64,000 bases of DNA, taken from positions 16,714,126 through 16,778,125 of the forward strand of contig CM119265.1 of NCBI GenBank assembly GCA_051294375.1, given 5' to 3'. The notes beneath the pieces were generated by a model. The model was not told the origin of the DNA. It did no database searches and was given only the letters and a program-made list of their open reading frames with translations. Shown one piece after another: positions 1 to 64,000 of the stretch. The position numbers and the translations under genes were made by a program. Within the stretch, counting starts at the first letter, position 1. The number at the start of each line of letters is the position of its first letter. Origin of the DNA: Paraspadella gotoi. Lineage: Eukaryota; Animalia; Chaetognatha.

Positions 1-40
1 TCTAATTTCGCTAAATAGTTTCCGTAAATATAGAAATAAC

Positions 41-3000
41 CTCAAATCTTTCGGTAGTTTTTTCCACTTGAGTCATAAGTTTTTCCGCGAATCCTTGGGG
101 ATCGTGCAGGAAATGAAGAGCCGCCGCGTCAAAAGCATCCGATTTCTTTTTCTTTCTTTCTTTTGCCCTTAATTTTGTTCTGGCTCGATCCAATCGTTTT
201 TTTCGCTTCTTTGTATGTTTTCCCACTCGATGAGCCAGGAGCATCTTTATAGTGGATAAAAATAAGCATATAACAGTTGTCTAATTTTACGAATACTTAT
301 TCTGACACGTGAAAAAAAGTACCTGTTGCTCATTTTTGTTCGGCTCATCGTCCTCGTCGCTGTTTTCGCTATCATTTTTGTCGTCATTATCTTGACCCAG
401 AAAAAAGTGAAGGGCGGCAACGAGAACCTAATAATCGCGTCTAATTAAATTAATTTCAACCGGCGTCCTCGTTTCCCGATTCAAGAAAAACCTTCCCTCC
501 CCCCGGTGATTGATTGGGATAAACTCGCCTTTGTAATTGGTGAGAAGCAGGCAGTCGAGATGGCATTGACAGTCTTGGCGTCTCGCCAAACATTCTTTCG
601 ATAAAGTTCTTTCATGATGTCTAGCGAAAGTTTTACGGCTGTGCGATTGTTGTCACTTAACATAGAATACATGAAGTTCTGAAGAAAAAAATTGAAACTT
701 CGTTAATTTTATTTTTTTACGTATATGTTAATTTAAGGCAAAGCACATTGACAATTCTTATTAGAATGCCATATATCTCAAACATAGATTTCAGAAAGGT
801 TTCACTTCAAGAACGTAAACACTACATTAATGAAATTTTATGATCTTTTGAGCAGCCCTTATTCGTCCTTGAAAGTCCTTTAAAAAATGAAAGTGATTAT
901 ACCAAAGTCTGGAGTCCGGTGTGGGTACAAAGAGCTGCTCGAGGGGAGCGGAAAACTAATATTTTGTTTCTTAAATCAAAAGCCGACAGGCACTAACTTC
1001 GCGGACTCGTTCTTTCCCTCCATCTCTCTCTCCCTTTTTCGCTTCCTACGAGATCGTAGTAGATTCGTACGAGCATAAAATCGAGTGAACTGAACTCGTG
1101 TCACTCGACGTCGCAAAAGGCGTTTGGCCCGAATAGACGAAACAGACGAATTATATTTGCTCTCACTTCTCTGTCGAACTCGATCGTTGCTGACATCAAA
1201 ATCAACGAACTTTCGTGTCAACCGTTAAAATTTCCTCTTTTTGTTTTCGGTACAATGATACCAACAAAAGGTAAGAAGCTTCCTTTTTATTTAATATTCT
1301 TAAACAGTTTAAACGTTATCCGTATTTAAATTCAAAGATTGTGGAAAAAAAACTGCCTTCACTGAGGAAACCGATCGGGACTACCTTTGCGGTTGGTTTT
1401 CTGTGAGGCCAAAGGCTTTACAAATCTTCAGAAATGCGAAATGGGCTTTGCTATTTTTGTGCTTGGGTTCAATTTTGGAAGGTCTAGTGGTAAACGGGAT
1501 CGTAAATGTAGTTTTATCTACTTTGGAAAAGGTAGCAATTGTAAAGTATTAATGTTTTAAATTAAAATAAATTTAAAGTGAATAATATCTCCAGAGATTT
1601 AACCTGTCTTCAAGAGAATCTGGGCTCATTCGAGCAACTAACAGTATTTCCCAAATGATAGCAACATTCCCCATAAGCTACTTTGGAGGGAAAGGATCGA
1701 AACCGAAATATTTGGGAATCGGAATCTTGAGCTTGGGCTTAGGTAAGGACCTTAAGTGAAAAATTCTAAATAACATTCACAATATAAATGATTACCAAAT
1801 TATAACACAACGTAGAAACTCAAATTCCCAATCTTTACCGAACTTTAGGGGCGCTTATTTTCACGACACCTCACTTTCTTAGTGACGTCTACTATCCAAG
1901 TGAAACAACTGAGGGTCTCGATTTCGTTCGGCTTTGTAAATCTCAGTGGAACAAATCGTCTGGGTTTGAGAGCAGGTGTACTGCTATATACCGGTTAAAG
2001 TTAACAATTATTTATAATTTCACCCTTTTTATTCAGAAATAAAGAAAGTCACAATCACTTAAAGTATTTATTCTTCTTGGGTCAAATTCTTCATGGAATC
2101 GGTTCGGCACCTTTATGGACTATAGGGGTAACATATTTAGATGACAATCTTCCTTCAAAATCAAGTGCTTTGTACGTCGGTATATTTTACGCATTTGCTG
2201 TCATTGGACCGGCAATAGGCTTTTTAGGTGGTGGTCAGTTATTGAAGGTTGGTAACTCAATTTATATGATAGATACAAAAACATATATAGTTAACTAACC
2301 CTAGGGAAATTCACATACATCAAACATTTTTTCTTTAGATTCATACGGATTTTGACTATATTATAGATTCGCCTATAGATTACAACCATCCTAATTGGGT
2401 AGGACTTTGGTGGATGGGATTTTTACTAGTTGGAATTTTAAGCTTCGTAGTAGGGTATACTCATCTTCATAATAAAAATATTGCTCCTGATTTCAGAATC
2501 TTTAAATTATCAGCTCTACATTATTTTTGCAGGATCATTTTGTTGTCTTTCCCATCAAAGCTACCTGGATGGGAAAGCATTCAAAAACAGAAGTTTGCCG
2601 AAGCCCAGCACCTGGAAAAGCATACATTTATTAAGCCCGATAAAACGTTAACAAAATCTCAAAATATTTTTCATAGAATACTCAAACCATTGTGGACTGA
2701 AATAAAAATACTATCCACAAATTACACTTATCTTTGTATTTGCTTTAATCAAACGACTGAGGGATTAGTTTTTGCCGTCTTTTCTGCGTTTATGCCGAAA
2801 TTTTTAGAATCCCAATTTTTACTTTCTGCCTCTGACGCCGCATTCTACGTCGGAATAATCGTTGTATTTCTCGGCTCGTTTGCAATGGTAATGGGTGGCT
2901 GGATAGTGAAACAATATAGCCTCGGTTGCAAAGCAATTTTACTGCTCATTACATTTACGTCGTTGCTGCAACTACCCCAGGTGCGACAATAAAGACACGG

Positions 3001-5307
3001 TTTAAATTTTGGTATATTAACAAATTAACTTCTACAGATAATGGCGTTCCTATTTATGAGATGCGATGACGGTTTGTTTGCAGGAATAGATTATCCTGTT
3101 CAGTACAAACCGGTAAGCAGTTCAATTCACTATTTACAGCAGAAAATGACCTAATTTGAAATATTAAATCCAATCAATAATTCTAGGAACATATCCCTTC
3201 TTTAAGTGAAAACTGCAATGCAAACTGCAATTGTGGGGATAAATTCGATCCTGTTTGTGGGTCCAACAATGTCCTTTACTTCAGTGCATGCCATGCTGGT
3301 TGTAAAGATGAGAAAAAAGGCACCGGTAAAAACTTTGTTTTTAATTTAAAATTTCACTTATTTAAAATGGACTTGTTTTGTAGACCATACATATTACACA
3401 GAATGCTCTTGCATTCAAAATATCACGTTTGGCAATATATCCAAAGCGGAAAATGGGTTCGCAAAGGTCGGGAGGTGTGACAGAGATCCTTTCTGCAATC
3501 AGAAGCAATTGTATCCCTTTCTATTCCTATTCGCTACTATTATTTTTCCTATGCTTTCTGCAACTGCGCCAGCAATGCAAGCAACACTTCGTTGCGTTCC
3601 AGCGAGGCTAACGTCAATTGCAATAGGGATTCAGGTAATACCGCTAACCTCTAACAATTACAGTAAGACAGACTAAGGCTAAGACTAAAAAGAGAAAAGC
3701 AGGAGGAAGACAGGGAAAAAGAAGGAGGCGGCCAGAAGCCTATGCTCTGATTCACGTACTTTAGTTTGTTTTCACTTTGTTTTTTCACAGTTGGTTATGT
3801 CAAGATCTTTAGGAGCCGTTCCAGGGCCACCCATTTTCGGCTCAATCGTTGATTCAGTGTGCCTTATAAGCCAAACCACTGCTCAAGACGAAGGTCAGTA
3901 TTAACTATGTAATACGTTTTAAGTAATAATTATTACGTGGAAGATAATTAGATAATGTGGACTCAATACATTCTTTAAATTCAAAATTCGTTGCAGAAAA
4001 TGCTTGCGCAATCTATGATCAAAAGAATTTGGGATTACTCATGTTTTTTATTGCGGTTACATGGAAGTTTTTTTCTTTTTTATTTATTTTTGCAGCTTGG
4101 TTCTTTTATAGATCTTTACTCATCAGGTAAAAAAAGAGAGAAATGATCACGTTTATTGTGTATGTAAATAGGATGTAGGGTTTCAGTTAACTTACTTTTC
4201 CCAGAAACCAAATTCAACAAAATGAAAAAGATAACGAAGAAAAAACCGATCAAACGTACGAAGAAAGGAGCGACTACAGTACCCAACTATAAAAAACTTT
4301 ACAATTTTGAATTTACCTGAAGTTGTGTATTCACAGAGTTTTGTTTTCGTTTCGCGTTCATTGTTTTTATATCGTTGATTATATGAGAATAAAGAGCTTT
4401 TCTTAACTCTTTATCTTGGCAACGAAACAACTTGAAAAACAATTCCAGGATGACCCCTATGAGAAATATAAAGAAGTGAATTTCAAGCATATTTTATCAC
4501 AATCTAGGCCAAGTCAAACAAGAAGTAGTTGTGTATAACTCTCCAATCTGCAATCTTTTTCCCTATTGCTTGGTCTTAAACATACACAAACATTACTATT
4601 TCTCCTTCCGTTATCTTTTAACCAACATTCATTCACATAAACAATTCCGCAATATTCATACCGTTTATCCACATTTACTCACAAATACAATTTTAAAATA
4701 TTTATACCAAAACTAAACTATACACACTTACGCATTTAATAAAATTCTGTTATTGTCTCAACTTTTGTCCTGTAACTTCTGACTTGACTCAAATTTAACA
4801 AAAAAAAAAAAAAAGATAAGCGCTTAAGCTATTTTTATTTTTAAGCCCTTATATTCAAACTTCCCCAATGTCATGAAAGTAATTTTTATTACCAGGTTGA
4901 ATGAGACCTTTCCCACGTAAAAGCATTAAAGCTCGGCACATTGTAAATCTTAATTGAGAGTGAATGTTAGCCGAGTGTTGATTCAATATTTCCTTGAGTT
5001 CGTTAGGAAATTCTATCAAAACTTCCGGATAACAATGCGCCACCTGAGGACAAGATCAGATCTGAACTTAGGAGTAAGAATTGCAATAGATAATTTCAAA
5101 AATAAAACCTACTTGAGCCATGAAGGTAATCATTTCGGCTAATTCTTTGGACTCGACATCTGGCTTGATGAAAAATATCTGCAACAAAGCTTGATAATGC
5201 CGATATTGTTGATGAAACTCTTCTTTGTAAGCATCTTTGTCTCTCTTAATCAGATTTTGTAGCTGAGGTAAATTAATGGGAAGCCTGTTATGGTTTTTGT
5301 CTCCCAT
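41..5307 (-). CDS. SDAD1: SDA1 homolog (60S biogenesis factor), multi-exon, 3' end runs off the window start
   Basis: Exons translate to [76 protein letters not shown] and [14 protein letters not shown], all typical SDA1 blocks. Large intron 679-4316; GC-AG intron 428-528. Confidence 0.95.
1255..4292 (+). CDS. Organic anion transporting polypeptide (SLCO4/OATP4-like), ~13 exons, nested antisense in an SDAD1 intron
   Basis: Spliced frame [85 protein letters not shown], Kazal-like [42 protein letters not shown]; ends ..YSTQL-TAA (4290-4292). GT-AG introns keep frame. Confidence 0.92.
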
Positions 5308-5435
5308 GTTCAGTTTCGTTTATAACCTATAGAAACGCAAACATCGTAAACAATAAAATGAAATAAGGCAGAAATTTCAATTATGTAATATGTAATTATG
5401 TATTTATTATTCAAACACTTTTTTGAAGAAAGCAA

Positions 5436-8285
5436 TTAGTCAGAATCATCGTCTTCCTCCTCGCCTTTCAGCCCTCCAAAAACCTCCTTGGGAATTGACG
5501 CCTTTTCAATCTCTATGCGCTTTCCTTTTTTCATAACAGGGGGCTCCTCTTCATTTTCTTCATCCTCGTCAATATCGATCTCCTCTGGGTTGGCGATTGG
5601 TTGCACCCTCTCCTCCAGTTCGTCGTTGGACGTCTCTCCTCTCACGAACAAAATATTTCCGGTTTTCATCTTCTCTGCAGCGTTTTCTTTTCCGGCAGCT
5701 CTTTCTGCTTGTTGCTCCAGCGCTTTCATAGAATCGCCGCCGGAAGAAGCTGCAGCTGCTGCTGCATCACCCGAACCACTCGCGTTGGCCAACATCTGGG
5801 CTGTCATGAAGTTAACTTGCGTGTTGAAGGTGGCTTGGACGCTACGTTTGATCCTCAACATTTCTCTGACGGTGTCCTCGTTGCCGTGAGCCACCTCAAA
5901 GGACTTCCACGTTTCCCAAAAGTCGGTAGCAACACGAGGATCGCACATCTGCGAGCAATGGGCGTAGATGGCTCGCCCGCGATCGATCTCTCCCAATTTG
6001 CGCTCAAGGTCGGCGAAACGCATGCACATGGTAGTTGCCTCTCGCGGCTGCAAAACTTCGATCGCTTTTTCGTAAATCTCCCGCGTGTATGTAACTCCAT
6101 ATATCTCCGCGGCACGCTTCAGATAAATATTAAACATTTCGTACTGCTCTTCTGGCAAAACTGAGGCCGGAGCCCGATCGTAAATAGCCATGGCGTGACG
6201 GGCCATTCCGTGCTCTTCCTCTAGTTTCGCATAAAGCAGGTAAAGTCCTTTCGCAAATTTCGGCGGGACGTCAGCGAGACATTGCTCGAACAAATCGCGA
6301 GCGCGTTCCAATTTTTTGCCGCCGTAACGACCAATGAATTTTGTCAAGTAAGTATTCCAGATGTCGTAAACGTTGGGCCAACGGAAGAGGGACACACCCT
6401 TCTCGTAGGCTTTGAAGGCTTCTTCAAAGTAATGGTTTTCCTCCAGGAATGTCCCGAAGTTCATGATAATCTGCGGAGTGGCGATGCGTAGTTCGATAAT
6501 TTTATCATAAACAGCCTTGGTGGTTTTGAACGTTCCGAACGATTCTTCAAGGTCCGCGTATAGCGACCACAGCTTCAAATTTCTGTAGATCCTATTTTGG
6601 ACGGGTTCCGAGGCATCGTGGTAAGCGGCTCTCGTCTCAGGGAGCGCGGTGGCCCGCCTCATCAGCTTGAGCGCGTCGTCGTAATTCTCGTGGCGAATCT
6701 CCATTTCCGCCCACTCGCTCCAGACGGCCGCCAAATCGTCGACCTGTTTGAAATTGACCAGAATCGCCTTTTCGAAAATTATCCTGGCGTCGTCGATTTG
6801 ATCGTGTTCCTCATAGAATTTTGCGAAGGCCACCCACAAAGTGTTCAGCTTGCCGGTAACAAGAGTAGGATCTACCGTTTGAACGGCTTCGGTGAAAGTG
6901 GCGATCTGCTCGTGAGGTTTTCCTTCGTACAATTTGACGCGTTTGAGCCACTCGGCGACATTGTGCGGGTTTTGCCTGAGAAGCACGCTGTTAAGCAGCA
7001 AGGGTCGTCGATCCATAAGATCTTCCAGTCGAGCGAGGCGCATTTCTAACTCGTTGTCGATCTCAGCCTCATCCTCGGCGCCGACGCTTTCCATACGGCC
7101 GCTGATGACGCCTTCCTCAAACTGGGCGTAAGCGTCGAAGACTTGCGTAAAGTCACGAACGGTAGTCACCGTCTGAATGGCTTCCTCGTAGACGTCGCGA
7201 GCCTTTTCGAAGTTTGCGTTACGAGTGTAGTAATCGGCGAGAGAATTCCACAAGAGACCGATTTGATCCGTAAATCGTTTTATTCCTTGGCGGATAATAG
7301 CATCCACGCGCAGAGACTTCACCTACGGTGACCAAGAACTTTTTTTAAAATTTTCAATCTCAATTAGAAACCATAAATAATAATACGTCCAAAAAGAACT
7401 GACCTTGTCAGGGTTTTTCGTCATCAAGTCACAAAGGTCGTGCCACAATTGATGCTTGCTTTTTCCCTCCTTTGACGTGAACTTTTCGTCGTTGACGATA
7501 TCGCCCATTTTGACAGCAGCCTCGTCAAGGCGATCGCTGGCTACAAGGTACTGGATAAACTCTTCGGCATCTTCCGGACAAAGCTTCATGTAGCGTCGAT
7601 AAACACGCAGACCTAGACTCAAATAAACCACATTCATAATTAACAATTAAACAATAGCTTATTAAGGTTTGTTACCAGTTTCCGGTATTTTGTGCCTCTT
7701 AATGAATTTAATGTATAGGGGCCATATGCGCCTATGTTGAGTGAGCGGAAGCGCACGCAGAGCCCGATCGAAAGTGTGACGCGTGTACGTTATTTTTTCT
7801 TGAGAAACGAGAAACTGACAATACTCCATCCATATTCTTGGCATCTGTGAAAAATTAGTACTTAGTTATATGCTCACTTAAATCCAATAATTTCAAGTGC
7901 ATTTCCGACCTTGTGCATGAAAACGAGAGCCCGTTCGTGCGCATTGTTAACTTCCTCGAAAACTGGATCCGTGATACATCGATTCTTTATTTGATTACGC
8001 CGAAGTTTTAGGTAACTGTACCACAGCTTGTAAGATCCCGGGAGCTCTCGCAAAGCACGCTCGTAAACCTGATCGTTAAGTAAAACGATACAATACACAA
8101 GAGAACGAGTATTAATAAGAACTTAAGTAACCTATATACCATACCATGTTAATAATGTTTGTTGGAGCGTCCTTCTTGTGTTCGATGTATCTAAACCAAC
8201 ACTTGATGGAGCAGGGATTCCGAAGAATTTCTTCCTCATAAGGAATATCATCCTCCTCGAAGATAATGTCCTTTTCCTCATCCAT
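5436..8285 (-). CDS. XAB2: Pre-mRNA splicing factor SYF1/XAB2 (HAT repeats), 5 exons
   Basis: MDEEKDIIFEEDDIPYEEEILRN.., VYERALRELPGSYKLW, MPRIW, GKSKHQLW, LLNSVLLRQNPHNVAEW, YGGKKLERARDLFEQ, HGNEDTVREMLRIKRSV, NPEEIDI. Confidence 0.97.
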
Positions 8286-8404
8286 CGAAGCAACTTTTAA
8301 GTCTTATCTTAAGAGAAACAAAAATTAAGACAAGTTCAACGTAGTTACGGGGATGCAAAGAAATGAATGTTAAATCAAAACGTGAAATCTGAAAACAAAT
8401 GTTT

Positions 8405-11235
8405 CTAGCTGTCCTCGGACTTTTTTGCTCTTTTCTTAGGAGTTGGGTCTTCTTGAACGCTTTCGTCAACCGCATGTCTCTTATCGCCCGCCTTTTCCTC
8501 TTCTCCGTCTCCTTCGCGAAGCCAGTTGACGATCGCTTTAAAACCCTGAACCCCCATCAGCGCGTTGACGAGGGAGTGGAAAGTCGCTTTCTCGCCTTCT
8601 TCCTCAATCCACGTTTTAAGCATCTTGAGACAGTGCTCTTCCGGAGTGCCACCGTCGACCTCGAAGGCAGCCATTTCGTCCTCGGCGAAGTTGAGCTCGT
8701 GACCCAGTTTACGGTACAACTTACCGGTGGATTTTTCTGCGATAGCTTGTAAGAGTTCGATGGTGATGTCCCGTTCCATCCAAGATTTTGCGTCCGCTTT
8801 TTGACCAGATTTCAACAGTTCGTCGTCCTCGTCGACATCGTCGGCAGCAGCACCGTGAACAGCGGTTGATCCGTCCGCAGCGGCGTCGTCGTCCAGTTCT
8901 CCATCTTCTTTCGCCTTTTCTTCGGAACCGCCTTTCTGCAATCGCGATGCAAAGTCTTTTCCGACCTTGACAATGAGCGCCTCCAGACCTTGACTCAGCT
9001 TTTTGTTTTGTTGGTTTTGGTTGGAAGGAGGAGCCCAAAAAAGGTGGCTCTTGCGAGCGAGAAGGCGTAAAGCCCGCCAACACCACCCTTGGTCGTTAAC
9101 GAGTTTGTACTCGTCTTCAATTTGAGCCTCGGGATCCGACTGAAAGAAAAAAATAAATTTTAATTAATAATTACCTAGACCAATGAAATAAAATAATTTT
9201 GGAGCGAACTAACTTTGGAGCCTACTTCCCTGTTTTGTATTAAAAGTTTTATCCAAAAATTTCATTCTACTATTTTCAAGAGAGCAATGAGGACAATTTA
9301 AATTTCCATATTACCTGCTCAACGGCCTCTTCCAAAAACGATTCGAGGGTGGGTAAATAAATTCGGTTCTCACTGGCGCAAGCTTTTAAATTATCGGGTT
9401 CCAAGTTCCAAAGCCTCGTCAATTCGGCAGCACCCATTTTTATCGTTCCATCACCTGAGTAGAAAAAGAGCTACGTATAAGCAAGAGCAAAGGTACTCAG
9501 ATTTAAATCCAGGATCACGCCGCGCGACCTTCCAAAATATCTTCTCCCATAGGTTTTTTCCTCGGTTTTCGAATAATAGGGACGGCGGCGTTGATTTTTC
9601 CCTTGTCGAAAGGAGGACATCCTTCGTTCTTCCAATTGTTCCAAAATTCCTCCCTCGACAAAATATGTTTGACGGACTCGGCAAACTGCTCGCCGTCTGG
9701 TGGAGTTTCCTTTAAAAATAACACGATTAGAAGGGACGCGTTCATCATACAATCCCACATCGTATCTAAATTTATAACTTACCTTAAGAAGGGAATAAAC
9801 TTTTTCAGTCAAGACTGTCACCGCGGCATCCTGCTCTTCGTTGAGAACAAGGTTGGGCAACTTAAACTTGACCGGCGCGTTAAGATATTGAAACACAATG
9901 AGAAGCTGCAACAGGATGTTTCGTCGAAAAGTGGAATCGTTGAGTTGAAGGTCAAGCAGCTTCTCGTTGGTCAAATACTTGGCAAAATAAACGTCATCGG
10001 TAGACCTGTCGGCCGTTCTGCTACTGTTCACTTTTACATCGTCGAGTTTAAAGTTTTCAAAGACCTTTATGACGGCAGAGAGGTGACTGGAGAACAATTT
10101 CCAGTTGTTTTTGTCGTACAATTTGGTGGGTCTGTTGAAAAAGTCTTGAAGAGACCAAAACTTGCGGTATAGGGCGTAATCGACGACGTTATCGGCGTAG
10201 TTCTTCTTCGGTTCGTCGACGACCCCGTCGTCTGCGGCGGAATCCAACTCTCCCTCCTCTTTTTTCGCCGTTGTCGTCGGGGTTTCGCTCTTTGAACTGT
10301 TGTAGATCGTTTTGTTGTCGATGTTGAATTGAGAAACGAGGTTGAGCCCGGACTTCTCCTTCAGCGGAAAGAGGTGGGCCAAAAAAAGTTGAATACGACC
10401 ACAGAAAATCGTGTTCTGTGAGCGGGAGAGTCGACGAAGGAGGTCGTTGCACATGCGTAAAAGGTAGTTCTTGCCCTTATCGAAGAAGACCTCGTGCTTC
10501 CAAGTGTCGACGTGATCTTCGACGAAGCGAAAGAAGGGTTCGCAGTCGGGCAGCGGAGAAGTGTCGAAGATGTCGGACATCATAAGGAACGGGCAGAGCG
10601 GCGAAGCCATGTTCTGCTGGACAGATTGGATGACAAGTGCCATCAGCTGGCGATAAGATTCCTGCTTATTTTTGGTAGAATCTTTGGAACGTAGAATCTG
10701 GTCCAGACAATCGCGAAAAGCCTATAAAAAATTCAGGTGGGAGATGGTAAGCCTACTAAGGTCCTTTAGTAGTGGATATTTATTACAAAATAGTGTTTGG
10801 TAATATAAGAACAAAAAATTCGAATCTATGTTGAGTTTCGCAAGAAAAAAAAAGTTCTGAAACTCATGTAAAAATTTGTAAAAAAATTATTACTCATTCT
10901 TTACTTGAAAAATTATTACTATACAATTATTATTATACAATTTTAGCTCTCATTTGAATGCCATGTGGTATATACTGTTTCCACTATTGGTTTAAAAAAT
11001 GAATAAAACATAATTTTGTCATAAAAAAATATTATGATTATGAGGACCCGCCCTCATGCTCTACCTGATCCATGGCCGTCTTTTTCTCACTCTCCGACAC
11101 TGATTCCAAAACCTCGTAAGAGGCTTGAAGAGGAGACATCTCAAGTTCCGATCTACCTTTAGAAACTTCCAAGCAATCTTGCATAGATTCTGAAAATTTT
11201 GATCTCATAGCCACGAAGCCCATTGCGCTAGCCAT
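8405..11235 (-). CDS. THOC1: THO complex subunit 1 (Hpr1) with C-terminal death-domain-like region, 5 exons
   Basis: [88 protein letters not shown]; C-terminal [23 protein letters not shown]. Confidence 0.95.
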
Positions 11236-11943
11236 CTAAAGAAAAAACAAACAATTTTTAAGCATAATAGATATAAAAATACGAAAACAAAGTACGAGTG
11301 GGTTCGAACGAAATTTATCGCAAAAAATATTTACTAAATTAAAAATTATCAGCGACATTTTAATTTTTTTTGTAGGGTTAGGCCATGAATGTATGTGGCA
11401 TGCTAAAACGACTACAAAAGAGGCGCCTTGCTCTATCGTTAAAAACGCAATTTTGTTTAATGATTGCATGAAAAAGGGCAAAAATATTTTCGAATTATGT
11501 ATTGTGATCCACGTTGATCCAGATTTAAGAATTTTCTTAATTATTCCCCCGGGCCCCCGAGTGGTAACTATTGTTTCTTTTCATTGATAAATATACGTAT
11601 GAACATTCCCACTTTATTAAATTTTGAATGATTTTAAAAGAAATCTGATAAAGCACATCTGGAATGGCTTTAAAAGAATTTAGCGATATCATGGCATAAC
11701 GATAGCAAGATGACGAATCATGATTTTGAACATCAAAGACTGGAACTCATGCCCAAGTTATGAAAATTAATAAAAATCAAGTTTAACTTTATAACTAGGG
11801 CTTGTCTCTAAGCCTTCAAAAGCGGAACGTTACAAAATGAAGATTATATATGGCCTCAGACGTGAGTAGAACCAAAAAAATACATTCACGCACTTTTTAC
11901 ATTAGATTCCACAAAAAAAGAATAAAAACTACTGGTTGAGAAT

Positions 11944-12564
11944 TCACACATCGATTTTAACATCAATCCCGCTTCCACTGGCTTCCCCTTCGTCAGTAAG
12001 TTCGCCCGTTGCTCGTTTTTGTTTCTGACGCCTATTGCAAAACCACACCCTAACGACTTCGCGGTCGATCCCCAAGGATTCGCTGATTAGATGGAGTTCT
12101 TCGGAAGTCGGTCGTGGATTCGATTTGAACGCTTTCTCGAGCGAGACTTTGACTTTGTTCTCGATCGAAGTGCGCTTTCGACGGCGAATCCCGCCTCCGA
12201 GCGGGCCCAACTCGCCGCGAGCGTACGAGACGGCGACTTGCGGGTGTTTGTCCTTGGTTTCCGCCTCTTCGAGCCACTTTTGAAGAATCGGCTTCAACTT
12301 ACACATGTTCTTGAAGGAGAGGTTAAGAGCTTCGAAGCGGGAAACCGTGGTCTGTGAAAAGTCATTTCCGTAGAGTTGACCCAAGGCCAACCCGACGTCG
12401 CCCTGCGTGAAGCCGAGTTTGATTCGCTTCTGTTTAAACATTCGTGCGAAATCCTCTAGTTCCTCCAAGTCGGGAGTTTCTTCCTCGGGGGGTTCGCATC
12501 GTGTGATGATGGCGACGTTGAAGGCTCTCTCCCGAGAATCGCCATCTTTGGCGCTTTTCATCAT
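11944..12564 (-). CDS. Intronless, minimal class II POU-homeodomain protein (Oct1/nubbin-pdm-like), 206 aa
   Basis: POU-specific [61 protein letters not shown] (GDVGL, YGNDFS and ALNL are POU2-type) plus homeodomain [23 protein letters not shown]. Confidence 0.92.
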
Positions 12565-12887
12565 AGTTTTAGCTTTGAAACTCGCGATGATTGCGCGATT
12601 TTCATTAAATCTTTCAATTCGAGCCTAGAACAAAGTATTAATAAAAAAAGTAGCCTCAGCCTCAGAGTTATAAATAAAAGAGTATGTATGATAAAAAACC
12701 TTAAAATTTAAATTTGATATTTACGGAAAAATCTAACGAAGCTTTAGGTTGTTTTAAAAGTTTTAAGTGACAGCTTTAAAATATTTAATCCTTAACTTAA
12801 GAGAGGATATATGAACTCAACACGAACATTTTCTTTATGACAGAAAAGAAGACAAGACATGGAAATCAAAAGGGTTTCTCCCACAAA

Positions 12888-14715
12888 TCATTCGCAATAA
12901 TTGGACTTAATAGGGACGATATTTTGAGATACATCCCGATAATGCAAACTATTTCGTAACGCTTGCGCGGCGTGGTTCAACTGCATAGCAGCATCCGGAT
13001 GAGCATTTTGGTGCTGTAGAAGGGCACATTCTCGTTCAAGCATGTTGCCTACACCTTCTAAGAGTTCCAGGAATCCGAAAGACAGCGCTGCCCGACGTAG
13101 TCGGTTTAATTCTTTATAAAAATTTTGTAATTTATCGGGCAACTTTCTGGCGTGCCGGAGAATTTTCTGAATGTCCGTCTGGAGGCGGTCAGGTTTGATC
13201 CAGACGACACAGTTTTGAGAGTAGCTCCTCTTCTCCTGGACTTGAACGGGAAAGGGCGATTTGTCCTCGTCTTCGCCGTAAGGATTCTTATCCAGAAAAT
13301 CGGCTGCGGGAACAAGTTTGTCGAGGTCTCCGAGCCAGGGCAGAGTGTGCGTTCCGGGTTCCAGGAGAGAAATCATAAGATTGGACTTTTTTTTGCTGTT
13401 GGCCCAAGAGTAAATCATGCCGTACCACTCGTCACCGGCGATGACCAGGGCCACTTTATTCTCACGACGAAGACTCCCGTGCAACAGGACGGTAAAGGAG
13501 GGAGTCTTGGCTTCTGCTTCGACCTGGTCTGGGGTTAAGGCAACGGCGATCGAGACGCTATCGTTTTCTTTTCCCGGGGATGCGGCGCCGGACGAGGAGG
13601 AAGCGGCCTCGGTTTTTTGTGGAATCGGAAGGATGAGGTGCCTGATTGGAATTGGAACAGTCAGGTGATGCGTTTAAATGCGAACTAATTTATTTCACCG
13701 GCAGATACCTAGACACGCTCGGCGGACTCGCGATGTCTCCAGTGTTAACGAATCCGATGATGTCCAGAACAGATGAAACGTCCTTCCTCGTCTTTTTGAA
13801 ATCAAATTGTTTTTCAAATGTCAGAGGCGGAGGATAAAGTTGTATCTTGGCAACGAGGTGACCACATTTAAGAGTTCCATAGAAGGGGGAGAAATATTTG
13901 TCCGCGAGCTTAAGAACGGTCTGTTGGACGACCTTAGCATTCAGTGTCGGCGAATCTGGTCTGAAAACGCTTCCCTGACCACCATTCATTTCGATCAACT
14001 TCTCGAATAGCGGAACAGTTTTGTCTAAGTAGGATTCTTTTTTAGGTGTCAGCAACACAAAGTGTAGCTTGGATGAAAACGGTAAGGGTAGAGGAGATCT
14101 GATGTGTACACCGGGGAATAAAATTAAGGCTGGTTTAATTTTAAAAGAATTTGTTCATTAACTTGCCTGTTTTGATGAGAAGCTCCATCAGGATTGTAAA
14201 ACGCTGAATTTCCTGTTTTTATCCACTTTTCAATAAGACTCGGTAGCGAGGAGGATCCTATGCCAGGTCCTCCGTCGGTAAAAACAATTACCTTGATTTT
14301 TATTTCATTTTTATTTCATTTTATTTGGTAAATTCAACCCATCCAAATTTTCTTAAACTACCTGAACGGGCGTGCCCGAATCCCAGTCGTCGGTGACCGA
14401 TGCAGCCGCTCCGATCAGCCCTGCCTCCAAGCACGTCTTGTCCGCGACGACGCAGCCTTTGAGTTTGTCGCGGATGAGACCGTAGTCACGCGTGAATGTT
14501 ACTAGGGACTCCCACAAGGACGAAAACTGAAGCAGTGAGACGTACTCTAACTTGCAGTTCGTTGTTAAATAGTCGAGGAGTGTGTTGACGCCGGTCACGG
14601 CGAGCGAGAGCACATTGGAGCGAGACATTGCGTGAGGCGACGCCGGATCGGCGGATGTGTCGCGCCACCCCCGCGCCATAGACAGTGAAACGTCTAGCAG
14701 GATCAACGTCGGCAT
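12888..14715 (-). CDS. INTS14: Integrator complex subunit 14 (VWA9), 4 exons
   Basis: MPTLILLDVSLSMAR, KLEYVSLLQFSSLWE..FTRDY, VFTDGGPG, DIASPPSVSRHL, LLHGSLR, WYGMIYSWANSKKKSNL, KRSYSQNCVVWIKP..TDIQKILRHARKLPDK, HPDAAMQL. Confidence 0.94.
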
Positions 14716-15583
14716 GTTCGTAATTCTATCAGGAAACAGAGCGAGTAAAAAAAAATTACAGAAATAGTTGGATTGTCTCCAGAGGACGCCGATAACGGAA
14801 TATTTCGAATCATTTCATGAAACGTAAATTCATAGTTTTCAGAATCTAAAGATCAAATAAATAAATTGCAATCAGATTTTTTATTTAAAGTCGGTTCTCA
14901 AGGATGGAATGTGAATATATCTTAACATAATAGATAACACGAAAAGGCTTTTTGAGGTTGTGTAAGAACGGATATAATTATAAAAACTACGATAGCTTTA
15001 ACGACTTTTTTGCCAACCCGTACAACATATTGTAACAATACTAGGAGGGTAACACTGACCTGAACTAACGAAACAAAGAATTTAAAAATAATGTAATAAT
15101 CTAATTTAGAGTTAGCCGTTTGGCTTTTGAAAAAAAAAATACGCCTACTGTTAGTTCTATTCTAATTGTTTGACTAGTTTTGGATGTAAAAATAAACGGT
15201 TTTCTCACGAAATCACAGAGGGTACGAGGACGGCAGGAAAGGCAGAATTCCGAAAAAAACTTAAGAAAAGGCAAAGTGTTTTCTATGAAAAATCAAAATA
15301 TAAAAAACATGGAACGTAAAAAACGGATAAAATTCCCGATGAAACCGCTATCGCAACATTAAAAAAAATCTAATTTATCTTCTCTTTTTATATTCATCAA
15401 ACTTTCATTAATAATCAAATTGTTTTAAAAAAAATCACCAAAGTAAGGATAACAAATTGCATAATTTTTTCTTCTTAACGATATAAAAATAGAAAGCAAC
15501 ATGAAATAAAGTTTCTTCTTCCCTTTTGATCAGTGACAATTATTTCTTTCTTTAAAAAAGCGCGTGAAGAATGAAGTAGAAAT

Positions 15584-18500
15584 TCAACGAACAAAAACGT
15601 CGTCGTAGTGATCCAAAAGCAACAATGTGAAGTTATTAATATGTTGCATAGCCGATAAATTCGCCGGTGCGCCTGTCAAGAGTCAACTTATGGATAACAA
15701 AAAGTTAAAACCTTGGCACTTTCGTTTTCGTCGTGATTAAATGAGACAACATTCTAAAATATTACCCAATGACTGAAAATTATATATACATTATAAGAAT
15801 AGAATTTAAAAAGTAAACAAAACGAAAAAAATGTTAGCTATGTATTAAAAAAGATATGAAAATACTAAAAATCAAAATATATATAGAAAAAAAAAATAGT
15901 TTAAATATTTACTGATCAGAAATAGTCGAGACAACCTTACCTTGAGGCCATAGTAAATTGGGTCCAAAAACTATGGACAAGTTAGAAGACGTCATTTTGT
16001 TAATGTGTGACTGCGCGACAACTTCAACTAAAAACGTCATAATGAACTTGAGGACCTGGTAGTTCTCTTCTGGCAGACGAGTTGTGATTAGTTGGCTCGC
16101 GACCTTATATTTAAAGACGGATCTTTCATCAGTCGAGTAAAAACAGAATATTAACTTGCTCTTTACTTTGGTGCAAATATGATTGTAAACTCGGAATAAA
16201 ACAAATTAAACAAACCTTCACTCGGACGTCCCTGTCCATGTCCCAGAGGGAGAGGATGTGATTGTAAAGTTCGAAGGTGAGCAGGGGTTCAGGAAGTTCC
16301 CTCAAAAAGGTTTTCAGAATCACGGCGGGAATGTGCACGTCACCATAGGCAGTGAAGTCCACGGTCTCCCCTTGGTCGAAACGCGCTTGGACCTCTTTCA
16401 CGTCCTTGGCGTTTGCGGATCGTCTAACGAAAGAAAAATTGAAAATATGATGATGCTGTGGCGGTATATTCACACCACCTCACGTCCACCATCCGTCAGC
16501 CAAATCCATTGGCTCAGATGCTTAGTCTATTACAGTGGTATTTACAAAGGTCAACGTTTTGACCACAAATAAACTGGGGGAAACGAGCGGGGTCAGGTTG
16601 TTATGGTCAAGTGGTTTGACCGAGGTTGCATGTTCTTCATGTTCGTCCACACATCCCCCCACCAAGCCTTTGACCGGGTGGGGAGAAGGCTTGAGAGAAG
16701 TTATTGAGCTGCGTCGTTGTTTTCTTCGTCATCTTCCGGCGGTTGAAGCATTGTCGGAAGGACGTTAAACAGATCGGGAATGGATGATGATTGTCGACGA
16801 GCAACTTGGGGCATCATGGATGACGCGAGAGGCGCCGCTTCCGTTTCCGGAGGCGGTGCGACTTCGTCGTTGACGGTTGGAGCCGCTACTGAAGCGCGAC
16901 GCGGGCGACCTCGTGGGCGTGCCCGCGGTGGTTCAGGAGGAGCGGCTTCGTCGGTGACGGCAGGTTTAATCTTGTTTAATCTTTTACCTCCTAGGGTAAC
17001 CGCGCCAGTGACTGGAGGCGTCACTGAGGGTCGGAAGCCCCCAAAGCCAACAGTGAGATGCCCCATCCCAATGGGCATCACAGGCAACCCGGCTGTTGCC
17101 ATAAGTGGTGAGCCCTACTATCGAACACGCAACCTTTTCAGGGTACGCTACGACAAACGCCTATGCCCCTGGGGTACGCTACGCCTATGCCCCCACAACT
17201 CGCGCTCTCTCTCTCCCACTATGGTAGCAGTCTTGTCAGACACCTCTCAGGCTTGAGGAACCTGAGTGATGTCTTGGCCCGGGGATCCTGTGGCGGTATA
17301 TTCACACCACCTCACGTCCACCATCCGTCAGCCAAATCCATTGGCTCAGAGGGGGAACACACCATCCCAGGCGTAGTTTTCCTTCCACAGTCCTAACGAC
17401 TTCCCTCTGCGTTGGCAAAGCGAGACCGTCCTAGGGTAACCGCGCCAGTGACTGGAGGCGTCACTGAGGGTCGGAAGCCCCCAAAGCCAACAGTGAGATG
17501 CCCATCCCAATGGGCATCACAGGCAACCCGGCTGTTGCCCTAATGCGATCTTTCAATGAAAAATTTTAACGACATAAAACCTGAATATTCCCTCGCAGTC
17601 GAGAGCGTGGCACTGAAGGTAAGAGATGGTCTGCTGGACGACGGGTGGTACTGCTTCCCCCTGGTGCTCGCGCAAAAATTTGAGCGAGACGCGGAACTGC
17701 TGCGAGTCCAAGGGGGCGAGGAATGTCGCGGTCGTTCGAGCAGGGACCACTGAGGTAATAAAGTTGTACGTAGACGTAGAGTAAAACTCCCCCAAAATGA
17801 ATAACAGATATCCAACCTGGTCTGTATCGTTGTACTAATGCTCGGTCATAATCGAGAACCTCCTTGGGAATGACTAGTTGGTCGAAATGCAGATGCTCGT
17901 TCAATTCGTGAAGGTAATTCATGTAGATGATCTTAAATCATAACGTAAAAGAACTTTCAAAAAAGGCCAATGTAAAATCAAATATTTATTCTATTCAGTA
18001 TTCTGTGATTCCATTCTGATGACTAAGAAAATTTTTTAATCCCAAAAATTCCCTCAAACTAACTTTTCTCCCAAATTTGGCCGAAATGAGGGGACGGAAT
18101 AAGGTGAGCACAACTTTGACGAAATTAGAGGGATGCACGATCATGAGCTGCTTCAAGTTCTTTTTGTACTTTCGATCTGAAGCGTAAAGCAAAGCGAGAT
18201 ATCATCGTAAACATAAAGACACAGAACCCCTAGAATCAACAAAATCAACTCGCCTAGATCGTAATAAAGATCCTTGAGCAATGACAAAGGCGGCTTGTTA
18301 TGGCTCCTCATTCCGAAATGAAAGTAAACGATGATGTAATCGTTGATGACGTAATGGTCTAACGTGGCCTTCAAATAGCGGAGCAATTTCCGGTGGTCGA
18401 GAAGCTTGTTTGACGGCAACTTGCAGGCAGAGAAGGTGATGACCTTCCGCCCAAACTTGTCGTCGCCCGCGACCTCAAAGATGCTGAAGCGCGATATGTC

Positions 18501-19909
18501 GTCGTAATTCTCGGTTTGCGGTTCCATCGCCGCGTCGCTCTCGAACTCTAAGCGTCCTATTGAATTTATAAAATTAAAGCTCTAAATACAAAACGGTGAA
18601 AAACAAATGCTGGCGTGAAAAAACGCACCCGGAGTCGCCAGCGCGGATTCAAAATCTTCCTCGGCCAGGTAATCGGGTAGTGATTCACCGCTTTCTGAAG
18701 CCCCGAAGCCCAAATCGGAGGAGCCAGCCCCCAAGTCACCTTGCACGAATCCTCCCCCAGTATCTTCCATCGAGGCTAAATGATGTCAAGAATGAAAAAA
18801 ACATTTTCAAAATATATATACCTTCAAATAAACAGAGCGTGCGGAAAAGAGAAAGCATGAATGTGTGAAACACACTTACCTGAATTTTCGAAATTTTCAA
18901 AGACCGTGTTAGGACATTATCAAACGAAAAAGGTACAACACTGATTTGCTACACTGCACAAGGCACAACTCATTAATTTAGCATCCGAATTCCGGCTTAA
19001 ATCGGAAATGATCAAAATACAAGACTCCTCTTTTTCGAAATATCGAAATGGATAGCGAAGTTCAGATAATTCATATATTCATACAAAAATCATTTTGCTT
19101 ACGTTTAAAAGTAAGGTAGACTTATTTTAATTTTAACTTTAAAATTTGAAATAAAATTATTTGAAAAAATGAAACCATTTCCTCTGGTAAAGGTGATAGC
19201 GTTTACAGTTTGAAAATTTCCTCTCATCAATGTGCAACTGATGTGACAAGAAAACGTGCGAGGTGGGATAAATCATTTCTATTAAAAAAGACCTGATAAA
19301 TCTAGATCAGTGACATCGAATTCGAGTTGAGGCTCATGATCAAATTGTGAGAAGAAAATGGCCTCTTCCGGAGTTCCCTCATGATAGTTGTTGAATTCCA
19401 TGGAGGCGTTACGATCGTTCCAATCTAATTTCTTTCCATAATTTTCCTCATTGGCTCCATCACCATCATAGGTTGCATTCTAGCAAAATTGAATTATTGA
19501 AATGAAAAAAAAATTATATCCATATTCATCTGATTCCCACAAATATCAGAAATATAAAACTCCTAGTTAGAAGACTCTCCCGCCATTTGCGCTGGAATTA
19601 TTAAGGTACGGGATCGAATACACATGTACAAAGTCCAAACACTAAATTCCGGCCTGGGGCCCAGGAACACTTGTTATTAAAGTGACGCATCGGTGCCGGT
19701 AAACGCATCCTACAGTCAGATCCGAGATCCCCAGAGCATGGCAAACTGACGGAAAAGTTTTCTGGGACACAACAAGACACCCCATCTAGTGACGCTCTCT
19801 TCACTATCACATTATTGAATCAAAAAACCACCTGATCTTCGTTTCCACTGGTACTGAATAGGTTGTTGTGACTGTCGTTTCTCAGCGGCGGATTCATTTT
19901 ATTATTCAT
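15584..19909 (-). CDS. ARHGAP1: BCH/Sec14 + RhoGAP protein (ARHGAP1/Cdc42GAP, RhoGAP68F-like); long form from ATG 19909, possible short form from ATG 18770
   Basis: [84 protein letters not shown]; stop TGA at 15584. Upstream exons 19909-19832 and 19479-19293 ([14 protein letters not shown], resembling an insect RhoGAP68F N-terminal motif) join 18775 in the correct phases. Confidence 0.9.
16519..16988 (-). mobile_element. Foreign 470-bp segment replacing the middle of the TRIM 5' LTR; resembles the 3' end of another LTR retrotransposon in reverse orientation
   Basis: Absent from the 3' LTR. Minus strand reads ..[21 protein letters not shown]..-stop (16701), then purine tract GGTGGGGGGA (16663-16654), then TGTGTGG (16653), i.e. 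pol tail-PPT-LTR start order. Family assignment is inference. Confidence 0.5.
16989..17051 (+). ncRNA. 3' portion of the same twister in the 5' LTR (lacks the P5/P2/GA/T1 5' strand)
   Basis: Identical to 17429-17491, including T^AA at 16997-16999, but the upstream strand is replaced by the foreign segment. Confidence 0.75.
17411..17491 (+). ncRNA. Twister self-cleaving ribozyme, type P5 permutation, within the 3' LTR
   Basis: P5 GTTGGC(17411)/GCCAAC(17486); P2 GCG(A)/(C)CGC; conserved GA 17424-25; T1 CCG(17426)/CGG(17472); T^AA 17437-39; T2 GC(17444)/GC(17477); P3 CAGTGAC/GTCACTG; P4 GGG-T-CGG-AAGC-CCC. One A.C mismatch in P2; P1 vestigial. Confidence 0.85.
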
Positions 19910-20387
19910 GTTAAAATACAGGAGGTATTAAGAGAGCACCAAGGACAGGTGCTCGAGGGCGGTAGGAAAGCAGGGGTAGTGACAATATAAATCATTCGAA
20001 AACCGCATGCAAAAAAATCTACGGAAGCTCGCAAACACGAATGAATCGAATGATGAACGTAACTCATCTACAGAATTTTACATATTTATCCAGGTTTAAG
20101 AAAAAAGAGAAAAACTATGACAAAGTTTGTCTTGGTCATTTAAAGTCAAGCTTATTTCATCATTCGAACCCTTCTTCGGTGGCTTCATCTACTCTACTGG
20201 AATTCCGAGAAAAAAGGGAGACTTGATGACGTCACGAAAACAAGGGCTTACGGTAGAGAATTAGTTCCTCGGTTTGTTCATGGGTTTTTGACGTTAGGGG
20301 TGAAAAAAAAACACCTACATAAAAAACCTGTTAAAACAAAACACAATATCTTCAAAATTGACAAAGACATAACAGGATGTCAGGAAG

Positions 20388-22225
20388 TTATAACACAGTT
20401 GACAAATAGTTTAAATAACCAGGGGATCTGTTCGTCACAAAATCAAGTTCCATGATGCCCTGTTCGGTTTTGACCGCTTCCAACTGGATGATTCTCTTAT
20501 CGATGTAAAATTCGACGGCGCTAAGAAACTCAGCTCGGTCAAAGTAAGGCACTCGTAAAGGATAGAAGGGTTCGACGGCGGCGAACCCTTCGCCACCGAG
20601 AATCTCGGGTGGACTGACGCATTTCCTGTCGAATGGTTTCTTCGTCCTGTTCATGATCCAAGGATCCTCAACAACGTCGGCGTCGACTGAGGCGACAACG
20701 GCACCGCCGCTCCAATCAGAACGAAGCATCTTCTTAAAATTGTGGACTAACGACACGGTATCAGGAGGGACGAATACTTTGGGACTTTGGTCTGGACGAG
20801 GCAACGTCGTCGGAGTCCAAAACAGGTTGATTCCGTCGAGGGAAACGAGGATGTTCGTGGGCTGGGGGAGGACGCGGCGAGTTCTTCGCTTAGAGCATGA
20901 TAACAACTCGCGAGGAATATTAAAATGATAGCATTACCCGGGAACAGTGGGTGGAAAGAAGTCGCAATTCTCTCAAGATCGCTCCAATGCAATCCGAAGA
21001 ATAACGAACCCTGTCGAGCCCAAAATCTATCAATGCGTTCAAATGTGATCCTATTAAAAAAAAAAAAACTTATGAGGCATCCTGATATCGGAAAACAGAG
21101 CGCTACAGCTTAATATTTGAAGCTACAAATTTTTATATTTAAACGCAGCGAAATTGTATCGTTTCGGTCGATTAAAAACGAAGTAAGAATTATCTTTCTG
21201 ATCATCACCTTCGGGCGTCTCTTCTCGCATCGTCCACTTGTAAGTTTTTGTGGTGACGAGATCCTTCCTCGTCGCTAAAATGACGGCGTTTTGAACACGA
21301 AAGTTTCTCAACCAATCGGCGCCCACATAAGGGAGGTCGATACGGCGGTCGTTCCATGAAGAGATTTCTGTCTGTTTGTCCCTCTGATAATTATAAAACC
21401 ATTCAAGAGGCCAAGGCATTTGGACAATAATCCAACCTATCGCGAATTAATTCAAATTTAAGTTTTCCTTTAACTTTTTAAGTAATACGATTACATTTAT
21501 TCTATTAAAAAATGGTGTTCGGTAGAAATCTAAATAATCAGGTACTATGTATTATTTTATTCGTGATTTCAAAGGTAATTGAAGATAGGATTAATCATTA
21601 AAGATAGCTATTACCTATGCTTTACTATTGCAGCTTTCTATCCATATTAACATTGTTATTTATTTCAGAATACAAATTTAGACGGAGCTTTCCAAAAAGA
21701 AAAATTAAAGGGGTTTTGGGTATTAAAACAAATCCAATTTCAACACTACTAGCCTTTAGATGACGCGTAGTGAATTACGCTGTTGAGCGTCATCGTCTTT
21801 CCGGCACCGGGGCTTCCGTAGATCAAGTACCTTCTAGCAGGCTGCTCATAATCAGCCCGAGTCAAACAATCTCGCAATTCCAGGAATGGTCGACGCACCA
21901 TAAAAGCAGCCTCGTTGACCGCATTTATTTGTTTTTGGAATTTAAGGTCGAGGCCATACTGAAATATTTGGTTGTACTTGTCCATAGGAATTGTGTAAAA
22001 CAGTCCGATGTCGGTTTCGTTAAATTCGGCAGGGTCTCTTTTCGAAGTTCGAAAAACGACCGACTTCCTGGGAAGATTAAGGATTTCCGACTCCCGAGCA
22101 TTTTGACGAGAAGCAAATAACGAACTGGATAGGCTCAGGTATCGACTGATCACGTTCAATTTGGAGATTCGAACAATGTTTTCTGCGAACACCGGAACTA
22201 GTGAAAATGTCATTCTTACTGCCAT
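20388..22225 (-). CDS. DAP3: Mitochondrial small-subunit ribosomal protein mS29 (DAP3), 4 exons
   Basis: AFMVRRPFLELRD, RYLIYGSPGAGKTMTL (P-loop), GWIIVQMP, WLRNFR, YKWTMREETPEG, LVSLDGIN, KKMLRSDWSGGAVV, LGGEGF..PFYP. Confidence 0.93.
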
Positions 22226-22360
22226 ATTCTGCAAAATTGAGAAAGGAAGCTTCTGATCGAAACAAAATTCTTTTTTAATCTGAACGAAAAAAAAATTTAA
22301 ACGAAAAACACGGGATAGCTGCTCTTCTGATCAGTTATGAGAATTCATCGATCGCCTGGT

Positions 22361-22867
<507 letters not shown>

Positions 22868-22887
22868 TTACTAACCAAAGGATTTTC

Positions 22888-22940
22888 TCTGACCGACTTA
22901 ATCTTAATCTTCAGTGAAATCAGAACAGCGGTGAGTCAGA
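22888..22940 (-). promoter_or_regulatory. Conserved non-coding stem-loop upstream of RPS20-B
   Basis: Minus-strand blocks TCTGACTCACCGCTGTTC and TAAGTCGGTCAGA are identical to those at 23644-23685; TCTGACT/GGTCAGA closes a stem. Confidence 0.7.
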
Positions 22941-23107
22941 GCCAAAACTGAAATACACTTTAAGGAGAAACGAATGGAATTTATTGAAAATAAAAACTTG
23001 AAACTTAACAAAAAGAATAGCGATTCCACAATGCTTAAAAAAAATTTTAATTTACTTTAATAACTTTGATTTGTTTTTAGAAAAAAGAATTTTGTAACGT
23101 TTTTTTT

Positions 23108-23613
<506 letters not shown>

Positions 23614-23643
23614 TGTGGAATCGGTAATTCTCGAGATACAATT

Positions 23644-23685
23644 TCTGACCGACTTATTCAAGGTTTTGAACAGCGGTGAGTCAGA
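23644..23685 (-). promoter_or_regulatory. Conserved non-coding stem-loop upstream of RPS20-A
   Basis: Same two blocks as 22888-22940, with an inner TGTTCAA-AACC-TTGAATA hairpin. Confidence 0.7.
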
Positions 23686-23772
23686 AGGTTTTTAAATAAC
23701 TGTAACAAAAAACACAATATGGCACAAACTAAGTTTCAGTCGACACGAAACGAGTAACAAAAACGGTTTTGT

Positions 23773-25498
23773 TCATCGAGTCCGAAAAATCTTCAAATTA
23801 TTGTCCGCTCCTCCGGTCAACATCAAATCATGAATGGACCAATCAACGGCGAGAATCTTATCCTCGTGTCCGCTCATGTTAAAAAGAGGGGCGTTAACGC
23901 TCCGGAGATCCCAGAGTTTGGCGACAGCGTCGTAGGAGCCGGAGAGCAAGAGATGCTCGTTGGTTGGCGACCACGATACGGAGGAGACCCATCCTGTGTG
24001 ATGAGTCAAAGAACTTTTGACGACTGCTCCCTCGGTGGATCGAGGATCGTAGATTCGCACGTGGCGATCCGTAGAACTGCCGGCTAATAAGTTGTTCAAT
24101 GGCGAGAAAGAGATGTCCGTGAAAACCTTACTTCCTACAAGTTAAAGAACATTCAGGAATTTAACAATCACTGCCACATCAAATATTCCTAAAATATAAA
24201 AATAATTACTAAAAATATTCTATTTATTTGAGTCAGTTATTAACACTAACAGACAATTACAATACTTTTCAAACTTTACAAACTGACCTTGAATGAGTCG
24301 TTCTTCCTTAGCCGTTTCGATGTCCCATATCTTTATAGTGTGGTCCCAAGAGGCTGAAGCGACCTTGGGTCCGTCCATCCACTGGAGGCCCGAAACGCCC
24401 TCGTTGTGAGCGGTCAGGGTCATGAGTGGCGTTCTCGTGTGGAGCCTGGCTTTATCTTCCTTGGCGTCGACTTCGTCAATGGTCTTGGATCGCTTGAATT
24501 TCTTCTTAATTTCCTCCTCCTCTCCCGTTCCTAAGGTTTATCACTTAATTTTCTTCAAACCAAAGTACAAAGAACGCCTCAATTACCTGGCTCAGGTTCC
24601 AAACTCGTGGACCAAATTTTAAGAGTTTTGTCCCAAGAACCAGAGAGGAATCTTGACTTATCACTATTGACACAGACGGCGTCTACACTGCCAGAATGAC
24701 CCCGGCATACGTGCATACGTTCTACTGACGTTTTGTTGAAATCCATTGCCCAAATGATAAGAGTCTGGTCGTGAGCACCACTAAAAAAGGTAAATGAATT
24801 GGGGGGTTAAGTTTGACTCTACTTAATACAAATCGTTACCAGCACATAGTCGTGGTATAACTAAAAATAATTGTACCTGATAAAAGAAGAAACGCCATCG
24901 TTAGTTACGTTAATCCAACCAAGGGATTTTATTGCACCGGAATGACCAGGAATAGTTAGAAGTTTTTCGCCATCCGTGTTCCACACGTTGACCGTGTTGT
25001 CGTAGCAACCACTCAAAATATACCTGACATCATCTAAGAAAATGATAACACTGTGCCGAGGAAGTGGCGTGGACGTTATTCGCCGACTCACCCCTTGTTT
25101 CCGACGACGGCGGCCACCCAATCATCGTGCACCAAACTGTCGTCCGGCTTTGGCGAGGGAAATTTCTCAACATATTCGAGTTCTATCACAGTTTCGGTGG
25201 AGAGGTTTTTGTCGACGAAGCACTGTGACAAAGGGACGCGAAGCAGCTCGCCCTCAAGAAGAAAGTCAAACTCGATGAATCGAAACTCCGCGTCTTCGCC
25301 GGAAATGGCGCTTTCCTCCTGTTCTGCGGCGAATTTTTCCTTCAAAAGACCGTTGATGAGGTTACTAAGCTCGGGAGTTTCCAGCGCGGCGGAAACGGAA
25401 AAAGGCGAATCCGAAACGGCATGCTGAGATTGCTTGGTAAAAAATTTGACTTGGACGTGTGACGCACAGACCTCATCTTTGGGAGGGTCAACTTCCAT
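23773..25498 (-). CDS. WDR12: Ribosome biogenesis protein WDR12/Ytm1 (NLE domain + WD40), 5 exons
   Basis: VQVKFFTK..FDFLLEGELLR..STETVIELEYVE..HDDWV, ILSGCYD, CRGHSGSVDAV, SGSWDKTLKIW, TRTPLMTL..H, SASWDHTI, DRHVRIYDPR..HTGWV, LWDLRS..GHEDKIL. Confidence 0.95.
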
Positions 25499-25627
25499 TG
25501 TTCAATCGGTATTGAAGCTAAATTATAGGAAATACAATGATAGGAATAAAAACAGAAAGTCGTTACAAAGTATTATAAAAATTAGCACCTTGATAAAATT
25601 AAGATGAAATAGGGTAAGATAACACAA

Positions 25628-26665
25628 CTAAGGAAGTTGACTATTTCCTCGGTGACAGCACTGAGAAGGCGGAGCGGTCCAATTGTAATCGTATGAAAGT
25701 CGAGAACGAAACTCTCCCTCCTTTCCACCACATATCGAACCAGTCCATAAAAGATTTTTGTGTTTGAGCCGAAGTTGTTCCAACGACTGCTTGTGGGTCA
25801 CCAAGTAAGCCGTGAAGCATCCTCGAGATTTAAATTCTGTGTCGAATCGCGGGTCATGAACCCGACGAACGTCTAACGGAGCCAACCATGTCCCCATGGA
25901 AACGTCTTCGTTAAAGAACAGGCGGAGTTTCCGGGCGTTTTTTGCCACAAACTCAATGAGGCTCTCCGAGATTACGTAGCCGCCACCCAGCGCGTAAGGC
26001 AGATAGAGGTCGCAAAGATTCCACGTCTTATCCGACCATTTCCCTTTTTTAAAGGGTCTGGCTCGGCCATCGAAAAATCCCCAGTAAAGCCTGGGATGAG
26101 GATCCGTATTGGTCTTCAGTTCATCGACAATGGCGTCGATTCGAGCGAATGAGTCGTCGTCCATTTTGAGGACGTAATCAAAGCGAAGATTTGCGTGGAC
26201 CCAGGCGTACATCCACAACACCTTTCTAGTCAGGTTTGCGTAAGAATCGACAAGGTTCTCCAGGATCAAGAGGTCACCGTATCGTTCAGATTCGATCGTC
26301 AGTTCCTCTTTTGCGGCGGTTGTTAAACCGGCCCCACCGACCACAAAAAGAGTGAGCGAGTCTTTTGGAGACGTCGAGCCATCTCGCAGGGTCATCCACG
26401 TATTTCGAGCAGTGTTTCTCTCTTCTAACTTGCGAGGAGCGCTGATGACGCAGACCAAAAGAACGACGTTTCTCCCGAAGAGCAACGACGAAGCGCTTCC
26501 AGCTGCGTCCTCCAAATCCGGAATTACAGGGAGACGGGACAGAGTAAAGAAACGGAGCGAAAGAAGAAAGGTTAATGGGAGAATTAAGAGCAATATCAAC
26601 TTTTTGGGGAACCGTCTGAAGAAAACGGCGAGAACCAAAAGTAGATTTCTCCATAGCTGGGGCAT
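25628..26665 (-). CDS. B3GALT6: Beta-1,3-galactosyltransferase 6 (GT31), single exon
   Basis: N-terminal TM anchor, DSYANLTRKV, KMDDDSF, LYWGFFDGRA, WNLCDLYLPYALGGGY, EDVSMGTWLAP, HDPRFDTEFKSRGC, SYDYNWTAPPSQCC. Confidence 0.95.
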   Translation of the reverse strand: MPQLWRNLLLVLAVFFRRFPKKLILLLILPLTFLLSLRFFTLSRLPVIPDLEDAAGSASSLLFGRNVVLLVCVISAPRKLEERNTARNTWMTLRDGSTSPKDSLTLFVVGGAGLTTAAKEELTIESERYGDLLILENLVDSYANLTRKVLWMYAWVHANLRFDYVLKMDDDSFARIDAIVDELKTNTDPHPRLYWGFFDGRARPFKKGKWSDKTWNLCDLYLPYALGGGYVISESLIEFVAKNARKLRLFFNEDVSMGTWLAPLDVRRVHDPRFDTEFKSRGCFTAYLVTHKQSLEQLRLKHKNLLWTGSICGGKEGEFRSRLSYDYNWTAPPSQCCHRGNSQLP

Positions 26666-27638
26666 CTGGGCATTTTTGTTGCAAAATAGCAAAGAAAAAA
26701 GGGATTTTTAAGGGAGTTACGCTGAGTGCAAGTGAAAAAACATCAGAATTTAGTTTTTTTAAAATAAGTCTGCGAGATGACGAACTGATGTTATAAAAGA
26801 GCTTCCATGGAACTTGAAAGAGGCTTGGTGCTCGAGACAATGTCAGCTGTGGTCACTCTGGGAGAGTAACACATTGCAAGCCGCCATGTCTCTCCAACAG
26901 AACTCTTTGTTCGATTCTATCGAAATAAAAGCGCGCTCAGTTTAAAACGTGGACTCAGTTCGGAATCGAAACCTAAAAAAGAATGAAAAAATTTAAATTA
27001 GTTACCACAGTCTGTGGCACAGATTAGACAAAGTAAGATGTTTATAAATTTCATTAAAATTTTAACTATTCAAGAAAGCGAGTTTATTAACGGAAAAGGT
27101 AAAATTATTATACACTGACGAAAAATTCTTGGAACTGTTGTAAGGTATTTGTGAACGAGCATGCTTTAACTTTAACAGTAAATCAATCCAATCGGAGACA
27201 AAAAAATTGTGCACGTGTTCGAAATGGAAAAGATTCGAAAGTAAGGAACAATGCCTCTTAGCCGTAGACTCAGCTGCAGCCCAAGCGAGAAGGATGAGGA
27301 ATGAACTGTCTTTTTTGTTTAGACTTTTCTGGCAGGTTGGTCGCCGGATCGTTTGTTCACACAGCTTAGATTGGCTTGTCATGCTCATGGCCGGTCGGAG
27401 AAACAACGCCACCATCAGACCTTTTTTGAATCGAACGCAAATTTAACGATTATTGCGCCCTTTCCCCAATATCTTTTGGTTTGGTTCTTTTTAAAAAATA
27501 AATTAATAAATGCTGTTTTAATATTTATACATAGAAAATAACATGATTGATAAATAATGATAATAATAAATAATAAAATAATAATAATTTTGCAAATTTT
27601 CATTAATTAGATAACACTGACCTGCCCCTCCCAAAATG

Positions 27639-28290
27639 AATTATTAGATATAATGATAAGTAAGAATTTTTAAAAAGCAATATATATATAATTAAATAAT
27701 ATAGATTAAACAATAAAAACCTTTATAAAATATAAAAATCTTAAAGAACTATTTTTTCCGAAAGAAATAAAGACAAAATAAAAAAATAGAAAAATATAAT
27801 TAGAAAATAGAAAATAGTGAAACAAGTAATTTTGCAAATTTTCATAACAACAGCAGCAGCAACAACAACAACTAGCAGAATTCTCAGTCAGGGAAAAATC
27901 AAGGAGAAAAAAAAGGCATAGAGCCTAACCTTTCGCTAAAAATATAATCAATTTAAATTGTTTCACTCTAAACAGTAATAGTGGTCACTGGTCAGTGGTC
28001 ACATACAACAATAAACGATAGACAGAGTATGGACAAGGCGAGAAGCTTCGCTCCGATATCCTCTGTCTGGAGATTAAGAAAAATTCGCCTAATTTAAAAA
28101 AAAAATTTATTCCGTTTATTTTTTCTCTGGGGATAAAGGGAAAAAATAAATTATTAGATATAATGATAAGTAAAAATTTTTAAAAAGCAATATATATATA
28201 TATATAATTAAATAATATAGATTAAATAAAAAACCCTTATGAAATATAAAAATAGAAAATAGTGAAAAAAATAATTTTTCAATTTTGCAT
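27639..28290. repeat. AT-rich local direct duplication (27639-27845 vs 28149-28290)
   Basis: AATTATTAGATATAATGATAAGTAA..AAAAAGCAATATATAT..AATTAAATAATATAGATTAAA occurs twice; the first copy has an extra ~70 bp. Confidence 0.8.
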
Positions 28291-28631
28291 TCGAAACACG
28301 ACAGTTTTCTGTAAAAGGAAATAATTAAATATATCTAAATATAACTAAATATAACTAATGATATCTAATGAATTTATGACAGGTTTCTGAAAGGAGAAAT
28401 CAAAAACAACAATGTTATTTGTACAGGTGATAAATTGTGAAAAACAATGGTTCAAAAAAACAAACTGATAATGCGAAATATTTTATATTTATATTATATC
28501 AAGCAGTTGTAAAAGTCAAATTCGCGGAAATGAAAAAGAAAGCAATTGTAAAAAAACCGTATTGGATTTTTAAAAAAATAGTATAAGTAATTTAGTATTA
28601 TGGTTGACTAAAATCCACCAACCGTTCACCA

Positions 28632-28820
28632 GCGGCCATTGGTGCCAGAGGCAAGTCATTCTCCTCCCAACCCAAAGGTGCAGGGTTTTAGCCCGGTGGT
28701 CGCCGAGCAGATAAGAGGGACAGGGCGCTTAACCCGCCTGTAACACGGTGTTACATTCTGATCTGAAGCTCAGGGACTGCTTATATTGAAGGGATCTGTC
28801 ACTAACACATAACAATAATT
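28632..28820 (+). mobile_element. Putative tRNA-derived SINE: degenerate tRNA-like head followed by a twister ribozyme
   Basis: Acceptor-like stem GCGGCCA(28632)/TGGTCGC(28697); A-box-like TGGTGCCAGAGG; Gly-like loop CTCCCAA; degenerate B box GGTTTTAGCCC; AC-rich tail near 28800-28818. No TSD identified. Confidence 0.5.
28706..28781 (+). ncRNA. Twister ribozyme, type P5 permutation (P2 slightly degenerate)
   Basis: P5 AGCAG(28706)/CTGCT(28777); GAGG-GA-CAG (28715-28723); T^AA 28730-32; CCC-GC; P3 TGTAACA/TGTTACA; P4 CTGA-T-CTG-AAGC-TCAG; T1 CTG/CAG is complementary. Confidence 0.75.
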
Positions 28821-30011
28821 ACTGTCTCTTCAGTATGAATAAAATCATAATATTCTGTACGAGCGGAATATTATAAGTTAAGTGTATATTTTGTATATTT
28901 TAGGAAAGATACTGATAAACTTTGATAGCAATTTATTGAGTTGGATTGTGGTCTCGGTTTATCAGAAGAAGAGCGTTTCCCCTTTGAAGAGCAATGCCAA
29001 TGGAAAGCCGACACTCATATTTTCAGCCCATCTATCGTTTATTACAAAATTAAAAATATTCTCAGTTTGACAATTGTTTTTCTCTCATTCTCGCGAGAAT
29101 ATCAAATTGTTGTTTTTTCTTTCTCTTTCCAGAAAAAAAGCCGCTACAAGAATTTTAGGTTTTACACTCCTTAGTCTATGAGGTTATTTTGCCCCATCGA
29201 TCTCGTCTCGTGTTTTGATAAATATGTTCTTTTGACTTTTGTTATTTGAAAAAAATGTTCTGTAGAGGGTGACATCGTTCAACTAAAACTACTTGGAATA
29301 AGAAAAGAAAGATATAAGAACACAGTTTTAAGCCAAGTTGTTAGTCTTACTCTTAGCCCTAATGGTAAAAAAAAATCATATATAACCTTGTTCCCCGACA
29401 AAAATTTATCCCTTTCTATTCAGCCTCTTAGTCTTAGATATTATGAATTCTCATTAATGATAGGGGTAGCCCCAATTAATGGGGTGAGTCAAAAATTTAG
29501 AATGAGTACATGCTCAAACGAAAATTTATACTTTCAATGAACAAAAAAAATTGTATATGGCTCTATACCCGAATAATTATTTTTTAAATATTTATTTATA
29601 GATAGGAAAGGCCAAATTTTTTTATGATAAATTTTTTTATGATAAGTGAGTCAAAAATAAGAAAGACTAAAAAATCGTCATCATCATCATCTTTCGATGA
29701 TTTTATCAGTTTTTTGTATTTTCATTTAGAAAACAGAGGAATTTTTAAAAGCTTTGATTATATCTCTCTTTTAACTTTTTATGCTCTATCAAAATCCGGC
29801 GAATCCGAAACTGTTCTTAAAATTAAAAAAAAAGATTTTGAAATTTTATGATATTATAAGGATATTACTATAAAAAAATTCAATTAATGATACGGTTATG
29901 CATTTTTTTTTTTGAAAAAAAAAGCTTAATTATTTTTTATTACATTGTTCATTTGCTTAATCTTTTCATCACTTCATTGAGTAAAGCCATCAGCTTATTA
30001 GCACTAGGTCG

Positions 30012-30092
30012 GCCATAAACTGCCTTGGGGGCCTGGAAAACCCTCAAGCCTGGTTCCAAGCCCAGGACCCGTTCCATAGCTGCTGAGGAGGC
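30012..30092 (+). ncRNA. Degenerate twister-like motif
   Basis: TAA(30016)-ACT-GC, P3 CTTGGGGG/CCCTCAAG, P4 CCTGG-T-TCC-AAGC-CCAGG, downstream GA-GGA (30085-89) complementary to TCC; no P2 partner found. Confidence 0.5.
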
Positions 30093-30320
30093 ATAGAAGA
30101 TACGCATAATAGTCTTCAGCCAACTTAGCGTCTTATCCATAATTCTTTGAAATATTATACAACTTCTTTGCCAGGTACTCTGGGAATGAATAAACGAGAC
30201 TGTGAGAGTCTTGCGCCTTATTTTCCCAGAAAGCCCCATTTTATCTTAAATTCAAAATTAGTGAGGCGACTTACCTTCGGTCTCTCTCTCTAAACCCTTC
30301 CTCTCTCCTCTTTCTTCGAG

Positions 30321-30430
30321 CCGGTCTATTCCACACGGTCACTTTGCCATAGCTTTGGCAATGACCTTAGATTGACCGGACACAGTAATAGGGCCGAGGC
30401 GACCGTAAGGTCAAGTTGGTCCGGGCGATG
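30321..30430. other. Two-hairpin structured element of unknown class
   Basis: Hairpin 1 CCGGTC..GGTCA.TTGCCA/TGGCAA.TGACC..GACCGG; spacer containing ACAGTA; hairpin 2 GGGCC..GACC-GTAA-GGTC..GGTCC. Confidence 0.45.
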
Positions 30431-30540
30431 ATAAAAGTGGATCAGGAGAGAGCTAGACTCACTTCTTTTCTACTTCTCTTAAATCGTCACAATTCTTCAC
30501 TCTCTCTTCATATTTATTATTACATTCTTCGTCTTCTACA

Positions 30541-30857
30541 TTAGGTTAATTTTTTAAATTATAAATTAGGTTAAAGCTTTGGGCCAAGGATTAGGTTAAT
30601 GATTAAGGTTAGGGACTTGGTTTGTGATTAGGGTTAAGGTTTGCTTCAAAAATTTATAAATATATTAAGGATAAAAAAATTGGGGCAAAAACGAAAAACG
30701 AGTTAAAGGTTAATGTTAAAAATTAGAGATAAGGGTTTAGGGTTAAGTTTCAAGATTTGGTCAGGGTTAAAGATTAGGGTTAGGGTTTGCTTTATAAATT
30801 TATAAATATATTTATTTTAAATATTAAAGTTAAAAAAATTTGGGCAAAAACGAAAAA
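30541..30857 (+). repeat. Degenerate TTAGG/TTAGGG/TTAAGG-rich tract with internal direct repeat (similar tract at ~31540-31640)
   Basis: Scattered TTAGGTTA and TTAGGGTTAGGG units; AAATTTATAAATATATT..GGGCAAAAACGAAAA occurs twice. Confidence 0.6.
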
Positions 30858-33800
30858 GCTTTTAAAAATATACAGAGAATGATATATAAATTATCTAAAT
30901 AATAATTGATAATAGAAAAATGCTGATGAAGACTCAAAAATCAAAGTCTAAACATGTCCTTTTTTATATCCAAAAAATAATTGTTAGTAATAAATAAAAA
31001 CTTTGTTTTTTTTTAAAAAACAGATTTAAAATTCTTTTAATCATAAAAACAATAAAAAAAAGTCGAAAGAATCTGTTTTTTATAATATATTATCTATTTA
31101 AATGATTATAATCTAAAAAAATATTATTTATCAACGCAGAGAATGGATTATCAAGTAACTTGCCTCGCTTGGCTTCTCTGTCTTTTTTTCTGATTGACCA
31201 ATCAAAGAGGAGGCTTCTCTCAGGAAACCGACGGAAGAGAAACGAGAGAGGGAACTGGATTACTCTTCAACTTACCTTCAAGAAACTAACATCAAACTCT
31301 TTATTGACTATTTGTAATATTGTTTATTGCCTGCCTTTTTTTCTGCATAATCTACATATTTTGTATGTTAATTATCATCATCCCCACGTGTTCTTATATC
31401 AATAAAACTCCTCCTATTTCACCCGTAATAAACTACGCCTACCTCCTTCATTGTGGTGGCAGCTGTGACATTCGAACCCTCACCTCCGAAGGCTTTATTT
31501 TCTTAAAAAGCACCAATTCAACTGAAATTCGAAAATAAATTAAAGGATAAAGCTTAAGGTTTATTTAAGGTTAAGGATAAGGTTTAAAGTTTTGATATAA
31601 ATTAAGGTTAAATATTATGATTGAAATTAGGTTTGCAGGATAAAGGAATAGAAAGGCAGCGCTTTTGGAAAAAAGAGCCAAAAATTCAATTTAAAAACGA
31701 GTTAGAAAATGAAAACCCATTTTCAAAGCTAACTTTTTTCACACATTGTTAAAGAATAAGTCATAAGTCATAAGTCATAAATGAACTTGGCAATTTCTAT
31801 TTGACTAACTTTCAAAATAAATGAAATAAACCCTGGTTTGCTAATGGCAGCGTTTTTCTAGCGGCGGGTTTAAAATTGTCACCTCGTACATTGTACAATG
31901 TACATTGTACGTTGTACAATCCGGATATTATGGAAAAGACGCGGTTTATAATTATAGTCACTCTTGTTTTAGTGAGACAGAAAAAAATTCTTCGCTAAAA
32001 AAATGTTACGTTCCGACAAAAATTTATGACGCGAAATTCCGCTCGGATGTCACACACTTTGTTTCCTGGGAAGATGAAAGGTTTTTCAAAGGATCTCTTT
32101 TTCGTCCCTCATAACCTAATGTCGGTGGATTTGTTATCAGTTTATGAAGGCCAGGGTCAACGGCAAACTAAGACGAATAGGCTCGCGCGCAGAGCTACTG
32201 AGGTATTCAGACGGATCCCGGGAAATCTAATTTATCCAATGGAAACAGTATATATCCATCATGTTACGGCGCGCAATAAAAAGAGGAAGGCGTGACTTAT
32301 GGCTTCCATTTATTTTAACTCCAATTTCCTTGTTGGATCCTTCCGCAGAAGAGACTCTCCATCTGTTATATTGTGTATTCTCCGCGGGGAAGCGAGTCTC
32401 GTGACAGAAGCGTTTATCTTCGATCAAGGGAAAGGAATTTACAAGTTCTCGCTCCGCCCAGTAATTTGTTATGTTGCCAGGTGTTTCGTTAAAAAACGAA
32501 TTGATTGATTTTTGTCATATTTACGTTTTTGTATCTTTTTTTGTTCAAGATTAAAAAAATATTATAAATTCAAAACATTATGTAAAAAAGCCAACTCTTC
32601 ATGCGAGCGATACGACTATCTTTCAATTCCTCACTTCCTCTTCTTTCCTCTTTTGACATTCAACCCTCGTTCATCCTCGCGCGTCTTCGAATGGCGGCAT
32701 AAGAGTTGACCGGAAGTTGTTTCGGGGTCGCGGGTCGAAAACCTTTGACCTGTCACTCCCCTTTTTTCCATGCCACGCCCACGGCGCTGTCCACCCACCA
32801 CGTCGCCTCAAAAGGGGGCGTCGCCCTAAATCTTCTTCGGCACTGACCCTTTCCCCCGGATTTTTTGTTATCCTTCGCAACGAGAAAGGGAGAAAAAGGG
32901 TGAGAGTGCAGGAGAGTGGGAGAAAGAGAGGGCGTTTATGGAAAGTCAGACAACTGCTTTTCAAATAGCCTAAGACACAAAGAAGAAGGTGAGAGGGGTA
33001 AATACTAAATAGGATATGCCGACTATAGCGTTATTAATATTTTTATACAACGCATCACTTAATAATAATTAACAAAATTGACGATGAGGCCCAAAAGAAA
33101 TTCTCTATAGTCTCCATTCCACATGAGGCGGAGGAATTGGTGTTTACCGTTTAGCCATGAGGAATTGTGCTTTTTGGACTAACTTTGAAAATGTAGTTAA
33201 AAATGGAAAGTCGAGAAAAAAGTGACGACATGAACAAAAGAACAAGGGAGTAGATGGGAAGCGAAGCTCGGCCTTTGAACCGAGATCGGAAGCCTGCCTT
33301 CATTTATGGAAAAAAGGGAAGATCTTGCCGGCATGGACCCACATTACCTCACCCCTTCTCGGTTCAACCCGCCATTAACATTTGACCGGGGACCGGCGAG
33401 TTCAATTCTCCCTTTTCACTATTTTTTCTTCTGATTCCTAATGTTGTCGTCACCTCAACCGAAACGTGACGTTTCTTGAATCTTCAGAATCGTCTGATGG
33501 TCGAATGAACGATGAAGACGCCACGGAACTCTAGGTGAAATTAAAAAAAAAAAAAAAATTAGCAAACAAACAAGGGAACTGTAAAACGTTTTCGTCATCG
33601 TTATCGTGAGATGAAATCGTAAAGATTATCGAGGCGAAAATAATTACGGGCTCGAAAAAGAAACGAAATTAAAATTCTAGAAAGGAGTCCACGCGTCCGC
33701 CATCTTTTATCGAAACAAAAAACGAAAAAAAAAAGAAGATAAGAATTCGAAATTCGAATTGGATTCTCCATTTCTCTCTCTTTTCTGTCTCTTTCCTTTT

Positions 33801-34004
33801 TTCATGCCTGTTTCTCTACTTTTTTGTTTTGCTTATCCGCAATCGCAGAATGAAAGCTCATGAGGCCTTGGAGTTCATTGTTCGTTAACTATTCAAAATG
33901 CCATCATTTGAATTTTAAATAGAAATCGTAGAAGTAGAAACATCGAATTTGCATGAAATCGTCGGGGGCCTTGATCGGTTCCATTTTCGCCGGCCTCGCG
34001 TTTC

Positions 34005-34121
<117 letters not shown>

Positions 34122-35032
34122 ACTCATTTGTATTTTTTGTTGCATATCCTATCGTCGTCGTTATCCCATTCTTGGTCTTTTTTAGATTTTTTTAAAGGTT
34201 TTTTTATTTTTATGGGTCTTTATTATGCGTTTGCGCCACTGAGCCCGTAGTAATCAACCTGCCAGTGCCACTATCAGAAAGTTAAGCCTCGAAAGAAAAG
34301 AGCATAGCTCGACGCGTTGTCGTCTTCGCTGTTGTCGTCGTCGTCGTATTCGTCGTCGCTTGCCTTTTCTTCTCCGATTTAACTTTTTCTGTAAATTTAA
34401 CCTCAATATAAATATAAACGTAAGAGTTATTTAGCTATTTTTATTTGTTTTTGGACGCCTCGTTATCCGGACGCGATGTATGTAAAGTAAACGTAAACGC
34501 CCAAGTTGCATTTATTTTTTACGCTAAAATTGAAAGCATGACAAAGACAATATAGGTATTTGGAATGTGAGTGACGGATAAAAACAACTCATAAGTTCCT
34601 GGTTTGTTCTTTTGACTTGGTTAACTAAATTATTTGCCAATGGCGCAACGATGGGTTGAACCTTTTTTGTCTCCTAATTTAATTAAAATTCTGCGTCATC
34701 GTTATTCACGAATATTTTCGTTTCAAAACCCACGCTAAGTTTCCGATAAAACATTAACATAAATTGAGTTTCTGCTGAAAGGTTTATAATTGTTTAATTA
34801 TATTTATGACGGTATTATTGTCTAGTTTTTTTAGGCTTTCGTCTTTAATTTTTTTTTTTTCGCGGCAGTGGCGATCATTTCGCCACTTTCCTCCCATCCC
34901 CCCATCGATGCCACAAGAATCCGTCCGTAGCAGAATTCGTTCCTTTATCAAGATTTAAAATTCAGTCGGTAATTTGTATGAGAGCGTACGAGCCCTCCGT
35001 TCATTTCACATTCATTCCCGGTTGATGAAGAG

Positions 35033-35035
<3 letters not shown>

Positions 35036-35118
<83 letters not shown>
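35036..35118. repeat. (AG)n microsatellite
   Basis: Pure dinucleotide run. Confidence 0.98.
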
Positions 35119-35119
<1 letters not shown>

Positions 35120-35620
35120 GATAAAATAAAGTCCCAACTTTCTCTCCTAACCCCGAAAAAAGGCATTCGCGAGCCCCGAACCCCAACCCCTTCGATCGAA
35201 AACCGCCTCCATCCCGACAACCGCGTTTTATTCCACGCCGGCTCCGCGAAGAGCGAAACAATATTATGGTTAATCCCGCGTTAATTGGAAAAAAAGGCAC
35301 GTTGCTGCGTGCGAAGTCCGCAACCGGCTTAAGACCTGCCGCAGATTTTTCTCCTTTCTTTTTTTTTTAATGTCCAGGTGGATACCCACTGTACTCTTTT
35401 TGAAAATTATCTTCCCCCCGATTCTGTATCGCCATCTCTTTCTATACTATATGTCGTGCGAAGTTTTTCAAATCGCCCTGGGGCCGTTTTAACGACGCAC
35501 GTTTATAAATCCGTCTCTCTTTAATTTTAAACATTATTTTTGTAAAGAATTTTCCCATTTACAGCTTGGGAGAAAAATTTTTGGGAGAGATTTTTTGTTA
35601 TTTATAATTGACTACGACGT

Positions 35621-35662
35621 TGTTTAATGTTTAATGTTTAATGTTTAATGTTTAATGTTTAT
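35621..35662. repeat. (TGTTTAA)n short tandem repeat
   Basis: About six 7-bp units. Confidence 0.9.
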
Positions 35663-36208
35663 GTTACTGCGGTGAAAAGCCCGAAGATTTTAGTCCAGAG
35701 ATGCCGTCAGTGAGTTTCCATGAATGGGGAAAAGGACGACGTAAGTGGTAAGAGACTAAAAAGTAGATTTGGAAAAAGAGAAAGAAATCGTTGAACATTG
35801 GAACAGTAGGAACGGCGTACGAGGGTTTAGGGTGTAGATAGAAGAAATAGTAATAATTGGAAGAAAAAAGAGAAAAGCGTAGAAAGAGAAAAGCGAAAAA
35901 CGTATGACTGACAAGAAGAGACCGAAAAAGCGGACGCAAAAAAAAAGGTAATCGGCATCGCAGAGGAATAGAGGAAGAGACGGTAAAAATTGAAGCTGGA
36001 GGGAGAGGAGTGGACGAAGGAAGTGGTGGTGGAGTGGACTGCGGCGTGTCGGCGGCCGATAAGAGAAACGGCGAGAGAGCTCTCGTCGCGGAAAATCACG
36101 TGACTCGGTCTCCAGTGAATAAAGGGCTAAAGAAGAAAAGTTGGTGACCATGCGAACGAATGGCGCAGTAACGCTATGCTTCGCGCTTTGCGCATAGAGG
36201 GATTACAC

Positions 36209-36329
<121 letters not shown>

Positions 36330-37047
36330 GGGAGGGGTAGTATTCACGGGGGAAGTATCGAGAGAAGCCGTTGGCTACAACGGACGTCCTTCCGGTGGTC
36401 GTCGTCGTCGTCCTCGTCGTGGTCGTCGTCGTCGTGGGAATTCCTTGAGGGAGAAAAAGGGAATGAAGAAGAATCTGACGTCACGATTGCAGGTTGGCGA
36501 CTCTTGATGATGAATTAACGAGACCAGATGGACGTCGTCGAGAAGCGAAAGACGAGGAGCATAGAAAGCGAAAGAATAGAAATGAAAAGAAAAAAAAATT
36601 AAGCTGAATATAAAACTTTCATTTGGTTGAGCCTCAGGAGCGCATTGTGACTGTGTCTCGTCCATTGTTTTCGTCATACTTGATTTTAATTAAAAAGTAG
36701 TGAAAACTTTTTCGCCATCTTTAATTTTGTCTTCAATACGAAAACACTATGTCATTAATACCGTTCATAAATAAACACCCGCATGTCAGTACTATATTTA
36801 TTTTGCCATCTGCTTGAGTCGAACTACACTGTAATTTCTGATAATTTAATCGTATATCTACACTTAAGCAGGATTCTCTCTTTCGTTTGGCTTTGACGAA
36901 ATTTTTTTTATTGATTTATTGTAAATGTTTTTTGCTTATTGATTTATTGTAGATGTTTTTGATGAACGACGTCGCTTTGATCGTCCGTTTATATATTTTT
37001 TTATCGAATGAACTTTTCTCTGAGCTTTTTGCTCGTCGGTGTTGGCG

Positions 37048-39728
37048 TCAGCCGGCCACCGGTTCTTCTTCTTCCTCCGCCACCTTGTCTCCATCGTTGT
37101 CCGGGTTTTCACCGATTACTTCCTCTTCTAGCTCCATCTTTTGTTCCTCCCCTTCCTCTTCCTCCTCCTCCTGCATCCCTTCCTCCTCCTGCATCCCTTC
37201 CTCCTCCAGCATCCCTTCTTCCTTCTGTTCCTCATCTTCTTCCTCTTTCGCAGCCTCCTTCTCCGGTTCTCGCAGAGGATCGAATCCCTCGTCAAACCTC
37301 TTCCCCACGAGCCCTTCCTCCGAACAGACCGAGAAGTGGGGATCTTCCTCGAGGCTCCACTCCTGGAGAAGATCTGAATCCATGTGAAAGGGGTGGAGAG
37401 GAGCGCGTTATGGTGAACGTGGGATATGACGAGATGTAGGAAAAGCTAGACTTAGTTTGAGTATGAAAAGAGCACAGTACTTTGGATCTAATTAATTATT
37501 TCTTAACACTCACACAGTAAAAGTATTTAATTCGGCAACCCGTAAAGAATCTTAAATTGGAGCGAGATCAATTCAACGTTTCTTCAAAAAATCACGTCCC
37601 CGTAATCTTTAGTAGCTCCCTTTTATCATCATCCCTTAATAACTATACTTAACAACGGGACCCTGTCCCTCTCCCGGTCCGCGGACGAAACCATAGGGAA
37701 AAAAAAGTTTGCATTGAAAGCGGCGTTGAGTGACGGACTCGTCTCGATGGACGATATGGTAATGATTCCGCTGACAATTCTCATGTCCGCTTTTCGAAAG
37801 CAAACGAGTATGAAGAAGGGGAGATCCAATCGTGACGAATGAATTGCGGGACCGAGACGGATTGAATACGTATGTATTCATTTCGTATTTTGTATTTATT
37901 ATATTCATTTCATTTTAACATTTAATTTGGCTTTTTTTAAAAATATTTTGTATACTCAATCCTAATTTTCACTTTCATATCTGCCGCTTGGGTCTCAAAT
38001 ATTTCTTAGTTTTTGCAGTCATCAATGATTTTCCATTGATCGTAATCGCGATAACTTTTTTCTTCTATTCGTTTATTAAAATTAATTATTTATATGCTAT
38101 TCAGTACGATTTTATCCAGATAAAATGCCAATAATCAATTTAAATTAATTAAAGAGTAAGCAACGTTTCGACTGCCTGAAAGCCTCACCTTCCATTTCCA
38201 AAAGGGCGTTGTTCTTCCAATTGATTACTCTCATGGTGTCGCCTCGAAGATCGAATCTTGGCGCTTTTCCGGTTCTCTCCGTCATCGAAGCCATGAGTTT
38301 CGCGGCACTCAGGACGCCATATCTGACGCGCATTTGGGTGTTCATCTCAAAGCGTTTCGCTTCCGAAACCGTCGGTGGTGGCGGCGGCGTCGAGGAGGCG
38401 AGGCGTTGACGCAAAGCTTCGGACGAGCTCGATTCCATCGTTTCCATCCGTTCGCCGTCATCCTCTGCCGCGACCTTTGTGTCTTCATCCTTTGGATCCT
38501 CAGATCCTCGATCCTGCGCATCGTCCGCCGCATCGTGTGCCGCGTCGACCGGCGCGTCCTCCTCCGGCTGTTTTTCCACCGACTTTTCTAGCATCTCTTC
38601 CGTCTCTTTTTCCACCGACTCTTCTGGGTCATTTTCCGTCGTCCCTCGACAATCTTCTTCCTCTCTTTCGCACTTTTCTCTGGTGAGTATAAACCCCGCT
38701 CTCATCCTCTTCTCGGCGTCAAGGAGGTCGTCGGTCTTGAGACGGACGATGGCCCACCGGAAGTTGGCGTGGACGAGCCCAACCAAGTAACCGCATCGCG
38801 CGGCTATTCGTTCCAGCTTCTCTAGGAAGATGGAGGCCTCGGTGAGACAGTCCAAATCGATGAGGCAACCGGTGAGAAGATCGAGCACGTCGCACACGTC
38901 TCTCTCCTGGCCGTAGATGTAGAGAATCTCCTGACACTCGCGGAGCAGATCCGACGCTTCCACGTTTTTCCGCATGAACGCCAGCTGTCGGCCCAAATTC
39001 CACAGCACGCGCCCTTCGAGGGCATGGTTGTCGGTGCACCTTACCAACTCGTGCGCTCTTCGGAAGTGGCGGATCGCTTCGCCCGTGTTATTCTCCACCA
39101 GCCACACGGCCCCCATTTCGAGATGGAGTTCGCAAGCGCGACGGAGAGCCGCGCTTTGGTAAGTGACGGTACCGATCCTCCAATTCGAGTCCCGACTCTC
39201 CTCGACAAGCTGATTGGCCAGGCACAGCAAGTCAGCCAGGCCCTTGACGTCCCGGCTGTGGTCGGGATCATCATTGGACGCGAGCATCAATTTGTACAAA
39301 GCCTCCACCACCGGCTCAGTCAACTCTTCCGCCGAGATGTTATTCGTGGGATTTTTGCGCAACTCCAAAGCGGTCTTTAACGACAGTTCGAAGAAGTAGC
39401 GTGCCAACCAAAAGTCTTCCACCCGGTGAAAAAAGATGCCCAGCCTCGTCGTGGCTTGATACTGCGCCAACATCGCCATCTTTGTCCCAAGAATCAACAT
39501 GCCCTACGCGTGTGAAACGTGTGACCAAACATGATATGTAATATCATAATAGTTTTACATTTATTTTGACGAACCCTGCGATATTTAAAAGTAAAATGTC
39601 GCTTTTGTTCTGTTCTTTGAACTTTCTCGGCCGCCGACAATAAGTCTTTGATCATCATCAATTTAGAGGGATCGTCCTCTAGTAATGGCTGCGAGGGAAG
39701 AACTCATTTTTAGCGACTATTTTGAAAG

Positions 39729-39809
<81 letters not shown>

Positions 39810-40464
39810 GGAAACCTGCATTTTGAGCGCGGACTTTTCGTTTGCCGCCTTTCGAGCGAGGCATTGAAGAGCCATTAGGCAGTGAACTATCTCGAAGGAT
39901 CGATGGAAACCTTGGAGGATTCAAGAAAAAATTGAGCTGTGAGTGAGAGCAATTATAAATACATACAATTGTTAAAAAAAACATCATCTTTCGTCGTCAT
40001 AATCTTTCTCAATAGAGAATGACATCGACAACGTCTCACCCTCGATGAGAAGCTCCAAGCAGAACACGTGACCCTTCGAGTATTTGTAGCGCATGACTTC
40101 GAAAGGGGTCAGCCTGGGAAGTCGAACTTGAGTGCCGACCTACGGAGAAAAAAAATTCAAAAAGTGATTTAAATAATATTAATAATTTCTGCTTCCGAGA
40201 TATCTAGACTGGCCAGTGGCCACTCCTCGACCTCAAACCCCCAACCTCAGGTTTCGCTTTCCTTTGGTTTTTATTCGACGTTTGATTTTCGTTGTTCGGC
40301 GCGTCGCTCAAACCGACCGACTCTCCGCCTATTCTCGCTGCCCCGAACCGGCTCCTCCGAATATTCCTGTCCCCACTGCTCCACTCTTCCGCGTGACCCA
40401 GAGTGAAGAAACCGTCGAGCGGCGACTTCCCGATGCGCAGGGTGCGGCGCGGCGCCGGTAACAT
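37048..40464 (-). CDS. TTC29: Tetratricopeptide repeat protein 29-like (ciliary/flagellar TPR), ~6 exons, Glu-rich tail; start codon and last exon uncertain
   Basis: LTPFEVMRYKYSKGHVFCLELLIEG-FHRSFE, LEDDPSKL..AAEK, FFHRVEDFWLARYFFELSL and RVRYGVLSAAKLM..INWK match TTC29 blocks as I recall them. Phase-1 donor 38188 is compatible with the acceptor at 37374-75 leading into the acidic exon. Confidence 0.72.
39733..39805. repeat. (CT)n microsatellite in a TTC29 intron
   Basis: Pure run between inferred exons. Confidence 0.95.
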
Positions 40465-43400
40465 CGGAGGGACTTTGGACCAGACACCCGAGCCGCGAAT
40501 CCAGGTCACGTCCACTTTGTCCCTCGAGATCGTCGACCTCCTTTCGCTATTTTCCGCAGTCGAGTCAGAGCCCGACTTTGTCCTATTTTGGACAACGTAG
40601 GCGATAAAGTTAGGCAAAATAAAGCTACCAAAAAAAAAAAAATGATAACTGCAACAACCTGCGTCGCCTTCTCGTCGGGAGCGGTGGAAGACCGTTTATC
40701 GTCATCGTTAACCAAGTCTATTTTTTTCCTGATATTTATAATCGTTTGGACCTATTTGATTAATTTTAATACTATTTACATTCTATTACAATTGTTTTTT
40801 TATTTTTTTAATTTTTTTTTATTTAGGTTTATAATCCCTATATGGATAAAATGATCTTTTAAATACATTTTATTGGGGTTAAGGATGGCGCTTGTTTTCG
40901 AGATTGTTTTGAAATAATCATGCGTTATTTTTAAACGAGGCTTCGATTCTTACAAATTTTTGCGGCAACATTAGCTTTAACGCGATCCGTTACGTTGGTC
41001 TTTAAGTAACCACTAATTATTTATCAATTATCAATAATACATTAAAGTTTTTCGTCTTCTTTCGTTTTCTTTGTGATTTCAACTATATATATGACAATTA
41101 AATCATATTAAGGATTCCTCATTGCCTCACACCTTCTCTCTCCCCAACTTTTCATTCATTTTTTTTTCCTATCCAACGTCTTCGGCTTCTGATTTCAATT
41201 ACCGACCTTTTTTTTTCATTCGGCCTCGGCGGAAGATTACATCGGTGACTCTTCGACCTTCGTCGACTTCGCGGAATAATTTCTTTTTTTCCCCCAGTCG
41301 TCAAGTCGTCGTCATAATCTTATTCGTTTTCCGCGTCGGCGTCATCGTTGTTCGGTTATTTTCTCCGTGAGATAGACCGTTTTATTTTTCTACGTCTCCA
41401 TTTTTATATTTTTTTAGTTTATAGATAAGATGTCTCAATAATTGTGCTAACTACGAGTGGAAAAAAATGCGAGAAGTTTAAAAAAAGATTGGAAAAAAGG
41501 ACCCATCGCCTGGAACACTATGACTATGACTATGTATAACCAAACTTCTATGCGGGCTAGATTTTAAGTAAAACGTATTATATTTCTTGTATCGATTATC
41601 ACAACATTGTCATTGTACTCTCTCTATAGCAAAATGACGAAGGCCGGCGGTGCTTTACCTTTTTGTTTAAAATTTCCGAGCATCATTTCTCTTGGTATCG
41701 CTGACGAAGCTGCATCCTGGCGGCCGCTTTTGTGAACGGGGTCGGCGTGCTGGGGTAAAAGGGCCCGATGATGGAGCGGGAGAATATAAAGAAACTTCGC
41801 TGCAATGGGTGGGGAGGAAGCGCCGCGAATCCCCCGGGAGTCACGTCGATCGACTTGGATCGTTTCCGACTCCCGACTCCCGAATTTCAACAGAACCTTT
41901 GGCCTTTTGTTTCGAATTTTGAATGAGGCCTTGCGGAATGTAATTGAAGCGATAATGTTGGTCCTCGAGTGGATATAATAAAAACGTAGCTAAGAGAATT
42001 AGGAGATTACAAGTTGGAAAACGCCAAAGACGTCTGAAGAATCGTGTTTTTTATTATTTTGTTCCTAGAAAAGAAAATATGTGCAAGTAGTATGGAATCG
42101 GAACATTCGGAAGATTAAAATGACAGAACTTTTGTCAGAAGTCAAAAGGAAAGTTGGTGACTCTTCGCAGCCTGAGAGGCCTGTGAGGTCAATTCATCAA
42201 GCGGCCAAAAAAAAAAGAGACATCTCAGTAGAGCGTCGCTGCTAATACTGTCGCTATTTTTCGGTTGTACGGTGAACAATTGCACACCCATTAAGGTTAT
42301 TCGTGGCTCGTCGCTTTCAATCGCCAGGCGTGAGGGACGCCCCACGTACTCCTGAATGATTTATACTTTACCGTCACGGCATCTGGCGCTGCTACCCCAA
42401 AAAAATAAAAATAAAAGGATCAAACATAAAACAAAAAAAAACCTTAATGGTTGTTTGCGAATATCGACGGACAGAAAAAGGACCCATGGGGTTGGGGAGT
42501 GGAGGACGCCACCATTTACCACCTTCTACACCCCAACTTCCACGAAGCATTTTTTTTTATTTTGGGGCGAAAATTGAAATTGATGAGACTCGAAAAATTC
42601 ACGTCAAACACAAAGAAGTGATCCGTCATGAGGGGAATTAAAAAGATGGAAAAAAAAGACAAAATAAAGAAAAAAAATCAGGCTTTTTTTACTTCGCTCG
42701 GCCCGATGAGTGTGACGTATGCAAATGAGCATATGGGGGGAGGAGCGAGCGAGAGAACGAAGGAGAGAGACAGGAGCGAAGCGAGAGAGAGAGAGAGAGA
42801 GGAGATAGAGATAGGTAGGCTAGATCCTGAGAGAGAGAGAGAGAGAAGAGAGAGTCTGTAAATACGATGATGAGCCTCGGATGACGTAAGTCAAACGCGG
42901 GAGGAGAAGGGCGGGGTAGGTGACAAATGTAGATGTCGGGGGAGGGCGGCGATGAGAAGGGAGAGACGCAAGAACTCACATCTAGCGAGTCTCCACTAAA
43001 AAGGTGAGATCAGACCATAAGTTAATAACGAAAGAAGTAAATGTAAAACAGGGAGGGAGATACGTAAGGAAGAAAGGAAAACGGCGCTAAAAAAATGAGT
43101 CGACTTTAAAGTCTAAACGGAAGTCGAGGTCTTTATGGAAAACGAGTTCGTGCAAAGTTTAAGGCAAGGGATTCTGAGGGAAGAAGAGAAGCGAAGGGTC
43201 GACCGTAGACCCGAAAAAAGGTGATGTGTTTGGAAAGGGAAAAAAAGGGTTGTGTACAACTCAATTAAGTGAGGAGAATGGGAAAACTTGAAATGCGGAA
43301 ATAGTAGGAGTGAATTTTCATGGAGAAAAATAATATAAAACTTTAAAAGCCATAAGCAAGAGTCCAATTGTCCATAGTCCAAAGTCAGGAGGAAACTTTT

Positions 43401-43865
43401 ATTATTTTGTTTGTTGTATTAATTTGAAAGGAAGTCAAAAAATAAAATCGGGTTAAGGATCAAGAAAAAGGGAGAGTCGAACATAGAGACAAAAGATAAA
43501 GTGAAAAAGAGAAGAGGAAACAAGAAAAGACCATCATCGCAACTGCGAAGGAAGGCAGGCCAATATCTTCTCATGGGCCATAAGCCGGAAAATGATGAGG
43601 CGCTTTGAACGGCGAAGCGATTATGTTTGGCGCTTTTACGGGACGCTTTTACGGTAGCTTTACCTGCCTCGTTGTTGTCGTCGTCGTTGTTCCCTTTCTT
43701 TGTCGTCTTCCTCGTGTCTTGTTGACAATCTCTTGCCATTGCCGAATGTCGTCGTTGTCGGGGAAAAAAACACCCTCGAGCAACCGGGCAGCGTTACCTG
43801 GCCGGTCGCGGCGACTGCGGCGACGTGCGACTGGCGTTTTCCGATTCTTTTCCGGGATTGTTTTT

Positions 43866-44000
43866 GTGTCAGCGAAATCTTCGTACAAATGTCAGTCTTT
43901 GACGACAGGCCGACGACGAACCCAAAATCGTGTCAGTGTGCCAGCGAAAACTTCGTACAAATGTCAGTTTGTCACGACAGGTCGACGACGAACCCAAAAA
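43866..44000. repeat. Two-copy ~65-bp tandem duplication
   Basis: GTG(T/C)CAGCGAAA.CTTCGTACAAATGTCAGT..CGACAGG.CGACGACGAACCCAAAA x2. Confidence 0.85.
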
Positions 44001-44399
44001 CGGCAACGACGAAGGACTAACTGGTCTCCGACATTATAAATAATGGAATTATTTTATCCTAGTTAATATTTTTTTATGAAAAGATTGAGCAAAGCGAATG
44101 TCTGTCTATCACTCGAGGATAAAGAAGTTACGTCACCCTAAGACGAAGATTTATTTCCCAGTATTTTCCTTATTTCTTTTCTGCTCCTGCGATTTCCCTA
44201 CCTCCAAGCCCTACTTTCCATCTTCTCCTGCGTTCCGTATCGCGATTTCAACTCTTTGATCCCCAAAAACTTCTTCCCCCCCTTGTTCCCCCCCCTGAGT
44301 CTTTTCCACTCCCCTCCCTTTCTTAACAAGAAAAAAAATGGTGATGATGATCGTGAAATTTTGAAAGAAACCAATCTTTCGCTTTGCCGCCTTTCTCGC

Positions 44400-44452
<53 letters not shown>

Positions 44453-44455
44453 TCT

Positions 44456-44493
<38 letters not shown>

Positions 44494-44843
44494 CCCTTTT
44501 AATTTTCAATTTTCTTATTTGGGGAAATTTTTGGAAGCAATGACTGAAACCAAATCGCGGATCATTAAACTAGAATTTATGAATTTTCGGGGGAAGGGCG
44601 GACGTCGGAACCCTCCCCCCTCAAACAATTCCCGTGTCCCTCCATTTTCCCCCCCATGTCCTCGCCTCTTCCGCCGACACGTCCCCCCCCGAACATTCCC
44701 CCATCGATTCGAAATTCCCGAGATTTTAACGAGACTTTCTAATCAAGTCGGGGCTAGGGGGGCGTTAGGGCGGACAAGGGCGGGCAATACAATTAAACTT
44801 GGTAAATTGAAACTCCAAAAATTTTTTTTTGGGGGGTTGACAC

Positions 44844-44882
<39 letters not shown>

Positions 44883-46496
44883 GACAGTAGCTTTTTAAAT
44901 TTTACCACTACAACCTTGAATCGAAAAAACCACAGCGTCATTCTCATTTCGACTTTAAAAAAGGGAAAATCTCTTCCTCCGGATTCCAAGGGTTGCAGTC
45001 GGCGAAAATATTCCGGCCCGCCGCCCAGGGGGTGGAATTAATGAGAGATGGAATGAGGGAAAAAAAAATCCAGAAACTGAGATCTCATAGTCGAATGCGC
45101 GTGCACCCAGTGGAAATAAAAAAAAAAAGGCTTTCCCTAATTTCTGATTGCTTCTCCACGACACCGGCGTCCTCCTCCTCCTCCTCCTCCTTCTCCTCCT
45201 CCTCCTCGTTTGAAGATGAATTTCTTTGTTTGCTTAAATTTTCGTTGCTTTTAGTCGGGAGATCCTCGGTGGACTTCTTGAAGAATCGTGGTGGAACCGA
45301 GTGAGGGAAGAGTGTTTGAGGGTGGTGACTGCAGAGGGTGCCGAGAGTGCTGAGGGGGTGTTCTTGCTTACGAGGGTTATGAGATGGGTAAGGGCGGTGG
45401 ATATTTTAGTTCACTATAAACTATGGCAAATTAAAGACAATTGAATTGTTATCTAGCAGACATTGTCAATGTCTCTCTTTTAAAAACATGTAACGCGAAT
45501 ATCTGTTAAAGTAGAAAATATAGATTTTTTAAAAAAAATGTATGTAAAACATTATCGATTAAAAAAAAAAAGTTATTATAAATTATTTTATCTTTAAATC
45601 ATTTTTTCCTACGCTGCACGCTTGCACAGTAAATATTAATTTCATATGAGTATCAACTACTCGACGCCGCTGCCGCGAACGACGACGAATTTCGGCGCGG
45701 AGTGCCGGTGCCAGATGTACCGGCGCTGGTGGCCTCCCGGCGTCGACGAGGCAATTAAAAAAAGCGCCATTGCCGCCGCCGACTCTGCCGCTGCCGCTCC
45801 TGCCGCGGACGAGATCCAACTTATTGGATATCGGGTTTTTCCGCCCTTAAATGAATGTCGCTCGACGAAACCAACCCTTTCACCGCGTCACCCCTGATCG
45901 ACAGCTCTACCCCTCCGTACACCCCTTCACCCTCAACTCTCTGACATCCCTACCACCCCGAAACTAATGTTACTTTCTGAGTTGTCAGTTAAATAAGATT
46001 TTAAGATTTTTTGATTCCATTTTTAAAGTGAACCCAAAACCTTTACATTTGATATTCACACATCCGACGTTGAGGCCCCCCGTTGCTTCCACTCCCGCCG
46101 CCCCCAACGACCCCTAGAAAGGCGCTTTTTGGTAACCCACTCGCGCGCCAAGCTGCGCTGTGTTTTTTCCCCTCATTTTTCGGCGACTTTTATCAAATAA
46201 AAAATTTCAAAAAGAGAGAGAGAGAGAGAGCTGGAAAAAGAAAAAATTTCATGCATTAGCAGAAAAAACGTCGTTTTGACTTTGAGGTCCCGAAAGACTT
46301 GAAAAACCGAGCGCGGCAGGTTTTTTACCCGGAAACAAAATTTTTTGCTCCTTTATCTTTTTTCCTTCTTTATTTTTCTTTTTTTTTATCTCTTATTCTT
46401 TTTTTCTTTTTAGTTTGGTTAAACTTCATTTTTCCATCCATTTTTCCTTCTATTCTCTTCCTATATTTTTTTCTTATATTTCTTTCTGTCTTTCTT

Positions 46497-46497
46497 T

Positions 46498-46593
<96 letters not shown>

Positions 46594-46595
46594 TC
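46497..46595. repeat. (TTTC)n microsatellite
   Basis: Tetranucleotide run. Confidence 0.97.
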
Positions 46596-47933
46596 AAATC
46601 CGCTTTGGAACAAGAACAACTTTTTTTAGTAGCAGATGTTTTTTTTTTGAAGTACGCAGATGCGGAGCCGATACTAAGTGTTTAAACAAGAAAGTAGATC
46701 TCGTTTACATATCGTCATTTAATCCCTATTCAAACGTTATTCTTTTCTTTTTCCTTTGTCTTCCTCTCATTTGAATCATTCGATATTTTCGTTTCCACGT
46801 TGTATCAAATTGCTATCCTTTTGACAACAAAAAAAAAACTTGATACGTTTTATTTTGATATATGTTATTGTTTAAAGTTCGATTCTGCCACTTCCGAAAA
46901 AGTCTGAGAAATTCCTCAGGTGACCCAAATAACTGATTTTCTTTCTCGTCACGTGACTATTAGTAAAAAGAAATTTTAAACTTTGTATTTTTACGAAGGA
47001 AAAAAATAGGAAAGCCTTTGTCGCTACCGAAGTACAAACGTTTGATCATGAGAAGGAATATCTGATTAGACTTTGCGGATGCCGCAAATAACAGACTCAA
47101 TCGCAAATATCGTCAGAAAAGGGAAAAGGAAAGTGCGACTTCACACGCGGCCACCGCTCTGTTCATTTTAATTTGTTTCAGTCGTATTTTGTACATATTT
47201 TATACGATGAATACGAAAACACCTAACTTTTATAAATTTCTAACGCAACGATAAAGATTATTTTCTTTTTAAAAAAAAATAAGTGCTGTACCCAAAGTAT
47301 GTATGATGTTCAATAAAAGTAACGATTCGCATTAAGTAGTTTTAATAATTTTTCTCTGCATTTGTTGTCACATTAAAATTATACGGTGGCGAATTTTTTT
47401 TTTTTTTCTGATCGTAAAATATAATAACTGTTCGTTCGCTGGAATTTATTTTANNNNNNNNNNTCACCCCCTTTCCCCGTCTCCGTGGACGATGACATCC
47501 GCGTCGTCCTCGTCATTATTCCCGTCGCCGTGACAACGGAGCGATAAACACGAGCGCGCGTCGTTGTCGTCTCCACCATTTCCGGTTTTCATCGTCGTCG
47601 TCGTCGTCCGGCGTCGCCGGTCGGATCCATCCGCGCTTAAGGTCAGCTTTGGTCTCGTATCTATCGAGAACAGGTCATGAATGACTGATATGACAAATTC
47701 TGTTATTTGCCAGAGCTTTTGGATTTGGATGACGTCACCAGAGCGCGCGGGGCAGGGATGGTTTGAGGGAGGGGCAGGGATGTGCAGGGATGGTTTGAGG
47801 GAGAGAGGAAGGGTGGAAGAGGGAGAGACTGAGAGAGAGATAGAGTGGAAGAGCAGAGGAAGAGGTTTTTGACCCTTTCGCCTTGACCAACGGGAGGCCC
47901 GAAGTCCCCCATTCCCCAATTCCCCACGCGTGA

Positions 47934-47990
<57 letters not shown>

Positions 47991-48904
47991 TGATCCCTTT
48001 CACACATCAGCAATTCAATGAATAGATCCCTTTGCTTTGTTTATCGGTCGCTGTTATCTTCACACCACATTCATTTGACCGTTGGAAGGACGAGGACGAT
48101 GACGGCGACGACGATGACGATGACGACGACGCATTTTGAAAAGCGTCCCTTTCATCCAGGATGATCGGTGACGCCATCTATTGCGAGTTCCTCGCGGTGA
48201 ACCGATTTCCTCCCCGTTTTTTTCTTTCTTGTAAAGAGCGAAAAACTTTATCCCGGCTTTTGTGACATGAGCGAGATTGAAGAGTTATGATAGAGATGAT
48301 AAAAAACGAAAGTAGAAAAACTAAAGAGTATAAAAAAAGTAGATATCAAAAAAAGTACAAATAAAAAAACTTTTTAAATCATCTTTGAAAAACGCCAGAC
48401 GCCCAATCGATGACTTTGAAAAAAAATACTAAATTTTGAAACACTACTTCCCCAAATCTCCGAGTTTCGATTGATTGAATTAGAGGACAAAACGTGAGTT
48501 TGTGATTTTAAAGTGATTTTCCGATTCGCACTTTTCGAATTCGTTTCACGTGACTTCATTTATTTTTTTATTTTTAGGTGGAATTTGATTTGGAAGAAAG
48601 ATTGGATGGAAGGGAGGTGGGTGAGGTGGGTGTTGGTTGATGTCAGGAACCATATCGCGGGATAATTCGAAAATCGGGTCAGGTCGTCCCGACTCTCCCT
48701 CGAAAACTGAATTTGGCTTCCGTTAATTTATGAAAATAAAAATTAAAATATTGATTTCTCGTTCCGAATGGAAAAAAAAATGGTAAACAAAAAATATTAG
48801 ATTTCTAGCTGAAAAGGATTCTGATTGGCTGCTGCAAAGGGAAGGAAAAGAAGGTCGATCTTTTTCGTTTCCTCATTATTATTTTTTCTTATTGTCTCAT
48901 CTCT

Positions 48905-48938
<34 letters not shown>

Positions 48939-48944
48939 CTCTCT

Positions 48945-49001
<57 letters not shown>

Positions 49002-49309
49002 ACACGTTTAACCGCGTGAAATATTCGAATTGTATGAGTTAAACGACTCAGTCGTATCATGAAAGGTTAAATCTTATTTCAAGCTTCCATGATTCATTGA
49101 TTCAAGACTGCAATTATCATTTTCAAGACGCCGCAACTTTCTCAACAGGCGAAACAAATACTAAGCAGATAACCTCAACGCCGGAGCGAAAGACGGCGTT
49201 GACGCCGGCGCTGATCACGAAAACAATACTCCGAGGGCGCAGACGTGTAACGACGAGGATCACGACAAAGTCTACGACGACGACGATGGCGACGACGTCG
49301 TGAACGATA

Positions 49310-49792
49310 CTTTGCCGACGATGGCGCCATTATTGCTGATATAACGCAGACCTTTGCGACCCAGAGTCGCGGGTTGCTCTCTCGCGCCTATTCACCTCAT
49401 TGGTCGAGCCCATAGTTCGGATTTTCTCGTGGCTTCTACGTGGCTGCAGTAATATTACCTTATCGCTTTATTATTTTCATATCATAGTAAATCTTTACTA
49501 ACGTTAGTAACTAGTTACATTTCTCAATTCGCGTCCAAGCCTTCGAGCTTTCTCCACCTTTGCCGCTCAATCCCCCCTCGCGTCACCAACGATGGGCGAA
49601 TAAGTCACTCGACGTCTACGTGAGGCCGAAAGAAATGACACGTGACTTATCGAGGTGGGCGTGGCTGCGTGTGAAAGGAAGAGAGCAGCGAGTTGTTGAC
49701 AGGTTAGGTTAAAGCGAACCCTGTCGAATGTTAACTATACATAACGTGAAAGAAAACCGAGACGAGAGACGAGACGAGACGGAGAGAAGATG

Positions 49793-49824
<32 letters not shown>

Positions 49825-51944
49825 AGAGAGAGAGAAGAGAGAGAGAGAGAGAGAAGAGAAGAGGAGAATTGATAATAGATAAAATTCGGGGCATCATCGC
49901 CCCTTCCATCCCGTCGAGAGGACAAGCGTCGAAGTCCGGGAGAGATAATAGACGAGAGAGATGGAAGTAGAGAGAGAGATGAGAGAGCACGCATGAGAGA
50001 CCGAGAGAGAGAGAGAGAGAGAAAGATTGATAAAGAATAAATTCGGGCATCATCGCCCCTTCCATCCCTCGAGAGGTCAGCGTCGTTAAGTCTCGGGAGA
50101 GAGAGGAACCGGGTCAACCGGGTCGGAGGTCGATTCCGTCTGAGTCCTCACCCACGTGACGAGGATGAGGAAGAGGAGGAAAAATATTGGTAAGTTTGCC
50201 GTTTCTATGAAAACCAACTATGGCTGCGGTGGCATGTTTTCACTTGGTCAGTCTAAGTTGCTGATTTTTTCTAAAAGTTTTAAATGGAGTCTAGTAAAAT
50301 TAAAGCAGTACAATGATAATTATCGTTGAAATACAATGTAAGAAAAGAAGAAACAACTATACTGAAAAAAAAACTATACTACAAAGAAAGAGAGAAATAA
50401 AGAAAGAGAGAGACAGAGAGAATGATCGCGACTTCTAAGAAGGGGGCGCTGCCCTGTCAAAGGTCCTTTTCTTATAGAGGAAACAGAAGAACGTCGCATA
50501 AGCTCTTCGGACTCGAACGAAAGAGAGCGAGGGGGAGAGAGAGAGAGAAAGAAAAGAAGAGAGGGTCAACGCCGCATAAGCTTTAACTCTGAGACGTGAG
50601 GCGAATGAGAGTCAAATGTCGACACCACCGAAAAAAAATGACGAAGAAAAAGCACTTTCGAGCATATATATGATTTATAAATATACATGTACGGTTCAAC
50701 TAATTTGTCAAAATTTTTAAAGTTCAAAATATTACGCAACAAAATCATCTCGTTTAACTTAACTCTATACATAAAAAAAATATGTTTTTCGCTCAAAATC
50801 TTGAAAAAAAAAAGGAAAAGGAAAGAAAAACGATTAATAAATTCATAAAAAATATATTCTGGCGGAGAAACGAGCGGCCGCGACCTCGCTTCGTTTATTT
50901 TGGTGACTCTTAAACCTAAAAGCTCTTCGCGAACTCCGCCGAGCCGGTCTCGCCGCCAATGTCGGCCAGGCCAGGCCGGTCCGGCGCCGCGGCGGTCATA
51001 CGTGACATCGAGACGCGAATAAGTGACCCGCTGCGACGACGGCAACGATGACGACGACGACGTCGGCCTTCTCAATCGCAAATCCGGTCAAGGCGAATTT
51101 GTGGAAAATCATAAGAGGTCAAAAAATAGCGTTAGTTATCATGGATCCATCTCGTTTGAAGATTTCATTTTTTTTCTCTTTTCCATAATAACGGGCTCGG
51201 GTTACAACGTTAAACGAAGTATAAACTGATTTAGAATTAAGTTTACACCTCTACTATAATAGTACTAAAAATTTACTCTTTTCTTATAAGTTATAAGGAA
51301 ATTAACATGATAGCAATCCTTTATCCTCTTAAAACCCGAAAATAGCCCTACTTCTGTCAAAGACCGAGGATTACATTGACGATCCATCACTCACTCACCG
51401 AGTCTTCTCAACTTTAAAAAAAACCGGTTTGGCATTTTCATGTTTATGTATCTCTCTCTGTCTCTGTCTCTCTCTCTCGCTCTCCCTATGACCCGAATCG
51501 TCATGTCCTGGAACAATAATTGTCTGTCTTCGTCTCCTTATTTTCTATACGTACCTAGTTCCTCGCTGTGTTTGACTTTAAATTTATCGATGCAGAACGA
51601 ATCTTTTTATTTGTACAAGGCACAGAAAAGATTTTTTAAGAAATATAAGATATGGGGATATGAAAGTTTAACTAATTATTCAGATATGTATTTTTGTAAA
51701 GTTCGCACTTGTAACGACGTTCGCGTTAAAACTAAGTGCGCGCTTCAAAGAAGGGAGGTAAATATGATCATGAGTTTTTGTCACTTCCAGGGACAAAGGG
51801 ATTTCGCTATTGGCGGTTGCCATTTCTCGTCAATAACAAGGAAAACCTTCGTGATCAACTAGGATTTCGTNNNNNNNNNNNNNNNNNNNNNNNNNTATTG
51901 AATGGATCATTTTGCCTATAAAGCGAAGAGAGAGCGAGAGAGAG

Positions 51945-52037
<93 letters not shown>

Positions 52038-52919
52038 AGAGAGAGCAGTCTCTCAGTTATGCATAGGATTACTTGAACCGTTAAATCCGACGCGTCGAGC
52101 TGACACATTTGGTGAACCACCAAAATTAAGCTTTGCTTGTCGGGTCAAGGCCATGAAGCTATATTTAGAACAGAAAGAAAAAGAGAAACGAGAGAGAGAG
52201 AGAGAGGAGAGAGAGAGAGTAGATTGAGAGTAGAAGAGGATATTCGTGTGATGTTCGACCGTGTACGCTTGAACTCGATTCAAGATGGCGACGAACGTAG
52301 TAATCACGAAGGCTTTCGCCGGTGTCCGTTTCGTGATCTGGTCAATAATAAAACAGCATTAGAGTAAGAGACGACGTCGTCGCGCTTACGATTTGAATGA
52401 TCCGATAAGGAATTTCTTTTTAAACTGTCTGAACATCATAACTGAAAAATTATTATCCCTAAGCTTTGTTGGGCTGAAATAAATATAAAGAAACACTCTT
52501 GATGTGTTCTCTCTCCACGAGAGATCGTTGTAGTAAAAGCGAGAAGATTGTACGCCTCTGAAGGTGAACGAAACAGAGTATTCTAATGTCAAAAACCGAT
52601 TATAACTTTATGACATCAATCCAGAAATGTGAGAACTGTAACTTATTTTGTAAAATATGTAGGATAAGTACGGAGCTATTTGATGTAATAGATATAAAAA
52701 TGTTTCTCTAATTTAAAATAAGTGTTTTTTAATTACGAAAAAAGTAATACTCTTTCGGTCGCGCTGAATCCTATAACATTTAAATAACCAGATATCTGTC
52801 AAACGCGTGCAATATGTAAATGAGTATTTTGGTCACTTTGTTTGTCTTTTTTCTATTTAAATCACTCTCGACTGGCGAGTGAGTAAGAGAAGAGAGTGAG
52901 AGAGAGAGAGAGAGCGAGA

Positions 52920-52955
<36 letters not shown>

Positions 52956-53244
52956 AGAGAGAATTAGAGCAGAAAGAAGTCAGCAACGATCCATAGCCGG
53001 GTTGTCAAGGGTTAATCCGCCTCGCCGAACGCCCCCGCAAATAGATGTGATAAAAGAATAAAGACGAAGTGCCGTCATGAATATATCTCGAGCGAAAATT
53101 TCCGCGCCGCGCTAATTTCGGCCGTTATTTCCCGGCTTCTCGCTCCTTCCTAAGAAAGTTTAAGATGTGTGGCGTCTCGATGACATCCGGGTGAGGGACA
53201 GGGAACGAATGACATCCGGGTGCTACAGAGAGAGAGAGAGAGAA

Positions 53245-53306
<62 letters not shown>

Positions 53307-54380
53307 AGGATGAGAGGTAGAGAGAGAGAAGAGAGATCCGTGATTTAAATGAACTGGGCTACGGGAAAGCGAGCGAAATAAAAATATATTTCACAATTAA
53401 GAGAGAAATCAATATCATCGCAGAGTTCGAAGCGGGGAAGTCTCTCTCCTCATCCTCTCCATCTTCCTCTCTCTCTCTCTCTCTCGTCTCTCTTGTCGCT
53501 CTCTCATCGAATCGAAAAAAGCGTACGCGTCGTCGGTTGAGCGAAAACAAACTTCCGCCGTTTTCTCGTTTAACTTTCCAGTTCGCATGCGCAGATGGAT
53601 ATATAAAAAGAATCATAGACGCAGAAGTTTTTTGCTTTTTGTTTGAGATTTTTTTCATATTTGAATGAGACAACAGCGAGAGAAGCGAATCATTTTTCTC
53701 TCGAGACGAAGACATTTTTTTGATTCGTCGTTAAAATCGATAAAAGTCGTCGGTTGAAAAACCGTCAGAGTTTTTAACGCGTCTGTTCTTATCGAAAGCC
53801 ACATCGCGTCGCGGATATATTTCAACGAAAAAATTGTATATATTATGAAAAATCTCACGGAAAGACCCGCTCCATGGGAAACAAATGCTGCCACTAAGCG
53901 AGTACCTTCTAATTCGGAGCGTTAATTGCAGAACAGTCTCTCGATTGTCCGTGCTCTTTCGCGTGTGTGGTAATTAAATTAGTTTCAGCGCCGATTCCGA
54001 TTAACTGATATGAAAGTAGGTTCCAGTCTATCGTCCTTTAGTATTCACGGTTAACGCGGCAAGGTTCAAGTTATATCTCAAGGATGGAAAAGGGTCAACT
54101 GAATCGCTTCTAATTCAATATATTGGCAAAAATTTATTTCGTTCTGGAAGATTTTGAATCTCAGCTTTCGACTTTTTTTCCTTCTTTTTCTTCACGGCGA
54201 GTTTCTATTCTAATTTTTCTATTTTTTTCCTCTTTCTTTCTCAATTTTCTATTTTCTTGGAGCTTTCTCCTTTCATTTTCTCTTTTCACTCATGCTTCCT
54301 CTTTTTTTCCCTTATCCTTCAGGTCAAAACGTCTGGCGACCGTTCTTATTTTTTTCCCCCTCTTTTATTTATTCGTTCTC

Positions 54381-54428
<48 letters not shown>

Positions 54429-54480
54429 CGCCTTCCTCTCTCTCTCTTCTCTCTCTCTGCGATATGCCGCTCTCTCATCT

Positions 54481-54539
<59 letters not shown>

Positions 54540-55050
54540 GTCTCTCTCTTTTCTTTTTCAGTTTAGTATAGTTCATTCGTCAGGGTCCTTTACTAACCTT
54601 CAACAACGCGCTGCTCTCTTCCTTTCACACGCGAGCCACGCCCACTCGATAGTCACGTGTCACTTCTCCTTTCGCCTTCCGTAGACGTCGACCGTGACTT
54701 ATTCTCGCCAACTACGTTGGTGACGTCGCAGGGCGGGATTTGAGCGGCAAACGGCTGGAGGAAAGCTCCGAAGGCCTTGGACGCGACATTGCAAGAAATT
54801 GTAACGTAACTAACGTTAGCTAAAGATTTACTATACGACATGAAAAATACTAATCTACAGCCATCACCGTCCACTACTCTACCTCGCCCAGCACGCTCCA
54901 GACAGCACCCGCAGAGATGGCGGCGTTCGGTGCGCGAGATGGCACGGGGGCGCAGCGGCGCGGCGCTGCTCACGGCGAGAGGAGGCACCGCGACTTCTGG
55001 GTTCGCCAGAAGGTCTGCGCATATAATCACAAATGGGCCATCGTCGGCAA
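49310..55050. repeat. Indel-rich inverted duplication: 49310-49780 vs 54535-55050
   Basis: e.g. TAGTAAATCTTTA..CGCGTCCAAG..TGACACGTGACT..GTGTGAAAGGAAGAGAGCAGCG is found as the reverse complement at 54610-54833. Confidence 0.8.
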
Positions 55051-55061
55051 CTCTCTCTCTG

Positions 55062-55097
<36 letters not shown>

Positions 55098-55863
55098 TTC
55101 GTGTGATTTGCGACCGTGACGCGTGAAACTCGATTCAAGATGGCGACGAACGTAATCACGAGGCTTTCGCCGGTGCGTTTCGTGATCTGGTCAATAATAA
55201 ACAGCATTAAGTAGAGACGACGTCGTCCGCTTACGGTTTGATGATTCCTCGATAGGGAATTTCTTTTTTAAACTGTCTGAACATCATGAACTGAAAAATT
55301 ATTATTCCCAAGCTTTGCTTGGGCTGAAATAAATAAAGAAACACTCTTTGAGTGTTCCTCTCCACGGAAATCTTTAGTAAAAGGCGAAAGATTTGTACGC
55401 TCTGAAGAGAAACCAGAGTTACTTATGTCAAAACCGATTATAACTTATATGACACAACAAAATTAGAGAACTTAAACTTATTTGTAAAATATGGTTAGGA
55501 TAAGTTACGACTATTTTGATGAATAGATATAAAATGTTTCTCTAATTTAAAATAAGTTGTTTTAATTACGAGAAAAGATACTCTTTCGGTCGCGCTGATC
55601 CTATAACATTTTAAATAACCAGATATCTGTCAAACGCTGCAATATGTAAATGAGATTTTGGTCACTTGTTTTTTTTTCTATTTAAACACTCTCGACTGGC
55701 GAGTGAGAGAGAGAGGAGAGGGATGAGAGGACGAGAGAGAGTGGGAAAAGGAGGGGAGAGAGAGAGAGAGAAGAGAGAAGGAGGAAGGATGAGAGGAGGG
55801 GAGAGAGAGGGAAGAGAGAGGAGAGAAGAGGAGGAGGGAGGAAGGAGAAAGAGGGAAGGAAGA

Positions 55864-55928
<65 letters not shown>

Positions 55929-56759
55929 AAGAGGAGAGAGAGAGAGGAGAGAGAGAGGAGATTAGAGGCAGAAAGAGTCAGCACCATCCATGCCGGTATA
56001 ATTCAACGGTAATCCCGCCCTTCCGCGAACGCTCCCCGCCAAATAGTGATAAAAAAGAGATAATATAAGACCGAAGTTGCCGTCATGAAATAACGCGAAG
56101 CAAATTCCGCGCCGCCGCTAATTCCGGCGCCGTTTTTTCCCGCTTCCGCCTCCTACGAATTTAACAACGTCGTGCCGTTCTCGATGATCATTCCGGGTGA
56201 GGACAGGAACGGAATGCATCCGGTCGTGCTCAGAAAAGAGAGGGCGAAAGAAGAGAAGCGAGGGGAGAGCGGCTATCGTATCGTTTCGCACATGCCAGAT
56301 CACGACGGGTGTTATCGAGACCTTTTCGACGCGGCTATCTTACGAGCCATGTATTCCTGGTCTACCGTCAAACATGTCGCACGAGTTGCAGAGGCGCGGG
56401 CGCGGTCGGGATCCACGGGCGCGCTCTTTGTTTGCTCGCCGGAGACGAGCTACGACGTGTGTAGGTCGGACTGCCGATCAAGCGGGGAGGTTATTTCAGC
56501 AGATCATGGTGTGGAGCGGGGGTATCCTCGCTGGCTTCGCCCCTACGCGATAATGCGTCCATCCAGGCCAACCCGACGTTCAAACGCTGCCGCTTTTGGA
56601 AGTTCGGACGTAGTCGGTATTGTCGAGAAGGCGCCGTGCCAGATCTGGCGTGAGAGAGTTAGTAGGGCGCTGCAGACGCCGCTTGCCCACCGAGAAGGTT
56701 TTTCTTCGCGAAATCGCCTCGGATCAAGTTTCTGGTCAGCCGGTCAACGCCGGCCTTAG

Positions 56760-58945
56760 ATCCGATGCGCGCCGACAGCCCTCGCTTCGTTGTAACGTTC
56801 GTCAAGTTTCAAAGCGTCGAAGTCCAACTTGCAAGGCGCGAAAAGAGCGTCAAGAAGGCCGCTACTCGTTCAAGAGTCGGGAGAACGAGGCGAGGAACAG
56901 GGGAGCCAAGCGCTTAGCGAAAGAATGCGGGTTTCTTCCGCGAGCAGGGCCGCGCCTCGTTCCGGACTGGCAGGCCCTCTTCAAATCGATTGTCAGGTCG
57001 GGCCGACCCTCTCCAATTTTGAGGACGAAAAACATTTCGGGCTTCAAGTCGCGAATTGCGGAGGCGAATCCCAAACCCGTCGTTCCTCCCCTGCCGACGC
57101 GGAGAACGCCAGTCTTATCGCGGAGAGGAGGGACGACGAGCGGGTCGAAGCGGAAATACGTGACCGCCGTCCTTGGAGGAAGGGTGAGGCGGAATCGAGG
57201 AGGTAGAGGCACTCTCCGGGGTTGTATTACTCCAGGATCCATTCCTTGTACCGAAGGAGGATGGAGGGGGTGGAGGCCATTTTCTTCAACCTGAAGCGTC
57301 TCAACGCCGAGCTTTTCTCTCACCTCCGTAGATTTCCGCTTGGAAGGGGTCAAGGACATCAGGAAGATGTTTTCGACGGGAGAGATTGGGGCGCCTCAAT
57401 CGGAACCTACGCGGAACGCTTTATCTCCCCCTTCCGTCTTCACGAGGAGCATCGAAGATACAGTTTTGTCGATTCATTTGGAAGGTCGGATCTTCCAGTA
57501 CAAGCGTTCTTCCTTCTTTGGCCGACGGAGCCCGTGGCTCTTCACGAATAGACAAAACGCGCCCGCTAGTTCAATGGCTGAAGCAGAGAGGCAATTTCGT
57601 GTCCTGCTTCTATATCGGCCGGACATCTCATGCGGCGAGACTCATCGAGAGAGCAGGGTGTCACCAAGCGACGTTGAAGGGCGGTCCAGACTGCTACTTG
57701 GAGGCGGGGTTTCATTCGCTCCACCGGGAAGAAGTCGAGCCTGACTCCCTATACAGTCCTTCGATTTCCGTTGGTTTTCATTGGGAACTCGGTCAAGCTT
57801 CATCAGATCTCGCTTTCCGACCGCCCCAAGTTGGGAATCGATCCGGGAAGTGTTAGCGACTATTCACTCCCTCTCGTCGTCTCTCCCAGGCCGAGCGCGG
57901 GTTTAGTCCTTCAGTTTCTGCGGACACCAGCCACGGGCAGGCACGCTCAGCAGATTCGCTTTCCGTTGCCACTCCGACCCGGATTCAAAGAACGGCGAAA
58001 CCGCGTCTACCATCCGAGAAGGATCTCGATCGGACCCGAACGCATGTTAGACGCTTCAGCGCGCAGGGGAGGCAGCTAGGAGTGTGTCAGTCGCTTCGCC
58101 TGGAGGACTGCGTCGCGCCGAGTGGACGATCTGCTCCCAGAACGTTGCGCCCACGTGAGTTGACGACGGATGCCTCGCAGGAGGGTATGGGGCATCCTTT
58201 TCCAGGGAGAGCTCACCAGAGGGGACCTGGGAGGCTGCAGATGTCCATCACCATATCAATGAGAAGCAGGTTCATTGTGTTGGAAGAGTATTCCTCTCTC
58301 GATTCGGGCAGCCTCTAGAAGGAAAATACGAATTCCTTTTGGTGATAGGCGGCGACAGTCATGAGGGTGTCGTTTGCTCTGTCTCCAGCGCACGGTGCAG
58401 GCCGTGATCGACGGAGCTACACGAGGTTTCCGGGAGTCTCCTGGAGCTAAGATCGGCCCATACCTGGGGATCCGTGAATCACCGGGAAGTCACCTGTCTC
58501 AGAGGAGAAACTTAGTGACGGATTGCGGCGTCGGGGAACGCCTTAGATTGCGGGGAATGGGCATCTCCTTTCCACGGAATCTGTGCACGTCAGAATCTGC
58601 GAGAACCTTCGGCACTCCCTTGCGCGAGTCGATTTTTTGCGAACGAAGGACTCGACGAGCGTGCGCCGTTTCTTCTTCTTGGGAGCGGAGGCGCCAACGG
58701 AGGCGTGTGGGACGCCCAGAGCTCGCCCAAGATTTGGATCTTATCGGGGCATTTCTGACTTTCTCCACCCACCTTCCTCCCGAGCGTCATCCGGGAGAGA
58801 AGCTGGAAGTCGTCGGGAGACTTCCTTCTGATCGAGCCCCTTTCTGCCAGCCAGAAGTGGTTCCCGTCGTTGTTTGAGACCTGAAGATTCTTGGGGCCTG
58901 ACGGTTCCGGTCCCGAGGAGAGAGAACGGGGGGGGGGGAGAGCAG
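56760..58945 (+). mobile_element. Heavily frameshifted Ty3/Gypsy-type pol remnant
   Basis: Collinear fragments in RT-RH-IN order: AGCHQ (cf. GYHQ, ~57660), ISIGPER (RT thumb, ~58025), LTTDASQEGMG (RNase H, ~58160), YLGI (IN zinc finger, ~58460), PSDRAPF (IN core, ~58825), then a purine tract at 58917-58943. Confidence 0.68.
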
Positions 58946-60454
58946 GACAGAGCCGTTCATCGGACGCGTACAGCACAGACCCCGCCGACCGCAAAGAGAG
59001 AGAGACCGACCGTCTCAAAGCTGGTCGGTGATATGGCAGATTTATACAGGCGAGGAGAGAAGAGAGAGAGAGAGAGATGCAGAGAGAGAGAGAGAGATCC
59101 CGTGTGATTAATGCGTGAACTGCTACGGACGAGAGGCGAAGCGATAAAAATCCTCATTCCACAACTCAAAAGAGAAATCATTCATCTCACGCAGCGAGTC
59201 GACCGGATGTCCTCTTCTCTCATCTCTCTCTCCTACTCCGTTCCCGTACAGCCTGGAAGAGGCTCGACGCTCCCAACTCCTGAGACTTCTTCTGCCTCGA
59301 GCCTGTCACCTCCTTCTTGCTCTTTCCTTCAATGTACGAGTTCGAGGACTTGATTGCGTCTCTTGAAGGCTCATTGTTCTGGCTCTCTCTCTCTCTCTTT
59401 CAGTACCTATCCCATCATACGTTGGCGTTGTGTCCTTGTCGAATTACAGCACGGAGTGAACCGTTCAAATAAAAGCGACGCGTCTCAGGAATTTCGGCCA
59501 CCCTTGCCGGCACAGGGTTCGTACTCGGTGGGGAACACCCCCCTCCGTATCGACGTCGTTTCTCAACGGGGACCTGGTCGGACGTCGGTAGGTAGCCCGC
59601 GTACTCGAGCACGAGCGGAATAAGTCTTCACTCCTTGTGCCGCGTGGTCTTCGTTTCTCGGTTACTTTCCATTCGCATCGCAGATGGAATATAAAGAATC
59701 ATAGACGCAGAGTTTTTCCTTTTTTTGAGATTTGTTTTCATTTGATGAGACAACAGCGAGAGAAGCGAATCATTTTTCTCTCGAGACGACATTTTTTGAT
59801 TCGTCGTTAAAATCGATAAAAGTCGTCGGTTGAAAACCGTTCAGAGTTTTTACGCGTCTGTTCGTATCGAAAGCCACATCGCGTCGCGGATATATTTCAA
59901 CGAAAAATTGTATATATGTATGAAATAATCTTCACGGAAAGACCCGCTCCATGGGAAACAAAATGCTGCCTAAGCGAGTACCTTTCTATTCCGGATGTTA
60001 ATTGCAGAACAGTCTCTCGATGTCTGCTTTCGGTGTTGTGGTAATTAATTAGTTTCAGCGCCGAGTCGATTAACTGATATGAAAGTAGGTTCCAGTCTAT
60101 CGTCTTTAGTATTCACGGTTAACGCGGCAAGGTTCAGTTAGTATCTCAAGGATGGAAAGGTCAATGACGCTTCTAATTCAATATATTGCAAAAATTTATT
60201 TCGTTCTGGAAGATTTTGATCTCAGCTTTCGACTTTTTTTCCTTCTTTTTCTTCGCGATTTCTCATCTAATTTTTCTATTTTTTTCCTTCTTTCTTTTTC
60301 TCCTTTTTCTATTTTCTTGGAGTTTCTCCTTTCATTTTCTCTTTTCACTCAATGCTCCTCTTTTTTTCCCTTATCCTTCAGTCAAAACGTCTGCGACCGA
60401 TTTTCTTATTTTTTTCCCCCTCTTTTATTTATTTATCTCTCTCTCTCTCTCTTC

Positions 60455-60503
<49 letters not shown>

Positions 60504-60512
60504 TTCTCTCTC

Positions 60513-60572
<60 letters not shown>

Positions 60573-61199
60573 ATCTCTCTCTCTCTCTCTCTCGTTCGTT
60601 TATCGGAGTTTCAACTTTTTCCCGCGCAACTATGGAAACCATGGAAACCATGGAAACGTCGAGCGGAGAAATTTAATCATTTCTCTTTTGTTTTTCGTTT
60701 CTTTTCGTCGCGAAAGCGAAAAGATGAAAGACGTTTCTTCATAAAGCGTTACTACCGCTGCGAGCGCGGCTGGCAGGGGACGGCGGGGCGGGAACGAATC
60801 GGGAGGGAATTCGATAATGGGCGAAATTTTAATTAATTCTTTTTATAAAAAAAAAAAAAAATTAAATTAGGTCTATTACTCAAATGGACCTAATGGAGAG
60901 GGTTCCATAACGTACAAAAGTCATTTCATTTGGAAATGCTGTTCGATTATTCTTCAATTTAAAATTTTAATCTTCTCTCCGTACTTCTTATTTAAAAGTT
61001 TTAATAAATAAAATATATATTCATTTTCTACTCATACTCGCGGTTCTTATTTTCTTTCCAGCCCTCACCGCCTGCCTTCGAATCTTTCCTTTCCCAATCT
61101 CGGAATTTCAATATTGGATTAATTGTTGGTTTTGATTAATTTTCATTTCAAGAAAACGAAAGGAAAATGAAACACTATGTGCACATGTGGTTCGAGAAA

Positions 61200-61234
<35 letters not shown>

Positions 61235-61459
61235 NNNNNNNNNNNNNNNNNNNNNNNNNNNNNNNNNNNNNNNNNNNNNNNNNNNNNNNNNNNNNNNNNN
61301 NNNNNNNNNNNNNNNNNNNNNNNNNNNNNNNNNNNNNNNNNNNNNNNNNNNNNNNNNNNNNNNNNNNNNNNNNNNNNNNNNNNNNNNNNNNNNNNNNNNN
61401 NNNNNNNNNNNNNNNNNNNNNNNNNNNNNNNNNNNNNNNNNNNNNNNNNNNNNNNNNNN
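61235..61459. other. Assembly gap (other gaps at 47454-47463 and 51871-51895)
   Basis: Runs of N; this one is flanked by CT/AG microsatellites. Confidence 1.
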
Positions 61460-62113
61460 AGAGAGAGAGAGAGCGGAAATCGTTAAGTATATAGGCGCGC
61501 GGGAGGAAAAAACTTTTCCCCGCCTTTTTTTCTTTCTCGATTTTCTTTTCTCTTGCGAAAGTTTCCGTCTTTTCGAACCTTTACTATACACTTTTTTAAA
61601 GCGATTCAAAAAGAATTTGTTCTTTGAAACTTTATATGCACATTGCACAATATATACTATAAATAGATACATATTATTATTTTTATTATTTATGTTATTT
61701 ATAACCAAGACCACATTAGAACATTAATAATTGACTAATTATTATTCCCAAGCTTTGCTTGGGCTGGAATAAATAAACACTTTTAGAGTGCATAAAAAAA
61801 TCAACATGACACCGTATCACACGGCTGTTATAAGTTATATGAGACAAAGAAATTAGAGACGCTGTATTTAGCTGTATAATATAATATAATACGGTTTTGC
61901 CAAGTTACAACTATTTTGATAAATAGATATAAAATATTCTCTAATTTAAAATAAGTCGTTTTAATTACACGAGAAGATACTATTTTGGTGGCGCTTATCC
62001 TATAAAATTTTAAATAAACGGATAACTGTCAAACGCTGCAATATGTAAATTAGATTTTGTTCACTCGTTTTTTTTTCTATTTAAACACTCTCGTCTGGCG
62101 AGTGAAAAGGAGA

Positions 62114-62198
<85 letters not shown>

Positions 62199-64000
62199 AA
62201 TATATATTATTAAACGTAATTAAGGTCACATTAAAACATTATGAATAGATACGGAACCCAATTGATTTCAAGTCTTTATAGATTTATCATATTGGATCTT
62301 GTATTTAATTAATTACGTTTAACATCATTTCATGATAAAAGGAGTTTAAATATACATTATGTACATAGTTCCTTCTGTTAACAATTAGCTTTTAAAGATA
62401 GAGCTGTGCGAACTGAGCATTGAGCAACCTAGAGCAAGCTAGAGCAAGCTTGCAAACACGGCGCTTGCTAAATTTCTAGCAAATGAGCTCGTTCATACAT
62501 CAATCGTTTTATCCTTTTGTTTCCGTGAGAATGAAAATTGTTTCAGGATCTTTGAGGGTCAAACCCGTCGCTGAGTCTGAGACATTCCGTTTACTTTTCG
62601 CTCTTCTGAGCAGAAATTGGAGAAAAAAACCTTACTAGCCGCCACCGCCGCCACCGCCGCCGCCTCCGCAGTCTCTGCCACCTCCAAGTGGCCACCGAGC
62701 CCCGAGGGCGCCTCCCCCTCCTTTCCTCGAGAAGACTTCGTCGTGGTACTAATACGTGACCATCTGGAACCGTCGCCGCTTTCGTCGCCGACGCCGCCAA
62801 CGCTGCCGCCGCCGCCGACGCCGCCGGCCAACCTCTCCGCCGTCTTCGCTTGGCCGGCCCGACGCTTTTAAGTTCCGCACTGTTGTGATTACTCACTGAA
62901 GGAAAAGACGGAGGAAAAAAAAAAGGAGATGGGGGAGACGAAGGGGCGAGGGGGAAAGAGGGAGGGGACGAGGAAGAGAAGCTTCTCGGGTTAAGTGCGA
63001 TCACGTGAAATGAACGACGAGAAAAGAAGAGAGAAGAGGAGCGAAGTTAGAGTGAGAGACGGTTATTCGACAGGGGGGGGTGGAAAGTTGCAGTACAAAG
63101 GTTAGGGACATCCGCTTCGATTAATAACTCTTTTTTTCCTGCCATGTATCCTATTCTCGTACTGCTTTCAAAGATAACAAAAGGAAATAACATTGTATGT
63201 ATAAAACAAAAGCAAAAATAACTACTAAGACGACGACTTTGAAAACAATAACTTTAGTCGGGACCACCTTCGGAAAAAAAAAAAGGGGAGAGACCTCCGG
63301 CGGGCGTCGTCATCGTCCTTCGCCGTCGCTAAAACGTTTTTGTCACTTTTACGCGCAGTCGCGATTGTTGCCAAGCAACCGTGGCATCTACATATTTGAC
63401 TTTGAATAACACACTCGCCGATCTCGGATTGGCGATATGCGCGTCGCGTCTAATATTTGAACAGGGGACTCTCGCTCAGTCCGTAGATCTGGCCGGCGAG
63501 GCGAGAGAAGGAAGGGAGGAACAAGGCTGACAGAAGAGGCAGTAAAAAAAAGTAGACACTTTTTCAGTTATTTTTTTTTTGTTCGAGACTTGGTCTTTTT
63601 AGTGGGAGCCAAGAAAAAAGACAGAGAGAGCAGTAAAAACTAGTCGTTTTTGTTGTTTTTTTTTTTCTATTCGAATTTTTATCGCTAGTTTTAGTCGTTA
63701 AGTTTTTACAAAGGCTGAATTGAAGTTAAAATTTAAAAGAATACAATTAAGAATGTTGCAGTTACTGTTGTATTCAGCCTTGCAGCAAATTTTGTCGACC
63801 ATTTTCGAAGTTGCAGCACCTCCGTCTCCTTCGTGAGATGTTATATCATGGATTCATATTTATGTATGAGCTTTCCTTCGCAGTCGCGATTAGCAGGCGA
63901 TCAAACTAAATTTGGACGGGCGGAGGCTTTTGAGGCGAACAACGATTCGTCGGTTCCACTCGCGACACCGACTTCCCATTGGTCAATCTTTTCCCCAGCG

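What the first reader, a model, noticed from the sequence alone, without database searches (positions are those of the whole stretch)
41..26667. Operon-like array of 11 co-directional genes with apparently unpaired splice acceptors before start codons
Seen: all 11 non-nested genes are on the minus strand (chance about 1/1000 if independent). An AG, mostly after a pyrimidine-rich tract, lies 0-60 nt before the ATG at 5327 (SDAD1), 8308 (XAB2), 11236 (THOC1), 12625 (POU), 14726 (INTS14), 22229 (DAP3), 22871 and 23630 (RPS20s), 25518 (WDR12) and 26666 (B3GALT6). Stop-to-acceptor gaps are ~96-142 bp at five junctions, with AATAAA/ATTAAA at 5403, 14880, 22274 and 22980, leaving little room for 3' UTR + promoter + non-coding exon + intron. 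Established: nematode and tunicate operons have this layout and are enriched for RNA-processing, ribosome and mitochondrial genes, as here. Inference: polycistronic transcription resolved by SL trans-splicing, notable if the host lineage has no described operons. Caveats: a weak cis donor (AAG/GTGCTA, 25588) precedes WDR12, and the array may be several units.
Basis: partly seen in the sequence, partly recalled or inferred. Interest (0 to 1): 0.8.

Follow-up and report, generated by a model that had tools for sequence, protein, structure and literature searches.

The report
Tight same-strand gene cluster, operon-like
Eleven mostly housekeeping genes sit head to tail on one strand of a compact animal genome and spliced RNA covers every gap examined, but one claimed 'unpaired' splice site is an ordinary intron end, three others do not look like splice sites, and leader trans-splicing at the rest is only predicted, not shown.

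Summary
The array is real. Eleven minus-strand genes lie in 27 kb: SDAD1, XAB2, THOC1, POU, INTS14, an ARHGAP1-like RhoGAP, DAP3, two RPS20 copies, WDR12 and B3GALT6. Six stop-to-AG gaps measure 97-237 nt. Contigs of run X1, which skip 21 GT/GC-AG introns, cover every spacer laid.

The "unpaired acceptor" claim holds only in part.
- The AG before WDR12 (25518) is a cis acceptor. It is joined in RNA to a donor 39 nt after the B3GALT6 stop.
- The AGs before both RPS20 copies and at 26666 score poorly as 3' splice sites. RPS20 leaders run collinear past their AGs, and both copies keep a conserved upstream element.
- B3GALT6 RNA instead begins exactly after a much stronger AG at 26973.
- Five AGs (SDAD1, XAB2, THOC1, INTS14, and DAP3 via a second site) score like or above confirmed acceptors. 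Chance gives this with P about 0.0015.

No spliced leader was seen, and none could have been: only assembled contigs were available, no genome is held, and no SL RNA gene lies in the window. The host is a bilaterian with no annotated close relative. A chaetognath, a phylum with described operons, is my guess only.

Best reading, at about 45%: several co-transcribed units, with SL trans-splicing predicted at the strong AGs. Moderate interest.

The parts
11..5307 (-). SDAD1, 5' part; the gene runs off the window start. ATG at 5307. An OATP/Kazal gene is nested on the + strand at about 2005-3676.
   Evidence: SDA1_HEAT at 11-280. ATG context. OATP/Kazal hits.
5327..5328 (-). AG 19 nt before the SDAD1 ATG. 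Candidate unpaired acceptor. AATAAA ends 76 nt upstream.
   Evidence: Score 3.82, 98.2nd percentile. No good donor in the spacer.
5436..8285 (-). XAB2/SYF1. It includes one 628-codon exon.
   Evidence: Pfam HAT_Syf1 families. Homologs at 69-83% identity.
8308..8309 (-). AG 22 nt before the XAB2 ATG and 97 nt after the THOC1 stop. Strongest candidate acceptor.
   Evidence: Score 7.29, 99.7th percentile. The X1 contig is collinear over 8143-9139. No donor in the spacer.
8405..11235 (-). THOC1 (efThoc1 plus Death domain).
   Evidence: Pfam. Exon 1 is 11235-11065. Relatives share the end of exon 2.
11236..11237 (-). AG abutting the THOC1 ATG, 708 nt after the POU stop.
   Evidence: Score 6.34, 99.7th percentile. 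An X1 contig runs through it to 11214.
11944..12564 (-). POU-homeobox gene, single coding exon. An out-of-frame uATG lies at 12605.
   Evidence: Pfam Pou plus Homeodomain. ATG positions.
12625..12699 (-). Possible 75-nt cis intron in the POU leader (donor AAG|GTTTTT at 12699, AG at 12625). It is unspliced in the X1 contig.
   Evidence: Donor score 4.6. AG score 1.28. The contig is collinear over 11214-13640.
12888..14715 (-). INTS14.
   Evidence: Pfam IntS14 domains and VWA_2.
14726..14727 (-). AG 10 nt before the INTS14 ATG and 154 nt after an AATAAA. uATGs lie 87-107 nt upstream of the AG.
   Evidence: Score 4.54, 98.9th percentile. The X1 contig is collinear over 14359-15478. ATG positions.
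15560..19909 (-). ARHGAP1-like gene (RhoGAP plus CRAL_TRIO_2). The coding end is approximate. There is no acceptor-like AG before its ATG. A repeat is nested in its 1157-nt intron.
   Evidence: Pfam. Nine introns from joints. Best upstream AG scores -6.5.
20388..22225 (-). DAP3 (mitochondrial ribosomal protein S29).
   Evidence: Pfam DAP3. Joints.
22229..22281 (-). Two AGs before the DAP3 ATG: 22229 (3 nt upstream) and 22280 (stronger). The RPS20-1 ATTAAA at 22279-22274 lies between them.
   Evidence: Scores 0.88 and 4.25. ATTAAA position. The X1 contig is collinear over 22100-22482.
22361..22866 (-). RPS20 copy 1: three exons, 122 codons.
   Evidence: Joints. Translation.
22888..22940 (-). 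Element upstream of RPS20-1 that is shared with copy 2: TCTGACTCACCGCTGTTC ... AAGTCGGTCAGA, partly self-complementary.
   Evidence: Alignment. A T/C variant at 22936 sits in contigs of depth 314 and 1023.
23108..23613 (-). RPS20 copy 2: three exons, 120 codons.
   Evidence: Joints. Translation.
23644..23685 (-). The same conserved element upstream of RPS20-2.
   Evidence: Alignment. Fold z-score -3.4 for this copy but 0.0 for copy 1.
23773..25498 (-). WDR12 (NLE plus WD40).
   Evidence: Pfam. Five internal joints.
25518..25588 (-). 71-nt cis intron between the B3GALT6 stop and the WDR12 ATG.
   Evidence: Joint 25517->25589, CT..AC on the + strand, in a 3107-nt X1 contig.
25628..26665 (-). B3GALT6-like galactosyltransferase, single coding exon.
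   Evidence: Pfam Galactosyl_T.
26973..26974 (-). Strong AG 307 nt upstream of the B3GALT6 ATG. The X1 contig ends exactly at 26972. The splice partner was not seen.
   Evidence: Score 8.45, fourth highest of all AGs in 30 kb. Contig piece 25589-26972 ends at the record's last letter.

Best explanation
Eleven same-strand genes lie 97-915 bases apart (stop to next ATG), and spliced RNA contigs cover every spacer examined. The cluster is likely transcribed as a few long co-transcribed units. In these, SDAD1, XAB2, THOC1, INTS14 and DAP3 would receive their 5' ends by spliced-leader trans-splicing at strong AG sites just before their start codons.

Shown directly:
- the gene identities, order and spacing;
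- 21 introns;
- RNA continuity across the spacers;
- a cis intron (25518-25588) that joins the B3GALT6 3' end to the WDR12 leader;
- collinear leaders for both RPS20 copies.

Inferred:
- The five strong AGs are used in vivo, and their partner is an SL RNA rather than a local exon.
- The units are broken at the long spacers (478 nt before the RhoGAP gene, 708 nt before THOC1) and at the RPS20 copies, which carry a conserved promoter-like element.
- B3GALT6 RNA starts at a sixth, RNA-supported acceptor (26973) whose partner is unknown.
For: - Strong AGs. 8308, 11236, 14726 and 5327 score 3.8-7.3. The leave-one-out median of 20 confirmed acceptors is 0.55. All four are at or above the 98th percentile of 1443 AGs.
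- Enrichment. Five of 11 genes hold such an AG within 62 nt of the ATG, against 8.8% expected, P = 0.0015. The four genes that look self-promoted (the RhoGAP gene, both RPS20 copies, B3GALT6 at 26666) lack one. So it is not a generic feature of sequence upstream of an ATG.
- No local partner. There is no acceptable donor in the spacers before XAB2, SDAD1, THOC1 or DAP3, and X1 contigs show no cis joint there.
- Layout. A poly(A) signal lies 45-154 nt before the AG at SDAD1, DAP3 and INTS14, with the ATG 0-22 nt after it. The gap between the RPS20-1 ATTAAA and the DAP3 ATG is 48 nt.
- RNA continuity. X1 contigs bridge the RhoGAP 3'UTR-INTS14-POU-THOC1 start, THOC1-XAB2, RPS20-1-DAP3, and B3GALT6-WDR12-RPS20-2. 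X1 holds 0.67 of the sampled words of 17000-26900, while 0.63 of its 31-mers are wholly non-intronic.
- uATGs occur upstream of the strong AGs but not between AG and ATG.
- Nine of the 11 genes are of the RNA-processing, ribosome or mitoribosome kind. That class is reported as enriched in operons of nematodes, tunicates and chaetognaths (PMC12460157 passages; the nematode and tunicate part is recalled).
Against: - No leader sequence was seen at any AG. In 22100-26800, 5 contigs were laid and the only loose end (23379) is a depth-2 branch inside an RPS20 exon.
- Contigs run straight through AGs 8308, 12625, 14726, 22229, 22871, 23630 and 26666.
- One of the ten AGs is a proven cis acceptor. POU and INTS14 have good donors 75 and 334 nt upstream.
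- The spacers before WDR12, RPS20-2 and RPS20-1 hold 0 ATG in 529 nt (shuffles give 5.2; intron density predicts 7.9, P = 0.0004). That fits leaders that are kept, not removed.
- A contig carrying one allele at 22936, inside a spacer, has depth 314, against 617-1023 for its neighbours (contig depths are a weak measure).
- There is no SL RNA gene in the window: Rfam finds only U5, and two motifs from one published chaetognath SL form are absent.
- It is not known whether the host lineage trans-splices.
- POU is a developmental gene, a class reported as depleted from chaetognath operons.
Confidence: 0.45

Rival explanations
1. There is no trans-splicing. The genes are separate but overlapping tandem transcription units in a compact genome. 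Each downstream gene would start inside the 3' end of its upstream neighbour, with some read-through. The T-rich tract plus AG before the ATGs would be either unused or an occasional cis acceptor, as at WDR12.
For: - The WDR12 leader is cis-spliced from an exon that overlaps the B3GALT6 3' end.
- Collinear contigs pass all the other AGs.
- X2's low-depth contigs start 26 and 30 nt upstream of the RPS20 AGs.
- Both RPS20 copies share conserved upstream blocks that include TGACTCA.
- A TGACGTCA lies in the spacer before the RhoGAP gene.
- The six short spacers hold 2 ATG against 10.0 in shuffles, P = 0.001, while their antisense strand holds 14. This is what 5' leaders look like.
- A compact annelid genome with 66-nt introns was reported to lack SL and operons (PMC7854359 passages). 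Dense packing therefore does not require operons.
Against: - It leaves unexplained why five genes carry an AG stronger than most real acceptors within 22-55 nt of the ATG (P = 0.0015).
- It leaves unexplained why uATGs sit just upstream of those AGs at SDAD1, THOC1 and INTS14.
- Only 48 nt separate the RPS20-1 poly(A) signal from the DAP3 ATG.
- At a contig depth of 146-1023, bridging contigs need only a few per cent of read-through, so they do not favour this reading over an operon.
Confidence: 0.35
2. The cluster is expressed as spliced polycistronic mature mRNAs without a leader. Downstream ORFs (WDR12, RPS20-2, RPS20-1) would be translated from di- or tricistronic RNAs, by scanning or reinitiation through ATG-free spacers.
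For: - One 3107-nt contig carries the whole B3GALT6 ORF, the spliced 71-nt intercistronic intron, WDR12, and the start of RPS20-2.
- Three successive spacers hold 0 ATG in 529 nt.
- The nearest upstream ATG lies 235, 163 and 358 nt before these three start codons.
- There is no canonical AATAAA/ATTAAA after B3GALT6 or WDR12.
Against: - A contig across two genes does not show a single molecule, as the tool itself warns.
- Reinitiation after ORFs of 120-430 codons is inefficient in eukaryotes (established knowledge).
- Ordinary 5' UTRs of 130-240 nt would explain the same ATG depletion.
Confidence: 0.08
3. The orientation and AG pattern have no shared function. They would be chance plus tandem duplication (the two RPS20 copies) in a gene-dense island.
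For: - Three of the ten AGs are no better than random AGs.
- An AG scoring 0.27 or more occurs in about 35% of 62-nt noncoding windows.
- The rest of the window (27-64 kb) is gene-poor and rich in microsatellites. So this is an island, not a genome-wide rule.
Against: - The enrichment of strong AGs has P = 0.0015.
- All 11 genes share one strand (0.001 under independence).
- RNA is continuous across the spacers.
Confidence: 0.1

Closest known systems
Chaetognath operons (Spadella cephaloptera RPS14-PCNA; Paraspadella gotoi genome-wide set)
   Same: Same-strand housekeeping and ribosomal genes with very short spacers. In P. gotoi, operons were called as genes less than 250 bp apart with SL reads on at least one gene, and 18% of genes are operonic. 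Tandem gene duplicates are common there (PMC12460157 passages; PMC2481426 passages). Six of the ten junctions here meet the spacing rule.
   Different: No SL read was seen here. Two motifs from one published 36-nt chaetognath SL form are not in the window. Membership of the host in this phylum is only my guess. A POU gene would be atypical for those operons.
Caenorhabditis elegans SL2-type operons
   Same: A poly(A) signal about 100 nt upstream of a strong 3' splice site that sits a few bases before the next ATG, and enrichment for RNA, ribosome and mitochondrial genes (recalled; reviewed in papers seen only as listings).
   Different: The host is not a nematode: the best named hits are hemichordates, annelids and molluscs. 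The Rfam SL1/SL2 models find nothing. At least four genes in the array do not fit this layout.
Tunicate operons (Ciona, Oikopleura)
   Same: A compact genome and short spacers. XAB2 groups weakly (support 83) with Ciona and Phallusia in a quick tree.
   Different: In those operons the spacers are mostly absent (recalled). No tunicate is among the best 120 THOC1 hits. The tree grouping sits on a branch of length 0.014 and may be long-branch attraction.
Compact animal genomes without operons (Dimorphilus gyrociliatus)
   Same: Median intron 66 nt, short intergenic regions and large UTRs. SL and operons were excluded there by ATAC-seq and 5' k-mer counts (PMC7854359 passages). Introns here are mostly 56-77 nt.
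   Different: The window falls outside the protostome clade in the XAB2 tree (support 97). It has far fewer introns: single exons of 628 and 416 codons.
Conjoined or read-through genes and 5' UTR introns that start in the upstream gene
   Same: The B3GALT6-WDR12 junction. The donor lies 39 nt after the stop. A 71-nt intron is removed, and its acceptor sits 19 nt before the next ATG.
   Different: Only one of the ten junctions shows this in RNA.

Membership tests
SL-resolved metazoan operon | Same-strand genes with short spacers (less than about 250 bp, the rule used for P. gotoi) | tested here: met
   Six of ten junctions have stop-to-AG gaps of 97, 109, 110, 132, 143 and 237 nt. The other four are longer: stop-to-AG gaps of 263 and 708 nt, and stop-to-ATG spacers of 478 and about 900 nt.
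SL-resolved metazoan operon | RNA that spans the spacer (polycistronic precursor) | tested here: inconclusive
   Spliced X1 contigs bridge every junction laid. However, a contig across two genes does not prove one molecule, and a few per cent of read-through would be enough.
SL-resolved metazoan operon | A common non-genomic leader joined at the AG of downstream genes | tested here: inconclusive
   None was seen. Only assembled contigs were available, 83 of 95 loose ends were not listed, and contig assembly is expected to clip short dead-end tips (recalled). It is not met for WDR12 (cis joint) or for RPS20-1/-2 (collinear X2 contigs).
SL-resolved metazoan operon | SL RNA gene(s) in the genome | not testable with these tools
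   No whole genome is held. Within the window, Rfam finds only U5, and two motifs taken from one chaetognath SL form give 0 matches.
SL-resolved metazoan operon | 3' splice-site consensus directly upstream of the downstream ORF, with no cis donor | tested here: met
   Met for SDAD1, XAB2, THOC1 and DAP3. INTS14 and POU have possible donors upstream. Not met for the two RPS20 copies or for AG 26666.
SL-resolved metazoan operon | Host belongs to a lineage that trans-splices | tested here: inconclusive
   The best named hits reach only 69% (XAB2) and 50% (THOC1). The nearest relatives are unnamed metagenome or run-derived proteins. The quick tree places the host outside protostomes.
Cis-spliced 5' UTR intron or conjoined transcript | Donor and acceptor joined in RNA | tested here: met
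   Joint 25517->25589 skips 71 nt with GT..AG on the minus strand, contig depth 207. This applies to WDR12 only.

The most novel reading that the evidence does not exclude
This animal may express part of a tight gene cluster (B3GALT6-WDR12-RPS20-RPS20) from spliced polycistronic mature mRNAs with no spliced leader. An intercistronic intron is removed, and ATG-free spacers would let ribosomes reach the downstream ORFs. That would be an operon mode not described for metazoans.
Probability: 0.08. Interest if true: 0.75.

Novelty: new member of a known kind. Interest (0 to 1): 0.4.

Why it matters
If the five strong AGs are SL acceptors, the window holds two or three small operons of the nematode, tunicate or chaetognath type. 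They would sit in a bilaterian whose proteins have no annotated close relative.

In a phylum already known to trans-splice, this is routine annotation. In one that is not, it would add another independent origin of operons.

The more useful result here is the split inside the array, which gives a concrete, testable map:
- one proven cis junction (WDR12);
- two RPS20 copies that look self-promoted;
- one RNA-supported acceptor with an unseen partner (26973);
- five unpaired strong acceptors.

It also shows that co-orientation plus an AG before the ATG over-calls operons.

Tried and rejected
- Whole genome. None is held, so no SL RNA gene search was possible.
- The look-up of sequencing runs. 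No RNA holder is listed on record. X1 is labelled 'RNA?' as a guess. I treat it as holding spliced RNA only because its contigs skip GT/GC-AG introns.
- Read laying. Contigs cannot show starts, ends or rare leaders. One search listed only 12 of 95 loose ends and 15 of 37 joints. The region below 7500 (the SDAD1 junction) was never laid.
- Loose-end strings. Seven strings, 12 were searched in the window and none was found. They look like repeat or paralog branches, not a leader.
- Repeat at 16458-17540. I considered it as an SL hub and rejected it. The shared part exceeds 100 nt, it has two internal direct repeats, and no GT follows it.
- Chaetognath SL sequences. A script holding two printed forms gave no answer. 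Two motifs from one form gave 0 matches.
- Metagenome scan with a THOC1 alignment. 80 loci came back, but the longest-segment identities are at most 58% and none holds a neighbouring gene of the array. So there is no comparative test of the junctions, and the nearest relatives seen were not returned.
- Earlier scan notes. None exists for this genome or for look-alikes. One unrelated rotifer note came up.
- Protein atlas. It gave no taxonomic help.
- Supplementary tables of PMC12460157 (operon lists). The xlsx is too large to read, and the one PDF searched holds nothing relevant. They may bear on whether this array is already listed.
- Annelid host (Dimorphilus). Rejected: the XAB2 tree excludes the lophotrochozoan clade, and there is no near-identical protein in the database.
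- Tunicate host. Weak tree support only, and no tunicate among the THOC1 hits.
- Contig depths were used only as hints. The tool warns that they cannot rank genes.

Full report
WHAT IS THERE

The first 27 kb of the window holds 11 genes on the minus strand (Pfam):
- SDAD1 (runs off the window start)
- XAB2/SYF1
- THOC1
- a POU-homeobox gene
- INTS14
- a RhoGAP plus CRAL_TRIO_2 gene (ARHGAP1-like)
- DAP3
- two tandem RPS20 copies, of 122 and 120 codons
- WDR12
- a B3GALT6-like galactosyltransferase

An OATP/Kazal gene is nested on the + strand inside SDAD1. The remaining 37 kb gave almost no Pfam hits (1 weak hit in 25 ORFs) and is full of GA/TC microsatellites. It holds a U5 snRNA gene. The array is therefore a gene-dense island.

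CHECK OF THE OBSERVATION

Each of the ten listed coordinates is the G of an AG, with the ATG 0-60 nt downstream.

I built a 3' splice-site matrix from 20 acceptors confirmed by RNA joints and scored all 1443 other AGs on this strand.
- Four candidates score 3.8-7.3, at or above the 98th percentile: 8308 (XAB2), 11236 (THOC1), 14726 (INTS14) and 5327 (SDAD1). The leave-one-out median of real acceptors is 0.55.
- Three are middling, at the 91st-94th percentile: 12625 (POU), 22229 (DAP3) and 25518 (WDR12). DAP3 has a better AG at 22280, scoring 4.25.
- Three are no better than random AGs: 22871 and 23630 (the RPS20 copies) and 26666 (B3GALT6).

In 6072 nt of noncoding control sequence, an AG scoring 3.8 or more falls in a 62-nt window with probability 0.088. 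It occurs before 5 of 11 genes, P = 0.0015.

The stated gaps and poly(A) signals are correct.

RNA EVIDENCE

One run (X1) holds 0.67 of the sampled words of 17000-26900. 0.63 of that stretch's 31-mers are wholly non-intronic. X1's contigs skip 21 introns with GT/GC..AG ends on the minus strand, so they contain spliced RNA.

The contigs bridge the genes:
- One 4059-nt contig runs from the RhoGAP 3' UTR (15478) through INTS14, the 263-nt spacer, POU and the 708-nt spacer, to 22 nt inside THOC1.
- One contig covers 8143-9139, from the THOC1 end to the XAB2 start.
- One 1931-nt contig joins RPS20-1 to DAP3.
- One 3107-nt contig joins B3GALT6, WDR12 and the first two exons of RPS20-2.

The contigs pass AGs 8308, 12625, 14726, 22229, 22871, 23630 and 26666 with genomic sequence on both sides.

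The AG at 25518 is different. It is joined to 25589, skipping 71 nt with GT..AG ends. It is a cis acceptor whose donor lies 39 nt after the B3GALT6 stop.

No leader-like loose end was listed at any AG. In 22100-26800 the only loose end is a branch of depth about 2 inside an RPS20 exon.

These are assembled contigs, with clear limits:
- The tool warns that they show presence, not absence.
- A contig across two genes is not one molecule.
- From what I recall of the assembler behind such contigs, short dead-end tips are clipped. A short leader would then vanish wherever a collinear path exists.
- One search listed only 12 of 95 loose ends.

The RNA data therefore neither show nor exclude a spliced leader at the strong AGs.

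TWO CLASSES OF GENES

Class one comprises the two RPS20 copies, WDR12, the RhoGAP gene and B3GALT6 (at its 26666 site).
- The RPS20 copies share two conserved blocks upstream, TCTGACTCACCGCTGTTC (which contains TGACTCA) and ATAAGTCGGTCAGA, in otherwise diverged spacers.
- Low-depth contigs of a second run (X2), identical to the window, begin 26 and 30 nt upstream of the RPS20 AGs.
- A contig carrying one allele at 22936, inside the spacer, has depth 314, against 617-1023 for its neighbours (a weak measure).
- The three spacers B3GALT6>WDR12, WDR12>RPS20-2 and RPS20-2>RPS20-1 hold no ATG in 529 nt. Shuffles give 5.2, and intron density predicts 7.9 (P = 0.0004).
- All six short spacers together hold 2 ATG, against 10.0 in dinucleotide shuffles (P = 0.001). 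Their antisense strand holds 14.
- The RhoGAP gene has no acceptor-like AG. It has a 478-nt upstream spacer holding TGACGTCA.

These genes look as if their leaders are retained genomic sequence.

Class two comprises XAB2, SDAD1, THOC1, INTS14 and DAP3.
- Each has a strong AG 0-22 nt before the ATG. For DAP3 it is the alternative site, 55 nt before.
- XAB2, SDAD1, THOC1 and DAP3 have no good donor in the spacer.
- SDAD1, THOC1 and INTS14 have uATGs just upstream of the AG.
- SDAD1, DAP3 and INTS14 have poly(A) signals 45-154 nt before the AG.
- Only 48 nt separate the RPS20-1 ATTAAA from the DAP3 ATG.

These are the real "unpaired acceptor" candidates.

The B3GALT6 contig ends, with no further letters, at 26972. 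That is directly after an AG scoring 8.45, the fourth best of all AGs in 30 kb. The depth bin upstream is accounted for almost wholly by that contig plus one contig of depth about 8. The abundant RNA thus begins at a splice acceptor whose partner I could not see.

HOST

- The best named XAB2 hits are hemichordates, annelids, a brachiopod and echinoderms, at 67-69%. One unnamed run-derived protein reaches 83%.
- The best THOC1 hits are unnamed metagenome proteins at 69-74% that end at the same exon boundary. The best named ones are bivalves and vertebrates at 48-50%, with no tunicate in the 120 listed.
- A quick XAB2 tree puts the window outside a 25-row protostome clade (support 97). It groups weakly (83, branch 0.014) with two ascidians, on a long stem. 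There was no non-bilaterian, chaetognath or xenacoelomorph in the tree.

The host is a bilaterian without annotated close relatives. Its genes have lost most introns: single exons of 628 and 416 codons. Two of 21 introns are GC-AG.

A chaetognath would fit: an unstable position in single-gene trees, tandem duplicates, and operons called at less than 250 bp (PMC12460157 passages). This is a guess. Nothing here tests it.

MECHANISM

My best reading (0.45) is a mosaic. It has several co-transcribed units separated at the long spacers and at the RPS20 copies. SL trans-splicing is predicted at the five strong AGs. A cis-spliced, upstream-overlapping leader is shown for WDR12.

The main rival (0.35) is that there is no leader at all. 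The genes would be overlapping tandem units with read-through. The ATG-free spacers, collinear contigs and promoter-like motifs fit this. The excess of strong AGs does not.

A bolder reading (0.08) is leaderless polycistronic mature mRNAs. Pure chance is 0.1.

COMPARISON AND VERDICT

The layout of the class-two junctions matches SL operons of nematodes and chaetognaths. The defining feature, the leader itself, is untested. Four to five of the ten junctions fail or do not need that model.

I rate this a probable new member of a known kind, of moderate interest. The decisive test, raw-read soft clips at six named coordinates, is cheap.

Noticed in passing
window 16458-17540 (inside the 1157-nt RhoGAP intron 16424-17580): A repeat element with two internal direct repeats (16458-16518 = 17291-17350; 16991-17100 = 17431-17540). 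X1 contig depth reaches about 23,000, with many variant contigs diverging at its edge (17103). It looks like a highly transcribed, high-copy non-autonomous element. Its ORFs have no Pfam hit.
   Followed up: partly
window 26972-26974: The B3GALT6 RNA contig ends exactly after a top-scoring AG (8.45), 307 nt upstream of the ATG. The resulting leader holds 5 uATGs. The upstream partner exon or leader was not seen. Strong donors lie at 27621 and 27929.
   Followed up: partly
window 22888-22940 and 23644-23685: The two tandem RPS20 copies keep two identical upstream blocks (18 and 14 nt, partly self-complementary, containing TGACTCA), while the rest of the spacer has diverged. Only copy 2 folds better than shuffles (z = -3.4 against 0.0).
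   Followed up: partly
window 23379: A low-depth X1 contig shares 30 nt of RPS20-2 exon 2 and then runs on for more than 255 unlike letters. This is probably a further RPS20 paralog elsewhere in the genome, or a chimera.
   Followed up: no
window 18177-18253 and 21437-21753: Two of the 21 RNA-confirmed introns are GC-AG, an unusually high share. Most introns are 56-77 nt long.
   Followed up: no
window 55306-55421 (-): A full-length U5 spliceosomal snRNA gene (93 bits) in the gene-poor half of the window.
   Followed up: no
window 2005-3676 (+): OATP (SLCO) exons with a Kazal domain lie on the opposite strand, nested inside an SDAD1 intron.
   Followed up: no
window 34000-62200: Dozens of long GA/TC microsatellites, and a short TTAGGG-like run at 30737-30787. 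Large ORFs here have no Pfam family, apart from a weak TPR hit at 38148-39503.
   Followed up: no
window 12564-12625 and 11236-11265, 5327-5344: Short uORFs lie in or next to the leaders. POU has an out-of-frame uATG at 12605. In THOC1 and SDAD1 a uATG opens a 9- or 5-codon frame that ends at the TAG containing the candidate AG.
   Followed up: no

What the first reader, a model, noticed from the sequence alone, without database searches (positions are those of the whole stretch)
16989..30092. Three unrelated twister motifs within 13 kb, all on the + strand, two with vestigial P1
Seen: three different T1 pairs and different P3/P4 helices around the same invariant TAA, GC, T-NNN-AAGC and GA nucleotides, which amounts to covariation within one window. 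Both P5-type examples have only 6-8 nt where P1 should be. Established: P1 is largely dispensable for twister catalysis. Inference: this genome may carry a large, diverse twister load spread over several small retroelement classes, including a natural P1-minimal P5 subtype that standard models could under-detect. The + strand orientation may reflect selection against cutting the minus-strand transcripts, but n is small.
Basis: inference. Interest (0 to 1): 0.7.

Follow-up and report, generated by a model that had tools for sequence, protein, structure and literature searches.

The report
Twister ribozymes in animal mini-LTR retroelements
Three self-cutting 'twister' RNA patterns are present, each inside a highly repeated DNA element of an animal genome; two sit in the end-repeats of what are likely tiny non-coding jumping elements, where a stunted, palindromic first stem would likely make them cut best in pairs and release an RNA circle, as plant elements do with a different ribozyme.

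Summary
The three motifs are real: 3 descriptor hits against a mean of 0.055 in shuffles, none of 600 reaching 3. Rfam misses them. All lie in repeats thousands of times deeper than their flanks. They are not three unrelated classes. A (17411-17491) lies in the 3' copy of a 254-bp direct repeat of an element with a 4-bp target duplication, a PBS-like site and a 185-bp non-coding interior; 16989 is only a half motif in its disrupted 5' repeat. B (28706-28781) lies in a 234-bp solo repeat with fixed ends, a 4-bp duplication and the same layout. This is the plan of plant LTR retrozymes, with twister in place of hammerhead. Both short P1 linkers are perfect palindromes (0 of 22 phage P5 linkers are), like dimer-acting minimal hammerheads, so a two-copy, domain-swapped cut releasing a 440-nt monomer is the likeliest mechanism. 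C is a separate, decayed P1-type copy, probably RTE-like. The strand bias is unsupported: only A is intronic. Cleavage, dimer need and circles are untested; a Naiad/Penelope origin is the main rival.

The parts
16453..16456 (.). Left target-site duplication (ATGC) of element A
   Evidence: Same 4 letters at 17543-17546
16457..16518 (+). 5' part of the 5' LTR-like repeat of element A; starts TG; holds the ATTGG box
   Evidence: 62 of 62 identical to 17289-17350
16519..16988 (-). Foreign 470-bp insert replacing 78 bp of the 5' repeat, which removed the 5' half of that twister; reads like the tail of another LTR element (open frame, stop, purine run, short TG..CA repeat)
   Evidence: Sequence; far lower depth than the rest of the element; no Pfam or Atlas hit; the Gypsy label rests on a recalled motif only
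16989..17103 (+). 3' part of the 5' repeat: half twister (linker, U^AA, P3, P4, L4), not a complete ribozyme
   Evidence: 1 mismatch and 1 indel against 17429-17542; no complete descriptor hit
17106..17118 (+). PBS-like site, 2 nt behind the 5' repeat
   Evidence: Starts TGG; 11 of 13 match, by eye, to the tRNA-Trp PBS printed in Fig. S2 of PMC10886601; host tRNA not available
17104..17288 (+). 185-bp non-coding interior ending in a short G-rich run (weak PPT)
   Evidence: high depth
17289..17542 (+). 3' LTR-like repeat (254 bp) of element A
   Evidence: bounded by the G-rich run and the TSD
17411..17491 (+). Twister A, type P5, predicted cut 17437^17438; 8-nt palindromic P1 linker 17429-17436
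17543..17546 (.). Right target-site duplication (ATGC) of element A
16424..17580 (-). Intron of a CRAL-TRIO/RhoGAP gene that holds element A; 67 nt without the element
   Evidence: Spliced joint 16423-17581 in a contig of run X9; Pfam; arithmetic
28599..28832 (+). Element B: 234-bp solo LTR-like repeat, TA...CA, flanked by GTAT on both sides
   Evidence: Loose ends with mixed flanks at 28599 (X5 37, X9 11 contigs) and 28832 (X1 122, X5 91, X9 31 contigs); TSD
28706..28781 (+). Twister B, type P5, predicted cut 28730^28731; 6-nt palindromic P1 linker 28724-28729
   Evidence: most other copies carry a C-G pair where this copy has U-A in T1
30012..30092 (+). Twister C, type P1, predicted cut 30016^30017, weak P2; in a separate repeat family; this copy is cut off near 30214
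   Evidence: loose ends at 30084, 30170, 30208, 30215

Best explanation
Motifs A and B are P5-permuted twister folds with palindromic 6-8-nt P1 linkers inside the terminal repeats of two high-copy non-coding element families that are likely miniature LTR retrotransposons (TRIM-like LTR retrozymes), whose two ribozyme copies would likely pair through the palindromes, cut, and free a roughly 440-nt monomer predicted to be circularised and reverse-transcribed. Shown: the motifs, the palindromes, the direct repeats, the 4-bp duplications, fixed ends and the high repeat depth. Inferred steps: (1) a two-LTR element is transcribed across both repeats; (2) the linkers, too short for a stable hairpin, pair with each other so that each active site takes GA/T1'/P2' from one copy and U^AA/P3/P4/L4 from the other; (3) double cleavage releases the cut-to-cut RNA (16998-17437 here); (4) a host ligase closes it, and the single twister left in the circle cuts poorly; (5) a tRNA primes at the PBS and a Gypsy-type element supplies reverse transcriptase and integrase, giving full and solo-LTR inserts. 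In this window A has lost its 5' ribozyme and B is a solo repeat, so neither can form such a pair in cis. C is a decayed P1-type twister of another family, probably an RTE-type 5' end.
For: Motifs exceed chance. A: two repeat copies with 2 differences in 177 aligned columns, ATGC on both sides, a TGG site 2 nt after the first repeat, residual intron of 67 nt like the gene's other short introns. B: both ends were fixed independently by contigs with mixed flanks, and exactly these ends give GTAT/GTAT. Same layout in both: T(G/A)TGG start, shared TCCACCA..CCATTGG box (8 of 500 shuffles), cut at +149 and +132, 51 nt from P5 to the repeat end in both, no AATAAA. In run X1 depth in the unique part of A's repeat (about 8.4-8.9e5) is roughly 2-3 times that of the interior (2.4-4.6e5), a step as expected for LTRs (depth is only a rough index). 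T1 middle pair differs between A (G-C) and the commonest form of B (C-G), and P3, P4, P5 differ in sequence yet pair. Linker self-duplex -10.0 and -8.3 kcal/mol against hairpins of +2.7 and +5.6; fully self-complementary 8-mers and 6-mers are 1.9% and 4.8% of window positions; 0 of 22 distinct phage P5 linkers are palindromic. Precedent: plant LTR retrozymes (PMC4918200, passages); hammerheads with 1-2 bp plus a palindromic loop that work as dimers and spare monomer circles (PMC4209133; PMC7229834).
Against: No cleavage, dimer or circle was observed. P1-less mini-twister cuts at near wild-type rate (PMC5408937), so pairing may be unnecessary, though PMC8501958 calls P1-less cleavage inefficient. 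The PPT is short, the PBS imperfect and its tRNA unidentified; A ends in TA, not CA, and B starts with TA, not TG. No intact two-ribozyme copy was seen. A non-autonomous Penelope-like element (MRC1) was once misfiled as an LTR element (PMC8557442). The predicted monomer is not unusually structured (linear z -1.0; circular: 6 of 60 shuffles as stable, 60% paired against 58%), unlike plant retrozymes. The palindrome rests on n = 2. B's compensatory T1 change could be two CpG transitions. Only 40 of 177 variant rows and 12 of 31 indel rows were shown, so linker conservation across copies is not established.
Confidence: 0.5

Rival explanations
1. A and B are non-autonomous Penelope-like (Naiad-type) derivatives: the direct repeat is a pseudo-LTR made by partial tandem insertion, and the P1-minimal twister plays the part that minimal hammerheads play in other Penelope-like elements.
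For: [quoted passage not shown] Animal retrozymes derive from pLTRs (bioRxiv 10.64898/2026.07.22.740005). Unchecked notes of this scan report P1-less P5 twisters in Naiad repeats of other genomes (leads only). The end of B is joined to the start of A's repeat in 6 contigs of X1 and 2 of X5.
Against: Both ends of B are fixed; 4-bp TSDs at A and B; TGG site directly behind the first repeat; both copies of A's repeat start at the same base; a step rather than a gradual 5' decline in depth. No 30-40-bp tail or inverted 5' copy seen.
Confidence: 0.2
2. They are LTR elements, but the twister cuts as a monomer and only sets the 3' end of a linear RNA in place of a poly(A) signal; replication is ordinary LTR strand transfer with no circle, and the palindromes are incidental.
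For: No AATAAA in either repeat; P1 is dispensable in vitro; the monomer RNA is not highly self-paired.
Against: Two different palindromes in two families (joint chance about 1 in 1000, or about 1 in 290 for the central tetramers alone). Thousands of freely cutting solo copies would be costly.
Confidence: 0.2
3. The motifs are inactive relics captured once and carried along by the repeats.
For: C has a broken P2; B's P2 has 2 good pairs; no Rfam gathering hit.
Against: All catalytic and pseudoknot positions are intact in all three; the helices pair with different sequences; the commonest letters among other copies of B pair better in P4 and P5 than this copy does. About 94% of tested natural type-P1 twisters were active, and P1/P2 flaws were tolerated (PMC11662667).
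Confidence: 0.08
4. One reading: three independent small retroelement classes, all on + because the sense orientation would cut host transcripts.
For: The genes identified between 16 and 27 kb are all on the minus strand; A is antisense in an intron.
Against: B and C lie beyond the last gene of the cluster, with no gene found across them; three on one strand has chance 0.25; A and B share one plan.
Confidence: 0.1

Closest known systems
Plant LTR retrozymes (Cervera, Urbina, de la Pena 2016, PMC4918200; passages read)
   Same: Non-coding; a ribozyme in each LTR; 4-bp TSD; PBS and PPT; many solo LTRs; cut-to-cut monomer as proposed intermediate; Gypsy helper.
   Different: Animal host; twister P5 instead of type III hammerhead; shorter (LTR 234-254 bp, monomer 440 nt, against about 330-350 bp and 600-1000 nt); PBS nearest tRNA-Trp, not Met; monomer not unusually self-paired; circles not shown.
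Type-P5 twister ribozyme (Rfam RF02684; Roth et al. 2014, not held and not read)
   Same: Same strand order and conserved U^AA, GA, GC, U-NNN-AAGC, T1, T2, P2, P4.
   Different: P1 is 1-2 bp plus a palindromic tetraloop rather than 8 bp plus 4 nt; T1 is not CCC/GGG; carries a P3; below the gathering score.
Dimer-acting minimal type I hammerheads of amphibian retrozymes and Penelope-like elements (PMC7229834, PMC4209133; passages read)
   Same: The helix beside the cut site is reduced to 1-2 bp capped by a palindromic loop, in repeats that come in pairs.
   Different: Another ribozyme class; dimer action shown for hammerheads, only inferred here; those elements lack LTRs, PBS and PPT.
Animal TRIMs such as Helenus (Kojima 2024, PMC10886601; abstract, passages, part of the supplement read)
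   Same: Two short LTRs, short interior with PBS and PPT, 4-bp TSD in animals, Gypsy-type primers including tRNA-Trp.
   Different: The LTR carries a ribozyme, not a tRNA or 5S sequence (ARAGORN finds 0 genes).
T-variant twisters at the 5' end of Perere-3 in Schistosoma mansoni (PMC8501958; abstract and section 17 read)
   Same: For motif C: P1-type with poor P1, in a high-copy repeat.
   Different: No ORF, TSD or start at the cut site was shown for C.

Membership tests
Twister ribozyme | Conserved U^AA, GA, GC and U-NNN-AAGC in the right order | tested here: met
   3 of 3 motifs
Twister ribozyme | Pseudoknots T1 and T2 pair | tested here: met
   All Watson-Crick in A, B and C
Twister ribozyme | P4 stem | tested here: met
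   3, 5 and 5 pairs
Twister ribozyme | P2 stem of about 4 bp | tested here: inconclusive
   A 3 of 4, B 2 of 3, C 2 of 3 with one wobble; P2 flaws are tolerated in type P1
Twister type P5 (RF02684) | P1 hairpin of about 8 bp and the gathering score 37.6 | tested here: not met
   1-2 bp only; no P5 hit for A or B
Twister ribozyme | Self-cleavage at U^A | not testable with these tools
   Only contigs, no raw RNA reads, were laid
TRIM / non-autonomous LTR retrotransposon | Two short direct repeats around a non-coding interior, under 1 kb | tested here: met
   254 + 185 + 254 bp once the foreign insert is set aside; one copy only
TRIM / non-autonomous LTR retrotransposon | 4-6-bp target-site duplication | tested here: met
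   2 of 2 elements; B's ends were fixed independently
TRIM / non-autonomous LTR retrotransposon | PBS complementary to a tRNA 3' end | tested here: inconclusive
   11 of 13 to a published tRNA-Trp PBS of another animal
TRIM / non-autonomous LTR retrotransposon | PPT next to the 3' LTR | tested here: inconclusive
   Five purines, 3 nt before the repeat; a similarly short run ends a Helenus interior
TRIM / non-autonomous LTR retrotransposon | TG...CA ends | tested here: inconclusive
   A is TG...TA, B is TA...CA
LTR retrozyme | Type III hammerhead in the LTR | tested here: not met
   0 hammerhead cores in the window; a twister instead
LTR retrozyme | Abundant circular RNA of the cut-to-cut unit | not testable with these tools
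   Family sequence is present in spliced-RNA run X9, but contigs show neither strand nor circularity
LTR retrozyme | Highly self-paired monomer | tested here: not met
   z about -1; 60% paired against 58% in shuffles
Naiad / Penelope-like derivative | Variable 5' truncation, partial tandems, 30-40-bp tail | tested here: inconclusive
   B has fixed ends and no tail was seen; most loose-end rows were not shown, and A's ends were seen in one copy only
RTE-type T-variant twister (motif C) | Element starts at the cut site, with the TSD forming the 5' strand of P1 | not tested
   No read data resolved the left end of C

The most novel reading that the evidence does not exclude
Animals have LTR retrozymes: multi-thousand-copy TRIM families whose LTRs carry a dimer-dependent, domain-swapped twister with a palindromic P1, which cuts only in two-LTR transcripts, releases a stable circular RNA and spares solo LTRs and host transcripts.
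Probability: 0.35. Interest if true: 0.85.

Novelty: new variant of a known kind. Interest (0 to 1): 0.72.

Why it matters
Two papers read here place LTR retrozymes in plants and with hammerheads, and describe animal retrozymes as lacking LTRs, PBS and PPT (PMC7761336; bioRxiv 10.64898/2026.07.22.740005). A twister version in an animal would show that the ribozyme class is interchangeable and that the circle-based LTR strategy arose more than once. A natural dimer-gated twister would parallel the double hammerhead, explain how a genome tolerates thousands of ribozymes, and give RNA engineers a cut that needs two copies. It also marks a blind spot: Rfam misses these motifs, and the largest activity survey tested only type-P1 forms. 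The test is cheap: short transcripts in vitro.

Tried and rejected
No whole genome is held, so the genome-wide census could not be run. Rfam: no twister hit among 21 matches window-wide. Relatives in public contigs: the short-linker pattern gave 32 viral loci; 12 distinct matches had complementary T1 and none had P4 above 1 bp. No RNA holder is on record among the 12 runs; X9 is RNA by guess, but shows spliced joints. Run X10 (another organism) had no cover over A, which is no evidence. Finer read-outs of variation in families A and C were not obtained, which leaves linker conservation and the left end of C open. Ngaro/PAT split-repeat reading (A1-B1-A2-B2): rejected, since the first repeat pair is one LTR split by an insert, the inner pair is not adjacent, and there is a TSD (Ngaro features recalled). 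DIRS reading: rejected, since the repeats are direct. Hammerhead scan: 0 cores. Insert 16519-16988: no Pfam or Atlas hit. Host lineage: B3GALT6 has no named relative above about 55% identity among the best 120 of 868 hits; an animal, lineage not determined. The Pfam scan of 55950-59250 failed on stop codons and was dropped. Roth et al. 2014 is not held. Literature searches that showed no twister-bearing LTR element or dimeric twister in their listings; subscription journals are not covered, and supplements of bioRxiv preprints are closed, as are the unread supplements of PMC11662667.
Full report
Setting. The window is from an animal with a compact run of minus-strand genes (RhoGAP, DAP3, two RPS20-like copies, a WDR12-like gene, B3GALT6) and short introns (RPS20 and WDR12 named from recalled sequence features plus WD40/NLE hits). 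No whole genome is held, and the lineage was not determined.

Observation. A descriptor for the twister core finds three complete motifs, all on +: A (17411-17491), B (28706-28781) and C (30012-30092). None of 600 whole-window or 600 block shuffles reaches three hits (means 0.055 and 0.032); the descriptor was set after seeing the hits. T1 and T2 are Watson-Crick in all three. Rfam reports no twister window-wide; local scans give a partial P1-model hit for A (15.2 bits), a partial P5-model hit for C (16.8 bits) and nothing for B.

All three are repeats. Contigs of 4 of the 12 listed runs were laid on 15800-30800. In X1 unique bins have depth about 104-172; the bins with A, B and C have 4.2e5, 5.5e5 and 2.2e5. 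The tool warns that this is no copy number, but it points to thousands of copies. X5 and X9 show the same pattern; X10, another organism, does not cover A.

Element B. Loose ends with mixed flanks pile up at 28599 (37 contigs in X5, 11 in X9) and 28832 (122, 91 and 31 contigs in X1, X5, X9). These ends give a 234-bp unit, TA...CA, with GTAT on both sides: a solo LTR-like insert. Where this copy has U-A in the middle of T1, 96-97% of depth has C at 28764 and G at 28722, and the commonest letters at 28756, 28757 and 28711 pair better in P4 and P5. The T1 change is compensatory but could also be two CpG transitions.

Element A. It spans 16457-17542 with ATGC on both sides, inside an intron that run X9 splices (16423-17581); without it the intron is 67 nt. 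The order is: 5' repeat, interrupted by a 470-bp foreign piece that replaced 78 bp; a TGG site 2 nt downstream, 11 of 13 to a published tRNA-Trp PBS; a 185-bp interior ending in a short G-rich run; and an intact 254-bp 3' repeat holding twister A. The two repeat copies differ at 2 of 177 columns. A and B share a T(G/A)TGG start, a TCCACCA..CCATTGG box, a P5 twister in the middle, 51 nt from P5 to the end and no AATAAA, though whole-repeat similarity is marginal (35 of 500 shuffles). This is the plan of a TRIM and of plant LTR retrozymes (PMC10886601; PMC4918200). Against it: weak PPT, imperfect ends, and no intact two-ribozyme copy seen.

The short P1. Rfam's P5 consensus has an 8-bp P1. A control scan allowing 3-30-nt linkers gave 48 viral loci and 36 distinct matches; 27 were well formed and all 27 had 15-26-nt linkers. 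Of 20 of these loci sent to Rfam, 15 passed the P5 gathering score. The linkers of A (8 nt) and B (6 nt) are each fully self-complementary: 2 bp or 1 bp plus a palindromic tetraloop. As hairpins they cost +2.7 and +5.6 kcal/mol; as self-duplexes they gain -10.0 and -8.3. None of 22 distinct phage linkers is palindromic. Metazoan hammerheads with 1-2 bp and a palindromic loop beside the cut site act as dimers, which is thought to allow cutting in multimers but not in monomer circles (PMC4209133; PMC7229834). I infer the same logic here, from n = 2. Mini-twister cuts without P1 (PMC5408937), so pairing may help rather than be required.

Mechanism. Shown: motifs, palindromes, repeats, TSDs, depth. 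Inferred: transcription across both repeats, a domain-swapped double cut, release of a 440-nt unit (16998-17437), circularisation, tRNA priming and Gypsy-type integration. The predicted unit is not unusually structured, which is a difference from plant retrozymes. I give this reading 0.5, a Naiad/Penelope origin 0.2, a monomeric 3'-end-forming twister in an ordinary TRIM 0.2, and relics 0.08.

Motif C. It is type P1, shows no similarity to A or B, and many related contigs (97 in X1) diverge from it after 30084, continuing with GA-GGG and another P1 strand; 89% of depth at 30089 has G. It is best read as a decayed copy from a third family, probably RTE-like (PMC8501958); its left end is unresolved.

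Orientation. Only A is in a gene, antisense. No gene was found across B or C. The bias claim has n = 1.

Novelty. Nine paper searches listed no twister-bearing LTR element and no dimeric twister; the library lacks most subscription journals. Seen: PMC11662667 (abstract, section 32, passages), PMC8501958 (abstract, section 17), PMC10886601 (abstract, passages, supplement part 10), passages of PMC7761336, PMC4918200, PMC5408937, PMC10085705, PMC7229834, PMC4209133 and PMC8557442, and abstract plus passages of bioRxiv 10.64898/2026.07.22.740005; Roth 2014 was not read. Unchecked notes of this scan describe P1-less P5 twisters in Naiad repeats of other genomes, one also proposing pairing. They are leads, not support, but they raised the Naiad rival and suggest that the subtype is wider than this genome.

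Verdict. A real feature and a new variant of a known kind: probable twister-bearing LTR retrozymes in an animal, with a palindromic minimal P1. Activity is untested.

Noticed in passing
window 28832 and 17289: The end of element B is joined to the start of element A's repeat in 6 contigs of X1 and 2 of X5 (letters between not known): tandem insertions or chimeras of the two families.
   Followed up: no
window 17091-17110 and 17213-17233: The end of the 5' repeat plus the start of the PBS-like site can pair over about 16 bp with the interior of element A; it may gate priming.
   Followed up: partly
window 16519-16988 (-): The nested insert reads like the 3' end of an LTR element: open frame with an RGRPR motif, stop, purine run, short TG..CA repeat; no database hit.
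   Followed up: partly
window 5400-27400: A tightly packed run of genes, all on the minus strand; single contigs of run X9 span neighbouring genes (20317-22482 and 23531-26972), a hint of operon-like organisation, though a contig shows no single transcript.
   Followed up: no
window 22367-22708 and 23114-23460: Two tandem RPS20-like genes, 74.5% alike in DNA, both spliced in run X9.
   Followed up: no
window 18176-18254: A spliced joint with CT..GC ends, that is a GC-AG intron on the minus strand, in the RhoGAP gene.
   Followed up: no
window 55306-55421 (-) and 61719-61790: A U5 snRNA gene (93 bits) and a partly similar stretch 6.4 kb away, within larger local duplications at 52-62 kb.
   Followed up: no
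window 29968-29978: An 11-nt stretch upstream of twister C also appears in the loose-end consensus of its family just before 30170; C may come from a tandem unit.
   Followed up: no
window 29600-29900 and 30215-30500: Further high-copy repeats flank C; one begins at 30215 with mixed flanks in 119 contigs of X1.
   Followed up: no
window 56000-59200: A GC-rich stretch with broken frames, possibly a decayed retroelement; two ORFs had no Pfam hit.
   Followed up: partly
L153-L200: Many phage contigs carry canonical P5 twisters; 15 of 20 tested pass Rfam's gathering score.
   Followed up: yes

What the first reader, a model, noticed from the sequence alone, without database searches (positions are those of the whole stretch)
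28632..28820. tRNA-like head fused directly to a second, sequence-unrelated type-P5 twister (ribozyme-bearing SINE)
Seen: 2 nt after the tRNA-like acceptor stem begins AGCAG-ATAA-GAGG-GA-CAG-GGCGCT-T^AA-CCC-GC-C-[TGTAACA/TGTTACA]-TT-CTGA-T-CTG-AAGC-TCAG-GGA-CTGCT. The helices differ in sequence from the LTR twister yet still pair (T1 CTG/CAG vs CGG/CCG; P4 closing pair A-U vs G-C). P2 looks like CCTC/GAGG with one base lost. Established: hammerhead-bearing SINE-like repeats exist in schistosomes and HDV-like ribozymes flank some phage tRNAs. Inference: a Pol III-driven element whose twister cuts ~26 nt after the tRNA moiety, separating head from body or generating unit-length RNAs from tandem copies.
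Basis: partly seen in the sequence, partly recalled or inferred. Interest (0 to 1): 0.84.

Follow-up and report, generated by a model that had tools for sequence, protein, structure and literature searches.

The report
Twister-like motif in abundant SINE-like repeat
This stretch is one copy of a short repeat found in thousands of pieces of this animal's genome, and its middle 77 bases have the layout of a twister self-cutting RNA that would likely cut the repeat's transcript in two, although cutting is untested and one helix is a base short.

Summary
P3, P4, P5 and both pseudoknots (T1, T2) pair, and the core letters of a twister are in place. A descriptor of that core finds only two sites in the window, this one and the "LTR twister" at 17420-17481. 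Shuffles give 0.0125 per window.

The stretch is not single copy. Contigs of four public runs show that 28599-28832 is a very abundant dispersed repeat. Its majority form improves the B box, lengthens P5 and P4, and keeps T1 complementary.

Against a working twister:
- No Rfam twister model scores it, even at E<=10 on 91 bases.
- There is no P1.
- The 5' strand of P2 has 3 letters instead of 4, in the family as well as in this copy.
- A competing hairpin is predicted.
- No covariation or RNA evidence could be obtained.
- ARAGORN and Rfam call no tRNA, and a conserved 33-base leader precedes the tRNA-like part.

Verdict: a real SINE-like family whose central domain is probably a permuted, P1-less twister. 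Its activity and purpose are unproven. If active, it would be a new variant of a known kind.

The parts
28599..28832 (+). One copy of a very abundant dispersed repeat of about 234 bp (SINE-like). It differs from the family majority at 14 of 234 places.
   Evidence: summed contig depth rises from tens in the flanks to 10^5-10^6 inside. Contigs run on into unlike, A+T-rich sequence before 28596-28599 and behind 28832-28836; 14 of 234 differences.
28599..28631 (+). Conserved leader before the tRNA-like part. In the majority form, 28621-28628 is predicted to pair with 28787-28794.
   Evidence: depth, edge of likeness at 28599; 8-bp helix in the majority-form MFE; this is a prediction and could be chance.
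28632..28705 (+). tRNA-like head. It has a 7-bp acceptor-like stem (28632-38 with 28697-703), an anticodon-arm-like hairpin (28647-52 with 28662-67, 6 bp in the majority form) and a T-arm-like hairpin. The B-box-like motif is at 28684-28694.
   Evidence: B box 7/9 here and 8/9 in the majority; 117 of 5000 shuffles reach 8/9. Not called by ARAGORN or Rfam. This copy has TTTT at 28686; the majority does not.
28706..28782 (+). Twister-like domain in a type-P5 arrangement without P1.
28706..28710 (+). P5 5' strand, pairing with 28777-28781. It reaches 7 bp (28706-12 with 28775-81) in the majority form.
28715..28723 (+). P2 3' strand (28715-18), the GA with the predicted catalytic G28719, and the T1 3' strand (28721-23).
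   Evidence: The layout P2'(4)-G-A-T1'(3) is taken from PMC8501958 Table 1. G45 of the rice twister and G48 of env22 are the catalytic G (PMC5408937).
28730..28731 (+). Predicted cut between U28730 and A28731. A 6-base link (28724-29) stands where P1 would be.
   Evidence: Inference from the twister layout; untested.
28733..28737 (+). P2 5' strand (only 3 letters, 28733-35) followed by the GC of T2 (28736-37).
   Evidence: One search shows no indel here at 2% or more in the family.
28739..28755 (+). P3 hairpin, 7 bp with a 3-base loop. The loop base 28746 is C or T in the family.
   Evidence: (I6).
28758..28773 (+). P4 (4 bp; 5 bp in the majority) with loop L4 = U, T1 (28763-65), AAGC.
28783..28832 (+). 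Tail of the repeat. It has no A-run or simple repeat at its end and holds most of the frequent family variants (28791, 28798, 28802, 28807, 28809).
28577..28588 (.). 12-base direct repeat. Its partner is at 28867-28878 (11 of 12 alike). It is a possible target-site duplication.
   Evidence: D1; one contig in each of the 4 runs joins 28576 to 28880.

Best explanation
Bases 28599-28832 are one decayed copy of a very abundant SINE-like repeat, and its central 77 bases (28706-28782) are probably a circularly permuted (type-P5), P1-less twister ribozyme that would cut the element's RNA between U28730 and A28731.

Shown:
- the high copy number and the repeat's ends
- the exact layout and pairing of P3, P4, P5, T1 and T2
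- the presence of the U-A-A cut loop, the G-A with the catalytic G, the GC of T2 and the U-NNN-AAGC loop
- the persistence of all of these in the family majority

Inferred, by analogy with tRNA-related SINEs and the hammerhead-bearing Sm-alpha SINE:
- The element is transcribed from the B-box-bearing head, or as part of longer transcripts.
- The twister domain folds as a four-way junction (P5, P2, P3, P4) locked by the two loop contacts.
- Cutting leaves a 5' piece (leader, tRNA-like head and 26 bases) ending in a 2',3'-cyclic phosphate.
- It leaves a 3' piece (rest of the ribozyme and tail) starting with a 5'-OH.

Full-length copies carry both halves, so new copies must come from uncut RNA. 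The cut therefore most likely limits or processes transcripts and does not define the ends of the element.
For: - Descriptor hits: 2 in the window against 0.0125 expected. P3 and P5, which the descriptor does not ask for, are both in place (chance about 0.0024).
- The second site (17420-17481) has the same architecture and the same unpaired core letters, but different helices. P5 is 6 bp against 5, P3 is 6 bp against 7, P4 is GGG/CCC against CUGA/UCAG, and the middle pair of T1 is flipped. Overall likeness of the two is weak (65 of 2000 shuffles reach the score).
- The majority form lengthens P5 to 7 bp and P4 to 5 bp and keeps T1 complementary as CCG/CGG. This copy has CUG/CAG, a change on both sides of one pair.
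- Frequent family variants inside the domain fall on neutral places: 28706 (A-U to G-U in P5) and 28746 (P3 loop). The 50-base tail has five or six such sites.
- P1 is dispensable in the 'mini-twister' (PMC5408937).
- T1 varies in natural insect twisters. It is CUC/GAG in the Nasonia and Camponotus entries and CCC/GGG in Halyomorpha and Diaphorina (PMC8501958 supplement).
- Repeat status.
Against: - No Rfam twister model reports the site at any threshold tried.
- The P2 5' strand has 3 letters in the whole family. P2 is 4 bp in every natural example I saw (7 S. mansoni rows, 4 insect entries), and a change in its length is said to risk the active site (PMC5408937).
- In the majority form the nested MFE (-29.1 kcal/mol) prefers a hairpin 28718-24 with 28733-38 that locks up T1' and P2. 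The nested part of the twister fold scores -15.3, pseudoknots not counted.
- All T1 variants are CpG transitions. The shares of the paired sites 28721 C>T and 28765 G>A do not match in 3 of 4 runs, so the family gives no covariation proof. This copy's double change has roughly a 1-in-7 chance under CpG decay (my estimate).
- The copies' ends (28599, 28832) are not at the cut site, and cutting would part the promoter head from the tail, which gives no clear benefit to the element.
- No tRNA call for the head.
Confidence: 0.5

Rival explanations
1. A twister-derived relic. The central domain descends from a twister but no longer cuts, or cuts very poorly, because P2 lost a base and P1 is gone. 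It persists as a structured central domain of the SINE, for example for RNA stability or for binding the partner reverse transcriptase.
For: The 3-letter P2 strand is the family state. There is no P1. A strong competing hairpin is predicted in the majority form. Full-length copies must come from uncut RNA, because the ends at 28599 and 28832 are not at 28730/31. No Rfam hit.
Against: Every known catalytic and pseudoknot letter is kept in the majority of thousands of copies. The unrelated site at 17420-17481 also has an imperfect P2 (C.A plus 3 bp) with an otherwise intact core, which hints that this form is tolerated. The mini-twister works without P1.
Confidence: 0.25
2. A generic cloverleaf or a decayed second tRNA-like unit. 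The 77 bases form a four-way junction of tRNA size, and the likeness to a twister is coincidental. The junction has a 7-bp closing stem, a 17-base middle hairpin and a 5-bp arm abutting the closing stem, whose loop resembles a T loop.
For: The majority-form MFE is a cloverleaf of 77 bases. The P4 loop region matches the B-box consensus at 6 of 9 letters at 28760, and an A-box-like motif (8 of 9) lies at 28689. No twister model hit.
Against: No tRNA call by ARAGORN or Rfam either. The middle hairpin has a 3-base loop, unlike an anticodon arm. There is no likeness between head and domain (518 of 2000 shuffles score as well). The twister-specific parts (GA plus the T1 complement, UAA-N3-GC, the T2 complement) are not expected from tRNA descent. 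The descriptor expectation is 0.0125 per window. The site at 17420-17481 shares the core without being tRNA-like.
Confidence: 0.13
3. Chance resemblance in an unrelated repeat body.
For: The scan reads very many windows. The descriptor was written after the fact. The nested fold has z = 0.20.
Against: Two full matches in one window against about 3e-5 expected for each. The layout is kept in the family majority.
Confidence: 0.05
4. The carrier is not a Pol III SINE but another kind of short non-autonomous element, such as a retrozyme-like unit or a solo terminal repeat. The tRNA-like part would then serve another role, for instance as a processing signal for RNase P or RNase Z. This rival concerns the class of the carrier and can hold together with any reading of the twister.
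For: A conserved 33-base leader lies before the tRNA-like part. The canonical A box is poor. There is no A-rich or simple-repeat tail. A few head-to-tail joints exist.
Against: There are no terminal inverted or long terminal repeats in or around the copy. Most copies are dispersed monomers with random A+T-rich flanks. The B box is 8/9 in the majority. A possible 12-base target duplication fits reverse-transcriptase-mediated insertion.
Confidence: 0.2

Closest known systems
Twister ribozyme, type P5 permutation (Roth et al. 2014, recalled and not held; reviewed in PMC5408937)
   Same: The order of parts is that of a twister opened in P5. The shared features are the U-A-A cut loop, G-A with the catalytic G after a 4-letter P2 strand, a 3-bp T1 between the P4 loop and the loop by the cut site, a 2-bp T2 (GC with GC), an 8-base P4 loop U-NNN-AAGC, and an optional P3 hairpin.
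   Different: No P1 hairpin; a 6-base link stands in its place. P2 has 3 letters on one strand. T1 is CCG/CGG (CUG/CAG in this copy) instead of CCC/GGG or CUC/GAG. No Rfam twister model scores it. Activity is untested.
Mini-twister (P1-less env22 construct; Kosutic et al. 2015, as described in PMC5408937)
   Same: A twister core without P1. The review's legend to its Figure 5 says that P1 is not required for efficient cleavage.
   Different: That is an engineered two-strand RNA with free ends where P1 was. Here the two ends are joined by a 6-base loop in a natural repeat. PMC8501958 calls cleavage without P1 inefficient.
Sm-alpha and related hammerhead-bearing SINE-like elements of schistosomes (described in PMC6765202)
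   Same: A short, abundant, apparently Pol III-type element with a self-cleaving ribozyme inside the element, so that cutting parts the promoter end from the rest.
   Different: The ribozyme class differs (hammerhead against twister-like). Sm-alpha is said to occur often in tandem, whereas here tandem joints are rare.
T-variant twisters at the 5' end of Perere-3, and truncated twisters at the 5' end of RTE retrotransposons (PMC8501958; PMC7761336)
   Same: Twister-class motifs with a weak or absent P1, carried by non-LTR retroelements of animals.
   Different: Those are type-P1 forms at the very 5' end, so the cut defines the element's 5' end and the ribozyme stays on the element. Here the motif is permuted and internal, about 130 bases from the 5' end, and the copies' ends do not match the cut.
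tRNA-related SINEs with a conserved central domain (SINEBase classes; listings and abstracts only)
   Same: A three-part build: tRNA-like head with a B box, a structured central domain, then a tail. High copy number and dispersed copies.
   Different: The head is not recognised as a tRNA by ARAGORN or Rfam. A 33-base leader precedes it. No partner LINE or tail homology could be tested.

Membership tests
Twister ribozyme | Cut loop N^A-A on the 5' strand of L1 | tested here: met
   T28730, A28731, A28732; also in the family majority (no variant at 2% or more).
Twister ribozyme | G-A after the P2 3' strand (catalytic G), followed by the 3-letter T1 strand | tested here: met
   G28719, A28720, then 28721-23. 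Layout from PMC8501958 Table 1 and PMC5408937.
Twister ribozyme | P4 hairpin with 8-base loop U-NNN-AAGC | tested here: met
   28758-61 with 28770-73; loop 28762-69. P4 is 5 bp in the majority form.
Twister ribozyme | Pseudoknot T1: 3 pairs between L4 and L1 | tested here: met
   28721-23 with 28763-65: C-G, A-U, G-C here; C-G, G-C, G-C in the majority.
Twister ribozyme | Pseudoknot T2: GC after P2 with GC of L4 | tested here: met
   28736-37 with 28768-69.
Twister ribozyme | P2 of four Watson-Crick pairs | tested here: not met
   Only 3 letters (28733-35) face 4 (28715-18). No indel at 2% or more in the family. The best that can form is 3 pairs, either with A28716 bulged out or in a shifted register that uses up the catalytic G.
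Twister ribozyme | P1 helix next to the cut site | tested here: not met
   The 6 bases 28724-29 cannot form a hairpin. P1 is reported as dispensable or as needed for efficient cutting.
Twister ribozyme | Score at or above the Rfam gathering threshold (twister-P1, -P3 or -P5 models) | tested here: not met
   No hit at gathering, nor at E<=10 on 64 kb, 401 bases or 91 bases. These models do not score pseudoknots.
Twister ribozyme | Covariation that supports the helices and pseudoknots | tested here: inconclusive
   Copy sequences could not be fetched; only variant tables were available. The two sites in the window differ in all helices yet pair. Within the family the T1 variants are CpG transitions with unmatched shares.
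Twister ribozyme | Site-specific self-cleavage | not testable with these tools
   Needs an in vitro transcript or end-specific RNA sequencing.
tRNA-related SINE | Many dispersed copies with defined ends | tested here: met
   5412, 9842, 1683 and 701 contigs laid in four runs. Edges at 28596-99 and 28832-36 with unlike A+T-rich flanks.
tRNA-related SINE | Internal Pol III promoter: A box and B box | tested here: inconclusive
   B box 8/9 at 28684 in the majority (117 of 5000 shuffles do as well). The A box at the canonical place is poor; the best A-box-like match (8/9) lies at 28689, after the B box.
tRNA-related SINE | Head recognisable as tRNA-derived | tested here: not met
   ARAGORN finds none in this copy or the majority form. 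No Rfam tRNA hit at E<=10.
tRNA-related SINE | Target-site duplication | tested here: inconclusive
   12-base repeats at 28577-88 and 28867-78 (11 of 12 alike) coincide with a contig that joins 28576 to 28880 in all 4 runs. They enclose 10 and 34 extra bases beside the repeat.
tRNA-related SINE | Tail shared with a partner LINE | not tested
   No genome of the organism is held.

The most novel reading that the evidence does not exclude
A tRNA-related SINE family uses an active, permuted, P1-less mini-twister as its central domain. That would be the first twister-bearing SINE. The twister part carries about 10^4 times the contig depth of the single-copy flanks, so this animal genome could be one of the richest in twister motifs known. 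The motif would have a 3-pair P2 and a CCG/CGG T1, both outside the current models.
Probability: 0.35. Interest if true: 0.8.

Novelty: new variant of a known kind. Interest (0 to 1): 0.6.

Why it matters
Twisters are widespread in animal genomes, but a biological role has been worked out in only a few cases, namely 5'-end processing of Perere-3 and RTE elements. A twister in the middle of a SINE, permuted so that the cut splits the element, would be a second and different use. It would parallel the hammerhead in schistosome Sm-alpha elements.

It would also show that the current covariance models miss a whole class of natural twisters: those without P1, with a short P2 and with other T1 letters. 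These may number in the thousands in one genome. It would supply natural data on how much of P1 and P2 the fold can lose.

If the motif is inactive, the finding is only a well-characterised new SINE-like family.

Tried and rejected
- **Own genome:** none is held, so copies could not be aligned.
- **Pattern scans for copies elsewhere:**
  - Viral contigs gave 7 loci, all unrelated chance matches.
  - Metagenome contigs with a twister-core pattern gave 0.
  - Genome contigs gave 1 locus in a Myxococcales MAG whose P4 loop is too short for a twister; I took it for a chance match.
Across all 128 loci held, no likeness to the element ran beyond 34 bases.
- **Within the window:** BLAST found no second copy of the repeat.
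- **RNA evidence:** no RNA holder is listed. Run X9 is only guessed to be RNA and is held as contigs, so nothing can be said on expression, strand or RNA ends.
- **Earlier findings of the scan:** nothing for this genome or sequence.
- **Organism:** not identified. The atlas search with the Syf1 exon gave only 'Eukaryota'. Gene content shows an animal; 'insect' is my guess only.
- **Other twister registers rejected by eye:**
  - No P2'-GA-T1' segment lies downstream of P4, so there is no type-P1 form.
  - The hairpin 28721-24 with 33-36 cannot be P1, because no N^AA follows it.
- **Papers:**
  - Roth et al. 2014 is not held.
  - One paper search was badly designed and useless.
  - Searches listed no paper describing a twister inside a SINE. 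They cover only the held library.

Full report
**Setting**

The window is from an animal. It holds a U5 snRNA gene (55306-55421, minus strand, 93 bits). It also holds long exons of Syf1/XAB2, THOC1, a POU-homeobox gene, IntS14, DAP3, a galactosyltransferase and an OATP transporter. No whole genome is held for it. I did not identify the organism.

**The observation**

In this copy the helices pair as follows, all with standard pairs:
- P5: 28706-10 with 28777-81
- P3: 28739-45 with 28749-55
- P4: 28758-61 with 28770-73
- T1: 28721-23 with 28763-65
- T2: 28736-37 with 28768-69

I took the canonical order of parts from Table 1 of PMC8501958 and from passages of the review PMC5408937. That order is P1, UAA, P2 (4), GC, P3, P4, loop U-NNN-AAGC, P4', (A/G)UAAA, P2' (4), G-A, T1' (3), P1'. 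The G of G-A is the catalytic guanine (G45 in rice, G48 in env22), and the A after the cut is the general acid.

Opened in P5, that order is what is found here:
- P5a, then AUAA
- GAGG (P2'), then G28719-A28720
- CAG (T1')
- a 6-base link
- U28730^A28731-A28732
- CCC (P2), then GC, C and P3
- P4 with loop U-CUG-AAGC
- P5b

There are two departures. No P1 exists, and the 5' strand of P2 has 3 letters against 4.

**Is it more than chance?**

I wrote a descriptor of the core only. It asks for P2'(4)-GA-complement of T1, a 3-40 base link, TAA, P2 of 3-4 letters with most of them pairing, GC, up to about 60 bases, a P4 of 3 pairs, and T-NNN-AAGC.

- It finds two sites in the 64 kb on both strands: 28715-28772 and 17420-17481.
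- In 400 dinucleotide-preserving shuffles the mean was 0.0125 hits. Five shuffles had one hit and none had two.
- The descriptor was written after seeing the sites, so this figure is generous to the hypothesis. Its fixed letters, however, are those of the published consensus.
- P3 and P5 are not in the descriptor. A hairpin of 6 or more pairs in the P3 place has a chance of 0.020, and 5 pairs in the P5 place 0.118. Together that is 0.0024. Both sites have both helices.

It has the same unpaired letters and the same build, including the lack of P1 (an 8-base link) and an imperfect P2 (C.A plus three pairs). All its helices differ in sequence, and the middle pair of T1 is flipped. The overall likeness of the two domains is weak (65 of 2000 shuffles reach the score).

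**What the standard models say**

- Rfam gives no twister hit at the gathering score.
- It gives none at E<=10 on the whole window, on 28500-28900 or on 28700-28790.
- The other site gets only a partial twister-P1 match of 15.2 bits against a gathering score of 67.2.
- These models do not score pseudoknots. By my inference, they would also penalise the missing P1 and the short P2.
- The nested fold is not unusually stable (z = 0.20).

Membership by covariance model is therefore not met.

**The stretch is a very abundant repeat**

One search found eight holders of the stretch among the nine runs listed, all of one coded organism. I laid contigs of three DNA runs and one run guessed to be RNA on 28450-29000, at 80% likeness or more.

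- 5412, 9842, 1683 and 701 contigs lie on it. Most are 90-95% alike.
- Summed contig depth rises from tens in the flanks to 10^5-10^6 between 28599 and 28832. The tool warns that this is not a copy number.
- Contigs run on into unlike, A+T-rich sequence before 28596-28599 (in X1: 14, 21 and 65 contigs) and behind 28832-28836 (in X1: 142, 29 and 36).

Head-to-tail joints (28832 back to 28598) occur in 1 contig of X1 and 2 of X3, so tandem copies are rare. The window holds no second copy.

**The family majority**

This copy differs from the majority at 14 of 234 places: 28629, 28647, 28662, 28680, 28682, 28688, 28705, 28711, 28722, 28756, 28757, 28764, 28791 and 28794. I applied these states inside scripts only, with these results:

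- The anticodon-arm-like hairpin of the head becomes a perfect 6 bp. The head folds at -35.4 against -28.3 kcal/mol.
- The B-box match at 28684 rises from 7/9 to 8/9. Of 5000 shuffles, 117 do as well.
- The internal TTTT of this copy disappears.
- P5 grows to 7 bp and P4 to 5 bp.
- T1 is CCG with CGG.

This copy is therefore a decayed member. Its T1 carries a change on both sides of one pair (G28722 to A, C28764 to U).

That double change is weak evidence. Both are CpG transitions. Six of the 13 CpG sites of the majority form are altered in this copy, four of them by such transitions. From that I estimate roughly a 1-in-7 chance of the matching second change.

**Variation in the family**

At 2% or more, no insertion or deletion is seen in 28690-28800, so the 3-letter P2 strand is the family state. 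Variable places in the domain are:
- 28706 (A or G; keeps the pair as G-U)
- 28721 (T1')
- 28745 (last P3 pair)
- 28746 and 28747 (P3 loop; 28746 is C or T at 20-50%)
- 28756
- 28765 (T1)

Sites 28721 and 28765 pair with each other in T1. Their variant shares match only in X3 (8.4% and 7.5%) and not in X1, X5 or X9 (1.3/6.5, 0.3/2.8 and 0.3/3.1%). So there is no proof of covariation. The 50-base tail carries five or six frequent variants, against two in the 77-base domain, both at neutral places. That is a modest sign that source copies keep the domain intact.

**Points against a working twister**

- The review states that P2 has four pairs in all structures, and that adding or removing a pair may disturb the active site. 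All 7 S. mansoni rows and the 4 insect entries I saw have four.
- In the majority form the nested MFE (-29.1 kcal/mol) uses a hairpin 28718-24 with 28733-38 that ties up T1' and P2. The nested part of the twister fold scores -15.3, with the pseudoknots not counted.
- On P1 the literature is split. The review's legend to its Figure 5 says P1 is not required for efficient cleavage. PMC8501958 calls cleavage without P1 inefficient.
- In favour: T1 letters do vary in nature. They are CUC/GAG in the Nasonia and Camponotus entries and CCC/GGG in Halyomorpha and Diaphorina.

**The head and the class of the element**

The head has a 7-bp acceptor-like stem, two hairpins and a good B box. ARAGORN finds no tRNA in this copy or in the majority form, and Rfam reports none. 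The canonical A-box place matches poorly. The best A-box-like motif (8/9) lies at 28689, after the B box.

A conserved 33-base leader precedes the head. In the majority form its bases 28621-28 are predicted to pair with 28787-94, closing head and twister domain together. An 8-bp match in 234 bases could be chance.

There are no terminal inverted or long terminal repeats and no A-rich tail.

One contig in each of the four runs joins 28576 to 28880. Those points coincide with a 12-base direct repeat (28577-88 and 28867-78, 11 of 12 alike). This fits an insertion polymorphism with a target-site duplication. But the repeats enclose 10 and 34 bases beyond the family unit, and the letters at the joint are not shown.

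I call the element SINE-like. Pol III transcription is an inference.

**How it most likely works**

*Shown:* a high-copy unit made of leader, tRNA-like head, twister-like domain and tail.

*Inferred:*
- The RNA is made from the head's internal promoter or within longer transcripts.
- The domain folds as a four-way junction locked by T1 and T2.
- It cuts at U28730^A28731, 26 bases after the acceptor-like stem.
- This gives a head piece with a cyclic phosphate end and a tail piece with a 5'-OH.

The copies carry both halves and their ends are not at the cut. New copies must therefore come from uncut RNA, so the cut cannot define the element's ends as it does for Perere-3. Since tandem copies are rare, it is also unlikely to produce unit-length circles. 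The closest functional parallel is the hammerhead inside Sm-alpha, where cutting also parts the promoter from the rest (PMC6765202). What the cut is for remains open.

**Comparison and novelty**

- Twisters are known in insects.
- They are known at the 5' ends of Perere-3 and RTE elements (PMC8501958; PMC7761336).
- Only circular permutations P1, P3 and P5 are known (PMC10085705).
- My searches of the held library listed no paper on a twister inside a SINE.
- Roth et al. 2014 could not be read. Its supplement may list such sites.

If the motif is active, this is a new variant of a known kind.

**Verdict**

- The repeat family is real (confidence about 0.97).
- The domain is a genuine twister-type fold (about 0.6).
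- It is catalytically active in source copies (about 0.4).
- Interest: 0.6.

Noticed in passing
window 16989-17100 and 17429-17539; descriptor hit 17420-17481: Two 100%-identical copies of a GC-rich unit with a twister-like core. Only the second copy has the upstream P5a/P2'/GA/T1' parts; its predicted cut is at T17437^A17438. The first copy has a P1-like and P2-like completion downstream (near 17100-17120) but no T1 partner. Rfam gives only a partial twister-P1 match of 15.2 bits. A further repeat pair lies at 16452-16518 and 17284-17350.
   Followed up: partly
window 28576-28880: A contig in each of four runs joins 28576 to 28880, at about half the local depth in X1. It also carries a 1-base deletion at 28550. 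This is an alternative allele without the repeat, bounded by 12-base direct repeats at 28577-88 and 28867-78.
   Followed up: partly
window 28732 (run X9, guessed RNA): Two contigs match the repeat up to 28732 and then continue in unrelated sequence, within 2 bases of the predicted cut site. There are too few contigs, and the kind of run is too uncertain, to interpret this.
   Followed up: no
window 28715-28723 and 28822-28830: The last bases of the repeat are complementary (9 pairs, some G-U) to the P2'/GA/T1' segment of the twister-like domain. The pairing is in this copy's MFE fold. It could compete with the ribozyme fold in full-length RNA.
   Followed up: no
window 55306-55421 (-): U5 spliceosomal RNA gene, 93.1 bits, full length.
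   Followed up: no
window 53642-53832 vs 59722-59907; 55538-55753 vs 61937-62152; 52239-52299 vs 55094-55154: Diverged direct repeats (84-95% alike), about 6.1-6.4 kb apart for the first two pairs and 2.9 kb for the third. This may be a segmental duplication around the U5 gene region.
   Followed up: no
window 30588-30821: Degenerate TTAGG/TTAGGG-like telomere-type repeats at an internal place.
   Followed up: no
window 33950-36400, 39700-39810, 44360-44500, 47750-56000: Many long (GA)n/(CT)n microsatellites. They also give spurious weak matches to plant miRNA models in Rfam.
   Followed up: no
L008 401-447 (-): A Myxococcales MAG contig matches the twister-core search pattern, but its P4 loop is too short for a twister. 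I took it for a chance match.
   Followed up: partly
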